64,000 bases of DNA, from positions 64,866 through 128,865 of IMG/VR virus record IMGVR_UViG_3300027792_000307, one strand, 5' to 3'. How positions within the stretch are numbered: position 1 is the stretch's first letter; every line of letters begins with the position of its first letter. This stretch comes from a virus. Taxonomy: Duplodnaviria; Heunggongvirae; Uroviricota; Caudoviricetes. The notes beneath the pieces are model-generated. The model searched no databases, had not been told where the DNA came from, and saw nothing but the letters and a program-made list of their open reading frames with translations. The position numbers were made by a program, and so were the translations under genes. Positions 1 through 64,000 of the stretch are shown here, one piece after another.

Positions 1-10
1 AAGCGGAATA

Positions 11-703
11 ATGGTTAATCTAACAAAAGAAGATGAGGATAATATTAGGAGTCGTCTATATAAACTTGGTTATCTTGGTGAGGAAGTAGTATTAGATAAA
101 GATACTAACTTCATAGTTTCCGGTTTAGAGCGTTCAGGAACCTCTCTCATGATGCAAATGCTTCAGGCTGCAGGAGTTCCTATTGTGTATGATTCAATGA
201 GATCACCCGATTCTAATAATCCCAAGGGATATTATGAGTTATTTGGTGGAACAATAATTAATAAACTAATGAATAACGAAGAGAATTTATCTAAATATAA
301 AGGTAAATTTATTAAAATAACCTCTTATGGATTGAAATATCTTCCAAAAGAAAGTGTGTATCTTCCTGGAAACGGTCCAGGTAATATCGATAAGAAAAAA
401 TATAAAATCGTCTATATGCAAAGGAATCTTGATGAAATTATTGAATCGATGGAAAAAATGATGAAAGTTAATGAATCCAACAAAAAAGAAACACGGGAAC
501 TTCTTAAGAGATTAGAGGACTATATAACCGACTTTATCGAAGAAGATAATAATATATCTCCATTATACGTAAATTACAACAAGTTATTTAATGACCCCTA
601 CCCGGAGTTAGTTAGGATATGTAAATTCCTCGGAATTCCAGAAACAAAGACCAAAAAAATGATGTTTGTAATAGACCCGACGTTATATAGAGAAAGAAGG
701 TGA
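11..703 (+). CDS. Sulfotransferase family protein (PAPS-dependent)
   Basis: 5'-PSB motif FIVSGLERSGTS and 3'-PB-like KIVYMQRNLDEIIESM. The ATG overlaps a TAA at 9-11, so the start is probably real. Confidence 0.85.
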   Translation: MVNLTKEDEDNIRSRLYKLGYLGEEVVLDKDTNFIVSGLERSGTSLMMQMLQAAGVPIVYDSMRSPDSNNPKGYYELFGGTIINKLMNNEENLSKYKGKFIKITSYGLKYLPKESVYLPGNGPGNIDKKKYKIVYMQRNLDEIIESMEKMMKVNESNKKETRELLKRLEDYITDFIEEDNNISPLYVNYNKLFNDPYPELVRICKFLGIPETKTKKMMFVIDPTLYRERR

Positions 704-855
704 GTATGTTATATCTTATTAAATTCTATCAGGACAATAAACTTATGAAGGAATTACAGATGGAAAATGATAGAATGGAAACGGCTGTCCAAGAAGCTAT
801 AGAGAGCCAGAAGGGATATATATATTGGAATAGGATTAAAGTGGAGACAGTATAA
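700..855 (+). CDS. Small hypothetical protein, 51 aa (not in ORF track)
   Basis: GTG overlaps the upstream TGA and its TAA overlaps the next ATG. Translates MSMLYLIKFYQDNKLMKELQ...RIKVETV and fills the gap exactly. Confidence 0.65.
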   Translation: MSMLYLIKFYQDNKLMKELQMENDRMETAVQEAIESQKGYIYWNRIKVETV

Positions 856-1562
856 TGGTGGACGCAATAATTTTATGTGCTGGGATTGGTAAGCGTCTTA
901 AACCTTATACAGAAGATAAACCAAAGGCAATGGTTGAAATAAAGGGTAAACCAATAATCTCCTGGTTATATGATAGTTTAAGTAAAGTTCCGGGTATAGA
1001 TTACATATATATAGTAAGTGGATATAGATTTAATGTTTTGGAACCTTATGTAAAGACATATCTCGACCAGAATATTAGATTTAAACGCCAATCTCCTGTA
1101 AATGGAACTGCCAACGCTATAGCTCTATTAGAGAATATGATATCGAAGGAGTTTATTGTTTTATCTGGGGATACTATATATAAACCAGAGGATATTAAGA
1201 AGTTAGTTAATCAGAATAATTCCCTTTTATACACAGAAATGAGCAAGCGATTATTTGAATTCGGTACATTGGATTTAGGATTTCCTTCCAAAGAAGGGGA
1301 TGGATTTGATATCACTTATATAAATGAGAAGAGTTCTAGACCAACTTCTAATCTTGTAAATTGCGGGGCATATCATTTTGACCACAGAATATTCAAATAT
1401 ATAAAAGAAACGCAAGAAGATGTAAGATTTAAAGAAAAAATCATAACTAATAGCATAAATTTAATGATTGATGATGGAATTAAGTTCCGGGGTATATATA
1501 TGGATAAACTCCTGGAAGTTAGTTATCCAGAGGATATAAAAGAGGTGGAAAAGGAATTATGA
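855..1562 (+). CDS. Sugar-1-phosphate nucleotidyltransferase (NTP_transferase family; HddC/GlmU/RmlA-like)
   Basis: AIILCAGIGKRLKPYTEDKPK motif, LSGD, LVNCGAYHF. Confidence 0.9.
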   Translation: MVDAIILCAGIGKRLKPYTEDKPKAMVEIKGKPIISWLYDSLSKVPGIDYIYIVSGYRFNVLEPYVKTYLDQNIRFKRQSPVNGTANAIALLENMISKEFIVLSGDTIYKPEDIKKLVNQNNSLLYTEMSKRLFEFGTLDLGFPSKEGDGFDITYINEKSSRPTSNLVNCGAYHFDHRIFKYIKETQEDVRFKEKIITNSINLMIDDGIKFRGIYMDKLLEVSYPEDIKEVEKEL

Positions 1563-1720
1563 TGGAATTACCTAAAAAAGTTTTATTTGATAAAATTATA
1601 AATGATAGTTATCTCTTTATGGCTGTTATTGACTATATGAGAAGTAGAAATATGAAAACATTTGATGAATTTTATGAAGAATCTTTAGAATTTGCTAAGA
1701 CTGGAAATCTAAGGAAATGA
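1559..1720 (+). CDS. Small hypothetical protein, 53 aa (not in ORF track)
   Basis: ATGA overlaps at both ends; MMELPKKVLFDKIINDSYLF...KTGNLRK. Confidence 0.65.
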   Translation: MMELPKKVLFDKIINDSYLFMAVIDYMRSRNMKTFDEFYEESLEFAKTGNLRK

Positions 1721-2655
1721 AGAAAATCGTAATAACTGGTGGAAATGGGTTCATAGGAAGTTCATTACTTCAATATCTATATAAGAAAGAATACGATTTA
1801 ATATACGATTTTGTTCTTATAGATAGGAAATTAAATCCCTATGGGGACAAGTATAGTAAGAATACAAAACTTTATCAATTGGATATAAATACCTGGTTGC
1901 CGGATTTAGATGATGTAGAGATTGTAATCCACCTGGCAGCTCTTCCAAGTGTAAGAGAAAGCGACAAGAGATTTAAGTCTGTTATGGATGATAATATCTA
2001 CGCATCCCATAATATAATCAAAAAATGTATCGAGCAATGGAAACCAAAGAAATTACTATTGGCGTCTTCCTCTTCAGTTTATGATGGTAGAGTGAATAAA
2101 CCAATGAATGAGGAATCTCCTGTAAGGTTATTATCTCCTTACGCTCATACGAAGTTAGTTATGGAACAAATGATACAGATGTATCAAAATAATGGTCTAC
2201 TAAAAGATATTCAAGTTGGATTAATGAGGATTTTCACAGTCTATGGACCAAGGCAACGAGATGAATTAGCAATCCAGGCAATTATAGATTGTTATCTACA
2301 GAACAAGGAATTTACTTTATATGGAGATGGAACTCAAAGAAGGGATTTTACCTATATAACAGATACTTGTTCCGCTATAGAATGTCTTATGAATAGTTCA
2401 AGATTAAATGGAATCTATAATATTGGGACTGGGGAGAATCATTCAATCAACGAGATTATATTCTTTATAGGACAGACATTAAAGAAAAATTTAACTATAA
2501 AGAATGAGGAACCAACTATCTACGATACTATGTATACTCTTGCAAATAACAAGAAATTACGTAAGTTAACTGGATGGCGTAAAGAGATGGATTTCTATCA
2601 AGGAGTTTTAAAACAAATAGAATGGCAAAAAAAGCAACTTACATCGCAGAATTAA
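1717..2655 (+). CDS. NAD-dependent nucleotide-sugar epimerase/dehydratase (extended SDR, UDP-glucuronate 4-epimerase-like)
   Basis: ITGGNGFIG, ASSSSVY, YAHTK (YxxxK), RIFTVYGP, GDGTQRRDFTYI. Confidence 0.9.
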   Translation: MKKIVITGGNGFIGSSLLQYLYKKEYDLIYDFVLIDRKLNPYGDKYSKNTKLYQLDINTWLPDLDDVEIVIHLAALPSVRESDKRFKSVMDDNIYASHNIIKKCIEQWKPKKLLLASSSSVYDGRVNKPMNEESPVRLLSPYAHTKLVMEQMIQMYQNNGLLKDIQVGLMRIFTVYGPRQRDELAIQAIIDCYLQNKEFTLYGDGTQRRDFTYITDTCSAIECLMNSSRLNGIYNIGTGENHSINEIIFFIGQTLKKNLTIKNEEPTIYDTMYTLANNKKLRKLTGWRKEMDFYQGVLKQIEWQKKQLTSQN

Positions 2656-3164
2656 AAAAAGCAATTAATCAAATAGATTTAAAAGTTTTAGAATCTATAT
2701 CAGATTATCTAATATTTTCTGTAGATAATAATATTTTTTTATGTGGGAATGGAGGCTCTTCAAGTACATGCCAACATATAGCAAATGATTTAGTAAAGAT
2801 GTGCAACTTAAACGCAATTTGTCTAACAGATAATACTGCTACATTGACAGCTTGTGCAAACGACATTTCTTATGAGGCGATTTTTGATAGACAACTTAAA
2901 GTTATGTCAGGTAAAGGAGATATTCTTATTGTTATATCTGGGAGTGGTAAGTCAAAGAATATCTTAAGTGCCATAGACTATGCTAATAAAAATAGTATGA
3001 ATATAATTGCTATAATTGGTATGGATGGAGGAGAAGTTATTAACAAAAGAGTTGATAAGTTAATTCATATTAAAACAGATATGCAACATTTCGAGGATTG
3101 TAGTTTAGTTGTTGGTCACATTATTACTATGAATATATATGGAAACCAAAAGAAAATCATTTAA
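2622..3164 (+). CDS. gmhA: Phosphoheptose isomerase (SIS domain)
   Basis: IFLCGNGGSSSTCQHIANDL, LTACANDISYEAIFDRQL, ISGSGKSKNI. Confidence 0.88.
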   Translation: MAKKATYIAELKKAINQIDLKVLESISDYLIFSVDNNIFLCGNGGSSSTCQHIANDLVKMCNLNAICLTDNTATLTACANDISYEAIFDRQLKVMSGKGDILIVISGSGKSKNILSAIDYANKNSMNIIAIIGMDGGEVINKRVDKLIHIKTDMQHFEDCSLVVGHIITMNIYGNQKKII

Positions 3165-3336
3165 AAAAGCAATTACTTGGACAATTATAGATAATATAGC
3201 TACGATAACTGTAGCTTATACATTTACACGGCAAATAGGTTTATCATTTGGAATCGCTATAATTTCTAATACTATAGAGATTTTATTGTATTTTATACAT
3301 GAAAGGGTATGGAATGAAAAAAATGGCAACATTTGA
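3139..3336 (+). CDS. Small membrane protein, DUF2061-like
   Basis: ETKRKSFKKAITW...two hydrophobic segments...YFIHERVW pattern. Confidence 0.75.
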   Translation: METKRKSFKKAITWTIIDNIATITVAYTFTRQIGLSFGIAIISNTIEILLYFIHERVWNEKNGNI

Positions 3337-4222
3337 TATTTCGGTGGCATTTGATAAGGCAGAATATTTAAATACTCAAATAAAATTATTTGCTGATACA
3401 ATGAAAGATAATATTCCAAGAGACACCATCTTACATATTGTTACTAATAGGGATGGAAATGACCCATATTTATTATATTTATTAGAAAAGATACCTAACC
3501 ACAAACTATATATAAAGGAACCTCCAGAAGGATTAATATCAAGATGTAAATATCTAATAAATGCTCTAAAGGTGGATTGTAAAAAAGATTATCTTATAAA
3601 AACAGATTTAGATGTAATTCCGTTAAAGAATATTAATACTCTATTAGAAAAAACTCTAAATTTTGATATTTTAATACAGATGGAAAATCGCAGGGTAATC
3701 CCAGACGATAATATAGAAGCTAGGGTTTGGAGACAGGTATATAAAGCTATGAGATTAAAAGTTCCAGATATTAAGATAAGTTATATAGAAAGAGTGGAAA
3801 TAGGAAAACCCTTATTTAATACTGGGATATTTATAATAAGAACCTCACTATTAAATCATTTTAATGAAGAGTGGGCAAGACTAACAAAAATAGCTGAAGG
3901 ATGGATAGATATGAATATTCATCCAAACGAATTCGCATTTACAGCAATGGTTTTTAATTATGGTTGTAAATATGAATTAATGTCTAGATACGATGTATTT
4001 AATCCAATAGGACATTTTAGAAAAGGAGACTTTCCGAATACGGAACTTACAGAAAAGTGCCAAATACCAGAAGAAGTTAAGTTATTACATTGGCATAAAC
4101 CAAAATGGTTAAGGCATCTACATAATTATAATAAATTTAAGATTTTAAATGGATTAGATTATTTGACAGACGAATTTTGGAATACTCCGGAAGAAGTATT
4201 TAAGGAAAACTATGGATTATAA
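3299..4222 (+). CDS. GT-A fold glycosyltransferase (GT8-like); true start probably 3314 or 3323
   Basis: IKTDLD (DxD), FNTGIFII and LLHWH motifs resemble GT8. Confidence 0.65.
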   Translation: MKGYGMKKMATFDISVAFDKAEYLNTQIKLFADTMKDNIPRDTILHIVTNRDGNDPYLLYLLEKIPNHKLYIKEPPEGLISRCKYLINALKVDCKKDYLIKTDLDVIPLKNINTLLEKTLNFDILIQMENRRVIPDDNIEARVWRQVYKAMRLKVPDIKISYIERVEIGKPLFNTGIFIIRTSLLNHFNEEWARLTKIAEGWIDMNIHPNEFAFTAMVFNYGCKYELMSRYDVFNPIGHFRKGDFPNTELTEKCQIPEEVKLLHWHKPKWLRHLHNYNKFKILNGLDYLTDEFWNTPEEVFKENYGL

Positions 4223-4859
4223 ATTCCTTGAGATAGCCGAACACCATGTTGTTCACGCAATTGGACACGAACAATTATTCAATAAAGATTCTATAATATT
4301 GGATTGTGGGGCCTGCGTTGGAAACTTTACACAGCCATTATGGGATAAGTTTCATTGTAACTTTTATCTATATGAACCAGATCCAAGGAACTTTAGGCAA
4401 TTGAGATATAGATTCTCTATATATCCAGAGATACAATTGAGAAGATTTGCTGTCTCTTATATAGGTGGAAATAGAAAACTTTATACAGGTAGATTCGAAA
4501 CTGCCAGTAGTTTATCCAGTTCTCATAGAGGATTGGATGGAAATACCACCGTAGTAGAATGTATTACATTAAATGACATACTTCAAGGATTTGAAATGAT
4601 AGATTTACTAAAATTAGATGTTGAGGGAGAAGAGATTTATATAATACCTACTTTAGACCCTTTAGAAATAAGAAAGGTTAGGCAGGTAGTTATAGAATTC
4701 CACCTACAGACTGAAATAGATGAATATGACGAAGAAAAAGTTAATATATGCAGAGAATGGATGAAAAAATACGGATTTATAGAAGTTAAATACGAACCCA
4801 ACATAGGAACCAATAAGGGGCAAGAGGCAACATACTTAAATGAAATTAAATTTGGATGA
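4212..4859 (+). CDS. FkbM-family methyltransferase
   Basis: ILDCGACVGNF, YEPDP, IDLLKLDVEGEE, QVVIEFH. Confidence 0.85.
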   Translation: MDYKFLEIAEHHVVHAIGHEQLFNKDSIILDCGACVGNFTQPLWDKFHCNFYLYEPDPRNFRQLRYRFSIYPEIQLRRFAVSYIGGNRKLYTGRFETASSLSSSHRGLDGNTTVVECITLNDILQGFEMIDLLKLDVEGEEIYIIPTLDPLEIRKVRQVVIEFHLQTEIDEYDEEKVNICREWMKKYGFIEVKYEPNIGTNKGQEATYLNEIKFG

Positions 4860-5532
4860 ATATAGGTATAATATTACAAGTGAACACGGGGAGAACGGAA
4901 TTTTATTAATTTTAAGTAGAATTCTAAAAGAAAAAAACAAAATTGGTGTGGAAATCGGAGCATCTGATGGAGTAACTAGTAATAATCTTAGACCATTTAT
5001 CTTCAGAGGATGGAATATTTATTATATAGAGGGAGACCCCTCCTTTTATAAGAAACTCTTAGATAATACTAAAGAATATATAAATGTTCACACAAAATTT
5101 TCTTATATATATAAGGCGGAAGATTTAAATAATATTTTAGAAGGATTTAACATACCAATAGATTTTGATATATTTTCATTAGATATAGATAACATAGATT
5201 ATTGGATATGGAAAGGATTAAAATACAAACCAAAAGTTGTTTGTATAGAATATAATTCTGATTTACCTGAAAATACAACTGTTATGAAAAGTTGTGTATC
5301 GCAAAGAAAAGATAAATCTGGTTTTTATGGAGCACATCCTTATTCTATATCAAAACTTGCAGACAGTAAAGGTTATGATTTAGTAAATATTACGGCTAGT
5401 AATATGATATTTATAAAATCCGAAATAAATGTATTTGAAAAATTAAATCCTATAGAACAGGTATATAGAAAGAGAAATAGAATAATTACAGAAGAAGAAA
5501 AAAAATTAATAACTGGAGACCTAGAATTATGA
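4840..5532 (+). CDS. FkbM-related SAM methyltransferase
   Basis: VEIGASDG, YIEGD, FDIFSLDIDNIDYWIW, PKVVCIEYN. Confidence 0.75.
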   Translation: MKLNLDEYRYNITSEHGENGILLILSRILKEKNKIGVEIGASDGVTSNNLRPFIFRGWNIYYIEGDPSFYKKLLDNTKEYINVHTKFSYIYKAEDLNNILEGFNIPIDFDIFSLDIDNIDYWIWKGLKYKPKVVCIEYNSDLPENTTVMKSCVSQRKDKSGFYGAHPYSISKLADSKGYDLVNITASNMIFIKSEINVFEKLNPIEQVYRKRNRIITEEEKKLITGDLEL

Positions 5533-6431
5533 ATATAGGAATATTTAATACCAGAGGTATAAACCAAACAGAGCATTTTATTCCTTTGGAACTAGAAGAA
5601 TTAAAGAGATTAGGGCACACTGTAGAAATATACTGGACAAAAGGTAGACATCCAACTAAAAAGGAAGCTGAATGTATGGATTTTGCTATATTTCATTTTG
5701 TTCCAACAGCTATGTTCTTTAGTAGGATAGGAGTTCCATTCTGTGTATTACCAACAGCAAATGATATATTTCCAAATGAGGGGGAAAACTTAATTTATAT
5801 ACAAAATCACCCAAACTGTAAATTTGTAGGGTATCAATCTTTCTACCACAAAAGGAAGTATGATGAGTGGGGGATTACAAAACCAATTGCTCATATTCCA
5901 CATTGTGTTAGAACTAAATTATTTAAGAGACAGACTCCATACAATCCTTCCGGGAAAATTATAGCTGGAGGTAGATTAATCCCTAAAAAGGGATTAGATA
6001 GACTCAAAGGAGTGGAAAATTTAACCATCTTTGGAGATGGCCCACTAATAGATAAACTTGGTCAGGAATTGGGGGCATCAACTAAATTTACTGGATATAT
6101 GGGAGCACAAAGTTTAAAAGAACTCTTTGAAGAGGCGAGTATCTATCTATTCCCAGCTATAGTTATGCCAGATGGGGATTCAGAAGGTATTTCAAATACA
6201 ATTAAGGAATCTATGCTTATGGAACTACAGGTTATCTGCACACCAATAGCAGGAAACACCGAATTTGAGAATATTGCCTTTTTATCTGATTGGTCTAAAG
6301 AATCCGTAGAAAGAGCTATAAATTCTGTCTCAAAAGAACCTAATACCAAGGGAAGGGCTGAAATACTAAAAACTTTCTCACCAGAGATATGTGTAAATAA
6401 ATTATTGAAAGCGATAGATGATTATAACTAG
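5529..6431 (+). CDS. GT4 (GT-B) glycosyltransferase, WcaL-like
   Basis: GRLIPKKG, DGDSEGISNTIKESM (Ex7E). Confidence 0.85.
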   Translation: MNIGIFNTRGINQTEHFIPLELEELKRLGHTVEIYWTKGRHPTKKEAECMDFAIFHFVPTAMFFSRIGVPFCVLPTANDIFPNEGENLIYIQNHPNCKFVGYQSFYHKRKYDEWGITKPIAHIPHCVRTKLFKRQTPYNPSGKIIAGGRLIPKKGLDRLKGVENLTIFGDGPLIDKLGQELGASTKFTGYMGAQSLKELFEEASIYLFPAIVMPDGDSEGISNTIKESMLMELQVICTPIAGNTEFENIAFLSDWSKESVERAINSVSKEPNTKGRAEILKTFSPEICVNKLLKAIDDYN

Positions 6432-7371
6432 AACTCCATTTAGAATATCTTTGGCAGGAGGAATGTCAGATATTCCATCTTATTATGAAACGGATTATGG
6501 GTGTGTTGTAAGTGCAACCATAGATAAATATATTTATATAACTGTAAATAAACATTTTATGCCTTATTATAGGATAAAGTATTCAAAGACAGAAAATGTT
6601 GATAAAGTGGAAGAAATAGAACACGCATTAGTTAGAGAGTGTCTTAAATTTTTACATATAAATGATTATTTAGAAATAACTGCAATTAACGATATACCTT
6701 CAAGAACTGGACTAGGGTCTTCTAGTGCATTTACGGTTGGATTATTGCACGCACTTCATATTTATAAAGGAGATAAATTCGATAAAAAACAATTAGCTGA
6801 AGAAGCTTGCAATATAGAGATAAATATACTAAAAAATCCTATAGGTAAACAAGATCAATACGCATCAGCTTATGGGGGGATAAATTATATTAAATTTACA
6901 AAAGATTGTGTAGATGTAAGTCCATTAAATTTATCAAAAGATGTTATAAAAGATTTAAATTTATTTTATATAGGTAGAAGAGAACAAAATCCAGGAATTC
7001 ATGAAAAAATATCTATGAGTATGGAAGATAATAGAAAATATATAGATAAAATAAGGGATGTGGCGGAAACATTAAGAGAAGATATAAATAATAATATAAT
7101 ACATGATACTCTTGGGATATGGTTGAATGCTGGGTGGAATTGGAAACAAAAAGTTAATGATAATATAACATCTGAAGAAATAAAATATTTATATAAAATG
7201 ATACTAGATAGTGGAGCTGAAGGAGCAAAATTACTAGGAGAAGGTGGCAATGGATTTTTTTTGATATATTTAAAAAACTCTACGATAGAGAAATTGAATG
7301 AGTTTGTAAGTGTAAGACATGTTCCATTCAATATAGACTTCGAGGGATCTAAAGTAATTTATGAAAAATAA
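6418..7371 (+). CDS. hddA: GHMP-family D-glycero-alpha-D-manno-heptose-7-phosphate kinase
   Basis: MIITRTPFRISLAGG, PSRTGLGSSSAF, GKQDQYASAYGG, GAKLLGEGGNGF. Confidence 0.85.
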   Translation: MIITRTPFRISLAGGMSDIPSYYETDYGCVVSATIDKYIYITVNKHFMPYYRIKYSKTENVDKVEEIEHALVRECLKFLHINDYLEITAINDIPSRTGLGSSSAFTVGLLHALHIYKGDKFDKKQLAEEACNIEINILKNPIGKQDQYASAYGGINYIKFTKDCVDVSPLNLSKDVIKDLNLFYIGRREQNPGIHEKISMSMEDNRKYIDKIRDVAETLREDINNNIIHDTLGIWLNAGWNWKQKVNDNITSEEIKYLYKMILDSGAEGAKLLGEGGNGFFLIYLKNSTIEKLNEFVSVRHVPFNIDFEGSKVIYEK

Positions 7372-7813
7372 AAAACTAGAAAAAAGGGCAAATATTACAA
7401 AAATAACAGATAAATTATATCTATCTGGCTCTATTTTGGATTATAATTTATTAAATGAACTTAAAATAGAGGCAGTTATAAATTTTAGGTTAGAACAACA
7501 TGATGATATATACGAATTAACTTTTAGAGGGATATCTTATTTCTGGATTCCAATATCAGATTACGGAGCACCAAGAATGGACCAAATGGAGGCCTGCAAT
7601 AGAGTAGTAGACAAATTTAATAAGGTTTTATTACATTGTGCTGTAGGTAGGGGAAGAAGTGCAACTCTAGTAGCAGCTTATCTATTATATAATAAAGATT
7701 TTGATAATGTTGATGATTGTATTTATTTCATTACTAAAAAAAGGAAGTCTGTATCTTTAACAGAAAATCAATACAAAAAACTATGTGCGTATTATAAAAA
7801 AATGAAGATATGA
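7361..7813 (+). CDS. Dual-specificity (CX5R) phosphatase
   Basis: VLLHCAVGRGRSAT, upstream IPISD general-acid loop. Confidence 0.88.
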   Translation: MKNKKLEKRANITKITDKLYLSGSILDYNLLNELKIEAVINFRLEQHDDIYELTFRGISYFWIPISDYGAPRMDQMEACNRVVDKFNKVLLHCAVGRGRSATLVAAYLLYNKDFDNVDDCIYFITKKRKSVSLTENQYKKLCAYYKKMKI

Positions 7814-8754
7814 CAATAAAAGGAATAATATTACACGGAATGGAATCTAATCAACCAAAAACTGTTTTTACACAAATAGAATCACTTAATTTAGAATTAT
7901 CTGGAAAAACAGATTTAGTTAATTATAATAACTATACATCTGAAGAATTATATAAATATCTCAAAACATTAGATATAGATATATTAATAGCTTATTATAA
8001 CGAATATCTTGAATATATGGTTCCATTATCAGAATTAGGAATACCTATAATAATGGCTTCTGAAGATACACAAAAAAGATTCGCAGATGGATTTTATAGA
8101 AAATTAGTGGAAATTCATAAACCTGACTGTATAATGATACAAAATAAGTGTTCTATACCAGCATTTAATAAGTATTTAGGAAAAGACTTTAAATATTTAT
8201 ATTTTCCATGGGGTGCAGACACGTCATTATTTAAGGATTATGGAGAAAAAAAGATATATGATATATCTATAAGTGGTAAATTTGCATCAAATATGTTTAG
8301 GAAGGAATTAGATGGTTTATTGAGTAGTAAAACAGATATTATATATAAAAGAATAAGAAATAACAATCCAGGAGTTTTATTACCATATGATGAATTTGCT
8401 AAAGAATTAAATAGAAGTAAAATATCTTTGGGTGGTTGCCTACAAAAAAACCCTTATTATGAAGGTATATATATAGGAAATTCATTTAAGAAAAATTTCG
8501 AGGTTCCTGCATCAAAAGCCTGTTTGATAAATACAAACTGGGGGGATAAAGAACTTATGGGATTCAAGGATGGAGAAAACTTTATAGAATTTAATAATAG
8601 AAGTTCGTTTTTAAAGAAACTTGAGTATTATTTGGAAGATGAAAACGAACTTAAAAGAGTTACAGATAATGGATATAAACATGTTATGGAAAACCATTCT
8701 ATAGATAAGGTTGTATCTAGATGTATAAACGATATAAGAAGTTTATATGAATAA
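7810..8754 (+). CDS. GT-B glycosyltransferase (CgeB/Glyco_trans_1_2-like)
   Basis: FPWGAD, YDISISG, LNRSKISL, KNFEVPASKACLI, FKDGENFIEF. Confidence 0.75.
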   Translation: MTIKGIILHGMESNQPKTVFTQIESLNLELSGKTDLVNYNNYTSEELYKYLKTLDIDILIAYYNEYLEYMVPLSELGIPIIMASEDTQKRFADGFYRKLVEIHKPDCIMIQNKCSIPAFNKYLGKDFKYLYFPWGADTSLFKDYGEKKIYDISISGKFASNMFRKELDGLLSSKTDIIYKRIRNNNPGVLLPYDEFAKELNRSKISLGGCLQKNPYYEGIYIGNSFKKNFEVPASKACLINTNWGDKELMGFKDGENFIEFNNRSSFLKKLEYYLEDENELKRVTDNGYKHVMENHSIDKVVSRCINDIRSLYE

Positions 8755-9658
8755 TTACATAACAGAGATGAAAGCTAAATATTCTTTATCAGATATTAAA
8801 AAATATAATAGAAAACACGATTTAAATGTTTTAGTTGTAGGAGAAACCATAATTGATGAATATTATTTCGGCCAATCCCTAGGTAAATCAGGTAAAGCTC
8901 CAATAGTGGCCTTTGAGAACAAAACGTTAGATGTGTATGAAGGTGGTGCCAAAGCCATAAGAAATCATTTAGAAGATTTCTGTAATGTAGATATTTTAAC
9001 AGGGGATTATGACGTAATAAAACGGAGATATATAGAGAATAAACAGAAATTATTTGAAACCTATACATATATTAAAAGTGACAGACCCAAAAAGAAAATT
9101 AATATAAAAGACTATGATTTAGTTATAGTAGCAGATTTTGGTAATAAATTCATAGATACTAATTTAAAAAACAAAATAGAAGCAGAAGCTAATTATATAT
9201 GTTTAAATACACAATTAAATGCAGGAAATATGGGTTTGAATACGATAAATAAATATAGTAAATGGAATTATATATGTATAGACCAGACAGAATTGAGATT
9301 GGCAACAAGTAATCAATATAATACCGTGGAAGAAATAATAATAGAAAAATTTAATGGAATTGAAAAAAGTGGAAGACTTGTATCTATAACTGAAAATAAA
9401 AAAGGTAGTGTATTATTTGATGGAATTAATATGATAAAATCCCCATCATTAATCAAAAAATCAAAAATTGTAGATACAACAGGAGCTGGTGATTCCTACT
9501 TTTCTATAACTTCTATTTTATCATATCTCAAGGCACCAAAAGAAATTATTGGTTTTTACGGAAACATTGCAGGAGCCATAGCATGTACTTATATGGGTAA
9601 TAAATACACTATTACAATAGAAAGAATGTTAAAATATATGGAAGATTTATTAAAATGA
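8747..9658 (+). CDS. PfkB-family sugar kinase, HldE/RfaE kinase-domain-like (stand-alone)
   Basis: VLVVGETIIDEY, VIKRRY, VIVADFG, VDTTGAGDS anion hole. Confidence 0.8.
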   Translation: MNNYITEMKAKYSLSDIKKYNRKHDLNVLVVGETIIDEYYFGQSLGKSGKAPIVAFENKTLDVYEGGAKAIRNHLEDFCNVDILTGDYDVIKRRYIENKQKLFETYTYIKSDRPKKKINIKDYDLVIVADFGNKFIDTNLKNKIEAEANYICLNTQLNAGNMGLNTINKYSKWNYICIDQTELRLATSNQYNTVEEIIIEKFNGIEKSGRLVSITENKKGSVLFDGINMIKSPSLIKKSKIVDTTGAGDSYFSITSILSYLKAPKEIIGFYGNIAGAIACTYMGNKYTITIERMLKYMEDLLK

Positions 9659-10500
9659 CTTCAGTAATATTTACAGGTCTAGAAAATAGACAAAAACCAT
9701 TTGGATTTGGGGATTTTGCTAATTATATATTACTATGTAATTGTAGAGCTAAGGAACTGAATTGTAATAAAATAGGAGCTGTTTTTCCTATTTTAGCTGG
9801 GGAATTTAAAAATGAAAGTAATAGAGAAGTTCAGAAGATAGATAATATTAATATAGAATTTATTAGAATAAAAGATTTAGAAAAAAGAAGAACAGAGTTT
9901 GATATAGAGGATGTAGTTTATTACCCCAAAAAACAAATTATTTCTATATATAATTATTTAAATTATTATTATCTTACATATAAAAAATACGAGGTATTTG
10001 ATAATATAAAAGATAATATAGGAAAAAATTATATTCTATTCCATTATAGATTTAATAATAATAATAAAAATAGAAATGCATCAATACAAGAACTTAATAT
10101 ATTACTTAATTATTGTAAAGAGCTACTCGGGGATAAATGTGAATATTGGAAAACCGGGGAGGTATGCACATTAGATAATAAATTTGATAATGTTATAGAT
10201 ATCTCATACGATAATATTAATTTAATTAATAATCTGGTAAGAAATAGCTCCTTCATAATAGCAAGTTCATCTGGTGTGTTTCCTTATGCACAATTATATA
10301 ATAATGCACCTTTTTTCGTCTTTAGTTGTGGGTACCCAGATCCATATCATCATTTCAACGATTGTTCAAAGATTCCTCTGGATTATGGGGAAAGGTCATT
10401 ACAGTTTATGGGAGAGAAATTTTATGGCAAGTTTATTAAAGGAGAGTTACCAAAACTCGAGGAAGTTAAAAATATGTTTATCAAAGAGGGATTATGTTAA
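9655..10500 (+). CDS. Hypothetical GT9-like glycosyltransferase, paralog 1 of 3
   Basis: FGDF...RAKEL, YILFHYR...RN, FIIASSSG motifs shared with 20652 and 26900. Confidence 0.5.
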   Translation: MTSVIFTGLENRQKPFGFGDFANYILLCNCRAKELNCNKIGAVFPILAGEFKNESNREVQKIDNINIEFIRIKDLEKRRTEFDIEDVVYYPKKQIISIYNYLNYYYLTYKKYEVFDNIKDNIGKNYILFHYRFNNNNKNRNASIQELNILLNYCKELLGDKCEYWKTGEVCTLDNKFDNVIDISYDNINLINNLVRNSSFIIASSSGVFPYAQLYNNAPFFVFSCGYPDPYHHFNDCSKIPLDYGERSLQFMGEKFYGKFIKGELPKLEEVKNMFIKEGLC

Positions 10501-11078
10501 CCAAGGAAGAATTAATAGAATTTGAAAAGGAAGTATCTATTTTATTTGAAAATAAGGAAATAATGGCTCCAATTCATCTATCTGGTGGAAATGAGGAAGA
10601 ACTAATAAATATTTTTAAAAGAATTAATAAAGAAGATTGGGTATTTTGTACCCATAGAAATCACTATCATGCACTATTAAAGGGATTCGATAAGAAACAA
10701 CTATTAGATATTATATTATTGGGAGAAAGTATGCATATATACAGTAATAAGTTAAACTTCTTCACATCTTCTATTGTTGGAGGAGTTTTACCTATAGCGT
10801 TGGGTGTTTCAATTTCTATAAAGAGAAAGAAGGAAAATAAGAAAGTCTATGTCTTTATAGGAGATATGGCTTCTGAAATGGGAATCTTTCATGAATGTAA
10901 AAAATATGCATGTAGGAATGACCTACCAATAGAATTTATAATAGAAGATAATGGATTAGCGGTTGATACCCCAACACAGGAAACTTGGGGGACTTGTAAA
11001 GATAACAATAAAGTTTATAGATATTCATATAAAAGAGTTTGGCCTCATGCCGGATGTGGGAAGTGGATAAGGTTTTAA
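10494..11078 (+). CDS. TPP-dependent enzyme, short E1-alpha-like subunit
   Basis: PIHLSGGNE, THRNHYHALLKG, SSIVGG, GDMASEMG...IEDNG TPP motif. Confidence 0.85.
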   Translation: MLTKEELIEFEKEVSILFENKEIMAPIHLSGGNEEELINIFKRINKEDWVFCTHRNHYHALLKGFDKKQLLDIILLGESMHIYSNKLNFFTSSIVGGVLPIALGVSISIKRKKENKKVYVFIGDMASEMGIFHECKKYACRNDLPIEFIIEDNGLAVDTPTQETWGTCKDNNKVYRYSYKRVWPHAGCGKWIRF

Positions 11079-11079
11079 T

Positions 11080-11616
11080 ATGAAATACAAAGAAGTTGTG
11101 ATTAAGTCTATGGAATATTTAGCAGATCAAGAAAACACTATATTTCTAGGTCAAAATATTAGATATGGAAGTCAAATGTACGAGACACTTTTAACAATTC
11201 CAGATTATAAAAAGATAGAAATGCCAATAGCAGAAGATATGCAAATGGGTATAGCTATAGGTCTCGCCTTAAATGGATATTTACCTATTTGTATATATGA
11301 AAGGATGGATTTCCTCATTTTAGCTATAAATCAACTAGTGAATCATCTTGACAAAGCCAGGAAGATGTCTAGAGGGGAATTCGACCCTAAAGTTATTATT
11401 AGAACTATAATAGGGTCTAAAGAGCCACTTTATCCTGGTTTGCAACATTCACAAGATCACACAGATATGCTTAAGGCCTGTTTAACGAATATTGATATTA
11501 TAAAATTAGAAAAGACATCTAATATATTTAATGAATATCAAAAAGCTGTAAAATCGAATAAATCTACTATAATAATAGAAACTAAAGATTTATATAATTT
11601 AGAGGTAATATTTTGA
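11080..11616 (+). CDS. TPP-dependent enzyme, short E1-beta-like subunit (pyrimidine-binding domain only)
   Basis: IFLGQ, EMPIAEDMQMGIAIGLAL, LAINQLVN, GLQHSQD. Confidence 0.85.
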   Translation: MKYKEVVIKSMEYLADQENTIFLGQNIRYGSQMYETLLTIPDYKKIEMPIAEDMQMGIAIGLALNGYLPICIYERMDFLILAINQLVNHLDKARKMSRGEFDPKVIIRTIIGSKEPLYPGLQHSQDHTDMLKACLTNIDIIKLEKTSNIFNEYQKAVKSNKSTIIIETKDLYNLEVIF

Positions 11617-12629
11617 TACAGGATAAATATGGTATTGATAACCACAAATTAATTTATCATCCATGTAAAGTAAGCGATTGGCTAAATGGAGAAGATATAT
11701 ATCCAATTTTAATAAATGTGTGTCCAATAGGTAAATGTAACCATAGATGTATATTCTGTTCTTATAACTATACTGGGTATAATAGGGATACATTAGATAC
11801 TAAGAAATTTAAAAATACTTTAGACGAACTTTCAAATTTAGGAATTAAAGCAGTAAACTATAATAATGAAGGAGAACCTTTATTACACCCAAATATAGCA
11901 GAAATTGTGAAATATACAAGAAAAGTAGGAATAGATGTATCTATAGAAACAAATGGTGTATTATTAAATAAAAATTTACAGGAAACCCTTACAAATAATC
12001 TATCTTATATAAAAATAAGTGTAGATGCTGGAACTCCAGAAACACATTATAAATTACATAGAGGTAAAAAGGAGGACTTTAATATAGTTATACAAAATAT
12101 AAAGGACGTTTGCAAAATAAAAAGGGACTGCGTTGTAGGGATACAGATGCTATTATTAAAAGAAAATGAAGACGAAATACAAACTTTATTAAATGTATTA
12201 GATGGTGTTGATTATGATTGGTTTGCTATAAAACCTTTTTCAGTTAATCCTTATCAAGATTATCATCTTGTGAAACCAGGGGATTTAGAAAAGGCAAAAA
12301 AAATACCAGGAGTTATAGTTAGAGAATACGGGTTTGAAAGAGAAAAACTTCTATCAACTAAAGGAAAAGATTACGATATATGTTATGGTATAAATTTCTT
12401 TTCTAATATAGATTGTAATGGAGATGTTACAATTTGTAATGCTCTTGTAGGGTCAAAGAAATTTATTATTGGAAATATATATGAAAATTCTTTTGAATCT
12501 ATTTGGAAAAATAGGAGAATAAAAGAACAAAAAACAGATGTTTGCAGTCACTATTCTTGTAGACTAGATAAACAGAATGTATATTTATGGAAATTAAAAA
12601 ATCCACATAAACACGTGAACTTCATATGA
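11613..12629 (+). CDS. Radical SAM/SPASM protein (family paralog 1); TTG start
   Basis: CNHRCIFC, EGEPLLHP, C-terminal C...IDCNGDVTIC...IGNI...CSHYSC. GAGGT RBS at 11602-11606. Confidence 0.9.
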   Translation: MIQDKYGIDNHKLIYHPCKVSDWLNGEDIYPILINVCPIGKCNHRCIFCSYNYTGYNRDTLDTKKFKNTLDELSNLGIKAVNYNNEGEPLLHPNIAEIVKYTRKVGIDVSIETNGVLLNKNLQETLTNNLSYIKISVDAGTPETHYKLHRGKKEDFNIVIQNIKDVCKIKRDCVVGIQMLLLKENEDEIQTLLNVLDGVDYDWFAIKPFSVNPYQDYHLVKPGDLEKAKKIPGVIVREYGFEREKLLSTKGKDYDICYGINFFSNIDCNGDVTICNALVGSKKFIIGNIYENSFESIWKNRRIKEQKTDVCSHYSCRLDKQNVYLWKLKNPHKHVNFI

Positions 12630-13360
12630 ATTCTAAAGATATGAGAATTAAGATATTAAATACTATAATGGAGGAAGGAGAGGGACATTTGGGGGGATCG
12701 CTATCTTGTATAGATATCCTTATAGTATTATATGATAATATATTAACCAAAGAAGATGTATTTATATTAAGTAAGGGACACGCATATACAGCTTTGTATT
12801 GTGTACTAAAGGAGAAGGGATTTAATCCAAAAAAGGGAGCTCATCCAGATATAGATACAGAAAATGGTATCTATTGTACGACTGGAAGTTTGGGTCACGG
12901 TTTACCAGTTGGAATAGGTGTGGCTCTTTCTAAAAAATTAAAGGGGGAACCTGGTAAAGTATATGTATTAATTAGCGATGGGGAATTGGAAGAAGGTACC
13001 ACATGGGAGTCTTTATTAATCTCTTCTAAATATAAACTAGATAATTTGGTAATAGTAATAGACTATAATAAATTCCAAGCTATGGAATGCATAGAAGAGA
13101 TAACAAGTATAGCTAATATAAAAGATTTATATAAAAAGTTAGATTCCTTTATAAATAATGTATTCTGTGTGGATGGACACAACATTAAAGATTTAATAGA
13201 TATATTCAATATAAATAACAAGACTAATAAACCTTTAGTAATAATATCAAATACTATTAAATGCAATGGTATTTCCTTTATGATAGATAACCCAGAGTGG
13301 CATGGAAAGGTCCCAAATAAAGAAGAATATGAAAAAGCTTTAAAGGAGATATCTATATGA
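12626..13360 (+). CDS. Transketolase N-terminal (TPP-binding) subunit
   Basis: GHLGGSLS, LSKGHA, TGSLGHGL, SDGELEEGTTWE...DYN, WHG. Confidence 0.9.
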   Translation: MNSKDMRIKILNTIMEEGEGHLGGSLSCIDILIVLYDNILTKEDVFILSKGHAYTALYCVLKEKGFNPKKGAHPDIDTENGIYCTTGSLGHGLPVGIGVALSKKLKGEPGKVYVLISDGELEEGTTWESLLISSKYKLDNLVIVIDYNKFQAMECIEEITSIANIKDLYKKLDSFINNVFCVDGHNIKDLIDIFNINNKTNKPLVIISNTIKCNGISFMIDNPEWHGKVPNKEEYEKALKEISI

Positions 13361-13824
13361 GAAAATTCTTTGGAGATTGGTTAATAGAAAGAGTAAAGGA
13401 AGACCAAACTATATATCTTATAGTAGGAGACACCGGTTATAAGTCATTTGATAATTTTAAACGCTTATATCCAGATAGATATATTAATATAGGAATATGT
13501 GAACAATCTATGATTAGTATAGCAGCTGGTATGGCATTAAATGGATTAAAGCCTTATGTATATACAATAACACCATTTTTAATAGAAAGGGCTCTAGAAC
13601 AAATAAAAATAGATATAAATTTAAATAATGCCAACGTTAAATTAATTGGATTTGATGATTACCCAACACAAGGACCTACACATAAATGTGCAGATGATCA
13701 TATAGTAAAAATGTTTAGTAATATTAAGTGTTTTTATCCAATGGATATAAATCAATTAAAAAATTCACTAGATAAAACCTACAACAACAAAAAACCAACT
13801 TTTATAAATATGAGGAAAATATGA
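13357..13824 (+). CDS. Transketolase C-terminal subunit, pyrimidine-binding domain only
   Basis: PDRYINIGICEQSMISIAAGMA, ERALEQIK, GPTH. Confidence 0.88.
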   Translation: MRKFFGDWLIERVKEDQTIYLIVGDTGYKSFDNFKRLYPDRYINIGICEQSMISIAAGMALNGLKPYVYTITPFLIERALEQIKIDINLNNANVKLIGFDDYPTQGPTHKCADDHIVKMFSNIKCFYPMDINQLKNSLDKTYNNKKPTFINMRKI

Positions 13825-14894
13825 ACGATATATATAAGATGAGAGGAAATAAATTATTATGGCATTTAGATAGACTTAACGATTGGAATAAAGGAAAAAG
13901 AATTGTACCAATAGAAATTATGATTTCTTTAACAAATGGATGTAATTCTAGGTGTAAATTCTGCTATGGAAAATTTATGGGGCAAAAATCAGAATTCTTA
14001 AGACAGGATATGAATATAACTGATATATATAGACTAATTGATGACTGTAAGGAATTAGGAGTTAAAAGTATTGTCTTGATGGGGAATGGAGAGAACACCC
14101 TACACAAGAAATTCTACGAAATCGTAAAATACATAAAAGATTCTGGTCTTGATATAGGAATGGCTACAAATGGAATATTAATAAAAGATAAGAATATGAA
14201 AACCATTTTAGATTGTTTTACCTGGGTAAGAATAAGTGTTTGTGCATCAAATAGAGAATTATATAAGAAAATTCATGGAGTTGATAAATTTGATTTAGTT
14301 ATTGAAAATATCTCCAAGTTAATTAAATTGAAAAAAGATAAAAATTATAAAACTACCATTGGAATACAAATGGTAGTTATAAATGAAAATAAGGAAAATA
14401 TCTATAATACCGCTTCATTATCAAAGAAACTTGGTGTAGATTACTTTGTAGCTAAACCAAGTGCAGACACACCAAATAGGGATATGAAAGTTGATTATTC
14501 TATTTATAGAGGTATAGACGACCAAATTAAAATGAGTTATACACTACAAGATGAAACTTTTGATGTTGTAATAAAAGAAGAAAAATTTAAACTAGAAGGA
14601 AAACACGATTATAAATGCTGCTTAGCAACCCCTTTTTCCATTTCTATAGATACAAATGGGGACGTAGTACCATGTGGGCATCTACTTGGTTATAGAAAAG
14701 AAGAATTTGTTATGGGTAATATAAGAACAGAATCATTTAAAGATATTTTAAATAGTGACAAATATAAAAAAGTCCAAGAAAAAGTAAAAACATTAGATGT
14801 TAATAAAGAATGTGAAACTAATTGTAGACACTATTATATGAATGTATTTTTAAATGGATTGAAAGAGAAACCGAGGCACGAGAATTTCGTATGA
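13821..14894 (+). CDS. Radical SAM/SPASM protein (family paralog 2)
   Basis: CNSRCKFC, GNGENTLH, C...IDTNGDVVPC...MGNI...CETNC. Confidence 0.9.
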   Translation: MNDIYKMRGNKLLWHLDRLNDWNKGKRIVPIEIMISLTNGCNSRCKFCYGKFMGQKSEFLRQDMNITDIYRLIDDCKELGVKSIVLMGNGENTLHKKFYEIVKYIKDSGLDIGMATNGILIKDKNMKTILDCFTWVRISVCASNRELYKKIHGVDKFDLVIENISKLIKLKKDKNYKTTIGIQMVVINENKENIYNTASLSKKLGVDYFVAKPSADTPNRDMKVDYSIYRGIDDQIKMSYTLQDETFDVVIKEEKFKLEGKHDYKCCLATPFSISIDTNGDVVPCGHLLGYRKEEFVMGNIRTESFKDILNSDKYKKVQEKVKTLDVNKECETNCRHYYMNVFLNGLKEKPRHENFV

Positions 14895-15727
14895 TTGTAA
14901 TTATAGGTGGAACCGGGATGGTAGGTTCGGGTATAGTTAGATATATGATAGAAAAGTCTATAGATTATGTTTCATTTAATTCTAAAACTATAGATTCAAA
15001 TGACTATAAGATTCTATCTAATAAAATAAAGCAACTAAAACCAGAACTTATAATAAATTGTATAGGAGGAATGACATCTAGAGCCTGTGCAACAGATAAA
15101 GAGGGTGCACATAAATTGTTCTTATATCCATCGATAAATATAATAAATGTTTGTAGAGAATTGGATATACCCTTATTACATATTAGTAGTTCTAGTGTTT
15201 TTGATGGAAAAGAAGGTTTTTATACAGAATATGATATACCAAATCCTATTACATTATATGGTAGATTAAAGTATATAGAGGAGCTCCTTATATTAGTATC
15301 ACTAGAAAAATATTATATAGTTAGATTACCAATGACTTACGGGAAACACACAAGTAGCCGGAGTGATATAATAGAAAAACTATTAGATATATATAATAAT
15401 TCAGAACAAAAATTATCCCTAACAATAGATAGATTAGAAACTCCCTCATTTAATAAAGACATTGGAATGGGGATTATTGATGTTTATTTAGAAAATTACC
15501 CTTACGGTGTATATCATGTATCTAATAGTGGATATACCAATTATTTAAACTTCTTTAAAGAAATATGTAGAATTAAAGATATAAAATTTGATAGAAGCAA
15601 AATAAATCTTATAAATGAAACAGGAATGCAAAGTTGCTCTCCTTTGAAGTCTATTATTATATCTGAAAAGCTACCAGAAAAGAGGAATTGGTTAAAAGCT
15701 TTGGAGGAATATCTAAATGAAAATTAG
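14891..15727 (+). CDS. RmlD-like NDP-4-keto-sugar reductase (SDR)
   Basis: IGGTGMVG, HISSSSVFDG, EYDIPNPITLYGRLK. Confidence 0.8.
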   Translation: MIVIIGGTGMVGSGIVRYMIEKSIDYVSFNSKTIDSNDYKILSNKIKQLKPELIINCIGGMTSRACATDKEGAHKLFLYPSINIINVCRELDIPLLHISSSSVFDGKEGFYTEYDIPNPITLYGRLKYIEELLILVSLEKYYIVRLPMTYGKHTSSRSDIIEKLLDIYNNSEQKLSLTIDRLETPSFNKDIGMGIIDVYLENYPYGVYHVSNSGYTNYLNFFKEICRIKDIKFDRSKINLINETGMQSCSPLKSIIISEKLPEKRNWLKALEEYLNEN

Positions 15728-16844
15728 AAAGAATTGTTGTATATGTGGGAAAAAAATAAAAAGTTTAATAAAATTAGATAATTACCCTCTAACAGAAGGT
15801 TTTTCAGATAAATATATAAGCCCCAAAAAACTAAAATTTAATCAAGAATTCCAATATTGTGATAGTTGCGAACACGGACAATTATCAAATATTTTAGATA
15901 ACGATATTCTATATAATAAGTATACGTTTAGGACAGGGGATAGCTATTCAAAATACTCTAATAATAATCTAAAGGGATTTATTAAAAGTTATAATAGAAC
16001 TTGTATAACTAATATTATTGATATAGGTTGTAATGATGGATATTTATTGAAGAATTTAATAAAAGATTTTGATAGATTAGTTGGGATAGATCCTATGCAA
16101 GAAAATAAAAGTGAAGGCGGGATCGAGTATATTAAGGGATGTATAGAAGATACAGATATAGATTTAAGTGATTTTATAGTAACTAGTCATCATGTAATAG
16201 AACATCTAGAGGACCCCAAAAAATTTATAAAGAATATATTAGATAAAAGCAATGAAAATACTATTATTATTTTTTCCTTTCCATCTTTGGAGGGTTTAAT
16301 TAATAACATTAGATTTGATGCAATATTTCATCATCACCTAAATTATTTTTCCATATTTTCTATTTGCAAGTTATTAGATAGTTTAAATGTAGAAATTATA
16401 GATATAAAATATACATTTGATTATTATGGATGTATAACTGTTGTATTTAAGAAGAATAACAACAAGAATATCAAATTAACCAAACTTCTTTCTTCGGAAT
16501 ATATATTAAAACAGTATAGAGTATTTAAAAAATATATGGAATTAAACAAAGAATATATAAATACGCATGCAGATATATATTGTTACGGAGCAACATTTCA
16601 ATTCCCAATATTAAAATATTATATTTCTAATATTGAAAAATGTTTAGGTATAATAGACGATTCTAAAAATAAAGAAAATATGTATCCATTAGGTATAAAT
16701 CTTAAAATTGTAGGTATAGGAGACATTATAGGATTTGAAAGTGTAAATATATTGGTTACAGCAAACAATTTTTCTAAAAATATAGTTTTTAAAAGTTTTT
16801 TTAAGAGACCATTATCAATACATCTATTATTTGGTGATGTATAA
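15717..16844 (+). CDS. NDP-hexose C-methyltransferase-like protein
   Basis: N-terminal Zn motif CCICG...CDSCEHGQL, IDIGCNDG, HVIEHL, FHHHLNYFS. Confidence 0.8.
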   Translation: MKIRKNCCICGKKIKSLIKLDNYPLTEGFSDKYISPKKLKFNQEFQYCDSCEHGQLSNILDNDILYNKYTFRTGDSYSKYSNNNLKGFIKSYNRTCITNIIDIGCNDGYLLKNLIKDFDRLVGIDPMQENKSEGGIEYIKGCIEDTDIDLSDFIVTSHHVIEHLEDPKKFIKNILDKSNENTIIIFSFPSLEGLINNIRFDAIFHHHLNYFSIFSICKLLDSLNVEIIDIKYTFDYYGCITVVFKKNNNKNIKLTKLLSSEYILKQYRVFKKYMELNKEYINTHADIYCYGATFQFPILKYYISNIEKCLGIIDDSKNKENMYPLGINLKIVGIGDIIGFESVNILVTANNFSKNIVFKSFFKRPLSIHLLFGDV

Positions 16845-17359
16845 TGTCTGATTCACATGATCTAAGAAGTTCTTTAACACAATTTAATACATCGTATGGA
16901 AAAGATCTCTTAATAGGATTAGAAATAGGTGTTGCCTATGGTTACCATGCAAAATCTATTTTGGATTCAATGAATATTGAAAAATTATATTTAGTGGACC
17001 CATTCAAACAATATTGTGGATATACAGATTATATACCACAAGATATATACAAACAGTGTTGTAATAATCTAAATAGTTATAAGGATAAAATTTATATTTT
17101 AAAATTTACATCTAGGGAAGCCGCAAAAAAATTAGAAAACATAAAGTTTGATTTTATATATATTGATGGAAACCATAGATATGAATTTGTAAAAGGCGAT
17201 ATAGAGTTATGGTATAACAAAGTAAAAGTAAATGGTATGTTGTGTGGTCATGACTTCAATAATATGGGAGTCTTTAAGGCTGTTACAGAATATTCAAATA
17301 AACATAATATTATATGTCATACTTTGAAAGATGATTGGTGGTTTATTAAAAATGAGTGA
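16844..17359 (+). CDS. Class I SAM methyltransferase (Methyltransf_24-like)
   Basis: LEIGVAYG, DFIYIDGNHRYE, LCGHDF. Confidence 0.85.
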   Translation: MSDSHDLRSSLTQFNTSYGKDLLIGLEIGVAYGYHAKSILDSMNIEKLYLVDPFKQYCGYTDYIPQDIYKQCCNNLNSYKDKIYILKFTSREAAKKLENIKFDFIYIDGNHRYEFVKGDIELWYNKVKVNGMLCGHDFNNMGVFKAVTEYSNKHNIICHTLKDDWWFIKNE

Positions 17360-17996
17360 AATTAATCTATTGGAAGAATACCCAAAATTAAATAGAGATA
17401 CAAAAACTAGAGCAGATAATAGAACAGAAGAAATAATTAAGTTAGCTAAAAAATTTAATTGGGAATACTTTGACAAAAAGGGAATATGTTATGGAGGATA
17501 TTATTATGATGGGAGATGGATACCTATAGCAGATAAATTTATAAAACATTATAAACTTAAACCTGGCAATAAAATATTAGATATAGGATCTGCAAAGGGA
17601 TATTTAGTATACGATTTAAGGAATAAAGGAATGGATGCATATGGACTAGAGATATCGGAATATGCCATAGATTGTGCACCTTCACAAATACAGAGATATA
17701 TGATATATGGTAATGCAAAGCATATGCCTATGTTTAAAGATAGAGAATTTGATTTAGTTATTAGTATTAATACTATACATAACTTACCAGAAAAAGATTG
17801 TAGGGATTCATTAAGAGAGATACAAAGAATAGGAAAAAATTCATTTATAACAGTAGATTCCTATAGAACAGCAGAAGAGAAAAAGAGAATGTTTGAATGG
17901 AACTTGACAGCTGAAACTGTAAAGAGTACAGAAGATTGGAAGATAATGTTCGATGAAGAGGGATATAAGGGGGATTTTTATTGGTTTATACCATAG
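17352..17996 (+). CDS. Class I SAM methyltransferase (track start 17331; 17352 preferred)
   Basis: GGYYYDGRW, ILDIGSAKG, YGLEISEYA, FDLVISINTIHN. Confidence 0.85.
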   Translation: MSEINLLEEYPKLNRDTKTRADNRTEEIIKLAKKFNWEYFDKKGICYGGYYYDGRWIPIADKFIKHYKLKPGNKILDIGSAKGYLVYDLRNKGMDAYGLEISEYAIDCAPSQIQRYMIYGNAKHMPMFKDREFDLVISINTIHNLPEKDCRDSLREIQRIGKNSFITVDSYRTAEEKKRMFEWNLTAETVKSTEDWKIMFDEEGYKGDFYWFIP

Positions 17997-18589
17997 AACA
18001 GGCTAAAAAAGAACTAAAAGAACTAAATAGAGAACAACTTCAATCAGATACATCTGGATTGTTAGATATATTTTTAGAGGAATCTATTGAAATTAAACCA
18101 AAATTGATAGTTGAACTTGGAGTAAAACGTGGTATAAGTACCATCTCTTTTTCTAAAATTGCAAAGATATATGATTCAATCCTTGTTGGAATAGATAAAA
18201 ATGATTGTAGTAAATCCTGTGATTTAGATGGATGGGTGTTTTTACAGGGAAAATCTATGGATATAGGGAAGTTATTTAAAAGATGGTGTAAATCACACAA
18301 AAAAGACGGGATAGATATACTATTTATAGATACAAGTCATTTATATGAATACACAGTAGAAGAATTGGATATATGGATACCAATTATGAATAAAACATGT
18401 AAAGTTTTTTTACATGATACAAATCCAAAGATTAAGGAAAATATAGAAACCTATGGAGTGAAGAGGGCATTAGAGGAATTTTTAGACTTCAAATTTAATA
18501 GTGATGAGGAATTTTGTATAAATGTTAAGGAATGGAATTTTAAACATATACCTAATAATGGTGGTTTAGCAATATTAACTAGGAGATAA
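17981..18589 (+). CDS. Class I SAM methyltransferase (Methyltransf_24-like)
   Basis: IVELGVKRGIST, LFIDTSHLYE, FLHDT. Confidence 0.8.
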   Translation: MVYTIEQAKKELKELNREQLQSDTSGLLDIFLEESIEIKPKLIVELGVKRGISTISFSKIAKIYDSILVGIDKNDCSKSCDLDGWVFLQGKSMDIGKLFKRWCKSHKKDGIDILFIDTSHLYEYTVEELDIWIPIMNKTCKVFLHDTNPKIKENIETYGVKRALEEFLDFKFNSDEEFCINVKEWNFKHIPNNGGLAILTRR

Positions 18590-18590
18590 A

Positions 18591-19685
18591 ATGGAAGATA
18601 AATTTTTATTAGATGGAACAAAAATGATGTGGCATCCAGATAGAATAGCTCAATGGTTAAAGGGAGAAACAATATGTCCTCTTTATATTGATGTAGGATT
18701 AGGAAAGGGATGTAATATTAAATGTCATTATTGTTTTGGAATGTTACAAGAAAATTTATACGCTCAAGGAAAAAATATACATTTCCCAAGAAAACAATTA
18801 TTAAATTATATGAAGGATGCCGGAAAATGTGGAGTAAGAGGTATGGGGATAATTGGCGAATCTGAACCCCTATTGAATCCTAATGTTTATGATGCAATCC
18901 AAGTTGGAGTAGATAATGGAATCGATATAGGTTTGGCAACAAACGGTGTTCTCTACGATACAGACAAAGATGGCATTAAAACATTAGAGAATCTCATATA
19001 TATTAGATTTAATATAAGTGCAGCTTCAGAAGAGTCTTATAGAGTTTTACACGGGAGTAAAGAATTCAATACTGTAATAGATAAAATAAAGTTTTGTGTA
19101 AAAACAAAAAGGGAGTGTGGATTACCGGTAACTATTGGACTACAAATGGTTCTTACACCGAAAGATGTAAAGGAAGTTGTACCTTTAGCAAAATTGGGTA
19201 AAGATTTAGGAGTGGACTATTTTCAAATTAAACAATGTGCAGATCTCCAAGATAGTAGTTTGGGAGTATATAAAGAATATGAAAAGGGAACTTACAGGGG
19301 TTACACAGAAATTTTGAAGGAAGCTGAAGCTGAAACTACAGATAAATACGCTGTTACACCAAAATGGTATGCAATATTAGATGGATATCAACAGGATTAT
19401 GACAATTGTCTTGGGGCTCCCTTCTTATTATACTCAGATGGACTAGGAAAATTATTCACATGCGGGATGTTTTTTGATAAAAAATGGTGGAAAGATTATC
19501 TTTTGGGTGATTTAACAAAACAATCTTTTAGTGAGATAATATATAGTAAGAGATATCAGGAAGTCTTAGATAGAGTTAGTAAAATAGATTGCCATAAGTT
19601 TTGTTATAATGGATGTAGAACTGATAGAATTAATGCATATGTCTGGAAATTAAAACACCCACCAGAACATATAAATATGGTGTAA
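18591..19685 (+). CDS. Radical SAM/SPASM protein (family paralog 3)
   Basis: CNIKCHYC, GESEPLLNP, C...GKLFTC...LGDL...CYNGC. Confidence 0.9.
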   Translation: MEDKFLLDGTKMMWHPDRIAQWLKGETICPLYIDVGLGKGCNIKCHYCFGMLQENLYAQGKNIHFPRKQLLNYMKDAGKCGVRGMGIIGESEPLLNPNVYDAIQVGVDNGIDIGLATNGVLYDTDKDGIKTLENLIYIRFNISAASEESYRVLHGSKEFNTVIDKIKFCVKTKRECGLPVTIGLQMVLTPKDVKEVVPLAKLGKDLGVDYFQIKQCADLQDSSLGVYKEYEKGTYRGYTEILKEAEAETTDKYAVTPKWYAILDGYQQDYDNCLGAPFLLYSDGLGKLFTCGMFFDKKWWKDYLLGDLTKQSFSEIIYSKRYQEVLDRVSKIDCHKFCYNGCRTDRINAYVWKLKHPPEHINMV

Positions 19686-19687
19686 TT

Positions 19688-20680
19688 ATGAAAGAAATCT
19701 TTATTATAGGCGGTGGAGGGTATGTTGGTAGTAGGATGGTACCTTATTTATTGGATAAAGGTTATCATATAACAGTCTACGATTTATTTGTATATGGAAA
19801 TTATCTAAAGAAACATAAAAATCTAAATATAATACAAGGGGATGTTAGGGATATAAAAAAGCTTACAAAAAATATAAATGACTATAAGACCATAATTCAT
19901 ATGGCATGTATCTCTAATGACCCTGGATTTGATTTAAATCCTATTATAAGTAGAACAATCAATTACGATTGTTTTATAAAATTATTAGAAAATTTAAAGA
20001 ATTCTAATAGTCTAGAAAAGTTTATATATGCAAGTTCCTCTAGTTCTTACGGTTCTTTAAATATAAAGCATGTTACAGAAAAAACAAAGCAAAGACCAAT
20101 CACTGACTATGCAAAATACAAAATGTTGTGTGAAATTGCACTTAAAAAGTATAATATACCAAGTGTAATATTTAGACCAGCCACAATATGTGGATATTCA
20201 CCAAGATTAAGATTAGACTTAGTATTGAATATATTAACAACAAATGCCTTAATAAATAAAGAAATAAAGATTTTTAATGGAGAATTATATAGACCAAATG
20301 TACATATTATGGATATGATTAGAGCATATGAATATGTGATTAATTCACCGGAAGATTATATAAATAATCAAGTATTTAATATAGGATTGATAAGTTTGAA
20401 GGTAAAAGATTTATCTAAAATGGTGAAGAATGTATTAGAAGTAGAATATAATGAAAAAATAAATCTAAAGAACATAAAAACAAATGATACTAGGTCCTAC
20501 CATATGGAAAGTAATAAAATAAAGGAATTTGGTTTCGAATTTAAATATACATTAGAAGACGGAATAAGGGAGATAGCGGAAGCTTATTATAAAGGTATGT
20601 TGATTAATCCTTTGGATAATCCAATTTATCATAATATAAAATTATTGAAAAATGAGAGCAGTTTACTTCAAAAACATTAA
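19688..20680 (+). CDS. NAD-dependent nucleotide-sugar epimerase/dehydratase (extended SDR)
   Basis: IGGGGYVG, ACISNDP, YASSSSSYG, YAKYK, RPATICG. Confidence 0.88.
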   Translation: MKEIFIIGGGGYVGSRMVPYLLDKGYHITVYDLFVYGNYLKKHKNLNIIQGDVRDIKKLTKNINDYKTIIHMACISNDPGFDLNPIISRTINYDCFIKLLENLKNSNSLEKFIYASSSSSYGSLNIKHVTEKTKQRPITDYAKYKMLCEIALKKYNIPSVIFRPATICGYSPRLRLDLVLNILTTNALINKEIKIFNGELYRPNVHIMDMIRAYEYVINSPEDYINNQVFNIGLISLKVKDLSKMVKNVLEVEYNEKINLKNIKTNDTRSYHMESNKIKEFGFEFKYTLEDGIREIAEAYYKGMLINPLDNPIYHNIKLLKNESSLLQKH

Positions 20681-21551
20681 GGATGAAAAGAGATTCATAG
20701 GAGTCGGTGAAGTAATATCTATTATTCATTCTTGTTACTTTAGAGCAAAAGAACTAGGATACGAAAAAATATTTATCGAATGGCCTCTAGTTGTATATTT
20801 ATGGGATGATATTGGGAATTATACTTATTGTATATATTGCCCTAAGAATACAATTTTACCTATTGAATTTATGCCAAAAGGAACCAGATTAGCTAAAAAT
20901 GTAGAGATAAAAGGTTTGGATGAATTTAATATGTTGTTTGATGGTTCAGACCCACTAATAATGCATGACCCACCACCAAATTTTCCTCCATTTGAATACC
21001 TAAATAAATATTATATAGAAAACAATATATACCCCATAATAAAAATAGAAAAGGAAAAAGTTGATAAATATGTATTATTTCATTTAAGAAAAACAAAAGT
21101 ATCTAGAGGTATAGATAGAAATAGTAATATAAAGGATTTTCTTTCCATATTAAACTTATTAAAGGATAAATATCCTAATTATAAATATTATAAAATAGGA
21201 GAAGAAACAGAAATCGATGAAAAATTTGATAAATGTTTTTCATATTTTAATGAAGATATAAACGAATTATTTAAATTAGTAAATAATACCAGTTTATTCA
21301 TTGGTTGTTCCTCCGGTCCAATGACATTAGCTTATATGTTAGATATACCAACAATTATTATAGATGAAGGTAGTTACGATTTAACAAAAAATAGTAAATC
21401 CCCTAGATATGAGCCTTTCTGGAAAAAGCAGAATAGAAGGTGGGGAAAAAATGGATATGAATGGCTTAATTATGGAAGAAATATGATAATAAAAAGAGAG
21501 GATAATGTAAATTTGGATGATGTATACGAGTTTTCAGGTAAATTTTTATGA
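20652..21551 (+). CDS. Hypothetical GT9-like glycosyltransferase, paralog 2 of 3
   Basis: VGEV...CYFRAKELGY, YVLFHLR...RN, FIGCSSGPMTLAYMLDIPTI (compare GT9 DSGPMHLAAALGVP). Confidence 0.55.
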   Translation: MRAVYFKNIKDEKRFIGVGEVISIIHSCYFRAKELGYEKIFIEWPLVVYLWDDIGNYTYCIYCPKNTILPIEFMPKGTRLAKNVEIKGLDEFNMLFDGSDPLIMHDPPPNFPPFEYLNKYYIENNIYPIIKIEKEKVDKYVLFHLRKTKVSRGIDRNSNIKDFLSILNLLKDKYPNYKYYKIGEETEIDEKFDKCFSYFNEDINELFKLVNNTSLFIGCSSGPMTLAYMLDIPTIIIDEGSYDLTKNSKSPRYEPFWKKQNRRWGKNGYEWLNYGRNMIIKREDNVNLDDVYEFSGKFL

Positions 21552-22309
21552 ACGAATTTTATATATTTGGTGGTGGACCTTCAGTTAATGAAGTTACAGA
21601 AGAGCAGTGGGAGAAAGTAAAAATTTCAAATAGTATTGGTTTTGCTTTCTTTTCTTTAAAAAATAGAAAGACAAAGTATTATTATCTTGGGGAATATACA
21701 AATGACGATTTAATAGCTCTAAATCAAATGAAAAAGAATAATTACGAAGATACATACATATTTTCTTATAATATGGAAGTTTTAAAAAGAGCTAGAGAAT
21801 TGGGATTCAATAATCTAAGACAAACAATTAAGGGTAGAGCTGTCTGTACATTCAATAATGAACCTTGGTTATCTAAAGATAACAAACCTCCTTACCCAAT
21901 TTTAGATAATATGGCGTTATCTTTTAGACAACCACTAATGAGATTTAGAGGACAACTCTGTAGTGTTATAAATATAGCTTTAATTCTTAAAGCGGATAAG
22001 ATAAAATTAACTGGAATAGATTTAAATAATCAATATCATTTTTTTGATATATACAAGGATTATAATGATATTATGATTAAAAATATGGAAGCGGAGAATA
22101 GTAAAAGGGACCAATATATAAATTGGGATAGAAATAAAATACATTCCACAGCCTGCGAATTAAAACACGAAACTGGAAGTATAGCTACGGTACCTATGTT
22201 CTTAAAAGAACTAAAGAACGAATTACAGGATATTGGAAAAGATGTTGTTGTATGTAGTAAGAATAGTAAATTATATAAAGAGGGGATTCTAGAATATGAA
22301 GAAATCTGA
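21548..22309 (+). CDS. Maf/DUF115- or CstII(GT42)-like putative nonulosonate transferase
   Basis: YIFGGGPSV at the N-terminus and IKLTGIDL later, the two motifs of this fold; two genes upstream of neuB-neuA. Confidence 0.55.
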   Translation: MNEFYIFGGGPSVNEVTEEQWEKVKISNSIGFAFFSLKNRKTKYYYLGEYTNDDLIALNQMKKNNYEDTYIFSYNMEVLKRARELGFNNLRQTIKGRAVCTFNNEPWLSKDNKPPYPILDNMALSFRQPLMRFRGQLCSVINIALILKADKIKLTGIDLNNQYHFFDIYKDYNDIMIKNMEAENSKRDQYINWDRNKIHSTACELKHETGSIATVPMFLKELKNELQDIGKDVVVCSKNSKLYKEGILEYEEI

Positions 22310-22826
22310 TTGCTTTTTTTGTAATGATATTGGAGAAGAAAGAATAATAATGGAAGGAAATGATTGGATAGCATTTATTCCATTAGATCCAGAGATATTT
22401 GGTCATTGTATAGTAACCACTAAACATCATTATGAAGATATAACAGAAATAGATGGAAAGGAAGCTCTAGATAAAATGTCCATGGGAGTAAAGGTAATGG
22501 CAGATAAGATTAAAAGTTTAGATGATAATAGAATAAAAAAAGTATATTTTGCAGTTCTAGGAGAGACAGAAAGAACTCATATGCATTATCATCTATTTCC
22601 TAGATATGAAGGAAAAGAAGAACTAATACAATTAACTAGTGAAGATATAAAGTGGAGAAACTTTTATAATAATTCTACTAAGGATTTTGAGTTTTCCACA
22701 GGATTCCAATATTTAGGAGAAATAGAAAAAAATTACGAGAATATGAAAGAAAGTATAGGAAGGGGGCCTTCTTTAGAGCTATTAAAAGAGATGGTAAATA
22801 TAATTAGAGGAGATAAAAATGACTAA
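22296..22826 (+). CDS. HIT-family nucleotide hydrolase/transferase
   Basis: DCFFC, FGHCIV, HMHYHLFP histidine triad. Confidence 0.85.
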   Translation: MKKSDCFFCNDIGEERIIMEGNDWIAFIPLDPEIFGHCIVTTKHHYEDITEIDGKEALDKMSMGVKVMADKIKSLDDNRIKKVYFAVLGETERTHMHYHLFPRYEGKEELIQLTSEDIKWRNFYNNSTKDFEFSTGFQYLGEIEKNYENMKESIGRGPSLELLKEMVNIIRGDKND

Positions 22827-23664
22827 AACTTATATTATAGCTGAAATAGGTATAAATCATAATGGAGAGGTTGGTTTAGCTAAGCAATTAATTAATATAG
22901 CAAAAGAATGTGGTTGCGATGCAGTAAAATTCCAAAAAAGAAATGTGGAGGAAGCTATACCAAAAGAAATGTGGGAAAAGAAGAAAAAAACCCCATATGG
23001 AATAGTAAACTATATAGACTATAAAAAAGGTATAGAATTAACTAAGGATGATTATATTGAAATAGATAAATATTGTAGAAAGGAAGATATAGATTTAATA
23101 TCTTCAGCTTGGGATATGGATAGTTTAAGATTTATAAATACACTTAATATAAAATATAACAAATTAGCATCCAAGATGTCATTGGATTTAAAGTTTGTTA
23201 GTGAAGTAGCAAAATATAAAAAGAAAACTCTTATATCAACTGGTATGTGCACATTAGAAGATATAGAAAAAGTTGTTGATATATTTAAAGAAGAAAAATG
23301 TGAGTTTGTATTAATGCATTGTGTTAGTGTATACCCATGCCCAGATAATTTATTAAATCTGAATGCTATAGATACTCTGAAGCAAAAATTTAATTTAAAG
23401 GAAGTTGGTTATTCTGGTCACTCTCAGGATATATTTGATGGTATTATATCTGTAATGTGTGGGGCTTCTTATATAGAAAAACACATAACAATAGATAAAA
23501 CTTTATTTGGTTCAGACCAAAAATCTTCAATTGATAAGAAAGAACTAAAAGATTTAGTTAAACATATTAGAGCATTAGATGTAATTCTTGGGGATGGAGA
23601 TAAAACAAAACTTAGTGAAGAGGAATTAAGTATAAAGGAGCAATTATATGGAAGAAACTTATAA
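22819..23664 (+). CDS. neuB: Nonulosonic-acid synthase, short form without C-terminal SAF/antifreeze domain
   Basis: YIIAEIGINHNG, DAVKFQKR, MHCVSVYP, GYSGH, IEKHITI, GSDQ. Confidence 0.9.
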   Translation: MTKTYIIAEIGINHNGEVGLAKQLINIAKECGCDAVKFQKRNVEEAIPKEMWEKKKKTPYGIVNYIDYKKGIELTKDDYIEIDKYCRKEDIDLISSAWDMDSLRFINTLNIKYNKLASKMSLDLKFVSEVAKYKKKTLISTGMCTLEDIEKVVDIFKEEKCEFVLMHCVSVYPCPDNLLNLNAIDTLKQKFNLKEVGYSGHSQDIFDGIISVMCGASYIEKHITIDKTLFGSDQKSSIDKKELKDLVKHIRALDVILGDGDKTKLSEEELSIKEQLYGRNL

Positions 23665-24292
23665 ATATATTGGATTAATACCTGCTAGAAAAGGAAGCAA
23701 AAGAGTTATTAATAAAAATATGAGAAATTTAAATGGATACCCTCTCATATATTGGACAATAAAATCAGCAAAAGAATCAAAATTATTGGACGATGTTTAT
23801 GTATCTACGGATAGTCCACAGATAGAAGAATACGCAAGGAGTTTGGGAGTAAAGGTTTTAATAAGAGGAGAAGATTTATCAAATGATACAATTAGCTTAC
23901 TTCCTGTAATGGAACACGCCCTAAAAATTACAAAGGCAGATAATGTTGTTCTTCTAAGGCCAACATCTCCAATTAGGTCAAAAAAACTAATAGATGATTG
24001 TATTCTATCGCATAAGAATTTAAAAGCTGATTCTCTTGCAACTGGGTTTATAAATAAAGAATTAGAGTGGCCTTATAAAAACAAACTTATAGATAATCCA
24101 AGTCATTCTGTTAAGGGGTGGTTCCAAAATAATGGATCAGTAGAAATACATAAAAATACTATTATATTTAATAAGAAGTTAGGTAAGAAGAATTTAAAAT
24201 ATCTTGATGATAATAGATTAGAGGTTGATACAGAATTGGACCTCAAGATATTAGATATAATAATGAAGGAGAATAACTATGGAAGAGATTGA
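23648..24292 (+). CDS. neuA: CMP-nonulosonate synthetase (acylneuraminate cytidylyltransferase)
   Basis: LIPARKGSKRVINKN, VYVSTDS, LRPTSPIR, LEVDTELD. Confidence 0.88.
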   Translation: MEETYKYIGLIPARKGSKRVINKNMRNLNGYPLIYWTIKSAKESKLLDDVYVSTDSPQIEEYARSLGVKVLIRGEDLSNDTISLLPVMEHALKITKADNVVLLRPTSPIRSKKLIDDCILSHKNLKADSLATGFINKELEWPYKNKLIDNPSHSVKGWFQNNGSVEIHKNTIIFNKKLGKKNLKYLDDNRLEVDTELDLKILDIIMKENNYGRD

Positions 24293-25199
24293 ATGTTGGA
24301 AAAATGGGGAATGGGTATCTGCATCAAAGTTATCAATAGAAACTTGGGATGCTCATTATTTCTTTGGTTGGGCAGTTTTTGATGCATTTAGAACATATAA
24401 ACATAAATTGTTTCAAATACAAGAACACTTAGATAGATTATATAAGGGAGCAAAATTAGCCAGCGTACCAATAAAATATACAAAAGAAGAATTATTAGAT
24501 ATTATAAATCAAGTTATGGAAAGAAATAAAAGATTCTTTATAGATGACGAGTATCGATTTATGGTATTTGCAACACCGGGAAATTTTAAGATATTCGATG
24601 ATTATGGAAAACCAGAACCTAAATTATCCATACAATTAACAACTACATCTAGATATGCTAAATTTATTTATCCTTATTTAGAAAAGGGATATACTTCTCT
24701 AATAACTCATCAAAAACAAATACCGAGTAGATTCTTTGATGTTAGAATTAAATCTTGTTCTCGCTTACATTATGGAATGGCTGACGCAGAATGCAAAGAA
24801 TATGGAAGTGGTGTATATCCTATATTATTAGATGAATTTGATAATATATGTGAGAGTTCTGGTTCAAATATAGCTTTTATGAAGGACGAGGAAGTATTTA
24901 TACCAAAAGGAACAGATATGCTTAATGGATGCACATTAAAATCTTTGAAAAAATCTCTAAAATATATGGATATTCCATTTCAAGAGGGAATATATAAACC
25001 TTACGATATTATTGATTGTGATGGAATTTTATATACTAGCACATATTCTGGTATAACACCATCTTATAAATTAATATATAAGGAACAAGAATATGAATTG
25101 AACAAAACTGGTTTATATGAAGAAATATTGAAAGGGTTTAGTCATATTGTTGGATTAGATGTTAAGAAACAATGGAAAAGATGGTATGATGAGAAATAA
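24279..25199 (+). CDS. PLP fold-type IV aminotransferase (BCAT/DAAT/ADC-lyase-like)
   Basis: NGEWV, FGWAVFDAFR, EHLDRLYKGA, RIKS (catalytic Lys), ESSGSNI, LNGCT. Confidence 0.8.
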   Translation: MEEIECWKNGEWVSASKLSIETWDAHYFFGWAVFDAFRTYKHKLFQIQEHLDRLYKGAKLASVPIKYTKEELLDIINQVMERNKRFFIDDEYRFMVFATPGNFKIFDDYGKPEPKLSIQLTTTSRYAKFIYPYLEKGYTSLITHQKQIPSRFFDVRIKSCSRLHYGMADAECKEYGSGVYPILLDEFDNICESSGSNIAFMKDEEVFIPKGTDMLNGCTLKSLKKSLKYMDIPFQEGIYKPYDIIDCDGILYTSTYSGITPSYKLIYKEQEYELNKTGLYEEILKGFSHIVGLDVKKQWKRWYDEK

Positions 25200-25995
25200 A
25201 TGTTTTAATGGACTTTCTACAGTTAATATAGAACTAACATCCAGATGCAATAAATCTTGCTGGATGTGTGGAAGAAGGAAGATTGATAGAGATTACCCAG
25301 AGATTAAAACTAACTATGGAGATATGGACTTTTCATTGTTAAAAAAAATAGAAAAACAACTCCCAAAAGATATTGTAATTCAATTCCATAATAACGGAGA
25401 ACCATTACTATATCCAAAACTAAAAGAAGTCTTACAATTATTTGAAGGAAGGATAAGGCAGTTTGATACTAATGGAAAATTAGTATTAGAAAAATTTAAT
25501 GATATAGTGAATAATCTAGAGATATTGACTATATCTGTAATAGAGAATGACCCTGAAGGGGATGAACAATATAAATTAGTTAAAGAATTTACTAAACTTA
25601 AGGGTTCAAGAAAACCAAATATGGTATATAGACTTCTAGGTGACGTAAAGGAATCTGAAAGATGGTATGATTTGCCTGGCATTATAGTGAAAAGAGTATT
25701 ACATAATCCTTTGGGTAGTTTTAATTACAAGAGAGATCCAACAAGGCCAGAGATAGGAATATGCTTAGATTTATTACATCATATGGTTATAGATAGACTT
25801 GGAAATGTATATCCGTGTGTTAGATTTGATCCATTAATGGAAGGAATAATAGGTAACGCCAACAAAGAAAAAATAATAGATATTTGGAACTGCGAAAAAA
25901 GAAAAACTATAATAAAGAAGCATTTAGAGAGTAAAAGGGATGAATGTATAATGTGTAAGAAATGCGATTATTGGGGAGTTCCAACTGGAATATGA
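25159..25995 (+). CDS. Radical SAM/SPASM protein (fourth, more distant); start probably 25186
   Basis: ELTSRCNKSCWMC, NGEPLLYP, C...IDRLGNVYPC...IGN...CIMCKKC. Confidence 0.88.
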   Translation: MLRNNGKDGMMRNKCFNGLSTVNIELTSRCNKSCWMCGRRKIDRDYPEIKTNYGDMDFSLLKKIEKQLPKDIVIQFHNNGEPLLYPKLKEVLQLFEGRIRQFDTNGKLVLEKFNDIVNNLEILTISVIENDPEGDEQYKLVKEFTKLKGSRKPNMVYRLLGDVKESERWYDLPGIIVKRVLHNPLGSFNYKRDPTRPEIGICLDLLHHMVIDRLGNVYPCVRFDPLMEGIIGNANKEKIIDIWNCEKRKTIIKKHLESKRDECIMCKKCDYWGVPTGI

Positions 25996-26903
25996 TATTA
26001 ATAACAGGTGCCGCAGGCTTCTTGGGAAGAAATTTACTTGAAAGACTATATAATGAACAAAATATAGTTATTATAGACAAGAATAAAGCAAAAATGAAGG
26101 AAATACCTCATAAAAACAAAATAATTGACGATATAAATAATATATCCTTATATATAAAAGAATTAAGAGATATTGATACTATATATCATCTGGCAGCAAT
26201 TCCAGATATGAGAAAGAGTCTTATAGATACTAGGATAGATTTAGATAATAATATAATAGGAACATATAATATTTTAGAATTAATGAGAAAAAGTGATATA
26301 AAAAATCTAATATTTACATCTTCGACAGCTGTTTATGGGGAATCTTCAATCATTCCTACACCCGAAAATGTTATTGATACAAGACAAATTTCTTTATATG
26401 GAGCATCTAAATTATCAAATGAATCCTATATTCAAACTTATTGTTATTTATATGGAATTAAATCGTGGATATTTAGACTTTCCAATGTAATTGGTAAATA
26501 TCAACATCGAGGTTTAATTGTTGATATATATAATAAACTAAAGATTGACAATAAAAAACTAGAAATTTTAGGTAATGGAAGTCAATTAAAATCTTATTTT
26601 AGTGTAGAAGACTTTTTAAATGGAATAACTAAAATACCTAAAATAGATGGGAACAAACGGGTTGAAATATATAATCTTGGTAATAATCATGCAACAACTG
26701 TAAATAATATGGTAGGATATATATGTGATTATATGAATGTTAGACCAGAATACAAGTTTATTGGTGGAGAAGTTGGATGGTCCGGTGATACGAAATGCAC
26801 ATTTGCTTCTATAGACAGGGCGAAATCTGTAGGTTGGAAACCTAAATATAGTACAAAAGAAGCTGTTAATATAACTTTAGACTATTTATCTGGTAGTATA
26901 TGA
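25992..26903 (+). CDS. NAD-dependent epimerase (UDP-glucose 4-epimerase-like SDR); track start 25962
   Basis: ITGAAGFLG, HLAAIPD, FTSSTAVYG, LYGASK. ATGA overlap at 25992-25995. Confidence 0.9.
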   Translation: MILITGAAGFLGRNLLERLYNEQNIVIIDKNKAKMKEIPHKNKIIDDINNISLYIKELRDIDTIYHLAAIPDMRKSLIDTRIDLDNNIIGTYNILELMRKSDIKNLIFTSSTAVYGESSIIPTPENVIDTRQISLYGASKLSNESYIQTYCYLYGIKSWIFRLSNVIGKYQHRGLIVDIYNKLKIDNKKLEILGNGSQLKSYFSVEDFLNGITKIPKIDGNKRVEIYNLGNNHATTVNNMVGYICDYMNVRPEYKFIGGEVGWSGDTKCTFASIDRAKSVGWKPKYSTKEAVNITLDYLSGSI

Positions 26904-27793
26904 AGATATTATTTTATTCATCACAAGAAAATCAACGATTTCTAGCTTTCGGTGATATAGTTACATTAATACAATCTTGTTATTTTAAAGGAAGAGAATT
27001 GGGTTATAATGAGGTATATCTTCAATGGTTCGAAAAAAACTCCTTTTCTTGGAATGATGACGGAACAAATAAGGGAAATTTAAATATACCTGGGGAATTA
27101 ATATTACCAATAAAATTGATAGATGATATTAATATAGATTGTGATTTAAAGATAGATTTGAGTAAACCAAATATACTCTTTTATGGGAGCCCACCAATAA
27201 TACATAAAGATATCAAACCCACACAAATATGTCTATCTTATTTAAATAAGTATTACGTTGATAGAAAGGAACGACCTGTATTTAATATCCAAAAAACAGG
27301 AAAGTTTGGGGATTATATCTTAATACATTTCAGGTATTCTTCTAATGAAAGACAATTAAATAGAAACTTAGATATTAGTTATTATAAAAATTTAGTTATG
27401 AAAATTAGGGAATTATACCCGTCAATTAAGATATGGAAATTTGGGGAAAGAAGCCCTATAGATAATTTATTTGATAGAAAATTTCAATATTTTTATGAGA
27501 ATTTAGATAATCTATTTGAATTAACAAATGAATCCAAAATATATATATCGTCCGAATGTGGTGCTCTGCAATTAGGACATATGTTTAACATTCCTATGAT
27601 AACATTACTATCATCAAAGCATAAATTACAGGGGACTACAAAAGAAGGATGGGATAATTGGAGATTAGCCTTGCCTTGGATTATTGGAGAAACAGATAGA
27701 GATTATTCTTATACAGATAAACAATTATTATTAATGGAAAATAATTACGATGAATTTGATTTAATACAACCATTTATGGAGAAACATATATGA
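26900..27793 (+). CDS. Hypothetical GT9-like glycosyltransferase, paralog 3 of 3
   Basis: FGDI...CYFKGRELGY, YILIHFR...RN, YISSECGALQLGHMFNIPMI. Confidence 0.5.
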   Translation: MKILFYSSQENQRFLAFGDIVTLIQSCYFKGRELGYNEVYLQWFEKNSFSWNDDGTNKGNLNIPGELILPIKLIDDINIDCDLKIDLSKPNILFYGSPPIIHKDIKPTQICLSYLNKYYVDRKERPVFNIQKTGKFGDYILIHFRYSSNERQLNRNLDISYYKNLVMKIRELYPSIKIWKFGERSPIDNLFDRKFQYFYENLDNLFELTNESKIYISSECGALQLGHMFNIPMITLLSSKHKLQGTTKEGWDNWRLALPWIIGETDRDYSYTDKQLLLMENNYDEFDLIQPFMEKHI

Positions 27794-27909
27794 TAAGATT
27801 TTATTGTGAAGACTGTAAAATATATTATAGGAACGACTCAGAAGGCCTAATAGAATGTCCTATATGTAAAGGAAGAAATATAAAAATTCAGAAGCTAGGT
27901 ATAAAATGA
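27790..27909 (+). CDS. 39-aa zinc-ribbon protein (not in ORF track)
   Basis: MIRFYCEDCKIYYRNDSEGLIECPICKGRNIKIQKLGIK; CxxC-x13-CPxC; ATGA overlaps on both sides. Confidence 0.75.
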   Translation: MIRFYCEDCKIYYRNDSEGLIECPICKGRNIKIQKLGIK

Positions 27910-28892
27910 AAATAAGTGTAATATTACCAACATATAGAAAAAATAATAGACAAGAATTGGATAATCTAAATAAAATTTATTGTGAATCTAAATCGAGCCA
28001 TACAGATTTACCAATGGAATTTAGAAATCTTGCGGTAGATGATTTGCACGATGTAGACCATATATTATCCCCAACATTAAGTTCATTATCATACCAAAAA
28101 TTTACTGATTTTGAACTTATCCTATGTCATAAACATCCAGAAGATATCAAAGATTTAGTTAAAGATTTTAGTGATTTTATTGATATCAAAATAGTAAAAG
28201 AGAAACTCTCAATATGGCACTCTTTGGGGGATTATGCTACAGTTAATAATAATAGAAATACAGGTATAATTTATTCTAGAGGCGAGCTTCTATTTTTCCT
28301 TGACGATATGACTATATTCAATAAGAATCTTTTACAAACTATATGGAATAACTATATGGAGGGTTTTTATACAACATGTAAAGTAGTTAAAAGGATTAAA
28401 CTACAAGATAATAAGATAGTTGGTAATAGCAAAATGAAGAATATTTCTGAAGGAGATGTAATACCTAATACTATGACGTGGTCTTATGGTATGTCCGTAT
28501 CATCAAAGGAGTGTTTTAAGATAAATGGATTCGATGAAATATGGGATGGTTCTTTTGGTGGAACAGATATGGACTTTGGTAGAAGATTGAACAGAATTAC
28601 TAAATATAAAAGGAAGGCTGGCCCAATAATATACGAATTTGCTCATTATACAGAGCAGGATAAGAGAAAGAAGATTAGAGATGACGAGGCAATCAGACAA
28701 TTATGTAAACAGTCACCAATACCACAAATAGTTAGAGCTAACTCATGGAAACCAACAGAAGAAGAACAACGAGAATATGTAAATTGGCATTTAAAGAATA
28801 TTGGTGAATTGGATCTTAATTGGAATCAATTTACAAATGTACCATTTATAAATCTTAAGGAATTAAATGATAACGAGAGAAGAAGTAATTAA
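27906..28892 (+). CDS. GT2 glycosyltransferase
   Basis: ISVILPTY, LFFLDD, INGFDE, GGTDMDFG. Confidence 0.82.
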   Translation: MKISVILPTYRKNNRQELDNLNKIYCESKSSHTDLPMEFRNLAVDDLHDVDHILSPTLSSLSYQKFTDFELILCHKHPEDIKDLVKDFSDFIDIKIVKEKLSIWHSLGDYATVNNNRNTGIIYSRGELLFFLDDMTIFNKNLLQTIWNNYMEGFYTTCKVVKRIKLQDNKIVGNSKMKNISEGDVIPNTMTWSYGMSVSSKECFKINGFDEIWDGSFGGTDMDFGRRLNRITKYKRKAGPIIYEFAHYTEQDKRKKIRDDEAIRQLCKQSPIPQIVRANSWKPTEEEQREYVNWHLKNIGELDLNWNQFTNVPFINLKELNDNERRSN

Positions 28893-29511
28893 TTCTGTTA
28901 CTTGGACTAATCTTTCCAAGCATTTCAATGAACTTGATAAAAGTATAGATGTAAATCCTGGAGACCATGTAATTGATTGTGGAGCACACTTCGGAGATAT
29001 AACACTTTACTTGATGCTTAGAGCAGGAGAATTAGGAAAAGTCTATGGCATAGAAGCAGATTCGTACAATTATTCTATTCTAAAAAATTGGGTTGATAAT
29101 TTGAACATAGGTAAATATATAACTCCAATAAACTTAGCTATATCAAATAAAAAGGGAACAATAAGATTATATAAATCTGATACACACACAACAAGACACT
29201 CTATTTTCAAAAATCTAATGGAAGATAGGAATAATTATGAGGAAGTAAAATCGGATACTTTAGATAATATAGTAGAAAGATATAGAATTAAAAAACTTGA
29301 TTTTATCTATATGAATATGGAGGGAGCAGAATATTTAGCGTTTGAAGGTATGACAAATATATTAGATAAATTTAAACCAAGATTCTGCATAGCTGAACAT
29401 AAAAATGAAATATTTAAAGAAAAAATACCAGAAATACTAAAAAATTATGGTTATAAAACAAAAATAATTAATGATAAGGTAAAGGATAGGATAGTAATTG
29501 CAGAAATATAA
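28867..29511 (+). CDS. FkbM-family methyltransferase
   Basis: VIDCGAHFG, GKVYGIEAD, TLD...LDFIYMNMEGAE. Confidence 0.85.
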   Translation: MITREEVINSVTWTNLSKHFNELDKSIDVNPGDHVIDCGAHFGDITLYLMLRAGELGKVYGIEADSYNYSILKNWVDNLNIGKYITPINLAISNKKGTIRLYKSDTHTTRHSIFKNLMEDRNNYEEVKSDTLDNIVERYRIKKLDFIYMNMEGAEYLAFEGMTNILDKFKPRFCIAEHKNEIFKEKIPEILKNYGYKTKIINDKVKDRIVIAEI

Positions 29512-30781
29512 AGTATTAATAGTAATGGACGATATAAATTATGAATATTTGGGGATAATGTACATATCCAAAATACTAAAAAATGCTGGAAATATAATTA
29601 AGTTGCATCTATTAAAAGATCCAATAGAGAATATATTAGAATTCAAACCAGATTTTGTGTTATATAGCTTAATTACAGGAGATCATCAAAAGTTTATAGA
29701 ATTTAATAAAAAATTGAAGGAATTAATAAATTTCACATCTATATTTGGTGGACCACATCCTACATATTTTACAGATATGATAAATATAAAGGGGGTCGAT
29801 TATATATTACGTGGAGAAGGAGAATTATCTATTCTTGATATATTAAAGAAGCCAAAAGAACGGATTATAATAGGAAAATTACCAGAAAATTTGGATGATA
29901 TTCCCTTCCCAGATAGAGATTTGTTATATCATATAACAAAACATAAGAATAATCCTATAAGACATTTTATATCCTCTAGAGGATGTCCTTATAACTGTTC
30001 TTATTGTTATAATAGCATATGGAGAAAAATATATAAAAATAAAAAGACAGTTAGATATAGAAGTCCAGAGAATGTTATAAAAGAGATATTAGAGGTTATA
30101 TCAAAATATTATACAAAATTAATATATTTCCAAGACGATTGCTTTGATGCAAATAAGGAATGGCTATATAAGTTCTTAGATTTATATAAAAAGAATTTAA
30201 ATTTACCATTTCACTGTATTATTAGATTAGATATATTGGATGATAAAACGGCCAAAAAGTTATCTGAAGCCGGTTGTATAAGTGTTAGATGTGCCGCTGA
30301 AAGTGGTAATGATTATCTTAGAAATAAAATACTACATAGAAATATGTCTAAAGAGAGTATATACACAGGAACAAAATTACTTAAAAAATATAAAATAGGA
30401 TTTGTGCTACAAAATATGATAGGATTGCCTGAGAGTAATTTAAAAAGAGATATGGAAACCTTATTTGTTAATATTAAATGTAGACCAACTCTTGGATGGT
30501 GTAGTATATTCCAACCTTATCCTATGACAGAAATAGGAAAGAGTTTTATTTTGGATGTAGATACATTTAAACCTAGTTTCTACGAGGAAAGCATAATTGA
30601 TATACCTCATAAAAAAGAGGTTAAAAAATTACAGAAAATATTCGGTACTATAACAAAGTATCCATTTCTCTATATATTTACCCCAATCCTTATTAAGCTA
30701 CCTTTAGATAAGATATATAAAAAACTGTGGATATATAACAATAATAGAGCCGATAAGATATTATATGGGGGTATTATATGA
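29498..30781 (+). CDS. Cobalamin-binding radical SAM enzyme (class B methyltransferase-like)
   Basis: B12 domain FGGPHPTY...GEGE, then SRGCPYNCSYC, YRSPENVI, AESG, MIGLP. Confidence 0.88.
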   Translation: MQKYKVLIVMDDINYEYLGIMYISKILKNAGNIIKLHLLKDPIENILEFKPDFVLYSLITGDHQKFIEFNKKLKELINFTSIFGGPHPTYFTDMINIKGVDYILRGEGELSILDILKKPKERIIIGKLPENLDDIPFPDRDLLYHITKHKNNPIRHFISSRGCPYNCSYCYNSIWRKIYKNKKTVRYRSPENVIKEILEVISKYYTKLIYFQDDCFDANKEWLYKFLDLYKKNLNLPFHCIIRLDILDDKTAKKLSEAGCISVRCAAESGNDYLRNKILHRNMSKESIYTGTKLLKKYKIGFVLQNMIGLPESNLKRDMETLFVNIKCRPTLGWCSIFQPYPMTEIGKSFILDVDTFKPSFYEESIIDIPHKKEVKKLQKIFGTITKYPFLYIFTPILIKLPLDKIYKKLWIYNNNRADKILYGGII

Positions 30782-31680
30782 ATATAGGATATTGTTTACA
30801 AGGCTATCCAGTTAAAAGTCAAACCTGGATTCCTCTAGAAATAGAAGAATTAGAAAAAAGGGGTCATAAAGTTAATGTTATTGATATAGAGAAACCTTTA
30901 AATCAAAAAGAAATTAAGGAATGTGAGTTTATAATTTGTCACTTTGCTTTCCAAGGTTTATATGCAAGTAGATGGGGGATACCTTATGGGGTAATCCCAC
31001 ACGCCTACGATATATTTAAAGATAATGGAACCACTCTTAAAAAAGTATCGGAATATAAAAATTGTAAGTTTATAGGATGTGTTTCAGAATTTCATAAAGA
31101 AAAGTATATAGAATGGGGGATTAATAAACCACTAAAATATACGTTTGTTTGCTGTAATGTGGATACATTATATAAAAAGAAAGAAAATCTTGGTGAAAAA
31201 ATTATTACAGGTGGTAGAGACAAAGAAAAGAAGGGATTTAAATATGCCGCAGAGGGTTTCCCAACAATCCATATGTTTGGTAGCGAATCTTTAAACTCTT
31301 ATAAATCAATATCAAATAGAATAACCTGTTATAATTGGCCATCTATTAAAAAATTAAGGAATTTATTAGATGAATCTTGGTTATTTGTTGCCCCATTTGT
31401 TATAGCGTCAAATGGTGATATGGATAGTCCATTATGTACAACAGTGAAGGAAGCTCTATTAATGGAATTACAGGTTCTGACAACAGATATTTGGGGTAAT
31501 AAAGAGTTTAAATATGTACATTATACTACAAAGGAAGATATAGCTAAAGGATACAATGGAGAAGTTTACAAGCAGATTATTAAAGAAAGGAATACCAGTG
31601 GAAGACAATATGTTATTGATACATTCTCACCAAAAGTATGTATAAATAAATATCTTTCTGCGATTGAAAGTGTACTATAA
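30778..31680 (+). CDS. GT4 glycosyltransferase, paralog of 5529-6431
   Basis: EELEKRGH, HAYDIF, KEKKG, NGDMD...TVKEALLMELQV. Confidence 0.82.
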   Translation: MNIGYCLQGYPVKSQTWIPLEIEELEKRGHKVNVIDIEKPLNQKEIKECEFIICHFAFQGLYASRWGIPYGVIPHAYDIFKDNGTTLKKVSEYKNCKFIGCVSEFHKEKYIEWGINKPLKYTFVCCNVDTLYKKKENLGEKIITGGRDKEKKGFKYAAEGFPTIHMFGSESLNSYKSISNRITCYNWPSIKKLRNLLDESWLFVAPFVIASNGDMDSPLCTTVKEALLMELQVLTTDIWGNKEFKYVHYTTKEDIAKGYNGEVYKQIIKERNTSGRQYVIDTFSPKVCINKYLSAIESVL

Positions 31681-31912
31681 ATACCGTGTATTGTGGTGTT
31701 GGTCTTCAACAGATTACCCAGAATTAACAGAAGAAAAAATACAGAATTATTTTAAATATTCTGAAGATTTTCCTAAATATGGATTATATGAAGAATGGGT
31801 TGTTCTAAGTGAACACGAATTTGTGGAATATAGATTTAATCATTGGAATCACGATTACTTCATAAGAGTAATAGAAAAGGAGGAATATGAGAAGAAAAAA
31901 AATATTAAATGA
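31664..31912 (+). CDS. Hypothetical protein, 82 aa
   Basis: Overlaps its neighbours in operon fashion; no motif recognised. Confidence 0.55.
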   Translation: MKVYYKYRVLWCWSSTDYPELTEEKIQNYFKYSEDFPKYGLYEEWVVLSEHEFVEYRFNHWNHDYFIRVIEKEEYEKKKNIK

Positions 31913-32021
31913 AGAATCTCACGGAATTGACGAGCACAATTATTATATAAAGAGAAAAAAACAATGTCCTAAATGTATTAAGGGATCGAAGATAGTTCAT
32001 GAATCGGAGTTAAAATGTTAG
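31887..32021 (+). CDS. 44-aa Cys/His protein (not in ORF track)
   Basis: GGAGG RBS at 31879-31883; MRRKKILNEESHGIDEHNYYIKRKKQCPKCIKGSKIVHESELKC fills the gap. Confidence 0.6.
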   Translation: MRRKKILNEESHGIDEHNYYIKRKKQCPKCIKGSKIVHESELKC

Positions 32022-32236
32022 AAATAGAGCAAAAATATGAATTAGAAAAAAAGATACTTAAAACGCTGCGATTGCTGGAAATAACTACCCATCCATTAAA
32101 GAAAAAAAGGTTGGATAAGAAACTTCAAGGTTTATTTAAAAAACTACAGGAATTACAGACAAAAAAACAGGAATATATAAAAGTAGATTTAATAGAAGAA
32201 AATGTTATAAATAATGAGAAAAATAATGGAGAATGA
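32015..32236 (+). CDS. Hypothetical basic, helical protein, 73 aa
   Basis: GGAG RBS upstream; Lys/Leu/Glu-rich. Confidence 0.55.
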   Translation: MLEIEQKYELEKKILKTLRLLEITTHPLKKKRLDKKLQGLFKKLQELQTKKQEYIKVDLIEENVINNEKNNGE

Positions 32237-32738
32237 AGAAATAATAAAAAATATAAAAAAATTATCAAAAGAACCATTCTACGATATTAAATCAATGTCA
32301 ATAGAATTAGGTATAAGTAGAAAATTTATAAAAGAAGTTTGTAAAAATAATGATATATGTATACCACAAAATAGATCTGAAATTCGTAAAAGAAGTAAAT
32401 ATCGACTACTTGTTAGTAGACATGATTATTTAGTAGAAAAAGGTCAAGTTATTTTCTTATTAAGTAATGGATATATGAAATGTAAAGATTGCGGAGAGAT
32501 TAATTTTGATTTACTAACTATAGATCATAAAAATGGTGGGGGATCAAGAATAAAGAAGAATACGGGATTAAGTGCAATCATGACTGTAATGATAGAATTA
32601 AATAAAGGAATATTGGATATAGATAACTATGATATAATTTGTCATAATTGTCAACATCTAAGAGCATTAAATAATTGTTATAAATCAAGAACTTGGAATT
32701 ACGAGGAATTTAAGGATTGGAATGGAGAAAAATTTTAA
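32214..32738 (+). CDS. HNH-like endonuclease with possible N-terminal HTH
   Basis: CKDCG...LTIDHKNGGG...IICHNCQHLR. Confidence 0.7.
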   Translation: MRKIMENEEIIKNIKKLSKEPFYDIKSMSIELGISRKFIKEVCKNNDICIPQNRSEIRKRSKYRLLVSRHDYLVEKGQVIFLLSNGYMKCKDCGEINFDLLTIDHKNGGGSRIKKNTGLSAIMTVMIELNKGILDIDNYDIICHNCQHLRALNNCYKSRTWNYEEFKDWNGEKF

Positions 32739-33001
32739 TTTAATGAAAAGACCGCACCAAAGTAGCCAAAATTAAAAATATGCTCTCCAGTGCCCTATAT
32801 TAGCAACATTTTAGAGAAATATAGCAAGTATTAGATACATTTTTTCAATGTTTAAATTTTATGTAGTTTATGTAGACTTTTTAGGAAAATGGATACTTTT
32901 ATGGCATTTTCTACATAAAGTTATTCCATAAAGATAATAATAATTCTGGTTCTATTTCGTATATTGTAATAAATTTTCCATTAATTTTGTTTCTTTCCAT
33001 A
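32739..33001. promoter_or_regulatory. AT-rich convergent junction; candidate oligo-T termination/regulatory region
   Basis: The largest non-coding gap. It has T-runs and TTTATGTAG x3 (32858, 32867, inverted at 32911); no GC-rich hairpin seen. Confidence 0.45.
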
Positions 33002-33613
33002 TTATAAATAACTACTAGAAGACACGTAACCTTCTATCTTACATTCTATCCACTGAGAATTCCTTATAGGGTGAAGCGTCAACGTTTTCGGGTAGATTAT
33101 CTGATTCCTTCTCATTCTTTTTAATGTACTATCATTCATGCGTTGAGAAGAGGGGGTTGGGTACAATCTTAAAGTATTGTAACCTTGCCACGAGGAATCT
33201 ACAAAGTGAGGTTTCCCTAGTATTTTATATAGTTCTCTAACAGCACCTGGTCTTATATTTTCCATTAAAGTGTCTACATCTTCTTTATATAGCCAGGTTT
33301 CTACTATAACTGAATAATCCTGAACATCCCAGCGAGAACATCTACAGTCGATATATTCTGTATCTAAACCCTGTCCATAGAATATAGCTAGGTCATTAAT
33401 CCATATAGGAGGGCCTATAGGTTCTATTTCTATAACTAGATTCCCAAAGCAAATACCTAAATTTGGGGACATTCCTTCTCCACCCTCTCCTAAAAAGGAT
33501 ATTGGGAATGAAAGTGGAAACTTATCTAATTCCCCACCTACACCACCTATACCATCAAAATAGTATGGAAAAGCAAAATGACTTGCTGCTGGGTGTTCCT
33601 GTCTTTCAGTCAT
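33002..33613 (-). CDS. Minor tail protein, Dit-like family paralog 3 (track start 33628; ATGA overlap supports 33613)
   Basis: SRWDVQDY...IETW...IRPGAVRELYKILGKP shared with 45128 and 45499; N-terminal FPLSFPISF motif. Confidence 0.55.
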   Translation of the reverse strand: MTERQEHPAASHFAFPYYFDGIGGVGGELDKFPLSFPISFLGEGGEGMSPNLGICFGNLVIEIEPIGPPIWINDLAIFYGQGLDTEYIDCRCSRWDVQDYSVIVETWLYKEDVDTLMENIRPGAVRELYKILGKPHFVDSSWQGYNTLRLYPTPSSQRMNDSTLKRMRRNQIIYPKTLTLHPIRNSQWIECKIEGYVSSSSYL

Positions 33614-34797
33614 GCTCCAGCAACCCATCTCCAGGAAGTAACAGATCCAACTCTATGATAAATATTTGCTGATTTTTGTATGTATCCGATTGTCCAAGAA
33701 GTTGGATTAGATGAATTGGTTATAAATCCCTTTGAAACCCCATATTGACCAGATTTTAATGTCCAACTATTTGTTGACCCGATGAAGGTCCCATAAGTAG
33801 TCCATCCAACTTCTGGAGCGTAAGCTTCTTCCACTTCTATCGAATTATAAAATGGTTCCGTTGTTATTAATTTTCTAACAAAAACATCATCTACAAGAAC
33901 ATAGTCGCTTCCTGTTAAGGTAACACCATGAACATGGCTAGTTAAAGCACCATTTGAAGTAGTGCTATCACTTACAGTATCTTCAGAAATACCAGAATAG
34001 AACACTTCCATATCTGAACCTACTACACTTGCTTCGATGTTATACCAAGTATTCTCTGATACTGGTCCTTCATTGCCTCCGATATTTGACCAAGCTCCAG
34101 TGGCAAATTCAAAAAATCCACCATCACTTGCACTATTTTGAACTCTCCAACAATAACCTTGATTAAAAGTTAACCCATCTGTCCGCCAACCGAATTGATG
34201 TATCTTTCTTGCACCAGCACCAGCTAAATAAACTTTGTAATGTAATGCAAAATCTGTAAGATTTGTAATATCACTTGCATAACATCTAGTATCATAATAG
34301 GAATTTTTAGTTTGTGATGCATCTGGGTTATGTCGTAAACAACCACCATCTATGACAATACAATCTGTATTTTGATCATCTATTGTCCATTTAGATAAAT
34401 CTCCAGAAAAGTCATCAAAGAATAAGAATGTATTGTCTCCGTTAGAAGAATTCTTTGCTTCAGAATTTCCATAATATATATAAACATCTAAATTGGATTC
34501 TAAACTATCTGATACTTCAACCCATACAGTTGCTAATCTATTTGGAGCAGTTCCAGATACTTCTTCAACCCAAAAGTCTAATAAAGTTTCATGGTCATCT
34601 AATGTAAACCTTAAATCCCCACTATAGTTAGATCCGGAAGGAAACTTTTCGGAATGTCCACCCAAATCAAAATTCTCACCAGTAGCATCTACACTTTCTC
34701 CAACTAATAATTTAACCTGGTAATCTGTACCTGCACCAGTTTGGCCAGATATAGTAATTTTTCTTCTATAAGGCCAATTAGAATTATACCAACTCAT
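33610..34797 (-). CDS. DUF2341 domain + lectin-like virion protein
   Basis: WPYRRKITI, DLRF, VWVEV, YIYYGN, TFLFFDDF. Confidence 0.75.
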   Translation of the reverse strand: MSWYNSNWPYRRKITISGQTGAGTDYQVKLLVGESVDATGENFDLGGHSEKFPSGSNYSGDLRFTLDDHETLLDFWVEEVSGTAPNRLATVWVEVSDSLESNLDVYIYYGNSEAKNSSNGDNTFLFFDDFSGDLSKWTIDDQNTDCIVIDGGCLRHNPDASQTKNSYYDTRCYASDITNLTDFALHYKVYLAGAGARKIHQFGWRTDGLTFNQGYCWRVQNSASDGGFFEFATGAWSNIGGNEGPVSENTWYNIEASVVGSDMEVFYSGISEDTVSDSTTSNGALTSHVHGVTLTGSDYVLVDDVFVRKLITTEPFYNSIEVEEAYAPEVGWTTYGTFIGSTNSWTLKSGQYGVSKGFITNSSNPTSWTIGYIQKSANIYHRVGSVTSWRWVAGA

Positions 34798-34809
34798 ATT
34801 AACCCTTAA

Positions 34810-35310
34810 TCATGGCTTAGAGTATGTAATTTGGTTCCATTGATAAGAAGAGCCATTATAAACACTTATCCATACCCAAGTACCATTAGCATTACCAGAA
34901 GTACATATAATTTTGAAAGGTTTTGTGGAGGCAGCTCCAGCAGCAGTTAAAGATAGATATAAAGGTGTTCTCCATTGTCCAGAAATTGATGCAGATGAAA
35001 CATAATTCCACCTAGCAGAACTTTGTCTATATCTACTAATTGCTGTTGAGGAACCTGGGAATCTAGACTTAACATTAGAACTATTAGCATACCAAGTCTT
35101 GTTACTAGACCATGTCCATAATTTATGTAGACTACCTGAAGTGGCATTTAATATAGTTCTATTTAAATTTGAACTGCCAGCAAAAAGAGATTTAGCGTTT
35201 GAAGAGAAACTAATGGCATTTCCAGATACATTTAGTAAGCACTGTGCAAATTCGTTCCATTCATCGTGCGTTATCTCATCTTCTGCAGTTTGGGATGGTT
35301 TCCAGGTCAT
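34810..35310 (-). CDS. Short fibre-like protein (miniature paralog of 40430-45115)
   Basis: Shares the N-cap, the TSGSLHKLWxWSSNK module and the ISGQW C-cap with the large fibre. Confidence 0.65.
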   Translation of the reverse strand: MTWKPSQTAEDEITHDEWNEFAQCLLNVSGNAISFSSNAKSLFAGSSNLNRTILNATSGSLHKLWTWSSNKTWYANSSNVKSRFPGSSTAISRYRQSSARWNYVSSASISGQWRTPLYLSLTAAGAASTKPFKIICTSGNANGTWVWISVYNGSSYQWNQITYSKP

Positions 35311-35334
35311 ATTTTTTTATTCCTCATAAAGACA

Positions 35335-38115
35335 TCAAACATCCATAAACGAGATTTTTCTATTGGATGTACCAGCCAAATTATAAAATCTTAATCTTCC
35401 AATACCATAGAAACCAAGATTTCCTGAAGCGGGTTGCTCCTCTTCTGGTTCGGATGTATCATATTCATAAGCTCCTATATCATAGGTTCCATTATAAGAA
35501 CGCAAAATATTATCTTTATCATAAGTGGATATATATTTAATATTACCAGAACCTATACCAGGTGCTAGAGGATTAGTTCTATGTAAATCGCTCCCACTTG
35601 CAACATACAATGGGTCTTTGAATATGGATCTTGGACCAAAATATTCGTCATCACCAGCATAATGATTATCGTAACTCCCACTCCAATAAAATCTTAAATT
35701 AGTTGTGCTATTTATCCTATAATATAAATTATCACTAAATTCTATTCTTCCCCCAGACTGTGAATTATCTAAATTTACAACCACAAATGAATCGCTACCA
35801 TTTCCTGCAACCAAAAAAATATTATTCATTATATGATTATCTGTGACATATTGGGGGTCTCCGTTAATTTGTACACACCCATCACTATCTGTAAAAATAC
35901 TATTATTATAAAAACGCATACTCGATAAGTACGCATTGTCTGTAGCTGGTTCGTTTGGTGTAGCAAGGGCTGTAAAATTAGGTGAAGAATGCTCCCATGA
36001 TTTTTGTATTATTATTTCATTATTATATATATCAATATTGTAAGAACCCCCTCCAGCCTCTTCGGAACCAACTGTTATACCAGCACCGCTATTAGATGAT
36101 ATATAATTATTATATATATCCATATTTTTAACTTCAGAATACATACCATCGCAATATATACTAACGTGGTTGTAATTCCAATCAAATTTTGGAGAATGTC
36201 TATTATTAAGGATTATGTTATCGTGGATAGACCCACTTTTAGTTCCACTTTTTACATCTATACCTTCTTTTCCAAAATTATATAAGGTATTGTGATGAAT
36301 TTCTGGCCACCATATATTACTAATGGATATACATTCATTAGGACTAACAGTTTCAGTAGATTTTGTTATACCATCATTAACATTGTAAACTGTATTATTA
36401 CATATCTCCACATATCTTATCCAAGAATTAGGATGTGCACCAGCTCCACCATTAATATGAAATCCAGACCCACTCGAATTAAAAACTTCGCAGTAGCTTA
36501 TTTTTAAATGATGAGTTAAATCATGGCCAAGTCCTTCTCCTACAGCAAGTACATTATAGTCATTACCAGCCCAACCAAGTCTTAAACCACTTATATGTAA
36601 ATAACTATTAGACGAAGTAATTTTAATTATTCCATGATAATTATCATATGGTGCAGTATGGTCAGCTAATGTATTAGAACTTATTAAAACGTCCTCTCCG
36701 TTGTAAGGACATATTAATGACCAATTATTAGAATTACCACTAATTCCTTTTAAATCTAATTGTTCTAAATAAGCTCCAGAACGAATAAATATATCGTCCC
36801 CGCTTGCCCCAGATCTTTTAATCCAATTAACTGCATGTTGAATTTTAGCCCAAGGATATTCTCTTGAACCTCCTGTTCCACTATATTTATAAGTATCTGA
36901 ACCCACTTTAGATACAAAATAATTCTTTCTTGGTAAGAAATAAGCATCCCTTGCGTCTAAAGTCAAATTAATGCTCTTTCCGGTTATTGTAGATAAACTA
37001 AATGTTTCTGCAGCGTCTCCAAGGCTACTTAAATTAGCTATAACATAGAAATTATCGAAAGTTCTAAAATAAACATCGGTAGTACCAGCGACCTCGGAAT
37101 ATTCATTAATTGGATACCCAAGATCCATATCCATAAAAGAGAACCAACATGGATTTGTAGTTGGAGTATCACCCATATATTGCCAAGCAAAGTATGCTTT
37201 ATTAGGGTCAACTAATCCAAATGTGAAGCAAGCATAACAGAATTTAGCTAATTGTAGTTGTTGAGCTGTGGTTCCATCAGTACATCCAGCAAAAACAGCT
37301 ATATAGTCATCATTATTTGCTACATTTCTTACATAACCAATTTGAGTTATGATAGCCGCAGTATTTCTACTTTCAGTACTTAAAGAGTCATCTACTTTAT
37401 GAGCAAAGTGTTCATAAAATACATATCCTGTATAACTAGCTATTTCATCCAAATGTGTTCCATCTACAACATTAGGCATTAATATTTTATTTGAACCATC
37501 TGGGACAACAGAATTTATATGATTTCTAAAAGTATTTGCAAAGTTATATGAGTATGTTTCCCAATTTGCCATACTCTCTTCCCAAGATGATGGAACTACT
37601 GTCCAATAACCATCAAAATAATCTGGATCAACCCAATAATCATCAAAGAATATACCATCAAATGCAGATGTAGATATAAGAGTAGCAGCCATTCTAGGTA
37701 TGATTGCACTACCATCTGTGGTTCCACTATAAGGAGTTTGCCAATTCATACAATACAAATCAGTATACCCACTTTTCTTTACTATTGTTGTGGATGCATT
37801 CTGGTGTAAGAACCAACTATAATGATTTTTGAATAAATCTTGATTCCAAGGAGAATCTGTTGGATCACCTACATTTGAAGATGTAGTAAATATAGAATCG
37901 TAATAGCCGATAGTTTTTATAGTTCTTCCATAAGTTATAGCTTCATCCTTAACTGTTTGGGCGTAACTAGTATAATAGTATTGATTTGTTGCACTATATA
38001 CACCAAAATCAACTAAATCAAAATGTTGTGCTAAATAATTTCTAACATCTGCCTGGTCTATTCTACCACCATAGCAGACACACATCTTTTGTATTCTAGC
38101 ACCAGAATATGTCAT
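35335..38115 (-). CDS. Glycoside-hydrolase-like barrel + right-handed beta-helix; candidate depolymerase/receptor-binding protein (track start 38211; 38115 preferred)
   Basis: FDGIFFDD; YFVSKVGSD...PWAKIQHAV...GDDIFIRSGAY; repeated IHHNTLYN/IYNN turns; YDIGAYEY. Confidence 0.7.
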   Translation of the reverse strand: MTYSGARIQKMCVCYGGRIDQADVRNYLAQHFDLVDFGVYSATNQYYYTSYAQTVKDEAITYGRTIKTIGYYDSIFTTSSNVGDPTDSPWNQDLFKNHYSWFLHQNASTTIVKKSGYTDLYCMNWQTPYSGTTDGSAIIPRMAATLISTSAFDGIFFDDYWVDPDYFDGYWTVVPSSWEESMANWETYSYNFANTFRNHINSVVPDGSNKILMPNVVDGTHLDEIASYTGYVFYEHFAHKVDDSLSTESRNTAAIITQIGYVRNVANNDDYIAVFAGCTDGTTAQQLQLAKFCYACFTFGLVDPNKAYFAWQYMGDTPTTNPCWFSFMDMDLGYPINEYSEVAGTTDVYFRTFDNFYVIANLSSLGDAAETFSLSTITGKSINLTLDARDAYFLPRKNYFVSKVGSDTYKYSGTGGSREYPWAKIQHAVNWIKRSGASGDDIFIRSGAYLEQLDLKGISGNSNNWSLICPYNGEDVLISSNTLADHTAPYDNYHGIIKITSSNSYLHISGLRLGWAGNDYNVLAVGEGLGHDLTHHLKISYCEVFNSSGSGFHINGGAGAHPNSWIRYVEICNNTVYNVNDGITKSTETVSPNECISISNIWWPEIHHNTLYNFGKEGIDVKSGTKSGSIHDNIILNNRHSPKFDWNYNHVSIYCDGMYSEVKNMDIYNNYISSNSGAGITVGSEEAGGGSYNIDIYNNEIIIQKSWEHSSPNFTALATPNEPATDNAYLSSMRFYNNSIFTDSDGCVQINGDPQYVTDNHIMNNIFLVAGNGSDSFVVVNLDNSQSGGRIEFSDNLYYRINSTTNLRFYWSGSYDNHYAGDDEYFGPRSIFKDPLYVASGSDLHRTNPLAPGIGSGNIKYISTYDKDNILRSYNGTYDIGAYEYDTSEPEEEQPASGNLGFYGIGRLRFYNLAGTSNRKISFMDV

Positions 38116-38116
38116 A

Positions 38117-40429
38117 TTAATTCCATTTCCAACCAGTTGTATTACCTGAAGGTACCCCAACTTGGCTTGCATTTGTAACAGTTGTCCATGCCCAGCCCAA
38201 AGGAGTTCCATATGGAGCCTGGTCTGTATTAAGAGTAGCTAATTTCCATGTCCATCCAGATGGTGAACCGGCCTGTGTATAAAAATAAGTTGTTGTTGGT
38301 TCTTCTTCACTATACGTCTCTTCCAATCCATTTGTACAAAATAAATAATTCTTCCCAATAGACATCGAAGATGTATTTGTATTAAAAGTTCTAGCCCAGC
38401 CGTAACTTCTGGCTTTATTAGAAACTTGTATTTCTAATATACAACCGGACCAATGGTAATTCAAATCAGGTCTTTGTCCAATGAAAATACCTCCACCCAT
38501 TGATAAATTACCGGCTTTAGAATACGTATTTGTATATATCCTAGTTCCTTCAGAATATAAATAGAAATATGCATCTGCACCACTTATATATGTTTGTGTA
38601 TATGTTGATGTCTTTTTTATATTAGTTGATGGCCAGTAGTAATCTGATATGGCTCCTCCAGCATAATAAACTTTGTTTGTGCTAACATAATAACGAGAAA
38701 CATTTGGTAAGGAAGTTCCTTTACCATCCTTTCTCATACCGAGTCCCTTAATTTTATTATTTGTAGGTCTACTATGAAAAGAATAGGCCATTGCATAATT
38801 TGTAGACCTCATTCCACCGCCACTTACTATAATAGAAACAGACGCTTGGCTACTTATTGTAGATAATCCATTTATAGAGTTAGAACTAATATATCCGGAT
38901 CCATTATTTATCCATTCCTGCCCACTCCCAAGAAAAGCTTTAACCATTTTAAGGCTAACATCTGTGGAACCAGATTTATATAAAGGAGTTAGCCATTTTG
39001 TAGAGTCTTTTAGAGTATAGTCATTATCCGTATCATGCATATGACAAACTAAAGAATATGTATTGTCCCAAGTTGAAGATGGTTTGTAACCAACATCTTG
39101 GGTATGGTCTGAATCTGCTCCATAATACATATTAAAAATGGTGTCTGTAGTATCCGTTAAAATTGGTATCTGGACCCAAACATTTCCAGTATAATTACTA
39201 AAAGTTAATAAATCATGATGTAATCTATTTTCGTTCCCGCTATCTACGAATATTATATCTTTACCTGTAGATAGAGAGTTTCTTCCAATCCCGCTAATCT
39301 TATATAGAATAGGAAAATTTACTAAATTACTACCGCTAACCCTTTCCTTATGTATAGTTATCTTCTTTCTGTAAGTCCAATCTAAATCGTACCAATTTTC
39401 TGGTTCCTCCTCTTCAATTTCTTCTGTAACTCCCAAAGTAATATATGTTTGAGGCGAATTCATACTACTATAAGTAGTTTTAATCCACCCATTAGACCTT
39501 ATCTTATTAGATATTCTTACTTCATCTATAGAACCACTAAACCAAAAGTTAGAACCTCTGGAACCTATCAATAATCTACTGCTTGGGGCATCAAAAGACC
39601 AAGAATCAGTAGTTCTATATGTATCTTGAGTTCCATCTACAAATATAGCTTCTGGATGTGTTCTACCAGCTATATAGTGCCAATTATTATCATCTAATTC
39701 ATAATTATTAAAAAACGCTGTACTGTGATTAGCTAAAGAGCTTGTCATAGCAACATAAACCGGTTGACTAGCCGCTTGAGATAATGTTAATCCCCAATCA
39801 AAGTTAGCTCCATTATACCAGACTAATCTCTGATTCCAAGCTTCCGCACCTTTATTATAGTCTGTTTTCATAGTAACTTCGACAGTTATATCTACAAAAT
39901 TAAATTTCGTTGATGGATCGAGGACTGAAATAATCTGATGTAAATCTGAATCGAAAGATATTGATTTATTTATTTTACCTTGGCTTCTATAATCTAATGC
40001 AACGCTACCAGTACCTGTAAAACCATTATATGTAGAATCTAAAACATCAACCCCAACATCTGACATATGGAATACTGCCTGATAGCTCGGTTCCCAAACC
40101 CCTGAAGCTTTAAAACTAATATCTTGGCTATTATCTGTTTTAGTCCCATAATATAAATAAAAAGTAGCTGTTGTATAGTTAGATAGTGTTGGTGCCTTAA
40201 CCCAAAAACATCCTGACCCACCTAAATAACCATCTCTTTCACAATTTACTCTAGTTGAACCATCACTTGTAGTAAATATAAAATCTTTGCCTCCAGAATG
40301 AGCATTAGATGAAATATGAGTGTTTCCAGTTAATTTAAATAGAAATGGGAAATTTGTATGATTCCCACTAATCATATGGCCATCTATGGTAATTTGTTTT
40401 CTATAAGGCCAGTCGGAATACCATGTCAT
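38117..40429 (-). CDS. Tandem (DUF2341 + LamG/ConA-like) x2 virion protein
   Basis: WPYRKQITI...FYLYYG...FSGSIDEVRISN, then WTYRKKITI...FNMYYG...WSGCILEIQVSN. Confidence 0.78.
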   Translation of the reverse strand: MTWYSDWPYRKQITIDGHMISGNHTNFPFLFKLTGNTHISSNAHSGGKDFIFTTSDGSTRVNCERDGYLGGSGCFWVKAPTLSNYTTATFYLYYGTKTDNSQDISFKASGVWEPSYQAVFHMSDVGVDVLDSTYNGFTGTGSVALDYRSQGKINKSISFDSDLHQIISVLDPSTKFNFVDITVEVTMKTDYNKGAEAWNQRLVWYNGANFDWGLTLSQAASQPVYVAMTSSLANHSTAFFNNYELDDNNWHYIAGRTHPEAIFVDGTQDTYRTTDSWSFDAPSSRLLIGSRGSNFWFSGSIDEVRISNKIRSNGWIKTTYSSMNSPQTYITLGVTEEIEEEEPENWYDLDWTYRKKITIHKERVSGSNLVNFPILYKISGIGRNSLSTGKDIIFVDSGNENRLHHDLLTFSNYTGNVWVQIPILTDTTDTIFNMYYGADSDHTQDVGYKPSSTWDNTYSLVCHMHDTDNDYTLKDSTKWLTPLYKSGSTDVSLKMVKAFLGSGQEWINNGSGYISSNSINGLSTISSQASVSIIVSGGGMRSTNYAMAYSFHSRPTNNKIKGLGMRKDGKGTSLPNVSRYYVSTNKVYYAGGAISDYYWPSTNIKKTSTYTQTYISGADAYFYLYSEGTRIYTNTYSKAGNLSMGGGIFIGQRPDLNYHWSGCILEIQVSNKARSYGWARTFNTNTSSMSIGKNYLFCTNGLEETYSEEEPTTTYFYTQAGSPSGWTWKLATLNTDQAPYGTPLGWAWTTVTNASQVGVPSGNTTGWKWN

Positions 40430-43400
40430 CTAACTCGAAATTCCTATTTGAATCCATTCGTAATTATTATCATCGTTATGAACACATACCCATATCCAAG
40501 ATTTTTTACCAGTTCCACCAGAAGTCAATATCATCCTACCTTCATAACTAGCACTTGCTGCAGGTTTATTTGTTCTATATATAGGCATTTTCCATTGACC
40601 TGATATAGCTTGAGATGATAAATATGTAAGAGATTTAATACCATGTGTATTTCCATCTAAATCTCCACCTAATTGAGGTGTTATATCTTCCACAATATTA
40701 GATATTCCTGTGCCACCACCTACTGTTGGACCTTTCCAAGTATGACACGATATAGTATATCCATAAAGTCTATTTGTAGAAATGGATTGAGATGATAAAT
40801 ATCCTAGCACATCCACTTCATTTTTTGATCTCATAAGTCTCATAGCATTATAAGCAGTACCAGCTCCATTATTCCTAACTATATAAAAATTTCTATTAGC
40901 CGGAGTCGAAGCTGTACCAGAATTTATAAAAGTATACCCATAATTTGGAGATTCCGTAAAAATTAATTTTGCATCACTAAATGGGGTTTGATCGGTTGTA
41001 CTATCTCCTCTTAATGTAATAATTTGAGAAGATATAAATTTTAAACTAGATATACCATAACTTTCATTATCCCCTCCAATATTTCCAACCATCTTTCCAG
41101 AAAGTGACCCGCCACCAATCAAAGGATTTGTTAATAAATTACTAGAAATCGTATCTATATAGTGTTTATTTGCAGCTGCGGATGGATATACTGGATCCCT
41201 AAGACCAGATATAGTATTTGCATTAAGTGTAAAATCATCTGTAATAATAGCTCCACCGGAAATTTTCTGCGAGGAAATATGATCTAAATTAAGTATACCA
41301 TAGTCACTCCAATCTTTACTTATATTTATAGTTAAATCACTTAAATTTGAAACACCTCCACCTCCACCAGCTGGAGGACCTTTCCAAGTATGGCAAGAGA
41401 TGGTATATCCATAGAGAGAATTTGTAGATATTCTATTAGACGATAGATAACCAGGTGAACCGGTAGGTCCCTTAATTACTACTTTTTGACCAGAATATGA
41501 TTGGGAACTAATATTTTTTCTTACATAAGCATTTCCTTCATCAATCCACAACCCCCAATTTTTAGATGTACCTTCTGCAGCATAACCATAAATAGCTATA
41601 TTTTCTGAATTATTACCTACTGCAGTCCCATTAAAACCATATAATTTTCCACCATCAATATTATCTTTATCGGCATACATTACTAAAGCTTGTCTATAAC
41701 CAAGAGAATCATCTGGAGTTAATATAACATTAACTAAACCGCAATATCTCCCCCATTTTGTTCTTCTACCGAAGGTTGCTCCAGACATAACATATAGAGC
41801 TGAAGAAGGTCTATTAAAACCAATTACTACTTTATTAGACCTTATATTACCACCAGATATAGCTTGTGAAGAAATATGATCTAGATTACGTATTCCATAA
41901 TCTCCCCAATCTTTGTTTATGTTTATGGTTAAATCTGATAAGTTAGATACTCCACCTCCACCAGCGGGTGGGCCCTTCCATGTGTGACACGAAATAGTAT
42001 ATCCATATAGAGAATTCGTTGATATACGATTTGAAGATAAATAACCTGGAATTGCTGCTGTTCCATTTAAAACTACCTTATGAGTAGCGTCATTATAAGT
42101 GAAATATTGGTCTCCTCCAAAGGCTGATCCACCATCATTCCATTGAATATTTGTATCGCTTCCTTCTGGGGTAGTTCCTCCAATTGTAGCTGTAATAGAA
42201 CCACAATAAATTTTATTACAAGAAATATCGGCTCCATGGAATATCTTCATAGCTGGAGTATAAGGAGGACTTTTATAAGAAGCTTTACTTTCTACTAAAT
42301 TATCATATCCAGAATCAGAAATATATGTATTTCTTATATTAGTTAAAATATAATTAGACCTAGAAGCTCTACCATAAGTTCCTAATTCCCCTACCATTTC
42401 TATTAAAGTGGGTATAGTGGCACTCGTATCCCAAATAAAACAATTTATATAATTTTCTCTTGTATTAGGACCAAGATATATAAGTCTTTTAGTATAAGTT
42501 TTAGCTATAGAGGAATTAATTTGGAATGTTACATTATTAAATAAGTTTCCTTCCACATTATTATAAGTACCATCTACCTCAGCACTACCAGAAAGCCATA
42601 AAGAATAATTACATGTATTAAAATATAACGCATTCCCATAAACTGCATTTACAGCTCCATCTGCACCTGCATGCATACAAAGACCGAAGGTGAGTTCTTT
42701 AAAGTAAAGATTTTCTAAACACAATCCTAAAACCTCTTCAGAATCAGTAAATGTTTCAGCCAATATAGCAGTCCCACTGTGCCATTCCTTTGCATCATAT
42801 TCTAATTTAGTATCGGCTCTACCTTGGAATGCTATATCACGAATAGTTGGTGGAGCACTATACATATGTATAGATGTGCTACATCCAGGAACCCATATTA
42901 ATGCTTTATCTATACCTGTAGTTACAGAATTTTTATAACTCATCCTACCATTATAGATATTAAATCCACCAAATGTTTTAATGGCATGGAAATTACCTAT
43001 TGGATAGATAGTATGACCACCTAAATCGAATTTTGTAAACCAAGCTCCAGAAACTGTTTTATCTAATAAGACATCTGTAGCTAAATATACTAAACCACTT
43101 CCTCTTATTGGATCTTGAGAAACAACCGGAACCTGACCACATAATGAAAATGTATAATTTAGCACATCTGCTGGACTTGTACTAGTCTTAACTATAACAC
43201 AATCTCTTCCTCTTCTAGAAAAATAATTATTTCCGTCCTTTCCAATAATATAACTCGCTGGCATACAGAGGTTTTTATAAGAACCTCCAGAGATTTTCTG
43301 GGAAGATACAAACTTCACTCCAGAGATACCATAAGTATAATTACTACCAATATTCCCTCCAAAAGGTCCAGATAAAGTTCCAGCAGGTCCAGCTGGTCCA

Positions 43401-45115
43401 GCTGCACCACCAGGTCCCCTAAATATATTACATGAAATTATATATCCATGTATCATATTTGATGAGATACGATTTGAAGATAGATACCCAGGTACAGAGG
43501 GTGTTCCTACGACATTTATTCTTTTACTTTTTACGGTACCCCCAGAGATGGATTGAGAGGAAACAAAAGTCCAAGTTCCGGAACTAGCTTTAAATCTGCT
43601 CCTTACATTTGAAGATTGGGCATACCAACTTTTGTTAGAACTCCACAACCAGAGCTTATGTAAACTGCCAGATGTTTTTATATTTACATTTGATGAACCT
43701 GGATAATTATCATTCAATAAAGCAGTTAAATCAGCTTCAGAATCGTAGAATTTTGCTATACCAACAGAACTTGCTATATAAATAGTATGGTCAAATCTGT
43801 CAAGTACTTTATTAGCTGATAAATAGGAAGAATGAAGTTTTATCCCAGAATTATAATAATAATGTAAATTGCTACTAAATCCTACATATTGTAGATTCTG
43901 TGTTTTATTTAATGAGGATACAGAGTAAAACTGATATGCACCAGACCATAAACCCAATGTGCTGTGTGTATGATTGTTAAGAGCAAAGACACCAGTACTG
44001 GCAGATTTATATGCCGAAGTATACTCATTACCTGAACGTAGTAACGAAGATAATTGAGATCCAGATGCATTTAGCCACCCTTTAGACCAAATAGCTGCTG
44101 ATGATACATTAACTAGAGAAAGCCAAGTAATTTCTGAAGCTCCTTCAAGAGCTTCAATTCTAGCATCGATACTCCCAGATAAAGCATTTATCCAGATTTT
44201 ATTATAAATATTTGAACTTGCAGGAAAGCGAAAGCGAATATTTGAACTGTTGGCGTACCAATTTTTATTGGAACTCCATAACCACAGTTTATGTAAACTA
44301 CCAGATGTTTTGATGTTAACATTAGAGGATCCCGGAAATCTAAATCTTATATTACCACTATTAGCGTAGAGATTTTTTGCATTAGAAGAATATCCAAAAA
44401 TTGAATCCAATCTATTATCTAAATTTGAAGAAATAGAATTTAATAATGTACGGTTTATATTGCTACTTCCAGCGAAGTCATCCCTTATAGATTCTAAAGT
44501 AAAATGAATGGTAGCATCATTCTCGTGATTAGATAACTTCACACCAGATTCAACAAACCAATTATTAGCATCTATAGCGGCCGAAGAAACGGTTGCAAGC
44601 GATAACCAAGTTATTTCAGAAGCTCCCTCTAATGCTTCTATTCTTGTATCTAAATTTCCTGATATTATATCAACGTATCGCTTATTTGCTGCACCTGAAT
44701 TAAAAGTTGGTTGCCTTAATCCGGATATTGTATCCCCAATAGCTGTAAAATCTCCTACTAATATAGTTCCTCCGGAAATCTTTTGACTTGATACCCAAGC
44801 CCATGTGGCTGCACTAGCTTTAAAATCCCCAGAATTCGCTGTTCCAGTTCCTCCACCAGATTTTAATGCCTTCCATTTATTTATTGAAGAATCCCAAGTT
44901 AAACTTGAATTATTCCAATAATTAGAATTCCAGGAATTAATATCTCTAGAAGAATGCATGGAAAGTAATTGGCCAGAAATATATTGTGCTGAAATACCGT
45001 AGGGCATAATTAAAGACCTATATTCAGGCCCCTTATGCATAATGGAACTAACCATGGCATTCCATTCAGAATAGTCTATTACCGTTCCGCTAGCTTGACT
45101 AGCATACCACGTCAT
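40430..45115 (-). CDS. Large modular tail-fibre-like protein, 1561 aa
   Basis: Repeats ISGLxxPxxxSxAANKxY(V/I)D, SSQxISGG and GYLSSNRIS...SCHTWKGP; central beta-helix-like block. Confidence 0.7.
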   Translation of the reverse strand: MTWYASQASGTVIDYSEWNAMVSSIMHKGPEYRSLIMPYGISAQYISGQLLSMHSSRDINSWNSNYWNNSSLTWDSSINKWKALKSGGGTGTANSGDFKASAATWAWVSSQKISGGTILVGDFTAIGDTISGLRQPTFNSGAANKRYVDIISGNLDTRIEALEGASEITWLSLATVSSAAIDANNWFVESGVKLSNHENDATIHFTLESIRDDFAGSSNINRTLLNSISSNLDNRLDSIFGYSSNAKNLYANSGNIRFRFPGSSNVNIKTSGSLHKLWLWSSNKNWYANSSNIRFRFPASSNIYNKIWINALSGSIDARIEALEGASEITWLSLVNVSSAAIWSKGWLNASGSQLSSLLRSGNEYTSAYKSASTGVFALNNHTHSTLGLWSGAYQFYSVSSLNKTQNLQYVGFSSNLHYYYNSGIKLHSSYLSANKVLDRFDHTIYIASSVGIAKFYDSEADLTALLNDNYPGSSNVNIKTSGSLHKLWLWSSNKSWYAQSSNVRSRFKASSGTWTFVSSQSISGGTVKSKRINVVGTPSVPGYLSSNRISSNMIHGYIISCNIFRGPGGAAGPAGPAGTLSGPFGGNIGSNYTYGISGVKFVSSQKISGGSYKNLCMPASYIIGKDGNNYFSRRGRDCVIVKTSTSPADVLNYTFSLCGQVPVVSQDPIRGSGLVYLATDVLLDKTVSGAWFTKFDLGGHTIYPIGNFHAIKTFGGFNIYNGRMSYKNSVTTGIDKALIWVPGCSTSIHMYSAPPTIRDIAFQGRADTKLEYDAKEWHSGTAILAETFTDSEEVLGLCLENLYFKELTFGLCMHAGADGAVNAVYGNALYFNTCNYSLWLSGSAEVDGTYNNVEGNLFNNVTFQINSSIAKTYTKRLIYLGPNTRENYINCFIWDTSATIPTLIEMVGELGTYGRASRSNYILTNIRNTYISDSGYDNLVESKASYKSPPYTPAMKIFHGADISCNKIYCGSITATIGGTTPEGSDTNIQWNDGGSAFGGDQYFTYNDATHKVVLNGTAAIPGYLSSNRISTNSLYGYTISCHTWKGPPAGGGGVSNLSDLTININKDWGDYGIRNLDHISSQAISGGNIRSNKVVIGFNRPSSALYVMSGATFGRRTKWGRYCGLVNVILTPDDSLGYRQALVMYADKDNIDGGKLYGFNGTAVGNNSENIAIYGYAAEGTSKNWGLWIDEGNAYVRKNISSQSYSGQKVVIKGPTGSPGYLSSNRISTNSLYGYTISCHTWKGPPAGGGGGVSNLSDLTINISKDWSDYGILNLDHISSQKISGGAIITDDFTLNANTISGLRDPVYPSAAANKHYIDTISSNLLTNPLIGGGSLSGKMVGNIGGDNESYGISSLKFISSQIITLRGDSTTDQTPFSDAKLIFTESPNYGYTFINSGTASTPANRNFYIVRNNGAGTAYNAMRLMRSKNEVDVLGYLSSQSISTNRLYGYTISCHTWKGPTVGGGTGISNIVEDITPQLGGDLDGNTHGIKSLTYLSSQAISGQWKMPIYRTNKPAASASYEGRMILTSGGTGKKSWIWVCVHNDDNNYEWIQIGISS
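41290..42060 (-). repeat. Intragenic diverged direct repeats in the large fibre (about 41290-41460 and 41900-42060)
   Basis: Both encode PGYLSSNRISTNSLYGYTISCHTWKGPPAGGGG(G)VSNLSDLTINIxKDWxDYGI; DNA differs mostly at third codon positions. Confidence 0.8.
43560..44350 (-). repeat. Intragenic diverged direct repeats in the large fibre (about 43560-43710 and 44220-44350)
   Basis: Both encode PGSSNVNIKTSGSLHKLWLWSSNKxWYAxSSN. Confidence 0.8.
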
Positions 45116-45127
45116 TTTATTTTACTC

Positions 45128-45502
45128 CTATAAACTATTAGAAGATGTATAACCTTCAATCTTTACATTAATCCAACCAGAAGGACCATTAACAGGTTGA
45201 GAAGTTATTGATTTTGGGAATATTAATGCCTGCCGTCTCATTTTATATAATTTAGTCCCAGCCACAGGAGATAATCTTAAGGTATTCTTTCCCTGCCAAC
45301 TAGAATCAACAAACTTTGGCCTACCTAATATCTTATAGAGTTCTCTTGTAGCTCCTGGTCTAATATTGTCATTTAAATCATTAAATGGCTTCTTTTTAAG
45401 CCACGTTTCAATTGTAACATTGTAATCCTGAACATCCCACCTAGAACACATACCAGAAACATAGCAATTTCCGGAGAAAAATATATATATATCGTGTTTC
45501 AT
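45128..45502 (-). CDS. Minor tail protein, Dit-like family paralog 2
   Basis: SRWDVQDYNVTIETW...IRPGATRELYKILGRP; downstream of the hub gene. Confidence 0.55.
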   Translation of the reverse strand: MKHDIYIFFSGNCYVSGMCSRWDVQDYNVTIETWLKKKPFNDLNDNIRPGATRELYKILGRPKFVDSSWQGKNTLRLSPVAGTKLYKMRRQALIFPKSITSQPVNGPSGWINVKIEGYTSSNSL

Positions 45503-45885
45503 TCTATATCTATACGAACTGCTTCAATTTTTACATTAAAATAATCTGGGGTTATAAGTTGGTCTGAAATAGATTTTACAGCAACTTCCCTACTCTTCCT
45601 AATCCCAGATAAACCATAACCAGAAACTGGTTCTAACCAAAGAGTATTCTGTTTTTGGTAGGTCGCATCTATAAATTTAGGCTTTCCGAGTATATTCCAA
45701 AGTTCTCGTTGTGCACCAGGAACTACGTGGGCAAACAATAGATTTCTATTTGCTGAACCTAAAAATGTCTCGATTACAACATTATAATTATCTTCGTCGA
45801 ATCTTTTGCACCAGCATTGAATATAATTTGCAGCATTTTGAGAAGGCATATAAATTTTAAGAGCTGGTCCATCTTGCGTTGGCAT
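45499..45885 (-). CDS. Minor tail protein, Dit-like family paralog 1
   Basis: KRFDEDNYNVVIETF...VVPGAQRELWNILGKP. Confidence 0.55.
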   Translation of the reverse strand: MPTQDGPALKIYMPSQNAANYIQCWCKRFDEDNYNVVIETFLGSANRNLLFAHVVPGAQRELWNILGKPKFIDATYQKQNTLWLEPVSGYGLSGIRKSREVAVKSISDQLITPDYFNVKIEAVRIDIE

Positions 45886-48800
45886 TAATAAACCTCTTTC
45901 TCTAATTCATTTATTCTTTTTGTAATATCAAATGGCTGTTTTCCGTAATTAATTGTAGTTGTAAATCCATTTTTATCTATATTATGAGTATATGAAACTA
46001 TTTCCCATAATCCTCCAATTCCAAGATTTGAAAGATTTGAAGATAGTTTGTAGGAAGTTTCTATTCCAATAGCAGATTCCCCCCTTATTGTAATAGATCC
46101 TTTTCTTACTACTTCATCCATTCCTCTAACCATCTCATTTGCCATAGAGGAGGCTAATGTATATGAATTAATCCTAGAATCTCTTATTATCTTTTGGTGT
46201 CTCCCATATTTATTTATAGATTGGTCATTTACAGCTGTGGCTCGTATCTGTTCATCTCCCTTCCAACCAATATTCATTATTAAAGAACCGGCTGGAACCC
46301 AAGTTGGAACTAAATCATGTGTTTTCCAAACAACTCCAACCCCATTTAATCCTAAATCTGAATTACCAGTTGAATATGCAATCGCTCCATCTGTATAGTC
46401 ACTATTACAATCATAATAATATTTCCAATATCGTAATCCACTTCCTTTTGCACCTGAGTATGCATGCATAACTATCCAATAATAATTTTCTGTTTCTAAA
46501 CTACTTCCATCACTTTGTCTTAATTTTGGTGATTGGTAAGACACATAAGAAGAATAACTTGGTGGATATGGGACGTTGGTTGGTTCAATATATATATCAT
46601 CAGAATGTTCTATCTTAGTCCCAGATTTAGGCAATCCTCCACCAAGAATTTTAGAATACTTAACTTCTGCAGCACATATGTAAGGACTTAAAGACTTTAT
46701 AACTGAACTAGATATATTTTGTGTAACATTAATCATTGTAGATGGTTTCATACAATACATAATTTTAATAGTATGTCCAGATGGTCCCGAATTACCAAGA
46801 GGATTCCATATATTTGGTAATATTTTATACCAAGAAGTCCCACTATCCTTAGAACCGGAATAAGTTATCTTATTAGGAAAAGTTACTTCAGATGGATTTA
46901 TTCTTAAATTAATTATTGGGTCATAAACATTATAATTCTTAGATTCAATTGAACCAGAATTAATACAATAAGTATGTTTAGTCATCCATACAGAATCTAG
47001 GACAGGACATTTAGTTGTATAATAAGAACGATAAGTTCCACTTATCAATATTCTTTTTACTTTATAATAATAATCTGTGTATAGAATATATGCCCCAGGA
47101 GCATAATCTAATACTAGATTTGGAGATAAAGCTTTTATCCATCCTCTACCAGCCCAATTACCAGAAAGATAAATAGTATTTATTCTTAAATAATATGTTG
47201 TACTATAAGAATTTCCTATAATAACTATTACATTTCCAAAATTAGTTTCTTTTAAATTTTCAATATCAAATCTACTGGAAAAATTATGAACGGAAGAATC
47301 CACAGATATTGCAGGAGATGTAGTATACGAACCCCCATCAACTATATTTGAACTAGTTGACCATAAATTATATTGTACCCCATCTACTTTTGAATAAGGA
47401 GCAGTTGTATAAAATTCAAACATATCCTGTTCGCGACAATGAACACTTTGTCCAGTCATACAAAGAGCATCTAAGCTATTGTTTACTCTAACTTTATGTC
47501 TTGTATCTAAATCAAGATATGTATAATCAGTAAATGTATCTGTAAAAACTGTAGATTCTGGTCCAGCAGTCGAATCTGCAGTTGATAAGGAAACCGAATC
47601 AACTTTTGGTGTGTAAGTTCCATTACTAGATAGCATAATTTTTATTTGTGAACTAAATTTATTCTCAAATCCAAAATCGTACCATCCACCATCATTACAT
47701 TTACGGAAATTTTTACTCCCACTATTTGAACCACTTATAAAAATTCTATTAGAAGAAGTAACCCCATCCAAATCTATTTTCATATATCTAGTATAAACCC
47801 GTCTAGAAGGTGTACCGAATGGTTTAGATAAAGCGTATCCAGACTTAGCATAAGTACTAAATGCTCTAATACCAAAATACAAATCCATATCAGTATTACT
47901 ATACCAGGTAGTTCCAGTTCCATCATCACAATATTTTTTATAGCAATAACCATCTCCATATACATCTGATCTCATATAGTAACCTCTTATATCATATGTT
48001 GTTGGGTTATCTGGATGTATAACAAGAGCATAATAATCTGTATTGTTTACTGTGTATTTAGGATTAAGATTAACTAAATAATCAACTATCCCAAAACTAC
48101 TCATAGTAACACTACCGGAACTTAATACATTATTTGGAGTATGTAGCAACCCCCCAGCAGTATCTCTTAATTCTATCCAATATGTATGAGGTTCTGTACC
48201 ACTATTACCACCATAAATAAAAGCACTTTCTATAGTATATGCATTTGAAAATTTAACTATTTGTGCATGATAGCGATGATAACTATTCCTTTCTTGTTGA
48301 TTCTGTGATATATTTTCAAATCCACTATTTAATTTTAAAAATCCATCCTCAAAAAAAACGTTAGAAGTAACTAACCAATATTTCATATGATTATAAAAAT
48401 CATCACTAAAAATTTGTTGAGTTGTATTATTCCATAATTCAAACTCTATATTTTTATTTGGTTCGTTTGGACTTTTACTTCTATCAAGAAACATACTAAT
48501 CGAAGTTAATGTATCTTCTTCAGCTTTTATTCTTTGTGCAATATACATATTTCTTTTAAATATTCCAGAAGAAACTTGACTTATAGGTTTTCCTTCTGGT
48601 AATAAAATCTTTTTTTCTTCATAAAAGTTTTCTGCACCAATTATTAAAATGTCATTAATTAAATCTTCATCATCTTCTTCGACTGGAGACATATCTAATA
48701 TATCATCTTCAACTATATGTATACTATTAATAGGTTCTTCATTTGGATCGTAATAAATTAAGTTTTCATTATTATCTATATAAAATTTAAAACCATCGTA

Positions 48801-49283
48801 ACCTATAAGAGTAATTATTGCGTCACCAACCGTCATATCAGAAAAATCTATTTCAGTAGTAAAATTATTGCCATCAGTTGTATTAGAATTTCCATGAATA
48901 TTTTCACAATAATCTCTAACTAACGAGGAAGCTATGTATCCTGAATATCCAGTATAAAATGCTGAATCTCCGGTTCTATATCTCCACAAATCATATGTTT
49001 TACCGACTAATTGATATGTATATAAATGAACCCCGGCCTTATGGTGCATTTGCTTTCTAGATACATATCCAGAAAACTCTAAGGAATCATTAATATATAT
49101 ATCAACTGAATTCCCTATATCCTGCTGCGAACATTTATATAACTCAATAATTCCTGTCTGATAATAATCCTGGTCCGAATTATTTATGGTAATTCTAGAA
49201 ATATTACTATTATTTGTATATGTATTAGAATTTGAATTTTGTCCTGAATTAAAGTAAACGGCGTAAGTTACATCACTTGTCAT
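45885..49283 (-). CDS. Baseplate hub/Tal-like protein with large internal insertion
   Basis: Directly after the tape measure. N-terminal EFSGYV...TVGDAI...FYID...LINDILIIG and C-terminal DQSINKYGR...WEIVSYTHNI...GFTTTI. Confidence 0.7.
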   Translation of the reverse strand: MTSDVTYAVYFNSGQNSNSNTYTNNSNISRITINNSDQDYYQTGIIELYKCSQQDIGNSVDIYINDSLEFSGYVSRKQMHHKAGVHLYTYQLVGKTYDLWRYRTGDSAFYTGYSGYIASSLVRDYCENIHGNSNTTDGNNFTTEIDFSDMTVGDAIITLIGYDGFKFYIDNNENLIYYDPNEEPINSIHIVEDDILDMSPVEEDDEDLINDILIIGAENFYEEKKILLPEGKPISQVSSGIFKRNMYIAQRIKAEEDTLTSISMFLDRSKSPNEPNKNIEFELWNNTTQQIFSDDFYNHMKYWLVTSNVFFEDGFLKLNSGFENISQNQQERNSYHRYHAQIVKFSNAYTIESAFIYGGNSGTEPHTYWIELRDTAGGLLHTPNNVLSSGSVTMSSFGIVDYLVNLNPKYTVNNTDYYALVIHPDNPTTYDIRGYYMRSDVYGDGYCYKKYCDDGTGTTWYSNTDMDLYFGIRAFSTYAKSGYALSKPFGTPSRRVYTRYMKIDLDGVTSSNRIFISGSNSGSKNFRKCNDGGWYDFGFENKFSSQIKIMLSSNGTYTPKVDSVSLSTADSTAGPESTVFTDTFTDYTYLDLDTRHKVRVNNSLDALCMTGQSVHCREQDMFEFYTTAPYSKVDGVQYNLWSTSSNIVDGGSYTTSPAISVDSSVHNFSSRFDIENLKETNFGNVIVIIGNSYSTTYYLRINTIYLSGNWAGRGWIKALSPNLVLDYAPGAYILYTDYYYKVKRILISGTYRSYYTTKCPVLDSVWMTKHTYCINSGSIESKNYNVYDPIINLRINPSEVTFPNKITYSGSKDSGTSWYKILPNIWNPLGNSGPSGHTIKIMYCMKPSTMINVTQNISSSVIKSLSPYICAAEVKYSKILGGGLPKSGTKIEHSDDIYIEPTNVPYPPSYSSYVSYQSPKLRQSDGSSLETENYYWIVMHAYSGAKGSGLRYWKYYYDCNSDYTDGAIAYSTGNSDLGLNGVGVVWKTHDLVPTWVPAGSLIMNIGWKGDEQIRATAVNDQSINKYGRHQKIIRDSRINSYTLASSMANEMVRGMDEVVRKGSITIRGESAIGIETSYKLSSNLSNLGIGGLWEIVSYTHNIDKNGFTTTINYGKQPFDITKRINELEKEVY

Positions 49284-49285
49284 TA

Positions 49286-52200
49286 TTACCCACTTGCTCG
49301 CATACGGAATTTGAGTTGTTCAGAAAATTCCCCTGCATTAGCGATGGCATTTACATTAATTGGGCCCATTATATTGAAGTTTTCATTAATATTACTGGAA
49401 TAATCATTACCGCCACCACCAACAATTCCACCCTGTTGTTTATAACTAACCATATCCGGGAAGTATTTTGGTAGTATTTGCATTAATATTTGTTTACCAT
49501 ACTTTTTATTCAATCCCTGCAGAGGAATTATTGCTTCTTTCCCAGCCTCTCCTATCATAGATAATTGAGGACCTGCAACTATACCCCCTTTAGCCCAACC
49601 AAGATAATCACCAACTTTCTTTTTCATCAGATAAGTATTTAAATTATTTTTAAAATCCCATCTCTTTATTAATCCGGAAGTAGAAGTTACAGTACCTGTA
49701 GCTTTAGTTGGGTTCGTCATAGATTTAACATAACCAGCTGCTCCCTCTCCTGGTTTATAAGGTTCTCCTTCACTTCCTCCACCTGGAACTGCACCTCCAC
49801 CACCGCCTCCCCCACCACCTTTTCCACCCGCACCACCAGTTCCTTCGTCTGTTACAATATCTTGATATATAATTATAGGATGAGCATCCCAATAAGCTTG
49901 CATTGCTGTAAATAAATCGTTTAGCTGTAGAATATTATCGGATTTAAATTTTTCCCATAATTCCCCATTCCAAGTTTGTGTTACGTCAATACCGGATTCA
50001 GATGATATTGAGTTTAATGCATCTGTAATTTGTTGTTTTCTAGTTCCAGTTAAATCACTATAAAATTCATCAAAAGTATCCCCATCCCAAGATGACATCC
50101 AAGACATATCAAAGTCAAACCCCATATCATCCATCCAATCTAGCATTTTATTTGCATCACCACCAAATGTCTCCAAAAATATACTAGCTCCATCTAATGA
50201 CATAGCCGATTTAAAGACATTTTCATTCATACCCAAAAATGCTCTAGAAAGTTTATTAATAGCGTTTGTCATAGCTATACTAGCGGCTGTCATAGCTTTT
50301 GTTGTCTTTAATTGTTCTGCTTGTAAATCGTATCCAGTTTGTTGGTCTGAAAGCAAACCAGTTAAATTTGCTCTATAAACATCTATATTTTCAATACCTA
50401 ATATTTTTTGTAAATCCTCCATTTTCATATCTTTTTTGAATTGGTTCATCGCCTTTCCAGCTTCTATCATAGTTGCTGCAAGGATTAAATCTTCATCAGA
50501 AAATTCTGACAAGGATTTAGCATTAGTTGAATAAAACGCATTTAAAGTTTCTAATATAGATGCCTCATCTTCACCAATAGTTTCTGCTAGACCCATCTTT
50601 TTTATAAGGTCTTTATATACTGGACCAATACTAGATAATGTATCTATATAAGAATTAAGTTGAGTTGTAGTATAACCATGAGCTTGTAGATAAGCTAACG
50701 CTTCAGCTTGGTCTTTTACAGTATCAGTATAATTTTCTGCATTTTTATCCAAGGTTTGTAAAGCTATTGTACTATCTATATATAAATCAAGGTTTTTAAG
50801 TTCCTCTTCTCCCAACTTCTCTAAATCTATTGGTAGAACTTGCAAGGATTTGGCCATCCTTGTAGTATTATCCATTAAAGTAACGAATGCATCATCTAAT
50901 TCTAATGTTGCCGTAGCTAATTCCGCTTCTCCTTCAGCTATTTGTCCAGGAATTTCTATTAAATCTAAAAACTTACGATAAACTTCTTCAGATATAGCTC
51001 CAGTCTCTTTTAATCTTTCAATTGTTGGAAGAACTTCTGTTCTGAAATTTGCAACAGCATTACTTAATCTATCCTGTGCATCTTTATATCTAACAATAAT
51101 ATCAACATTTTCTGCACCAGAACCTATTAAATCTCTCAATGCCTTATCATATTCTTTAGTTCCTTTCTTTGAAGCCATAAATGCCTTATATTCTTCATAT
51201 TGATTGGCATTAAGCTTTTCTACAGCTTTTGTATATTCAAAGTTTAACTCCTGAACCCCTCCTTGGGCCTTTTCTAATTCAGTGTAAGCACCTATCATAT
51301 CTTCTGTCAGCATACCCTCCTCTGCAAGTGCATCAAATAATTCCTCCTCTCCCTCTGCTTGGTCATTCTTTAATTTATATAATTTGTATTCAATTTCATA
51401 TACTTTTTCCTGCATTTCAAAGTAATTCTTTAATTTTTCACTAGTAAATTTAAGTATGTTTGCTGTAAAATCTAATAATGCATTATATTCGGCTTCAGCT
51501 AAAGATGCATTAGTGGTTGCATCGGCAAGGAGTTCTCTAGAATTTAATAAATCTTGAGAGAATGTTAATAATTCTGTTTCATTTGAAGTTAACATTGCAT
51601 ATTCAGTTACAGTATGTTCTGTCTCTAATCCTTCGTCAACTACATGCTGTATGGCCTTACCATATTCTTTATATGAATTTATAACATTTTTAGAAATAGT
51701 AAGAGTGGAATTCTTTTCAGCCAATTCAGTTTCATTTTCAGATAGATCTCTTGTTGCAGATTCCAATGCAGCGTATGCCCGAAGAGCTTCTTTAGAATTG
51801 GATCCAAATGTATTCAATGCTGCGGCGTATTCTATAGTAGTATTTGAAAGTTCTGTTAAAGCATTTTCATGTTCTCTTTCGAGTTCTTGTATTTGATTTT
51901 GTATACTTGCATAATTTTCCATCTCTCCTATAACTTCATCTAAAATACCTATATTTTGTGATAGAAGTCTATTTTTTGCTTCCTTTTGTGTAATTTCACC
52001 CTTTTCGTCAGTTATTGCTTTATCTGAACTTTTATACACTCTTATCTGGGATTCATTAACCCCACGAATTGCAGTTAAATATCCTTTTATAGCACCCATT
52101 TCATCTGCTATGGCTTTTCTAGTTTTTTCGGTTGCATAAGCAACTTTTACTTGAGCATCAGCGTAAGCTTCAATATCTAATTTAGCAGCTTTATTGAGTT

Positions 52201-55200
52201 CAGTAAGTTCCTCTTTCGCTTTTTTCTCTTCTTTTAATGCAATATCAAGATTTTCTGTAGCTACCTGGTACTTAAGAATTTGTGGTGATAATTTTGAAGT
52301 TATAGCCCATTGTTGATTATCCAATACGATGCTTTTTTTCTTTTCTGGATCCAAAGCCATAAACTCTACACCTAATTCATGCCAGTATTTTATATAATTC
52401 ATTATTGAATCAGTATCTCCCATATCAACTTCTGGGGGTTTAATCTCTTTTAATCTTTCTAAATCGTACTTAAATCTCTTATCGAATGCACCTTTTCCAG
52501 CTATTGTATCATAAAGTTTTACATATTCATCTCTAGTAAGTTTCACAGATTTCATTTCTTTTTCTAAATTACCTGTTTCGGCTCCCCATTCATATAAAGT
52601 TATATTATGGTCTGGTAAACCAATTTTAAACTTTTGAGTTTTTTGTACTGTATTAATTAACTCAAATAATGCTAAATTAACTCTATTTATATCCCCTGTA
52701 AAATCATCAAATTGGTCCCCAGAAGTTATACCCATAAATTCTCTGAAAGATTTCAAAGTATACTCTGTTGCGTCTTTAAAAACCGTTAAAGCTGCAGTTA
52801 TAGCAAATATTGAACCTACGGCTAATGCTGCTATAAGAGCCCAAGGATTAGCTAAAATAGATTTATTAAGGGCATTATGAAGAACTATAGCTTCAGATGT
52901 TTTAACATTAACAGCCTGTTGAGCTACAGCTTCAGCACCTAATAATGCAACTTTAAGCTTACTTAAACCAATACCTATAGCGGTAGCAGAATTAGTAGCT
53001 ATTTGAACGAATTTTAGAGTCATCCACATAGGAAGTAAAAATGATAATATTTGTAATAATCCTTTTAAATTTTTAACCAAAAATGATAATACTCCACCAA
53101 TTGCTCTTAATGTTGGAACTAGGTCTTTCATACCATCGGCCATAGCCATTAAACCTGGAGCCATACTTTCAGCAATCTCTAGACCAGCCGTATGAATAGC
53201 GTTTTCAGATTTTTTAAATGCAGATAATAAAGTGGATTCTTGTAATTCTGCAACCGCTGCTGTTACTCCCTTAGCATTTTCCAATTCAGATACGTATCTA
53301 GCAACTTCATCGGCGTTATCTACCAAAGTCATTGCCGCTGAGGCGGTTCTAGACCTGAATATCTCGGAGGATTGTGCAGCCCCAAATCCAGCATTTCTCA
53401 ATTTATATAATATTTCTGTAAAGGTATATATTTCAGGATTTACATCATCGATAGTTAGACCCAACTCTGCTAGAGCGTCACTAGCTTCTTTAGTCGGGTC
53501 TAAAAATTTAGTAAAAATCATATTTAAACGTTGACCAGCAGCAGCCCCTTCCATACCTCTATCTGTAAGAGCGGCTAAAGAAGCAACAGCCTCTTCTAAC
53601 TCTATACCCATAGCACCGGCTGTAGGACCAACGTATTCCATACCAGCTTTTAATCTATCAAATGTTAAGAAAGACGAGTTAATTGCCTGTGTAAAAACAT
53701 CTACAACTCTTTGAGTATCTTCGAACTCTAATCCAAAGGAAGTTAAGGCTGTGGCTACGGAATATGTAGCATCCTTTAATTCTACTTGTGTTGCTGTGGC
53801 ATATTGTAATATTGGTAATAGATTTTGTTCTGTCATTTCTCCTATATCATAACCAGCTGAAGCTAAATCATAGAAAGCTTCTGCAACCTGATTTGCATTA
53901 TATAAAGTTTTTTTACCAAGGCTCTTTGATAAATCCATAATATGTTTACTAACTGCTTCAAAACCAGAACCCATATATCCTGTTACAGCTGTTGCGTTAA
54001 CTGCGGCCTGTTGGAATTGCTTAAAGTTATCAATTAAACCTTGAATACCCTGTCTTAATTGCATAACCATTTGAACACCGACCGAGAAAGTTATGTAGTG
54101 TAATACTTGAGCACCGAATTGTCTTACGCTATCTCCTAAACTCTTAAACCCTAGAATGCCCCTTTTAGTTTGGGCTTCTACGGCCTTTAAGTTAGCAACT
54201 AAAGCGTATTGGTCTTTACCTAAACTTACAATACCGTTTGATAGTTCCATAGATGTACCGTATTGCTTATTAAATGCAGCTGTTTGTTTTTGTGCTGCCA
54301 AAGTAGCTTTACCCATAAATGCTGCATTTTTATACTGTTCTGGTGTCAATACTTGGTAAACCTTATAATATCTAGACAAAGCTTGTGTAATAGTATCAAT
54401 CTTTTGACTTTCCATACCAACATTAGAAGTTGCAGGAACCCCAACAGTTTCTCTTAAAGCTGCATTTTTTTGTCTTATAGCTATAATAACTTTTTGTAAT
54501 CCATTTTCAACTCCTCGTTCCTCCATAATTATGTCTTGATTTTGTGTTTGATATTTTGATAATGTAGTCATTAAACTTTTTACTTCCGAATTAAATGATT
54601 CTGTTGTTTGTCCTTTTCTTTGCATTAATGTAACTACTTCTTCCCCTCCCTGAAATCCTGGCATTGTAGTATAAGGAGTTGGAGTAGGTGCCCCACCAGA
54701 AATTTGACCTTCCTTTATTGCTGCATTTTTATCTCTTATTGCAACTGTAACCATTCTAATTTTATCTACAGTTTCCCCTTCAGTAGTAATTAATTGTTCA
54801 TCTATCCCAACTTGTTTTTGTAGCGTAGCTTGTAGTTCTTTAACCCGAATGTCGAATTTCTCCGCACTTTCTTTACTCTTATCAAAAGATATGGATTCTG
54901 ATACCATTTGTTTTGGCGGTAATGCAAGTTGTGGTTGTGTCCCAATAAATTCATTTTCAAATGTAGTTCCCTTTGGCATACCCCAATCAGCAGTAAATGT
55001 ACTCTTTAAAGCTTGTTGTAAAGCTAATCCTTCAGCTCTGGCAGTTCTTAATTGTTCAGTCAATGGCAACATTAAATTTTTTGGAACCACGTTTCCGAAG
55101 TTATTCCGGAGTTCATTCATAGTGTCTAAAATCTTCCCTTGAGCTTCTTTGTTAGCTGTAATTAATCCCTGGAATATTTTTTCTGTACCAGTTAATGTTG

Positions 55201-55348
55201 GAGCCGGAATATGTCTAGGAATAGCACTAAAAAGTTCTCTATTGATATCTGAAGCTAAAGTAGCAACGGTATTCCTAATTTTACTTGCCGCAGTGGTAAT
55301 ATTGCTAAATTCTGCAAGGAAAGTTATATTTACACTATTTTCTGCCAT
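49286..55348 (-). CDS. Tail tape measure protein (TP901-type core), 2020 aa
   Basis: YDLASAG, ATATQVEL, MEYVGPTAGAMGIELEEAVASLAAL...GAAAGQRL; long helical body; C-terminal AKGGIV...IGEAGKEAIIPL. Confidence 0.92.
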   Translation of the reverse strand: MAENSVNITFLAEFSNITTAASKIRNTVATLASDINRELFSAIPRHIPAPTLTGTEKIFQGLITANKEAQGKILDTMNELRNNFGNVVPKNLMLPLTEQLRTARAEGLALQQALKSTFTADWGMPKGTTFENEFIGTQPQLALPPKQMVSESISFDKSKESAEKFDIRVKELQATLQKQVGIDEQLITTEGETVDKIRMVTVAIRDKNAAIKEGQISGGAPTPTPYTTMPGFQGGEEVVTLMQRKGQTTESFNSEVKSLMTTLSKYQTQNQDIIMEERGVENGLQKVIIAIRQKNAALRETVGVPATSNVGMESQKIDTITQALSRYYKVYQVLTPEQYKNAAFMGKATLAAQKQTAAFNKQYGTSMELSNGIVSLGKDQYALVANLKAVEAQTKRGILGFKSLGDSVRQFGAQVLHYITFSVGVQMVMQLRQGIQGLIDNFKQFQQAAVNATAVTGYMGSGFEAVSKHIMDLSKSLGKKTLYNANQVAEAFYDLASAGYDIGEMTEQNLLPILQYATATQVELKDATYSVATALTSFGLEFEDTQRVVDVFTQAINSSFLTFDRLKAGMEYVGPTAGAMGIELEEAVASLAALTDRGMEGAAAGQRLNMIFTKFLDPTKEASDALAELGLTIDDVNPEIYTFTEILYKLRNAGFGAAQSSEIFRSRTASAAMTLVDNADEVARYVSELENAKGVTAAVAELQESTLLSAFKKSENAIHTAGLEIAESMAPGLMAMADGMKDLVPTLRAIGGVLSFLVKNLKGLLQILSFLLPMWMTLKFVQIATNSATAIGIGLSKLKVALLGAEAVAQQAVNVKTSEAIVLHNALNKSILANPWALIAALAVGSIFAITAALTVFKDATEYTLKSFREFMGITSGDQFDDFTGDINRVNLALFELINTVQKTQKFKIGLPDHNITLYEWGAETGNLEKEMKSVKLTRDEYVKLYDTIAGKGAFDKRFKYDLERLKEIKPPEVDMGDTDSIMNYIKYWHELGVEFMALDPEKKKSIVLDNQQWAITSKLSPQILKYQVATENLDIALKEEKKAKEELTELNKAAKLDIEAYADAQVKVAYATEKTRKAIADEMGAIKGYLTAIRGVNESQIRVYKSSDKAITDEKGEITQKEAKNRLLSQNIGILDEVIGEMENYASIQNQIQELEREHENALTELSNTTIEYAAALNTFGSNSKEALRAYAALESATRDLSENETELAEKNSTLTISKNVINSYKEYGKAIQHVVDEGLETEHTVTEYAMLTSNETELLTFSQDLLNSRELLADATTNASLAEAEYNALLDFTANILKFTSEKLKNYFEMQEKVYEIEYKLYKLKNDQAEGEEELFDALAEEGMLTEDMIGAYTELEKAQGGVQELNFEYTKAVEKLNANQYEEYKAFMASKKGTKEYDKALRDLIGSGAENVDIIVRYKDAQDRLSNAVANFRTEVLPTIERLKETGAISEEVYRKFLDLIEIPGQIAEGEAELATATLELDDAFVTLMDNTTRMAKSLQVLPIDLEKLGEEELKNLDLYIDSTIALQTLDKNAENYTDTVKDQAEALAYLQAHGYTTTQLNSYIDTLSSIGPVYKDLIKKMGLAETIGEDEASILETLNAFYSTNAKSLSEFSDEDLILAATMIEAGKAMNQFKKDMKMEDLQKILGIENIDVYRANLTGLLSDQQTGYDLQAEQLKTTKAMTAASIAMTNAINKLSRAFLGMNENVFKSAMSLDGASIFLETFGGDANKMLDWMDDMGFDFDMSWMSSWDGDTFDEFYSDLTGTRKQQITDALNSISSESGIDVTQTWNGELWEKFKSDNILQLNDLFTAMQAYWDAHPIIIYQDIVTDEGTGGAGGKGGGGGGGGGAVPGGGSEGEPYKPGEGAAGYVKSMTNPTKATGTVTSTSGLIKRWDFKNNLNTYLMKKKVGDYLGWAKGGIVAGPQLSMIGEAGKEAIIPLQGLNKKYGKQILMQILPKYFPDMVSYKQQGGIVGGGGNDYSSNINENFNIMGPINVNAIANAGEFSEQLKFRMRASG

Positions 55349-55463
55349 AATTACCTATAAAAACAACATTTATACATAAATCGTTAATACTTGCTAAAAA
55401 AAGTAAAAAACATTGAAGTATATAGCAATTTTATAAAGTTTAAAGAAAAAAGGATATTTAGAA
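55349..55463. promoter_or_regulatory. AT-rich intergenic element upstream of the tape measure gene
   Basis: T6 and T8 runs on the - strand; AGGT RBS before the start; shares motifs with 32739-33001. Confidence 0.4.
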
Positions 55464-55781
55464 CTATGTTTGGTCTACATTTACAAGCCAAATTACTTCC
55501 CTTTCGTGTTTTTCTTTATAATCATATTTTGTTCCATAATAAAATCTCCCCCACCAATCTATTAAATAGATACCTAGCAAATCGGTAGGACCCGTTGAAA
55601 AGTAATATCTATAGTTTCCTGTGGAATCTTTTGAACCGGAACCTTCTATTAAAATGGTCCCATCTGGTTTATATATCTCAACGTAAGCAATATTACCAGA
55701 AGGATCAACTGGGGTAGATCCGGATTTGAATGCCACCATAGTTCTTACTGTTGTTTCCCTTTCAAATTTAGTTAAACTCAA
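55464..55781 (-). CDS. Ig-like/BppU-N-like virion accessory protein; TTG start
   Basis: VDPS...VEIYKPDGT...STGNYRYYF...GIYLIDW pattern. Confidence 0.6.
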   Translation of the reverse strand: MSLTKFERETTVRTMVAFKSGSTPVDPSGNIAYVEIYKPDGTILIEGSGSKDSTGNYRYYFSTGPTDLLGIYLIDWWGRFYYGTKYDYKEKHEREVIWLVNVDQT

Positions 55782-55794
55782 TTTTACATCCCCG

Positions 55795-56007
55795 TTATTG
55801 AGATACAGATACTATACATGTGGTTTCCTGGTCTTTGGAAACGACTGCAACATTTTCTGTTCCATCTGTAGTATGTGCCGCAGAATGCTCTTGATCGTAA
55901 GTAACCGTAACTGAATTAGGAATTACCGTATCAGGTATTATATGAAGATAAGTATCAAATAAAGAATCATCGAAAATTGCCGTATCAAAAAATGCGTCAG
56001 TTGGCAT
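55795..56007 (-). CDS. Small hypothetical virion protein, 70 aa
   Basis: FFDTAIFDDSLFD repeat; start overlaps the upstream stop (TAATG). Confidence 0.55.
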   Translation of the reverse strand: MPTDAFFDTAIFDDSLFDTYLHIIPDTVIPNSVTVTYDQEHSAAHTTDGTENVAVVSKDQETTCIVSVSQ

Positions 56008-57578
56008 TATCTATTCTCCAATAATTCAAAACTACCACCAGCTCCACCAGCATTAGTTGCAACATCGTCCTTAACTGCAGAATATATTTCATTAGGATTT
56101 GTTGAACCGCTACATAAATCTGGAGGTATTGTATCACCCATATAAACATTCGATCCTTCTGGTGCATTGAAATATGCATCTCCATTACACCATATTACAC
56201 CATTCTTATCAAATCTCACAGCACCACCTTCGTGACTACCCCACATCCAACCATTAGAAGTATCAAACCAAATACAACCAGACTCATTTGTATTTTCATC
56301 CCAATAATGAATATATCTTGGATCCCCTGGATTACCGGTTAAATTACCAGGTCTAGAAGTATAACCTCCTCCATTAGGTAGATTACCACTCCCCTGGGGC
56401 ATTATGAAAATATTTACTCCATCTTTATATTCACCTAAACCACCTTGCCAGAATACATAAGAATGTCCAGATATATTTGTCATAACACTATCACAACTAC
56501 CGAAAGTTCCACCAACTGTATTTATTTTATATATTCTATGTTGACCACTTGTAGAAACATATCCAATTTTAAAGGCATCTCTAGTAGAATCGGATCCTCT
56601 ATTTAAATCTTTAACTATATCACCATAATATTTTAAGCATATGAATCTAGCGTAGTCATCAGGGTAATCTTGGGATCTTATTACAGGAATAAAATTCCGG
56701 TAACCCCAATATTTATTTCCTACATATTCAATATTTGTCCAATTACCCCACGTTCTTGCATTATCTGTACTTATCTTACCTACAAGCCATCCGCCAGAAG
56801 TCATAAATACTACTACATTATTTTTAGTACTACATAAACATCTATCGTAGTGTAAACTCCCACTAGCAGCAAAATTAGATTGAATATTTAAAGTATTATA
56901 CCATGTTCCACTAGGACCAATGGAAGACGACATATAATAAGTTTTTAAATAACCATCATTTCCTAGTTTAACTACTGTAGAATAAATTAATTCCCCATTA
57001 GGCATTATATTATCACAATAAGTTAAATCTGTCCAGCTATTCCATCCTTTATAGGGTCCGCAATTTAAAGATGATAATCTTGTAAATATAAGAGTACCTT
57101 CTTTTCTTTGTATATCTCTATTAGAATGACCACTTCCAACACATTTTCCACATGGAGAAAACCAAAAGTCCCAACCTCCTGGATAAGGAGGACTAGCTAT
57201 ATTATATTTCCAACTATTACATGAATTTGGGTAAGTGTATAATGTAGTTTGACAGTAAGTAGATGCTGTACGACCAACCATATTATACCAAATTCTATTT
57301 TTAAAATCTTTAAAAGAATGACCATATAAACAATATGTAGAAGAACCATCTGCAGAAAATAAATCTATTTCATTACCTACAGAATTCCCAGAAATTATTT
57401 TATAGGAAACATCGGTTGATGTAGAATCGTTAGCTCCATTTCTATAAAACATTATAACTTTTCTTGTATAATCTTCTAGTTCCTCTTCCTCTTCTTGAAA
57501 TAATCTATGAATAAAACAAACTTTACCGGAACCAGTAGATATAGTTCTGTTTCCAGTTAATCTATTAAATATATTCAT
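56007..57578 (-). CDS. BNR/Asp-box beta-propeller (sialidase-like fold), paralog A
   Basis: ISTDNARTW; YTYPNSCNSWK, GGWD, GPYK and IMPNGE shared with 58681. Confidence 0.55.
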   Translation of the reverse strand: MNIFNRLTGNRTISTGSGKVCFIHRLFQEEEEELEDYTRKVIMFYRNGANDSTSTDVSYKIISGNSVGNEIDLFSADGSSTYCLYGHSFKDFKNRIWYNMVGRTASTYCQTTLYTYPNSCNSWKYNIASPPYPGGWDFWFSPCGKCVGSGHSNRDIQRKEGTLIFTRLSSLNCGPYKGWNSWTDLTYCDNIMPNGELIYSTVVKLGNDGYLKTYYMSSSIGPSGTWYNTLNIQSNFAASGSLHYDRCLCSTKNNVVVFMTSGGWLVGKISTDNARTWGNWTNIEYVGNKYWGYRNFIPVIRSQDYPDDYARFICLKYYGDIVKDLNRGSDSTRDAFKIGYVSTSGQHRIYKINTVGGTFGSCDSVMTNISGHSYVFWQGGLGEYKDGVNIFIMPQGSGNLPNGGGYTSRPGNLTGNPGDPRYIHYWDENTNESGCIWFDTSNGWMWGSHEGGAVRFDKNGVIWCNGDAYFNAPEGSNVYMGDTIPPDLCSGSTNPNEIYSAVKDDVATNAGGAGGSFELLENR

Positions 57579-58681
57579 GTAATATAAGCTGGTTTTAAAT
57601 AAGACATATTATCTAAGGAATAATCTTCAATTAGATACATTCCACTTGTGGTATTTTGAGTACTGATATAACCCATACCTTCATTAGATGTGGTAACTGG
57701 AGGAGCAAAAGTAGACCAAGAACCAAATGTTGCCCCAGGCATCCCAACTGGTATATATTTGTGTTCAAATATGTATTCAATATCTGTATCTCCTTGTCCA
57801 TAATCTGAAACTTCTCCCTGTAAAATTCCAAATTCTTTATAATCAGTCATGTAAGTAGTATCTTTTGAAGATTTATTATTAACTCCTAACCATTTTACTC
57901 CAAATATGCCACCGGATGTATAATACCAAGTCATATCTATCCATGTATCCTTTGGTATTTGTGTTGTATCTCCAATATCTGTATAAGAAGTTAATCTATA
58001 TATCTGATTTGCTCTATCTGTATCGTGATAAGCCTCGTATCCAGTACCAAGTATATTAATACCACCGGCTTGAAGAACTCCAGTTAAATTTCCAAGAGCA
58101 ACTACAGTATATCTTGTAGTTTCTTTATAAATCCTTGCAGTTACCGCAATATTAGAACTTCTATAAGCATATTTTGAATATAATAATGCAGAATCATAAT
58201 TATCTGTATGTGCAGTTAATACTACTTGCCCATTAGAAATTGTTACAGTTGAACCTCCATTAACCGTAGAACCCCATTTATTTGCATTTAACGTCCCTCC
58301 ATGGAAATCATCAAATAGTATAAATGTTTGCTCACCAGAACAATACGGAGTCGTTGCAGAAGTATTTCCAATAAACATATATATAGTATCTGTGCCATCA
58401 TCTGGCATTCTTACCCAAATATTAGATGATAATGCTCCAGATTTTTGATACCATTGTGCCAATTGAGTTGCAGTTGTTGGGTCGTTTGTTGTACCAAATC
58501 TTATATCATATGGCCAATAATCACAATTTGTGTTGCAGAATAAGATATTGCTAGCAGGAACATCTACACCGTTCCCTGAGTACACCCATATACTATTCTG
58601 ATAACTTGCACTAAAGTTATTTATATCAGAAAAATCTAATTGTTTATAATATGTCCAACCTGTAGAAGGATTTAATGACAT
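57575..58681 (-). CDS. DUF2341 domain + lectin-like virion protein
   Basis: GWTYYKQL, DIRF, IWVRMP, YMFIGN, TFILFDDF. Confidence 0.72.
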   Translation of the reverse strand: MSLNPSTGWTYYKQLDFSDINNFSASYQNSIWVYSGNGVDVPASNILFCNTNCDYWPYDIRFGTTNDPTTATQLAQWYQKSGALSSNIWVRMPDDGTDTIYMFIGNTSATTPYCSGEQTFILFDDFHGGTLNANKWGSTVNGGSTVTISNGQVVLTAHTDNYDSALLYSKYAYRSSNIAVTARIYKETTRYTVVALGNLTGVLQAGGINILGTGYEAYHDTDRANQIYRLTSYTDIGDTTQIPKDTWIDMTWYYTSGGIFGVKWLGVNNKSSKDTTYMTDYKEFGILQGEVSDYGQGDTDIEYIFEHKYIPVGMPGATFGSWSTFAPPVTTSNEGMGYISTQNTTSGMYLIEDYSLDNMSYLKPAYIT

Positions 58682-60177
58682 TAAGTTATATTCTCCAATA
58701 TTTCAAGACCAAAGAAGCATCCACCAGCTGGCATATCCATAATATCTATAATTTTCCCCATATTAGTTAAAGTTGATCCACTATATAAATCTGGTTCTAA
58801 TGTACCAAAATAACCAGCACCCATCTGCATAATTACATTATCATTATTAATTCTAACTGTACTCCCAACGTGACCAGCAGCTGGTGCTGATAATGCGTCT
58901 TTATATACATCGTAGATTCCATAACTATTTGTATTCTCATTCCAGTATTGTATAAAACCTGGGTCTCCACAACTAGTAGTTGTAGATTCTCCTGTATATA
59001 GAGGTTTATTGAATAATGTTAATCCATTTCTATGATCTCCCTTTCTACATAAATAACCTGGATATGACATCCCAGAATGTGCAACAATTCTAGAATCTAT
59101 TTCTAATGTATCTACATTTACTTTATAGATATATTGACTACATCCATTTGGAACCCAAGTGTGCTTTGAATTACTACTAGCTCTCTGTATAAATAATCTA
59201 GCGAAGTTATCGGTTGTCCTTCCATTATTTGGTATAGAATCTATCTGACAATAGAGAGCCGTATTTAGATTCAAAGTTTCTATAACTGTATGCTCCCCCC
59301 AACTTCTTCCATTATCTGTAGATACCCTAGTACATAATCTACCAGAGGAAGTATAAAATATTAAAGTCTTATCTTGTACTACAGATATAGCTCTAGAATA
59401 AGTTCCACCTGAAGCTAATGGAGCCTTCAATCTGAAAGATAAATACCATGTACCACTTGGATGTGTACCATCTATTTTATTCGATGATAAATAATAATAA
59501 TCAAAATATCTTGGTCCATAATTCCCAGGACTATATGTGGAGTAATAGTCTGTTAATACCAAAGGTTCTCCATTTGGCATTATATTCATATGCCAAGGAT
59601 TACATTCTCCTTTTGGATTACCAAGACCACCAACCCCTACAAATTTATATGGACCTCCATTACAACTACTAAATACATAAAGAGTCATTGTTTGAGTAAG
59701 ATTTCTTCTTTTTACATTGGTACTACCAACAGTACCACTCCCAGCTGGTTTACCATTTGCAAAGAACCAATAATCCCAACCACCTTTCCAACTATTACAT
59801 GAATTTGGATAGGTATATAGATACATCATAGCCCCATATTCTCTGCCAGAATAAGAATCAAAATCATTTTCAAATAACCCACCTACCCATATCCTATTTT
59901 TGTAATCTCTATGACTCACACCATATGTCATTCTATCCCCACCTATTGGATCACTATTTACTCCATCAAATAATTCAATTTGATCTCCAACAGTTGCACC
60001 ACTGATTATTCTATAAGCTAAACCAACTTGAGAATTGTTTGAACCATCTCTATAGAATATTATAGCTTTATTTCCAAGATATTGTAATTCCGGTACAATA
60101 TAATTATAAATACTTATCCTTCCAGAACCAATGATACGAGTTATATTATTTCCTGCTATCGGTTGTATTATTCTCAT
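58681..60177 (-). CDS. BNR/Asp-box beta-propeller (sialidase-like fold), paralog B
   Basis: Canonical Asp-box VSTDNGRSW; collinear motifs with 56007. Confidence 0.6.
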   Translation of the reverse strand: MRIIQPIAGNNITRIIGSGRISIYNYIVPELQYLGNKAIIFYRDGSNNSQVGLAYRIISGATVGDQIELFDGVNSDPIGGDRMTYGVSHRDYKNRIWVGGLFENDFDSYSGREYGAMMYLYTYPNSCNSWKGGWDYWFFANGKPAGSGTVGSTNVKRRNLTQTMTLYVFSSCNGGPYKFVGVGGLGNPKGECNPWHMNIMPNGEPLVLTDYYSTYSPGNYGPRYFDYYYLSSNKIDGTHPSGTWYLSFRLKAPLASGGTYSRAISVVQDKTLIFYTSSGRLCTRVSTDNGRSWGEHTVIETLNLNTALYCQIDSIPNNGRTTDNFARLFIQRASSNSKHTWVPNGCSQYIYKVNVDTLEIDSRIVAHSGMSYPGYLCRKGDHRNGLTLFNKPLYTGESTTTSCGDPGFIQYWNENTNSYGIYDVYKDALSAPAAGHVGSTVRINNDNVIMQMGAGYFGTLEPDLYSGSTLTNMGKIIDIMDMPAGGCFFGLEILENIT

Positions 60178-60179
60178 AT

Positions 60180-61799
60180 TTAATATACCACCACTTGTGT
60201 AAATGCGTTACCATACTTGTATCCAGTAAATCTAGAATGGCTACCAGAATACATAAATCTTATTTTCATTTGAGAAGCTGCATTACTTTTAGCTAAAGGC
60301 CCGCCTTGTTTTATTGTTGAAGAAGAAGTTTCATAAATCAAAGAGTTATCATCTAGAATTTGAACTCTAATTCCACTAATGGATGCACAACTTGAATTAC
60401 AGCAAGATGCTTGTAAAACATAACAACTTTTTCCTGCTCCGGTATTAAATTGAGTCATATTAAGATAAGTATTTGCGGATAATCTAACATTCGCCACATT
60501 AAATGTCAATGCCGGATATTTATTAGCCCAATCAGTTCCATTCCAAGTTAATACTTGTCCAGATGTCCATCCAGATATAGACGCATCTGTGCAAGAAGAT
60601 ATATAAGTTACTCCACCTTGAGCTGTTTGAGATGACCAGGCACTTTGTGCTTCAATCCAAGTAAGAACTTTTCCTGCCGCAGGTGTCATTATTGCTACAT
60701 CAGTCAAATCTTCTATAGAAATATCAGCAATTTGAGCTTCTATATTAACTTCTCTATCATCCACATACTTCTTATTAGCAGCAGATGATGGCCACAAAGG
60801 AGTAGATAATCCAGATATTGTATTTGCTTGGAGAATAACCTGTCCGCTAAACGCAGAACTCCCAGATATTTCTAATATACTACTTTTTAATCTTACACTA
60901 GATATATTATGAGCTGTTAATGAATTCCCTGATATACCCCCCCAAACTTGTAACCAATATCCAGAAGTGAAACTTGTTGGACTATTGATTGCAATCCCTA
61001 AGTCTGGGTCAATGCTATAACCTAAAATAGTACTATTTCTATGACCCCATATAGAACCACTTCTTATATGGATTCTACGATCATCCCCTCCAATATCCAT
61101 TATGTGCCTATTCCAACAAGAAAATTTAATTTCATCACCTGAAAATTTTATAGAGTTTGGTTGTGATAATCTATCAGAATCTGTGATTAAACTTGTATAT
61201 ATTGTAGTATTTTTTATTGTTCCTCCAGAAATATTCTGAGATGAGACAAACTTTAATCCACTTAATCCATATGTAAAATTAGACCCTATATTCCCTGCCA
61301 AAGAACCGGCAAGAGTTCCACCTGCGGCGTCAATACGTGCATCTATATTCCCAGAAAATGCATCAACCCATGTTTTATTGTATAAATTCGCACTTAATGA
61401 ATATAAAGTATGATTAAAGACATCATTATCTTCTAAATTGTCTAATCTCCCATCAAATCCTGATGAAATAGCAGTTATTTTAGTCCAATTTACATTGGCT
61501 GAACCTGGGAATCTGAATCTTACGTTAGATGAGCCTGCAAATCTTAATATAGCATTTGTGGAAGTAATATAATTTGCGGTATTAAATGAATGAAGAGCCG
61601 TGTTAGCTGAATGTTTATATGAAGCATAACTTAATGAACTTGCTTGAAATCTAAAATGAACATTTGATGAATCTGCATATCTGGTTTTGGAACTCCCAGA
61701 TATATCATCAACATATTTTTTCCTGGCTGCCGCTGAATTGTAAGTCGGATGACTTAATCCTGATATCTCGGACGTACTCATAACTATTGTTGTAGTCAT
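60180..61799 (-). CDS. Modular tail-fibre-like protein, 539 aa
   Basis: Two ISGLxxP...AAxKKYVD motifs; GNIGSNFTYGLSGLKFVSSQNISGG shared with 40430. Confidence 0.65.
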   Translation of the reverse strand: MTTTIVMSTSEISGLSHPTYNSAAARKKYVDDISGSSKTRYADSSNVHFRFQASSLSYASYKHSANTALHSFNTANYITSTNAILRFAGSSNVRFRFPGSANVNWTKITAISSGFDGRLDNLEDNDVFNHTLYSLSANLYNKTWVDAFSGNIDARIDAAGGTLAGSLAGNIGSNFTYGLSGLKFVSSQNISGGTIKNTTIYTSLITDSDRLSQPNSIKFSGDEIKFSCWNRHIMDIGGDDRRIHIRSGSIWGHRNSTILGYSIDPDLGIAINSPTSFTSGYWLQVWGGISGNSLTAHNISSVRLKSSILEISGSSAFSGQVILQANTISGLSTPLWPSSAANKKYVDDREVNIEAQIADISIEDLTDVAIMTPAAGKVLTWIEAQSAWSSQTAQGGVTYISSCTDASISGWTSGQVLTWNGTDWANKYPALTFNVANVRLSANTYLNMTQFNTGAGKSCYVLQASCCNSSCASISGIRVQILDDNSLIYETSSSTIKQGGPLAKSNAASQMKIRFMYSGSHSRFTGYKYGNAFTQVVVY

Positions 61800-61817
61800 A
61801 TTTACCTCTAATTAGAC

Positions 61818-61864
61818 ATATAAGTAGTAATAATAACTAAAAAATGTATTAATACTACTTATAT
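61818..61864. repeat. Inverted repeat/hairpin between two fibre genes
   Basis: ATATAAGTAGTA (61818-61829) and TACTACTTATAT (61853-61864) are perfect 12-bp reverse complements, with 5 further inner pairs after one mismatch. Confidence 0.7.
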
Positions 61865-62752
61865 TTGTGCATGCCAACGGATAACTCTACTTCCAGCTGC
61901 AGTTATAGCAACTGTAAAATTAGTTGCATTTGGGTTATATACGGCATATGCAAATGTTACTAAGCCACTAGGAGTTACATTTATTATATTTGGTATTCCA
62001 GATAAACTATGTGCTATGGCTTTTGAACCGGTAGTTATTGCTGCCCATCCATAATTAGCTGCAAGATAAGAACTTGATATCTTTGCATGGAATGAGTGAG
62101 CTTTTAATGCTTGAGCAGATGCTTTGGCAGGTTTTGCTTGTGTAGTTAATTTTTGAGCTGATGCTGTGTACCAATTATATGCCGCTGAATATTCATTTCC
62201 AGATGACATATAAGTTGCTGCTTGTTTAGCATTACTTGATATTGTTGCATATCCAATAACTTCTATGTCGTTTGCATTTACTTTAATACCTGTACCAGCC
62301 CCAACAGCTATATCTCTTGTTGCTTCTAAAGTTCCTCCGCCAGTTAAACCTACTCCTGCAGTTATAGAAACTGTTGAGTGGTCTATGTGCTCATTTGCCA
62401 CAAAATTCGTAGTTGCATCGTGGTCTACATCTGAACTCTCGTAGAATGCAATTGCTCCAGATGCTTGCCCCTTCTTTGCATTACTTGATATCGTACTGTA
62501 TCCCAAAACACTAATTGTTTGTGCTACGGAACCACTAACTTTAACTGTGGCTGTAAATGGAGTAACCCCAGTTGATGCAGCCAAAGTTTGGAATGCTGCA
62601 CTTTGAATTCCCCCACCAGCTGCCTCTGTTATCCTTCCAGATAGAGCTCCAGAAACAACGTCTAGATAATTACGATTTACTGCACCAGATTTATAGGTTG
62701 GCCATTTAACTCCTGATATTTCATATGCTATAAACGGTATGGTTGTTGTCAT
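61859..62752 (-). CDS. Modular tail-fibre-like protein, 297 aa
   Basis: EISGVKWPTYKSGAVNRNYLD, GY(S/A)TISSNAK x2, C-terminal HSLSGIP...VTPSG. Confidence 0.65.
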   Translation of the reverse strand: MTTTIPFIAYEISGVKWPTYKSGAVNRNYLDVVSGALSGRITEAAGGGIQSAAFQTLAASTGVTPFTATVKVSGSVAQTISVLGYSTISSNAKKGQASGAIAFYESSDVDHDATTNFVANEHIDHSTVSITAGVGLTGGGTLEATRDIAVGAGTGIKVNANDIEVIGYATISSNAKQAATYMSSGNEYSAAYNWYTASAQKLTTQAKPAKASAQALKAHSFHAKISSSYLAANYGWAAITTGSKAIAHSLSGIPNIINVTPSGLVTFAYAVYNPNATNFTVAITAAGSRVIRWHAQI

Positions 62753-62786
62753 TTATTTTTTTTTTTCTCCTTAAAAACATATGGTA

Positions 62787-63998
62787 TTAAGTTGAGGCAT
62801 ACCAATATACATATTTATTGTTTACAGTAGTTAGATTTACATGTATATAACTAGAATCAACCCTTGTTTTAATTCCAAAATTTACATTTCCACTTGGCGT
62901 TACACTCCAGAAGTTTGGCTTTGATGTAAGAGTGTGAGATATGGACCCGCTTCCGCCATATATTTGCTGTAATCCATATGCCCTAGATCTTGATGGAGCA
63001 AATTTTACTATAGCATTACTAGATATTATATCAACATATCTTTTATTTGCAGCTCCAGAATTGAAGTAAGGTTGTCTCAATCCCGATATAGTATCACCTA
63101 TAGCTGTAAAATTAGAAGTTAATATAGTCCCGCTACTTATTTTTGTAGAAGATATGGAGATTAAATTATATATTGACTTTGAATTCCAATCTTTATCTGC
63201 ATTTATTACTAAATCAGATAAATTAGTAACTCCTCCGGTTGCACCAGATTTCTTTGGTTTCCAAGCAGACAAACTTTCATCCCAAATAATTCCAGAGTTT
63301 AACCAAGCGTGAGAATTCCAATTATTTCTCTTAAATGCTGAACTCGCAAGATATTTTGTTAGAGCTGACGAGCTCCCAACATATTTATATTTTATATTTC
63401 CAGATATGATATCTATATATCTCTTAGATGCCGCAGCTGAAGGCCAAATTGGCAGAATTAATCCAGATATTGTATTTGCATTTAAAGATATGGAATTAGC
63501 ATATAATGTACCACCAGAAGTATGTTGGGATGATACATAATTCCACACACCTGTACTAGGTCTAAATCTAGATATTGCTTGTGTACTTCCAATATAATTA
63601 GATATACTAATAACTGCAGCCCCACCTATAACTTGTCTTGTTTGGTCTAAAGAAATTGGACCTGTTGCTGTCAAATTTCCTTTAGTTAAAGCTGGTTCAA
63701 ATTTACCTGTAGAAGTTGAAGCATAAGCTCTAGATAATTTACTGGAAGATAATGTGTACCACGAACCTAGAATAGAACCAGAAGCTTTACCATCTTTAGC
63801 ATTTGATGAGATTGTGGAATAACCAAGTAAAGATATGGATGGTGTCGAATCTACATATTTAAATTCAGAAGTTAACATTCCACCTACAGCATCTTGAGCC
63901 ATCTCGTCTGTATAACCACCAGCACCAGCTATTGAATCATCTACATATTTTTTGTTCGCTAGTTGTCTATCATCTGTCGGTGCATTAAGTTTTGTATA
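62787..63998 (-). CDS. Modular tail-fibre-like protein, 5' end truncated by window edge
   Basis: The frame stays open upstream of the track ATG (YTKLNAPTDDRQLANKKYVDDSIAGAGGYTDEMAQDAVG). Two further ISGL...AAxKRY(I/V)D motifs. Confidence 0.7.
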   Translation of the reverse strand, partial: YTKLNAPTDDRQLANKKYVDDSIAGAGGYTDEMAQDAVGGMLTSEFKYVDSTPSISLLGYSTISSNAKDGKASGSILGSWYTLSSSKLSRAYASTSTGKFEPALTKGNLTATGPISLDQTRQVIGGAAVISISNYIGSTQAISRFRPSTGVWNYVSSQHTSGGTLYANSISLNANTISGLILPIWPSAAASKRYIDIISGNIKYKYVGSSSALTKYLASSAFKRNNWNSHAWLNSGIIWDESLSAWKPKKSGATGGVTNLSDLVINADKDWNSKSIYNLISISSTKISSGTILTSNFTAIGDTISGLRQPYFNSGAANKRYVDIISSNAIVKFAPSRSRAYGLQQIYGGSGSISHTLTSKPNFWSVTPSGNVNFGIKTRVDSSYIHVNLTTVNNKYVYWYAST

Positions 63999-64000
63999 AT

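What the first reader, a model, noticed from the sequence alone, without database searches (positions are those of the whole stretch)
1..64000. Tailed virus carrying a >32 kb soluble glycan-synthesis operon next to its tail genes: candidate virion-glycosylation system
Seen: about 47 overlapping + strand genes for sugar activation, chain extension, radical chemistry, methylation, sulfation and transfer converge on a tape-measure/hub/fibre module. The only membrane protein in the cluster is the tiny DUF2061-like ORF; there is no Wzx, Wzy, ABC exporter, WaaL, AglB/PglB or polyprenyl-phosphate initiating transferase. Established: cellular surface-glycan loci need lipid-carrier or export steps, whereas chloroviruses and mimiviruses glycosylate capsid or fibril proteins with their own soluble enzymes. 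Inference: this tailed virus makes several unusual sugars and attaches them directly to virion proteins as a glycan shield or adhesin. Caveat: the cluster continues past the left edge.
Basis: partly seen in the sequence, partly recalled or inferred. Interest (0 to 1): 0.92.

Follow-up and report, generated by a model that had tools for sequence, protein, structure and literature searches.

The report
Viral soluble glycan-synthesis island beside tail genes
A 155-kb uncultured tailed virus, probably of archaea, spends about a fifth of its genome on roughly 40 membrane-free enzymes that make and join unusual sugars; every long relative I checked has such a gene block at the same spot next to the tail-fibre genes, so it probably sugar-coats a viral component, though the target is unproven.

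Summary
Window 11-31680 is a gap-free + strand block of 39 genes (42 + strand ORFs up to 32738; 33 of 41 junctions overlap). It encodes GmhA/HddA-type heptose genes, NeuB plus a CMP-transferase, a CstII/WaaZ-fold transferase, nine glycosyltransferase-like proteins, five radical-SAM enzymes, about eight methyltransferases, two thiamine-enzyme pairs and a sulfotransferase. It converges on the distal tail genes.

The contig is a genuine virus with large terminase, HK97 capsid protein, protease and a 2020-aa tape measure. Left of the window lie ribonucleotide reductase, glutaredoxin and the replication module, so the block does not run past the left edge and is not a host locus. No protein in the 155 kb has more than two hydrophobic segments. 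The "DUF2061-like membrane ORF" was not found.

New here: seven related viral contigs carry a 9-39 kb island at this junction; six share a core (nucleotidyltransferase, SDR, three transferases). No integrase or thymidylate-synthase-type hydroxymethylase was found.

Virion glycosylation is the best-fitting reading (about 0.45) but is unproven. Remodelling of host surface glycans on host lipid carriers remains a serious rival.

The scan has noted comparable soluble glycan islands in other phages.

The parts
11..703 (+). Sulfotransferase, first gene of the island
   Evidence: PF13469 2.8e-11 and PF00685 3e-08. Homologues sit at varying places in relatives, once inside a tail operon.
855..2655 (+). 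Conserved core, part 1: sugar-1-phosphate nucleotidyltransferase (855-1562) and SDR epimerase/dehydratase (1717-2655)
   Evidence: PF00483 5.7e-23; best NCBIfam matches are archaeal GlmU-N and AglF types, below cut-off. PF01370 1.7e-42. The SDR is present in all six relatives that carry the core; the nucleotidyltransferase sits beside it only in some and lies elsewhere in the island in others.
2622..3164 (+). GmhA-like sedoheptulose-7-phosphate isomerase (SIS domain)
   Evidence: PF13580 6.3e-16; NCBIfam phosphoheptose isomerase 4.5e-31, below cut-off.
3299..4222 (+). Core transferase 'GT8L': GT-A fold of the retaining type, no Pfam hit
   Evidence: AlphaFold pLDDT 93.2. Best PDB matches are XXYLT1, alpha-1,3-GalT, LgtC and UGGT at E about 2e-9, TM about 0.5. 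62 homologues of at least 36% identity, all metagenomic. Invariant D105 lies in an E/D-x-D motif.
4212..5532 (+). FkbM methyltransferase (4212-4859) and a weakly FkbM-like protein (4840-5532)
   Evidence: PF05050 1.1e-16. Pairwise E 0.001 between the two.
5529..6431 (+). Core transferase GT4a (GT-B, group 1); paralogue GT4b closes the island
   Evidence: PF13692 1.5e-09. 47-54% identical in relatives.
6418..9658 (+). HddA-like GHMP kinase, dual-specificity phosphatase, Glyco_trans_1_2 transferase, PfkB (RfaE-domain-I-like) kinase
   Evidence: HddA 2.2e-29, DSPc 8.4e-19, PF13524 1.5e-11, rfaE_dom_I 3.9e-13.
9655..10500 (+). GT9-like orphan transferase, third paralogue
   Evidence: 26% identity, E 3e-15 to 26900-27793. 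The Atlas places the family in the GT9 fold.
10494..14894 (+). Two thiamine-diphosphate enzyme pairs (E1 alpha/beta-like; transketolase N/pyr-like), each followed by an rSAM-SPASM enzyme
   Evidence: The transketolase pair is 48-59% identical in G006, G007 and G008.
14891..18589 (+). RmlD-like reductase, Zn-ribbon C-methyltransferase-type enzyme, three further SAM methyltransferases
18591..21551 (+). rSAM-SPASM 3, SDR2, GT9-like transferase a
21548..22309 (+). CMP-ulosonic-acid transferase-like protein (CstII/WaaZ/MptE-like fold)
   Evidence: AlphaFold pLDDT 97.6. Best PDB match is C. jejuni Cst-II at 1.7e-5; Maf 5mu5 scores 3.5e-3. Best Swiss-Prot model is WaaZ at TM 0.52-0.58. 7 of 48 homologues hit PF01973.
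22296..25199 (+). HIT protein, NeuB-type nonulosonate synthase (no SAF domain), CMP-sugar cytidylyltransferase, class IV aminotransferase
   Evidence: NeuB 5.6e-70; CTP_transf_3 2.3e-26; Aminotran_4 1.6e-35. NeuB_NnaB 2.6e-75 and PseF 3.1e-25, both below cut-off.
25159..27793 (+). rSAM-SPASM 4, SDR3, GT9-like transferase b
   Evidence: rSAM4 is 69% identical in G011.
27906..28892 (+). Core transferase GT2L (weak GT2 / TarP-like)
   Evidence: PF00535 0.0058. PDB 6h1j TarP 0.0036. 39-41% identical in G001, G006, G007, G008 and G011.
28867..31680 (+). FkbM methyltransferase 2, B12-binding radical SAM enzyme, GT4b (end of island)
   Evidence: GT4b is 37% identical to GT4a.
31664..32738 (+). Two small ORFs and a 174-aa protein with an HNH-like motif (read by eye)
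   Evidence: No Pfam hit.
32739..33001 (.). Convergent intergenic junction between island and tail module; no tRNA and no terminator-like hairpin found
33002..33628 (-). Last tail-module gene, member of a three-paralogue family (also 45128-45502 and 45499-45885). A member lies at or next to the island-proximal end of the tail module in most relatives. Conserved ...KIEG[YFM]xSGxxxL C-terminus.
   Evidence: No family hit.
33610..45115 (-). Distal tail / fibre proteins (395 aa DUF2341; 166 aa; 958 aa; 770 aa DUF2341 plus Laminin_G_3; 1561 aa)
   Evidence: PF10102 1.8e-19; PF13385 1.5e-09. Called fibres from position and size.
45885..49283 (-). 1132-aa protein directly after the tape measure (hub-like by position only)
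   Evidence: Homologues follow the tape measure in all relatives. No family hit.
49286..55348 (-). Tail tape measure protein, 2020 aa
   Evidence: phrog_1533 1.8e-47 and 18 further families, most of them named tape measure.

Best explanation
Window 11-31680 is a virus-owned, fully cytoplasmic glycan factory that is a fixed feature of a lineage of large tailed viruses, probably archaeal. Shown: it encodes routes to an NDP-hexose (nucleotidyltransferase plus SDR), to an activated heptose (GmhA-, HddA- and PfkB-like enzymes, with a dual-specificity phosphatase where GmhB would be), and to a CMP-nonulosonic acid (NeuB, cytidylyltransferase). It also encodes tailoring enzymes (five radical-SAM, two thiamine-enzyme pairs, about eight methyltransferases, a sulfotransferase) and nine soluble transferase-like proteins. 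Inferred: three transferases conserved in six of the seven relatives (GT8L, GT4a, GT2L) build a constant inner core on a constant acceptor. The variable genes (three GT9-like, the CstII/WaaZ-like and the Glyco_trans_1_2 enzymes) add strain-specific outer sugars such as heptose and a nonulosonic acid cap, which are then methylated and sulfated. Inferred, and least certain: the acceptor is a viral protein glycosylated in the cytoplasm without a lipid carrier before or during assembly. It is most likely a distal tail or fibre component encoded next to the island, and the result would be a variable glycan coat on the virion that acts as shield or adhesin.
For: The enzyme repertoire is established. 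Viral ownership: large terminase, capsid protein, protease and tape measure, with PolB, a Rad51-like ATPase and ribonucleotide reductase to the left. No tyrosine integrase in G000, G001, G008 or the terminally repeated G009. An island lies at the junction between the non-structural arm and the distal tail genes in G001 (19 kb), G006 (36.5 kb), G007 (39 kb), G008 (38.6 kb), G011 (9.3 kb), G009 (about 11 kb) and an NCBI metagenome contig. Ribonucleotide reductase lies just upstream in five of these. All but G009 keep the SDR, GT8L, GT4a and a nucleotidyltransferase, and GT2L was seen in all of those except the NCBI contig, whose fetched stretch ends before the island does. Identities of 39-54% match those of structural proteins. 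All 62 GT8L homologues are unnamed metagenomic proteins, many on 60-140 kb contigs, so this is an old viral family rather than a recent host copy. No membrane or export component exists in the whole contig. In G006 a homologue of the island's sulfotransferase overlaps its neighbours inside the - strand tail operon. Precedents: mycobacteriophage capsid and tail-tube glycans, as summarised in PMC12619734, and giant-virus glycan clusters that vary by clade (PMC10117803, PMC9614988).
Against: There is no direct evidence for any acceptor. Soluble transferases are also the rule for enzymes that extend lipid-linked glycans at the cytoplasmic face (Haloferax pathway described in PMC10384203), so host carrier, flippase and AglB could complete the job. 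The capsid protein ends without an extension. Virion proteins show only the ordinary Ser/Thr enrichment of beta-rich tail proteins and no dense tract. The nearest solved relatives of the two modelled transferases (LgtC, XXYLT1, Cst-II, WaaZ) act on glycans, not on protein. The island is co-oriented with the replication genes, not with the structural operon. The G006 tail-operon protein has no Pfam hit of its own.
Confidence: 0.45

Rival explanations
1. Host-surface remodelling. The viral enzymes feed new nucleotide sugars and soluble transferases into the host's own lipid-carrier glycosylation pathway. The host supplies the initiating transferase, the flippase and AglB. The result is altered S-layer or appendage glycans that block superinfection, stop progeny sticking to debris, or change cell properties.
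For: Cytoplasmic-face transferases of lipid-linked pathways need no membrane span, so the all-soluble repertoire fits (PMC10384203). The nucleotidyltransferase resembles archaeal AglF/GlmU types most closely. This is the explanation proposed for the 24 'LPS' genes of cyanophage P-SSM2 and the 22 cell-wall genes of S-SCSM2R (PMC1079782, PMC12801897). The nearest solved folds act on glycan or lipo-oligosaccharide acceptors.
Against: No integrase was found, so there is no lysogenic state in which conversion would pay. The conserved core transferase family has no recognisable cellular members among 5.8 billion proteins, which is unexpected for enzymes that must dock onto host intermediates. The fixed position abutting tail-fibre genes and the sulfotransferase homologue inside a tail operon are not explained. 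Spending 9-39 kb on this is costly for a lytic virus.
Confidence: 0.3
2. Free glycoconjugate or oligosaccharide metabolite. The island would be a biosynthetic gene cluster for a heavily tailored oligosaccharide, aminoglycoside-like or orthosomycin-like compound, or for glycosylating a host cytoplasmic target, rather than a structural coat.
For: The mix of E1-like thiamine enzymes, rSAM-SPASM and B12-rSAM enzymes, C- and O-methyltransferases, an aminotransferase, kinases and a phosphatase recalls sugar-antibiotic clusters (my own knowledge of avilamycin and aminoglycoside pathways, not tested here). NCBIfam lists AprD4-type and C-methyltransferase-type families among weak matches. No acceptor is identified.
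Against: Nine transferase-like proteins with NeuB, a CMP-transferase and heptose genes are typical of surface glycans. No scaffold-forming enzyme (cyclitol synthase, polyketide or non-ribosomal synthase) and no exporter or resistance gene was seen. The conserved-core, variable-periphery pattern resembles glycan loci.
Confidence: 0.08
3. DNA hypermodification. The sugars would be attached to modified bases of the viral genome to evade restriction.
For: Viral transferases can decorate DNA with varied glycans (Pyle et al. 2024, cited in PMC12619734). A further well-conserved GT4 gene sits in the replication module.
Against: No thymidylate-synthase-family hydroxymethylase in G000, G001, G006 or G007, while the control genomes matched. 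Thirty kilobases of heptose, nonulosonate and sulfation chemistry far exceeds known DNA glycans. The contigs are incomplete (60-87%), so absence is not absolute.
Confidence: 0.04
4. Host chromosomal glycan locus next to an integrated provirus, or a chimeric assembly.
For: Island G+C is lower (28.4%) than the rest of the contig (33-34%).
Against: Viral genes lie on both sides. The same two-sided synteny recurs in seven contigs from several samples. There is no tRNA or integrase, and no housekeeping gene was seen.
Confidence: 0.02

Closest known systems
Mycobacteriophage virion glycosylation (Che8, Corndog, Myrna; Freeman et al. 2023, known to me through PMC12619734 and PMC12801897; the paper itself is not held)
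   Same: A tailed virus encodes its own transferases. Glycans are put on virion proteins in the cytoplasm without an export system.
   Different: Those cassettes are a few genes and the glycans sit on C-terminal ends of capsid and tail-tube subunits. Here there are about 40 genes with full sugar pathways, the capsid protein has no such end, and no glycan has been observed.
Giant-virus glycan machineries (chlorovirus capsid glycans; Megavirinae fibril glycosylation clusters; PMC9614988, PMC10117803)
   Same: Autonomous, soluble, virus-encoded synthesis of rare bacterial-like sugars. Clusters differ between related viruses. GT8L has fold-level neighbours in Mimivirus, CroV and Tetraselmis virus (TM about 0.5).
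   Different: Those are eukaryote-infecting nucleocytoviruses with an unrelated virion architecture. Here the virus has an HK97-type head and a long tail, and the island takes about 20% of the genome rather than about 1-2% (the latter figure is my own estimate).
'LPS' / cell-wall gene clusters of large marine cyanomyoviruses (P-SSM2 24 genes; S-SCSM1; S-SCSM2R 22 genes, 13 transferases; PMC1079782, PMC12801897)
   Same: Large blocks of epimerase, transferase and synthase genes in lytic tailed viruses of aquatic microbes, with the target unknown. An S-SCSM1 transferase is the second-best viral fold match of GT8L.
   Different: They belong to a different virus lineage (T4-like myoviruses of cyanobacteria), hold fewer genes, sit in two clusters rather than at a tail junction, and are usually read as host-surface modification. 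No sequence-level homology was seen here.
Single glycosyltransferase genes near tail or capsid genes of Poseidoniales viruses (magroviruses; PMC11706807)
   Same: Uncultured archaeal tailed viruses whose transferase genes lie beside tail genes. Their authors also propose tail-protein glycosylation.
   Different: Those have one or two GT4 genes. Here there is a 32-kb pathway island with nine transferases and complete sugar routes. Kinship of this virus to magroviruses was not tested by me.
Cellular O-antigen, capsule and archaeal Agl N-glycan loci
   Same: The enzyme classes match (NDP-sugar synthesis, transferases, NeuB with a CMP-transferase, heptose genes). So do the lower G+C and the constant-core, variable-outer logic.
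   Different: No initiating polyprenyl-phosphate transferase, flippase, polymerase, ligase or oligosaccharyltransferase, and the locus lies in a virus genome.

Membership tests
Virus-encoded virion glycosylation systems | The virus encodes its own glycosyltransferases and nucleotide-sugar enzymes | tested here: met
   The contig is viral.
Virus-encoded virion glycosylation systems | Glycan covalently attached to virion proteins | not testable with these tools
   Needs particles or expressed proteins.
Virus-encoded virion glycosylation systems | Recognisable acceptor element on structural proteins (C-terminal extension of capsid or tail tube, as in mycobacteriophages) | tested here: inconclusive
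   The capsid protein has no extension and no dense Ser/Thr tract was found. Two of the three paralogues of the 33002 family per genome carry a conserved short Ser/Gly C-terminal tail. This is only a candidate.
Lipid-carrier-dependent cellular surface-glycan locus (Wzx/Wzy, ABC, AglB types) | Initiating polyprenyl-phosphate transferase, flippase or ABC exporter, polymerase, ligase or oligosaccharyltransferase in the locus | tested here: not met
   No protein with more than two hydrophobic segments in the 155-kb contig and none in the island. No such Pfam family appeared.
Lipid-carrier-dependent cellular surface-glycan locus (Wzx/Wzy, ABC, AglB types) | Located in a cellular chromosome among housekeeping genes | tested here: not met
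   Both flanks are viral and syntenic in seven related viral contigs.
Lysogenic (sero)conversion modules of temperate phages | Temperate lifestyle with an integrase | tested here: not met
   PF00589 is absent from G000, G001, G008 and G009, while all 14 control genomes matched. The contigs are incomplete, except G009, which has terminal repeats.
Viral DNA glycan hypermodification | Pyrimidine hydroxymethylase (thymidylate synthase family) supplying the attachment point | tested here: not met
   PF00303 is absent from four related contigs.
CAZy GT8 / retaining GT-A transferases (for 3299-4222) | GT-A Rossmann-like fold with a DxD-type metal site | tested here: met
   pLDDT 93.2. Best PDB hits are GT8, GT6 and GT24 enzymes at about 2e-9. 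Invariant D105 follows strand 98-102.
CAZy GT8 / retaining GT-A transferases (for 3299-4222) | Sequence membership (Pfam PF01501) | tested here: not met
   No Pfam hit at E 0.01. TM is only about 0.5, so it is best treated as a separate GT-A family.
CMP-ulosonic acid transferases of the CstII (GT42) / WaaZ / Maf (MptE-like) fold (for 21548-22309) | The fold, with the N-terminal GxGPS nucleotide loop and a conserved His | tested here: met
   pLDDT 97.6. Cst-II 1.7e-5, WaaZ TM 0.52-0.58, Maf 3.5e-3. G10 and S12 are nearly invariant and H199 is conserved.
CMP-ulosonic acid transferases of the CstII (GT42) / WaaZ / Maf (MptE-like) fold (for 21548-22309) | Protein (flagellin-type) acceptor, as in Maf | tested here: inconclusive
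   The protein is the size of Cst-II and WaaZ (253 aa) and lacks the extra Maf domains. Maf is a weaker match than the glycan-acting enzymes.
NeuB-type nonulosonate synthase (for 22819-23664) | NeuB catalytic domain | tested here: met
   PF03102 5.6e-70. The NCBIfam NeuB score of 253 bits is below the 400-bit equivalog cut-off, so the product sugar is undetermined.
GDP/ADP-heptose pathway | GmhA isomerase, heptose-7-phosphate kinase, GmhB phosphatase, nucleotidyltransferase | tested here: inconclusive
   GmhA-like, HddA-like and RfaE-domain-I-like proteins and a nucleotidyltransferase are present, all below equivalog cut-offs. No HAD-type GmhB was found; a dual-specificity phosphatase sits in that place.

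The most novel reading that the evidence does not exclude
A whole lineage of large tailed viruses, probably archaeal, coats its particles, most likely the tail fibres, with a virus-made glycan that works like a phage O-antigen. A conserved inner core would be laid down by three virus-specific transferases, followed by a swappable outer part carrying heptose, a nonulosonic acid, branched or deoxy sugars, and methyl and sulfate groups. All of it would be assembled in the cytoplasm without a lipid carrier, by up to 39 kb of viral genes.
Probability: 0.4. Interest if true: 0.8.

Novelty: new variant of a known kind. Interest (0 to 1): 0.62.

Why it matters
If the glycan is on the virion, surface sugar coats that vary between strains are not limited to cells and giant viruses. 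Ordinary head-tail viruses of uncultured sediment microbes would carry them too, which bears on how such viruses find hosts, stick to particles and avoid defences. The system is also a compact, membrane-free source of enzymes for rare sugars: heptoses, nonulosonic acids, branched, C-methylated and sulfated sugars, and three transferase families without Pfam membership. The conserved five-gene core, seen almost alone in the 9.3-kb island of G011, gives a small set that can be expressed with candidate viral acceptors. That makes the long-open question of what phage "LPS genes" act on directly testable.

Tried and rejected
- **Host locus beside a provirus:** rejected.
- **Cluster continuing left of the window:** rejected. 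Ribonucleotide reductase and glutaredoxin lie there.
- **DUF2061-like membrane ORF:** not found.
- **PHROG and Pfam annotation of tail proteins 33002-49283:** yielded only DUF2341 and Laminin_G_3.
- **Sequence search of the orphan proteins against solved structures:** uninformative.
- **Acceptor hunt:** Ser/Thr and N-x-S/T density is higher in structural proteins (17.8% against about 10%; 1.07 against 0.5-0.6 sequons per 100 aa), but this is normal for beta-rich tail proteins and no tract stands out. The capsid protein has no C-terminal extension.
- **Host assignment through capsid-protein hits in genomes:** gave only three short metagenome-bin contigs labelled Saccharibacteria, Planctomycetota (Guaymas) and ANME-2. 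I take these to be mis-binned viral contigs, so the host stays unresolved.
- **Names for NCBI-sourced GT8L homologues:** none are recorded.
- **Promoter and terminator scan of the junction:** nothing above chance.
- **Freeman et al. 2023:** the paper is not held.
- **Complex prediction:** not used. I claim no specific enzyme-acceptor pair, and the tool's own guidance rates enzyme-substrate pairs as poor candidates.

Full report
**What the contig is.** The window is bases 64866-128865 of a 154,999-bp IMG/VR virus record that CheckV rates 87% complete. My ORF map of the whole record shows one + strand arm from 0 to 97.6 kb and one - strand arm from 97.8 to 151 kb.

- The - strand arm is a head-tail structural module. 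It holds a large terminase (T7-type DNA maturase 4bij, 6.4e-16), an HK97-type major capsid protein (phrog_10, 6.8e-18) and a prohead protease or scaffold. It also holds a 2020-aa tape measure at window 49286-55348 (phrog_1533, 1.8e-47).
- The + strand arm holds family B DNA polymerase, a Rad51/RadA-type ATPase and a LAGLIDADG endonuclease.
- Immediately left of the window lie a ribonucleotide reductase (PF02867, 1e-108) and a glutaredoxin.
- Earlier notes on this genome argue for an archaeal host, citing an eS17 gene and an archaeal-style replication set. I confirmed only the polymerase and the Rad51-like protein. I add that the island's nucleotidyltransferase matches archaeal GlmU-N and AglF families best. 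The host remains unresolved.

**The observation.** Between window 11 and 32738 there are 42 + strand ORFs of at least 70 aa, and 33 of 41 junctions overlap. The island proper is 39 genes over 11-31680. Pfam and NCBIfam give the following.

- Sugar activation and synthesis: a sulfotransferase; a nucleotidyltransferase plus three SDR epimerase/dehydratases and an RmlD-like reductase; GmhA-like, HddA-like and RfaE-domain-I-like heptose enzymes with a dual-specificity phosphatase among them.
- Carbon-chain chemistry: two thiamine-diphosphate enzyme pairs, each followed by an rSAM-SPASM enzyme, plus two more rSAM-SPASM enzymes and a B12-binding radical-SAM enzyme.
- Methylation: seven or eight SAM methyltransferases.
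- Nonulosonate genes: a HIT protein, NeuB (5.6e-70), a CMP-sugar cytidylyltransferase and a class IV aminotransferase.
- Transferases recognised by Pfam: GT1/GT4 twice, Glyco_trans_1_2 and a weak GT2.

Three orphan families were resolved further.

- 3299-4222 models at pLDDT 93.2 as a GT-A transferase. It is closest to retaining GT8, GT6 and GT24 enzymes (XXYLT1, LgtC, alpha-1,3-GalT, UGGT; E about 2e-9, TM about 0.5).
- 21548-22309 models at pLDDT 97.6. It is closest to the Campylobacter sialyltransferases Cst-II and Cst-I, with the Kdo transferase WaaZ as best Swiss-Prot model and the flagellin transferase Maf further down.
- 20652-21551, 26900-27793 and 9655-10500 are paralogues with a GT9-like fold according to the ESM Atlas.

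That makes nine transferase-like proteins in the island. A tenth, a GT4 resembling chlorovirus B736L, sits in the replication module.

**The negative claims.** A Kyte-Doolittle scan (19-residue window, threshold 1.6) finds no membrane-span candidate in the island apart from one marginal internal segment in the E1-like protein. No protein anywhere in the 155 kb has more than two such segments. Wzx, Wzy, AglB, WecA or PglC-type and ABC-exporter proteins are therefore absent from the held sequence. The "DUF2061-like" membrane ORF was not found. The cluster does not extend left of the window.

**Relatives.** A capsid-protein profile finds 69 related loci in IMG/VR. I mapped the long contigs against this genome. 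Every contig long enough to span the junction carries a + strand sugar island that converges on the distal end of the tail module. Ribonucleotide reductase with or without glutaredoxin lies just upstream in five of the seven.

| Contig | Capsid identity | Island size |
|---|---|---|
| G001 | 73% | 19 kb |
| G006 | not determined (capsid gene cut at the contig end) | 36.5 kb |
| G007 | 52% | 39 kb |
| G008 | 72% | 38.6 kb |
| G011 | 55% | 9.3 kb |
| G009 (terminal repeats) | 57% | about 11 kb |
| NCBI metagenome contig | not determined | same gene order; only its first part fetched |

- A core recurs at 39-54% identity in all but G009: the SDR, GT8L, GT4a and a nucleotidyltransferase. GT2L was seen in all of those except the NCBI contig, whose fetched stretch ends before the island does.
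- G009 instead has NeuB, a CMP-transferase, a GT2, an rSAM-SPASM enzyme and a class III aminotransferase.
- Heptose, transketolase-rSAM, GT9-like and NeuB/CstII-like modules come and go between contigs.
- HNH-like and LAGLIDADG-like genes lie inside or at the edge of islands. They may promote exchange.
- GT8L has 62 homologues of at least 36% identity among 5.8 billion proteins. All are unnamed metagenomic proteins, many on 60-140 kb contigs. It looks like a family private to these viruses.

**What the island acts on.**

- *DNA modification is unlikely.* No thymidylate-synthase-type hydroxymethylase occurs in four of the contigs.
- *Lysogenic conversion is unlikely.* No tyrosine integrase was found, including in the terminally repeated G009.
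- *A host locus or chimera is excluded* by the two-sided viral synteny.
- *Two live models remain.* One is direct glycosylation of a viral, probably virion, protein. The other is extension of host lipid-linked glycans, with host carrier, flippase and oligosaccharyltransferase finishing the job.

Cytoplasmic-face transferases of lipid-linked pathways are generally soluble (PMC10384203).

Several points tilt me towards the virion:
- the invariant position next to the fibre genes across viruses whose capsid proteins are only about 52-73% identical;
- the virus-private core transferases;
- the non-integrating lifestyle;
- the size of the investment;
- in G006, a homologue of the island's sulfotransferase (28% identity, 5.6e-11) overlapping its neighbours within the tail operon, although that protein has no Pfam hit of its own.

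Other points tilt against:
- the nearest solved enzymes act on glycans;
- the capsid protein lacks a mycobacteriophage-style C-terminal acceptor;
- no Ser/Thr tract stands out;
- the island is co-oriented with early genes;

One speculative acceptor is the small three-paralogue family at 33002, 45128 and 45499. A member lies at or next to the island-proximal end of the tail module in most relatives. Two of the three copies per genome end in a conserved ...KIEG[YFM]xSGxxxL tail.

**Comparison with the literature.** Large "LPS" or cell-wall gene sets are known in cyanomyoviruses (24 genes in P-SSM2; 22 genes and 13 transferases in S-SCSM2R, said there to be perhaps the most in a marine phage). 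Their target is unknown. Virion glycosylation by phage enzymes is established for mycobacteriophages (cited) and for giant viruses. Single transferase genes near tail genes have been noted in Poseidoniales viruses. I found no paper describing this lineage or an island of this size in a head-tail virus.

The scan's own earlier notes list comparable soluble glycan islands in several other uncultured phages. The phenomenon is therefore recurrent, and this is a large, probably archaeal-virus, instance of it.

**Verdict.** I put the virion target at about 0.45, host-surface remodelling at about 0.30, and other targets at about 0.15 in total. I class it as a new variant of a known kind.

Noticed in passing
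G000 genome 53460-54755 (L005:13460-14755:+), 10 kb left of the window: A 431-aa GT4 transferase sits in the replication module next to PolB. Its best solved relative is chlorovirus PBCV-1 B736L (3oy2, 6.1e-12). It is 73% identical in G008 and 57% in G009, about as conserved as the capsid protein (72% and 57%). It could be the initiating transferase or could act on something else entirely.
   Followed up: partly
window 33002-33628, 45128-45502, 45499-45885 (- strand): A family of three paralogues with a domain of about 125 aa and no known family; one search also detected the DNA-level repeat (74% identity). A member lies at or next to the island-proximal end of the tail module in most relatives, sometimes fused to larger proteins. 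Two of the three copies per genome end in a conserved Ser/Gly-rich ...KIEG[YFM]xSGxxxL tail.
   Followed up: partly
L032:15119-15730:- (G006 105119-105730): A homologue of the island's sulfotransferase (28% identity, 5.6e-11) lies inside the - strand tail operon of a relative and overlaps both neighbours. In G008 and G011 the homologue instead lies outside the island, beyond the ribonucleotide reductase (G008) or about 8 kb upstream (G011).
   Followed up: partly
window 32214-32738; G008 83736-84584; L123:12138-12539: Homing-endonuclease-type genes sit at the edge of or inside the islands: an HNH-like motif here, a LAGLIDADG-like protein in G008, and a weak HNH in the NCBI contig. They are possible drivers of module exchange.
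   Followed up: no
window 56007-64000 and beyond (- strand): Seven large structural-arm proteins (297-937 aa, one with DUF2341) lie upstream of the tape measure, between it and the tail-tube and head genes. This is an unusual place for fibre-like proteins, which may be head or neck fibres.
   Followed up: no
window 27794-27905, 31913-32014 and other short gaps: The few intergenic gaps in the island seem to hold small unannotated ORFs, one of them rich in cysteine pairs like a zinc ribbon. Starts are preceded by GGAG/AGGT-type ribosome-binding sites.
   Followed up: no
L111:9446-11551:- (G009): The smaller, terminally repeated relative has an anaerobic class III ribonucleotide reductase (NrdD, 1.6e-209) in place of the PF02867-type reductase found here, still next to its sugar island. 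This points to an anoxic habitat, as do the Guaymas and ANME-2 bin labels of related contigs.
   Followed up: no
L100 and L101 (IMGVR_UViG_3300028920_002938): A distant relative that IMG/VR labels a provirus carries two diverged capsid-protein genes 3.7 kb apart (44% and 33% identity to this one) and has no SDR gene.
   Followed up: no

What the first reader, a model, noticed from the sequence alone, without database searches (positions are those of the whole stretch)
10494..14894. Two minimal TPP-enzyme pairs, each immediately followed by a paralogous radical SAM
Seen: [E1-alpha 194 aa, E1-beta 178 aa, RS] then [TK-N 244 aa, TK-C 155 aa, RS]. The second subunit of each pair lacks the usual C-terminal domain, and no E2/lipoyl or E3 gene is present. 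Established: the TPP enzyme YerE adds a two-carbon branch to a CDP-4-keto-sugar (yersiniose), and split transketolases occur in unusual-sugar loci. Inference: two successive carboligation plus radical-tailoring modules make branched or higher-carbon sugars rather than central metabolites.
Basis: partly seen in the sequence, partly recalled or inferred. Interest (0 to 1): 0.78.

Follow-up and report, generated by a model that had tools for sequence, protein, structure and literature searches.

The report
Mini thiamine enzymes coupled to radical-SAMs
A large virus carries two stripped-down thiamine-dependent carbon-carbon-bond enzymes and matching radical enzymes inside a sugar-building gene island; natural gene fusions elsewhere show that such enzyme pairs work together, pointing to an unstudied way of making unusual seven-carbon-derived sugars.

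Summary
All six genes exist as described, in a 32-kb glycan island of a 155-kb viral record. The short lengths are family traits, not truncations. No E2 or lipoyl gene occurs in the record.

The reading is partly supported, but the parse changes.
- **Conserved unit:** RS1–TK-N–TK-C–RS2 (then RmlD-like reductase and C-methyltransferase), usually beside HldE/GmhA/GmhB-type heptose genes.
- **E1 pair:** a separate, very widespread cassette. Its usual partners are SDRs, an HddA-type kinase, a nucleotidyltransferase, GmhA, DegT and RmlC. A radical SAM follows it in only about 7 of 61 loci.

New evidence is natural fusions: TK-C::rSAM (two contigs), YerE-type ThDP enzyme::rSAM, E1β::B12-rSAM, and GmhA-, GmhB- and nucleotidyltransferase::RS1-type rSAM. 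ThDP carboligation and radical chemistry are therefore coupled within a heptose-type pathway.

The short TK keeps all catalytic and phosphate-binding residues but never the acceptor-recognising Asp469 or His461, so it is not an ordinary transketolase. The exact chemistry is inferred, not shown.

This scan had already noted the same short pairs on other DNA. I found no paper describing them.

The parts
10494..11078 (+). Minimal E1-alpha-like ThDP (PP-domain) subunit, 194 aa
   Evidence: Pfam E1_dh 2.2e-18, covering profile positions 7-171 of 300. The family has an invariant GDM...EDNG ThDP-Mg motif and HRxHYHALLKG. The model (pLDDT 85.5) matches only E1-alpha chains in its top 50 hits, TMq about 0.7 and TMt about 0.4.
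11080..11616 (+). Minimal E1-beta-like Pyr-domain subunit, 178 aa, no C-terminal domain
   Evidence: Pfam Transket_pyr only. Cofactor-activating Glu52 and Gln122-His123 of the QHSQ motif are invariant in 20 homologues. Adjacent to E1-alpha in 60 of 61 genome loci. Fused to E1-alpha in L023 and L067. Complex prediction passes.
11613..12629 (+). RS1: radical SAM with SPASM/twitch-type domain, the 'upstream-of-TK-N' orthologue group
   Evidence: Pfam Radical_SAM+SPASM and a CX3CX2C motif. In the tree it groups with rSAMs that precede TK-N and with the GmhB-, SIS- and nucleotidyltransferase-fused forms.
12626..13360 (+). TK-N: transketolase-type PP-domain subunit, 244 aa
   Evidence: E 3e-47 to the solved split transketolase N subunit 6yak. 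The equivalents of His26, His66, His100, His261 and the Mg ligands are conserved in at least 97% of 102 family pairs.
13357..13824 (+). TK-C: Pyr-domain-only subunit, 155 aa, remodelled acceptor site
   Evidence: Pfam Transket_pyr only. Family invariants are Arg2, Glu49, Asp101-Tyr102 and His109. The Asp469-equivalent position is never Asp, and the His461-equivalent position is Ala or Asp. Fused to an RS1/RS2-family rSAM in L179 and L205.
13821..14894 (+). RS2: radical SAM with SPASM/twitch-type domain, the 'downstream-of-TK-C' orthologue group
   Evidence: Pfam. Clade of 5 rows, all downstream of TK-C, SH-aLRT 99. Invariant C41/C45/C48 plus C267, C285, (C331) and C335. Model pLDDT 95.8.
14891..15727 (+). 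RmlD-like NDP-keto-sugar reductase, conserved next gene of the cassette
   Evidence: Pfam RmlD_sub_bind 5.8e-38. It follows RS2 directly in L003, L006 and L009, and one gene further on in L004.
15717..16844 (+). Methyltransf_13/23 methyltransferase (Zn-finger plus SAM domain, the NDP-sugar C-methyltransferase type)
   Evidence: Pfam. Conserved after the RmlD-like gene in L004, L006 and L253.
8747..9658 (+). PfkB kinase, best match RfaE/HldE domain I (heptose-7-P kinase)
   Evidence: Pfam PfkB. NCBIfam rfaE_dom_I 3.9e-13, below the cut-off. PfkB/HldE-like kinases accompany short-TK loci in 18 of 46, against GHMP in 1 of 46.
2622..3164 (+). SIS isomerase, GmhA-like (context: entry to the heptose pathway)
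   Evidence: NCBIfam phosphoheptose isomerase 4.5e-31, below the cut-off.
6418..7371 (+). GHMP kinase, HddA-like (context: the kinase type that travels with the E1 pair)
   Evidence: NCBIfam HddA 2.2e-29, below the cut-off. GHMP kinase is present in 36 of 61 E1 loci.
18591..19685 (+). RS3: third paralogue of the same rSAM family
   Evidence: Pfam. It clusters with the rSAMs that follow E1-beta in L009 and L101.
29498..30781 (+). B12-binding radical SAM, the rSAM class most often linked to the E1 pair elsewhere
   Evidence: Pfam B12-binding+Radical_SAM. B12-rSAM lies within 10 kb of the E1 pair in 20 of 61 loci and is fused to E1-beta in L012.

Best explanation
The stretch holds two independent minimal ThDP carboligases (PP domain plus Pyr domain only) and two twitch/SPASM-type radical SAM enzymes. 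They tailor a heptose-type activated sugar in a virus-borne glycan island.

**Shown**
- Both pairs are intact and catalytically equipped.
- Both are members of large families of the same short size.
- The conserved unit is RS1 - TK-N - TK-C - RS2 - RmlD-like reductase - C-methyltransferase, next to HldE/GmhA/GmhB-type genes.
- The E1 pair is a separate cassette that travels with HddA/HddC/GmhA-type genes, SDRs, DegT and RmlC.
- ThDP enzymes of three classes, and heptose-pathway enzymes, occur fused to radical SAMs elsewhere.

**Inferred**
- The E1 pair decarboxylates pyruvate and puts the resulting C2 (acetyl) unit on a keto group of an NDP-heptose-type sugar, as AviB1/B2 and KbDH do.
- An RS1-type radical SAM abstracts a sugar hydrogen and creates the carbonyl electrophile (BtrN/DesII/anSME-like oxidation) on a phosphorylated or nucleotide-bound heptose.
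- The TK pair transfers a C2 ketol unit from a ketose phosphate or hydroxypyruvate onto that carbonyl.
- RS2, the reductase and the methyltransferase finish the product, a branched or chain-extended (C9) sugar used by the island's glycosyltransferases.
For: **Sequence and competence**
- ORFs and domains.
- Short forms are family traits.
- Catalytic residues are kept. E1-alpha has GDM-X26-DN. E1-beta has Glu52 and Gln122-His123 of the QHSQ motif. In 102 pairs, all TK-N His residues and Mg ligands are at least 97% conserved, and TK-C has Glu49 in 102/102, His109 in 101/102 and Arg2 in 99/102.
- No E2 or lipoyl domain in the record.

**E1 heterodimer**
- Adjacent in 60 of 61 loci.
- Natural single-chain fusions in L023 and L067.
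- Complex prediction score 0.89 against a best control of 0.00. The mark was reached by 58 of 80 solved complexes and 2 of 110 mismatched pairs. Runs agree in at least 98% of contacts, and partner pLDDT is at least 92. Like complexes are solved, so the pass may reflect likeness.

**E1 context**
- SDR 52/61, GHMP 36/61, nucleotidyltransferase 25/61, SIS 17/61.
- Neighbours include DegT, RmlC and, in SAR11 loci, a YerE-like enzyme.

**TK/RS cassette**
- Conserved in Sulfurimonas next to a Maf flagellin-glycosylation gene, and in metagenomic and viral contigs.
- It includes a complete 133.8-kb viral genome with terminal repeats.
- An rSAM lies within 3 genes of the short TK pair in 23 of 46 loci.

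**Fusions**
- TK-C::rSAM in two non-identical contigs.
- GmhB-like::RS1-type.
- SIS::RS1-type.
- Nucleotidyltransferase::RS1-type (three proteins).
- YerE/ALS-type ThDP::RS1-type.
- E1-beta::B12-rSAM.

**Tree**
- RS1 groups with the upstream-of-TK-N forms and RS2 with the downstream-of-TK-C forms.

**Precedent**
- PMC12247030 and PMC4425429.
Against: - No biochemical datum exists for any member, and every step of chemistry is inferred.
- The rSAM fold search is generic: peptide maturases score as well as DesII and BlsE.
- Half of the short-TK loci, and most viral ones, have no rSAM nearby, so the TK pair does not need one.
- The TK-C family keeps both phosphate-binding positive residues (Arg2, and Lys/Arg at the Arg520 position). 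It often sits with GmhA, HldE and GmhB. That fits a feeder role on sugar phosphates as well as it fits tailoring.
- The E1-beta::B12-rSAM fusion was seen once only.
- The tree is a quick search with SH-aLRT support only.
- All heptose-pathway assignments in the window are best hits below the curated cut-offs.
Confidence: 0.55

Rival explanations
1. Feeder role. The short TK pair works at the start of the pathway on ordinary sugar phosphates. It makes sedoheptulose-7-P, or a longer ketose phosphate such as octulose-8-P from a hexose-6-P. The GmhA-like isomerase, the kinase, the phosphatase and the nucleotidyltransferase then convert that product into an NDP-sugar. This is the same logic as LmbR-LmbN-LmbP-LmbK-LmbO for GDP-octose. 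The radical SAMs tailor later intermediates.
For: - Short-TK loci carry HldE/PfkB-type kinase (18/46), SIS (15/46) and a GmhB-like phosphatase.
- The gene order in L176 is HldE-GmhA-GmhB-RS1-TKN-TKC-RS2.
- The TK-N donor site is canonical, and Arg2 plus Lys/Arg153 (phosphate binders) are kept.
- A changed acceptor pocket could suit a one-carbon-longer aldose phosphate.
- Transketolases can make octulose-8-P, and the lincosamide pathway shows the ligase-isomerase-kinase-phosphatase-transferase logic (PMC5854111, PMC12945683).
- Archaeal or DPANN hosts may lack a pentose-phosphate route to S7P (own knowledge).
Against: - The TK-C::rSAM fusion and the YerE-type::rSAM fusion argue that the ThDP step and the radical step are consecutive, rather than at opposite ends of the pathway.
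- Most viral short-TK loci lack SIS (3/63) and nucleotidyltransferase.
- SAR11, which I recall has a housekeeping transketolase, still carries island TKs.
- His461 and Asp469 are replaced, which canonical S7P formation would not favour.
Confidence: 0.27
2. The E1-like pair is a simple 2-oxo-acid decarboxylase or an acyloin-cleaving enzyme. It might shorten a 2-keto-3-deoxy sugar acid made by the island's NeuB, or supply acetaldehyde or acetyl units, rather than branching a keto-sugar.
For: - E1 chemistry starts with 2-oxo-acid decarboxylation.
- The island has NeuB and a CMP-transferase.
- The E1-type enzyme Ao:DCPIP OR cleaves acetoin (PMC12247030).
Against: - NeuB is present in only 2 of 61 E1 loci, whereas SDR, GHMP, nucleotidyltransferase, SIS, DegT and RmlC dominate.
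- The E1-beta His of the QHSQ motif and the Glu are conserved as in transfer-competent E1s.
Confidence: 0.08
3. The radical SAMs are peptide (RiPP) or protein maturases and lie next to the ThDP genes only by chance.
For: - The best NCBIfam and Foldseek matches include peptide maturases: SuiB, CteB, SkfB and the tungsten-cofactor maturase.
Against: - All such matches are far below family cut-offs.
- No precursor-peptide gene was seen.
- Every fusion partner found is a sugar-pathway or ThDP enzyme.
- Synteny with sugar genes is conserved across phyla.
Confidence: 0.03
4. The short genes are decayed fragments or assembly artefacts of normal E1 and transketolase genes.
For: They are about half the size of canonical subunits.
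Against: - Thousands of homologues share the same length with conserved termini and catalytic residues.
- The exact RS2 and E1-alpha proteins were seen on 6 contigs.
- Models are confident.
Confidence: 0.01

Closest known systems
alphaKADH2-type E1 alpha/beta sugar-branching enzymes (AviB1/AviB2 of avilamycin, Pau11/Pau12 of paulomycin, KbDH-alpha/beta of kibdelomycin; PMC12247030, PMC4425429)
   Same: - Two-subunit E1-type ThDP enzyme with no E2 or E3.
- Embedded among NDP-keto-sugar enzymes.
- ThDP-Mg motif, cofactor Glu and E1-beta His are kept.
- The predicted alpha-beta interface runs through the cofactor region.
   Different: - About half the size: 194 + 178 aa, against 325 + 345 aa for Pau11/Pau12.
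- The second half of E1-alpha and the whole C-terminal domain of E1-beta are missing.
- GDM instead of GDG.
- Found in surface-glycan islands of DPANN archaea, Patescibacteria, SAR11 and Chloroflexota and in hundreds of viral contigs, not in actinomycete antibiotic clusters.
- The context is heptose-type rather than 6-deoxyhexose.
Split-gene transketolases: housekeeping (Carboxydothermus 6yak/6yaj) and those proposed for the hydroxyacetyl branch in miharamycin and amipurimycin (PMC12247030)
   Same: - TK-N is a close relative (E 3e-47) with all donor-side His residues.
- TK-C has the cofactor Glu, the His473 equivalent and the two phosphate-binding positive residues.
- A dehydrogenase-type enzyme (here a radical SAM) precedes it, as proposed for miharamycin.
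   Different: - No Transketolase_C domain.
- The His461 and Asp469 equivalents are replaced, with a 3-residue deletion.
- It is physically fused to a radical SAM in some organisms.
- It is not from Streptomyces.
Sugar- and nucleoside-acting twitch/SPASM radical SAMs: BtrN, DesII, BlsE (PDB 4m7t, 8hzv, 7vob)
   Same: - CX3CX2C core plus a C-terminal Cys-rich domain with four conserved Cys, enough for one auxiliary cluster.
- Sugar-pathway context.
- Among the best sequence and fold matches.
   Different: - Only 14-17% identity.
- Scores are far below the family cut-offs.
- A conserved N-terminal signature (K11, H15, D17-R18, W22, P30) is absent from those enzymes.
- Substrate and reaction are unknown.
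Lincosamide GDP-octose pathway (LmbR transaldolase, LmbN isomerase, LmbP kinase, LmbK phosphatase, LmbO nucleotidyltransferase)
   Same: A C-C-bond-forming enzyme is encoded together with SIS isomerase, anomeric kinase, phosphatase and nucleotidyltransferase to give an NDP higher-carbon sugar.
   Different: The ligase here is ThDP-dependent (two of them) rather than a transaldolase, and radical SAMs are integrated.

Membership tests
E1 alpha/beta ThDP enzymes (alphaKADH2 superfamily) | E1-alpha-type PP domain with a ThDP-Mg binding motif (GDG-X~26-NN) | tested here: met
   Pfam E1_dh above cut-off. Variant motif GDM-X26-DN is invariant in 27 homologues. The fold matches only E1-alpha chains in the top 50.
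E1 alpha/beta ThDP enzymes (alphaKADH2 superfamily) | E1-beta-type Pyr domain with the cofactor-activating Glu and the catalytic His | tested here: met
   Glu52 and Gln122-His123 are invariant. It aligns to E1-beta chains.
E1 alpha/beta ThDP enzymes (alphaKADH2 superfamily) | Full-length architecture (alpha about 320-370 aa; beta about 325-345 aa with a C-terminal domain) | tested here: not met
   194 and 178 aa. The profile is covered only at positions 7-171 of 300. No Transketolase_C domain.
E1 alpha/beta ThDP enzymes (alphaKADH2 superfamily) | Alpha and beta form one enzyme | tested here: met
   Adjacent in 60 of 61 loci. Natural fusions in L023 and L067. Complex prediction 0.89 against a best control of 0.00, where 58 of 80 solved and 2 of 110 mismatched pairs reach the mark; the pass may reflect likeness to solved E1s.
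E1 alpha/beta ThDP enzymes (alphaKADH2 superfamily) | Pyruvate-derived C2 transfer to a keto-sugar | not testable with these tools
   Needs an enzyme assay. Only the gene context supports it.
2-oxo-acid dehydrogenase complex E1 | Partner E2 (lipoyl acyltransferase) present | tested here: not met
   No PF00198 or PF00364 match in the 155-kb record. None was seen in the neighbourhoods read.
Transketolase (EC 2.2.1.1) | PP domain with donor-site His residues and Mg ligands | tested here: met
   The His26, His66, His100 and His261 equivalents and the Asp/Asn ligands are conserved in at least 97% of 102 pairs. E 3e-47 to 6yak.
Transketolase (EC 2.2.1.1) | Pyr domain with the cofactor Glu and the His473 equivalent | tested here: met
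   Glu49 in 102/102 and His109 in 101/102.
Transketolase (EC 2.2.1.1) | Acceptor and phosphate residues His461 and Asp469 | tested here: not met
   The His461 position is Ala or Asp. The Asp469 position is His, Leu or Gln and never Asp. There is a 3-residue deletion.
Transketolase (EC 2.2.1.1) | C-terminal Transketolase_C domain | tested here: not met
   The protein ends right after the Pyr domain, as do the family's 1739 homologues within the 85-272 aa window that was searched.
Radical SAM, SPASM/twitch subgroup | CX3CX2C cluster motif plus a C-terminal Cys-rich auxiliary-cluster domain | tested here: met
   Pfam Radical_SAM and SPASM above cut-offs. Invariant C41/C45/C48 and four conserved C-terminal Cys, enough for one auxiliary cluster rather than the 7-Cys SPASM pattern.
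BtrN / DesII / BlsE sugar radical SAM enzymes | Scores at family level against the curated models | tested here: not met
   BlsE model 49.9 bits against a 400 cut-off for RS1. DesII model 33 bits against 450 for RS3. Only the core region aligns.

The most novel reading that the evidence does not exclude
A radical-SAM-plus-ThDP route to higher-carbon sugars. An RS1-type enzyme oxidises a heptose phosphate or NDP-heptose (for example C7-OH to an aldehyde, or C6-OH to a ketone). The minimal transketolase, whose acceptor pocket is rebuilt for this substrate, then adds a two-carbon ketol unit. The result is a nine-carbon sugar made without the PEP-aldol (NeuB-type) chemistry used for all known nonuloses. 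The minimal E1 pair adds a further acetyl branch. Viruses of archaea and bacteria carry this kit to build a glycan of their own.
Probability: 0.2. Interest if true: 0.9.

Novelty: new variant of a known kind. Interest (0 to 1): 0.72.

Why it matters
ThDP enzymes that branch sugars are known from a handful of actinomycete antibiotic clusters and a few LPS sugars, all as full-size proteins. This work shows that half-size versions of two ThDP classes are very common:
- at least 107 species-level genomes;
- more than 450 viral contigs;
- thousands of metagenomic proteins.

They occur in surface-glycan islands of DPANN archaea, Patescibacteria, SAR11 and Campylobacterota, and in large viruses. They are also genetically welded to one family of radical SAM enzymes.

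That gives enzymologists three things:
- a concrete, testable unit (RS1, TK-N/TK-C, RS2) for new C-C bond chemistry on heptoses;
- minimal ThDP scaffolds for biocatalysis;
- a lead to unknown sugars on virions, flagella and cell envelopes of uncultured microbes.

Tried and rejected
- **Viral-contig scan with RS2 alone:** no relatives. Alignment-based scans were needed.
- **Rfam on the window:** nothing.
- **Literature searches:** combining transketolase, radical SAM and flagellin glycosylation, heptose or glycan gave 0 papers. The search on radical SAM and nucleotide-sugar terms gave nothing relevant.
- **Upstream 281-aa protein (9655-10500):** no Pfam or NCBIfam family and no pairwise similarity to two GT9 proteins from related loci. 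I therefore did not assign it.
- **A window structural protein (58681-60177) searched in five other viral records carrying the modules:** no match. Those viruses are not close relatives, or the protein evolves fast.
- **Fold search of RS2:** does not discriminate sugar enzymes from peptide maturases.
- **The 'careful' tree search:** did not finish in the time allowed, so the quick tree is used.
- **First mapping of TK His461 and Arg520 onto TK-C positions 101 and 153:** rechecked against the 6yaj alignment and corrected. His461 aligns to position 100. Arg520 aligns to position 153 or 154, which are mostly Lys.
- **DNA hypermodification as the island's purpose:** considered, but not pursued. 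The island holds glycosyltransferases and NDP-sugar genes, and nothing seen here links it to nucleotide metabolism.

Full report
**Setting.** The window is bases 64866-128865 of a 155-kb IMG/VR virus record, about 87% complete. Bases 1-31,700 form one + strand run of about 40 tightly packed genes with 26-31% G+C. The other half holds large structural genes on the minus strand at 31-36% G+C, some with tail-protein hits. Pfam shows the run is a glycan-synthesis island. It encodes:
- a nucleotidyltransferase, SIS isomerase, GHMP and PfkB kinases and a phosphatase;
- several SDRs, NeuB and a CMP-transferase;
- many methyltransferases and a sulfotransferase;
- glycosyltransferases;
- five radical SAM enzymes.

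The best NCBIfam matches of the activation genes are all heptose-pathway enzymes: GmhA, HddA, RfaE kinase domain and heptose 6-epimerase. All score below the curated cut-offs, so they are divergent.

**Observation.** RS1 and RS2 are paralogues over their full length, at 30% identity. The second subunit of each pair is a Pyr domain only. The E1-alpha-like protein itself covers only the first half of the E1_dh profile. The record has no E2 core and no lipoyl domain.

**The short sizes are family traits.**
- *E1-alpha form:* 2591 detectable homologues. The best 120 are mostly 188-206 aa (one is 170) at 54-72% identity, and all end at the same conserved Phe.
- *Pyr-only TK-C:* 1739 homologues, and all but one of the best 120 are 153-168 aa.
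- *E1-beta forms:* 172-190 aa.
- *Distribution:* the E1 pair occurs in at least 107 species-representative genomes (Woese-, Pace- and Nanoarchaeota, Patescibacteria, SAR11, Chloroflexota, Desulfobacterota, Omnitrophota and others) and in more than 458 viral contigs. The short TK occurs in more than 455 metagenome stretches and 117 viral contigs.

**Catalytic equipment.**
- *E1-alpha* keeps a ThDP-Mg motif, invariant GDM...EDNG.
- *E1-beta* keeps the cofactor Glu and the Gln-His of the E1-beta QHSQ motif.
- *E1-alpha model:* matches only E1-alpha chains, covering about 40% of them.
- *E1 complex prediction:* score 0.89, best of 3 controls 0.00. The mark was reached by 58 of 80 solved complexes and 2 of 110 mismatched pairs. 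Runs agree in at least 98% of contacts and the partner's pLDDT is at least 92. Solved E1 complexes exist, so the pass may reflect likeness.
- *Independent support:* two Woesearchaeota genomes encode alpha and beta as one roughly 400-aa chain.
- *TK-N:* close to a solved split transketolase (E 3e-47).
- *102 short TK pairs:* every donor-side His and Mg ligand is conserved in at least 97%. TK-C keeps the cofactor Glu, the His473 equivalent, Arg2 (Arg358 position) and mostly Lys/Arg at the Arg520 position. The His461 position is Ala or Asp. The Asp469 position is His, Leu or Gln and never Asp, and it sits next to a 3-residue deletion.

The short TK therefore looks active and still suited to a phosphorylated substrate, but its acceptor pocket differs from that of ordinary transketolase.

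**Gene neighbourhoods, E1 pair.** In 61 non-redundant genome loci, alpha and beta are adjacent in 60.
- *Gene after beta:* an SDR in 20 or 21 loci, an unlabelled gene in about 25, a B12-radical SAM in 5 and a SPASM radical SAM in 1 or 2. Where I tested an unlabelled gene, it was often a DegT aminotransferase.
- *Within 10 kb:* SDR 52, GHMP kinase 36, nucleotidyltransferase 25, B12-rSAM 20, SIS 17, a TK pair 11, SPASM-rSAM 9 and PfkB only 2.
- *Other neighbours:* RmlC-type epimerases and, in SAR11, a YerE/ALS-type ThDP enzyme.

So the E1 pair is its own cassette, tied to an HddA/HddC/GmhA-type (GDP-heptose-like) route and to NDP-keto-sugar enzymes.

**Gene neighbourhoods, TK pair and radical SAMs.** RS2 homologues at 44-51% identity lie in the block PfkB/HldE - RS1 - TK-N - TK-C - RS2 - RmlD-like - Methyltransf_13/23. 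This holds in metagenomic contigs and in Sulfurimonas. There the block sits beside a Maf flagellin-glycosylation gene, and TK-C is full length. One carrier is a complete 133.8-kb viral genome with terminal repeats.

In 46 non-redundant metagenome loci of the short TK:
- a radical SAM is adjacent on at least one side in 16, on both sides in 8, and within three genes in 23;
- a PfkB/HldE-type kinase occurs in 18, against GHMP in 1;
- SIS occurs in 15;
- an MT11-type methyltransferase is the commonest downstream gene, in 19.

More distant viral loci mostly read Zn-ADH - x - TK-N - TK-C - methyltransferase - PfkB - SDR, with no radical SAM.

The E1 pair's position relative to this block varies. 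It lies before RS1 here, after RS2 in L253 and further downstream in L009. A syntenic Actinomycetota MAG has the E1 pair and the radical SAMs but no TK pair.

**Fusions.** Two non-identical contigs encode a 512-aa protein made of the Pyr-only TK-C (1-158), Radical_SAM (198-358) and SPASM (425-490), preceded by TK-N. The same radical SAM family is found fused to:
- a GmhB-like HAD phosphatase (L186, L196);
- a GmhA-like SIS domain (P0391);
- an HldE-domain-II-type nucleotidyltransferase (P0365, P0371, P0436);
- an MT11-type methyltransferase (P0362);
- a complete YerE/ALS-type ThDP enzyme (P0364).

One archaeal MAG fuses E1-beta to a B12-binding radical SAM. These partners are the same gene types that flank the family in the cassettes. 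They tie the radical SAMs both to ThDP carboligases of unrelated classes and to the heptose pathway.

A quick maximum-likelihood tree gives three placements.
- *RS1:* falls among the forms that precede TK-N, together with the GmhB, SIS and one nucleotidyltransferase fusion.
- *RS2:* falls in a clade of five, all of them downstream of TK-C (SH-aLRT 99).
- *RS3:* falls near the radical SAMs that follow E1-beta in L009 and L101.

So in this window RS1 belongs to the TK unit, not to the E1 pair.

**What the radical SAMs are.** They have the CX3CX2C triad plus four conserved C-terminal cysteines, enough for one auxiliary cluster. They also carry a conserved N-terminal signature. By sequence, RS1's best solved relatives are BlsE, viperins, DesII and BtrN. 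RS2's are MoaA and SkfB, all over the core only. The confident RS2 model (pLDDT 95.8) matches SPASM/twitch enzymes generally. No curated family is reached.

**Mechanism.**
- *Shown:* intact minimal ThDP enzymes, the cassette structure, and genetic coupling of ThDP and radical enzymes within a heptose-type pathway.
- *Inferred for the E1 pair:* it transfers a pyruvate-derived C2 unit to a keto-sugar, as the alphaKADH2 enzymes do (PMC12247030, PMC4425429).
- *Inferred for the TK unit:* a radical SAM generates a carbonyl on a phosphorylated or nucleotide-bound heptose. The TK pair adds a C2 ketol unit. RS2, the reductase and the methyltransferase finish the sugar.
- *Main rival (about 0.27):* the TK pair feeds the pathway with sedoheptulose-7-P or a longer ketose phosphate, in the manner of LmbR in the GDP-octose pathway (PMC5854111, PMC12945683).

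The retained phosphate binders and the GmhA/HldE/GmhB neighbours keep the second alive.

**Comparison and novelty.** The review PMC12247030 lists E1-type and split-TK sugar-branching enzymes only as full-size proteins of actinomycete natural-product clusters, and the TK role there is still unproven. The enzymes here are half-size, phylogenetically widespread, virus-borne and coupled to radical SAMs. I found no paper on this. Earlier notes of this scan recorded the same short pairs in other genomes.

Noticed in passing
window 6418-7371 and 8747-9658: The island encodes both kinds of heptose-7-phosphate kinase: a GHMP/HddA-like one and a PfkB/RfaE-domain-I-like one. Across other loci the E1 pair travels with the first kind (36/61, against 2/61) and the short TK pair with the second (18/46, against 1/46). 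This suggests two parallel activated-heptose branches.
   Followed up: partly
window 7361-7813: A dual-specificity (Cys-based) phosphatase sits where heptose pathways normally have a HAD-type GmhB. Related loci do have GmhB-like HAD phosphatases (L176).
   Followed up: no
P0489 (631 aa): An RS1-family radical SAM interrupted by an intein with an HNH endonuclease domain (Pfam Intein_splicing and HNH_3).
   Followed up: no
L031, L035, L056, L079, L080 (SAR11 genomes): Single glycan loci carry three ThDP enzyme classes together: the short E1 pair, a YerE/ALS-type enzyme of about 560 aa, and a full-length but non-canonical split TK (GxGPGFS..DGPTHH instead of the canonical His461 region).
   Followed up: partly
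window 9655-10500: A 281-aa protein just upstream of E1-alpha has no Pfam or NCBIfam family and no pairwise similarity to GT9 proteins of related loci. Another note of this scan reads it as a divergent GT9-like transferase. My weak test neither confirms nor excludes that.
   Followed up: partly
window 1-32000 versus 32000-64000: The glycan island has 26-31% G+C with strongly positive GC skew. The convergent structural-gene half has 31-36% with negative skew. The two blocks meet near 32 kb.
   Followed up: no
L316 (IMGVR_UViG_3300030616_000506, 144.5 kb): Another large viral record has a similar island (SIS, FkbM, GT, nucleotidyltransferase, PfkB, TK-N, short TK-C, B12-rSAM, RmlD-like, several SPASM rSAMs) but no E1 pair. 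The islands are mosaics of the same cassettes.
   Followed up: partly
L003 (Sulfurimonas sp., CP147918.1:165434-182513): The TK/RS cassette lies directly downstream of an 1180-aa Maf-type flagellin glycosyltransferase gene, together with GT9 and sulfotransferase genes. This makes the strain a candidate cultivable system for finding the sugar.
   Followed up: no
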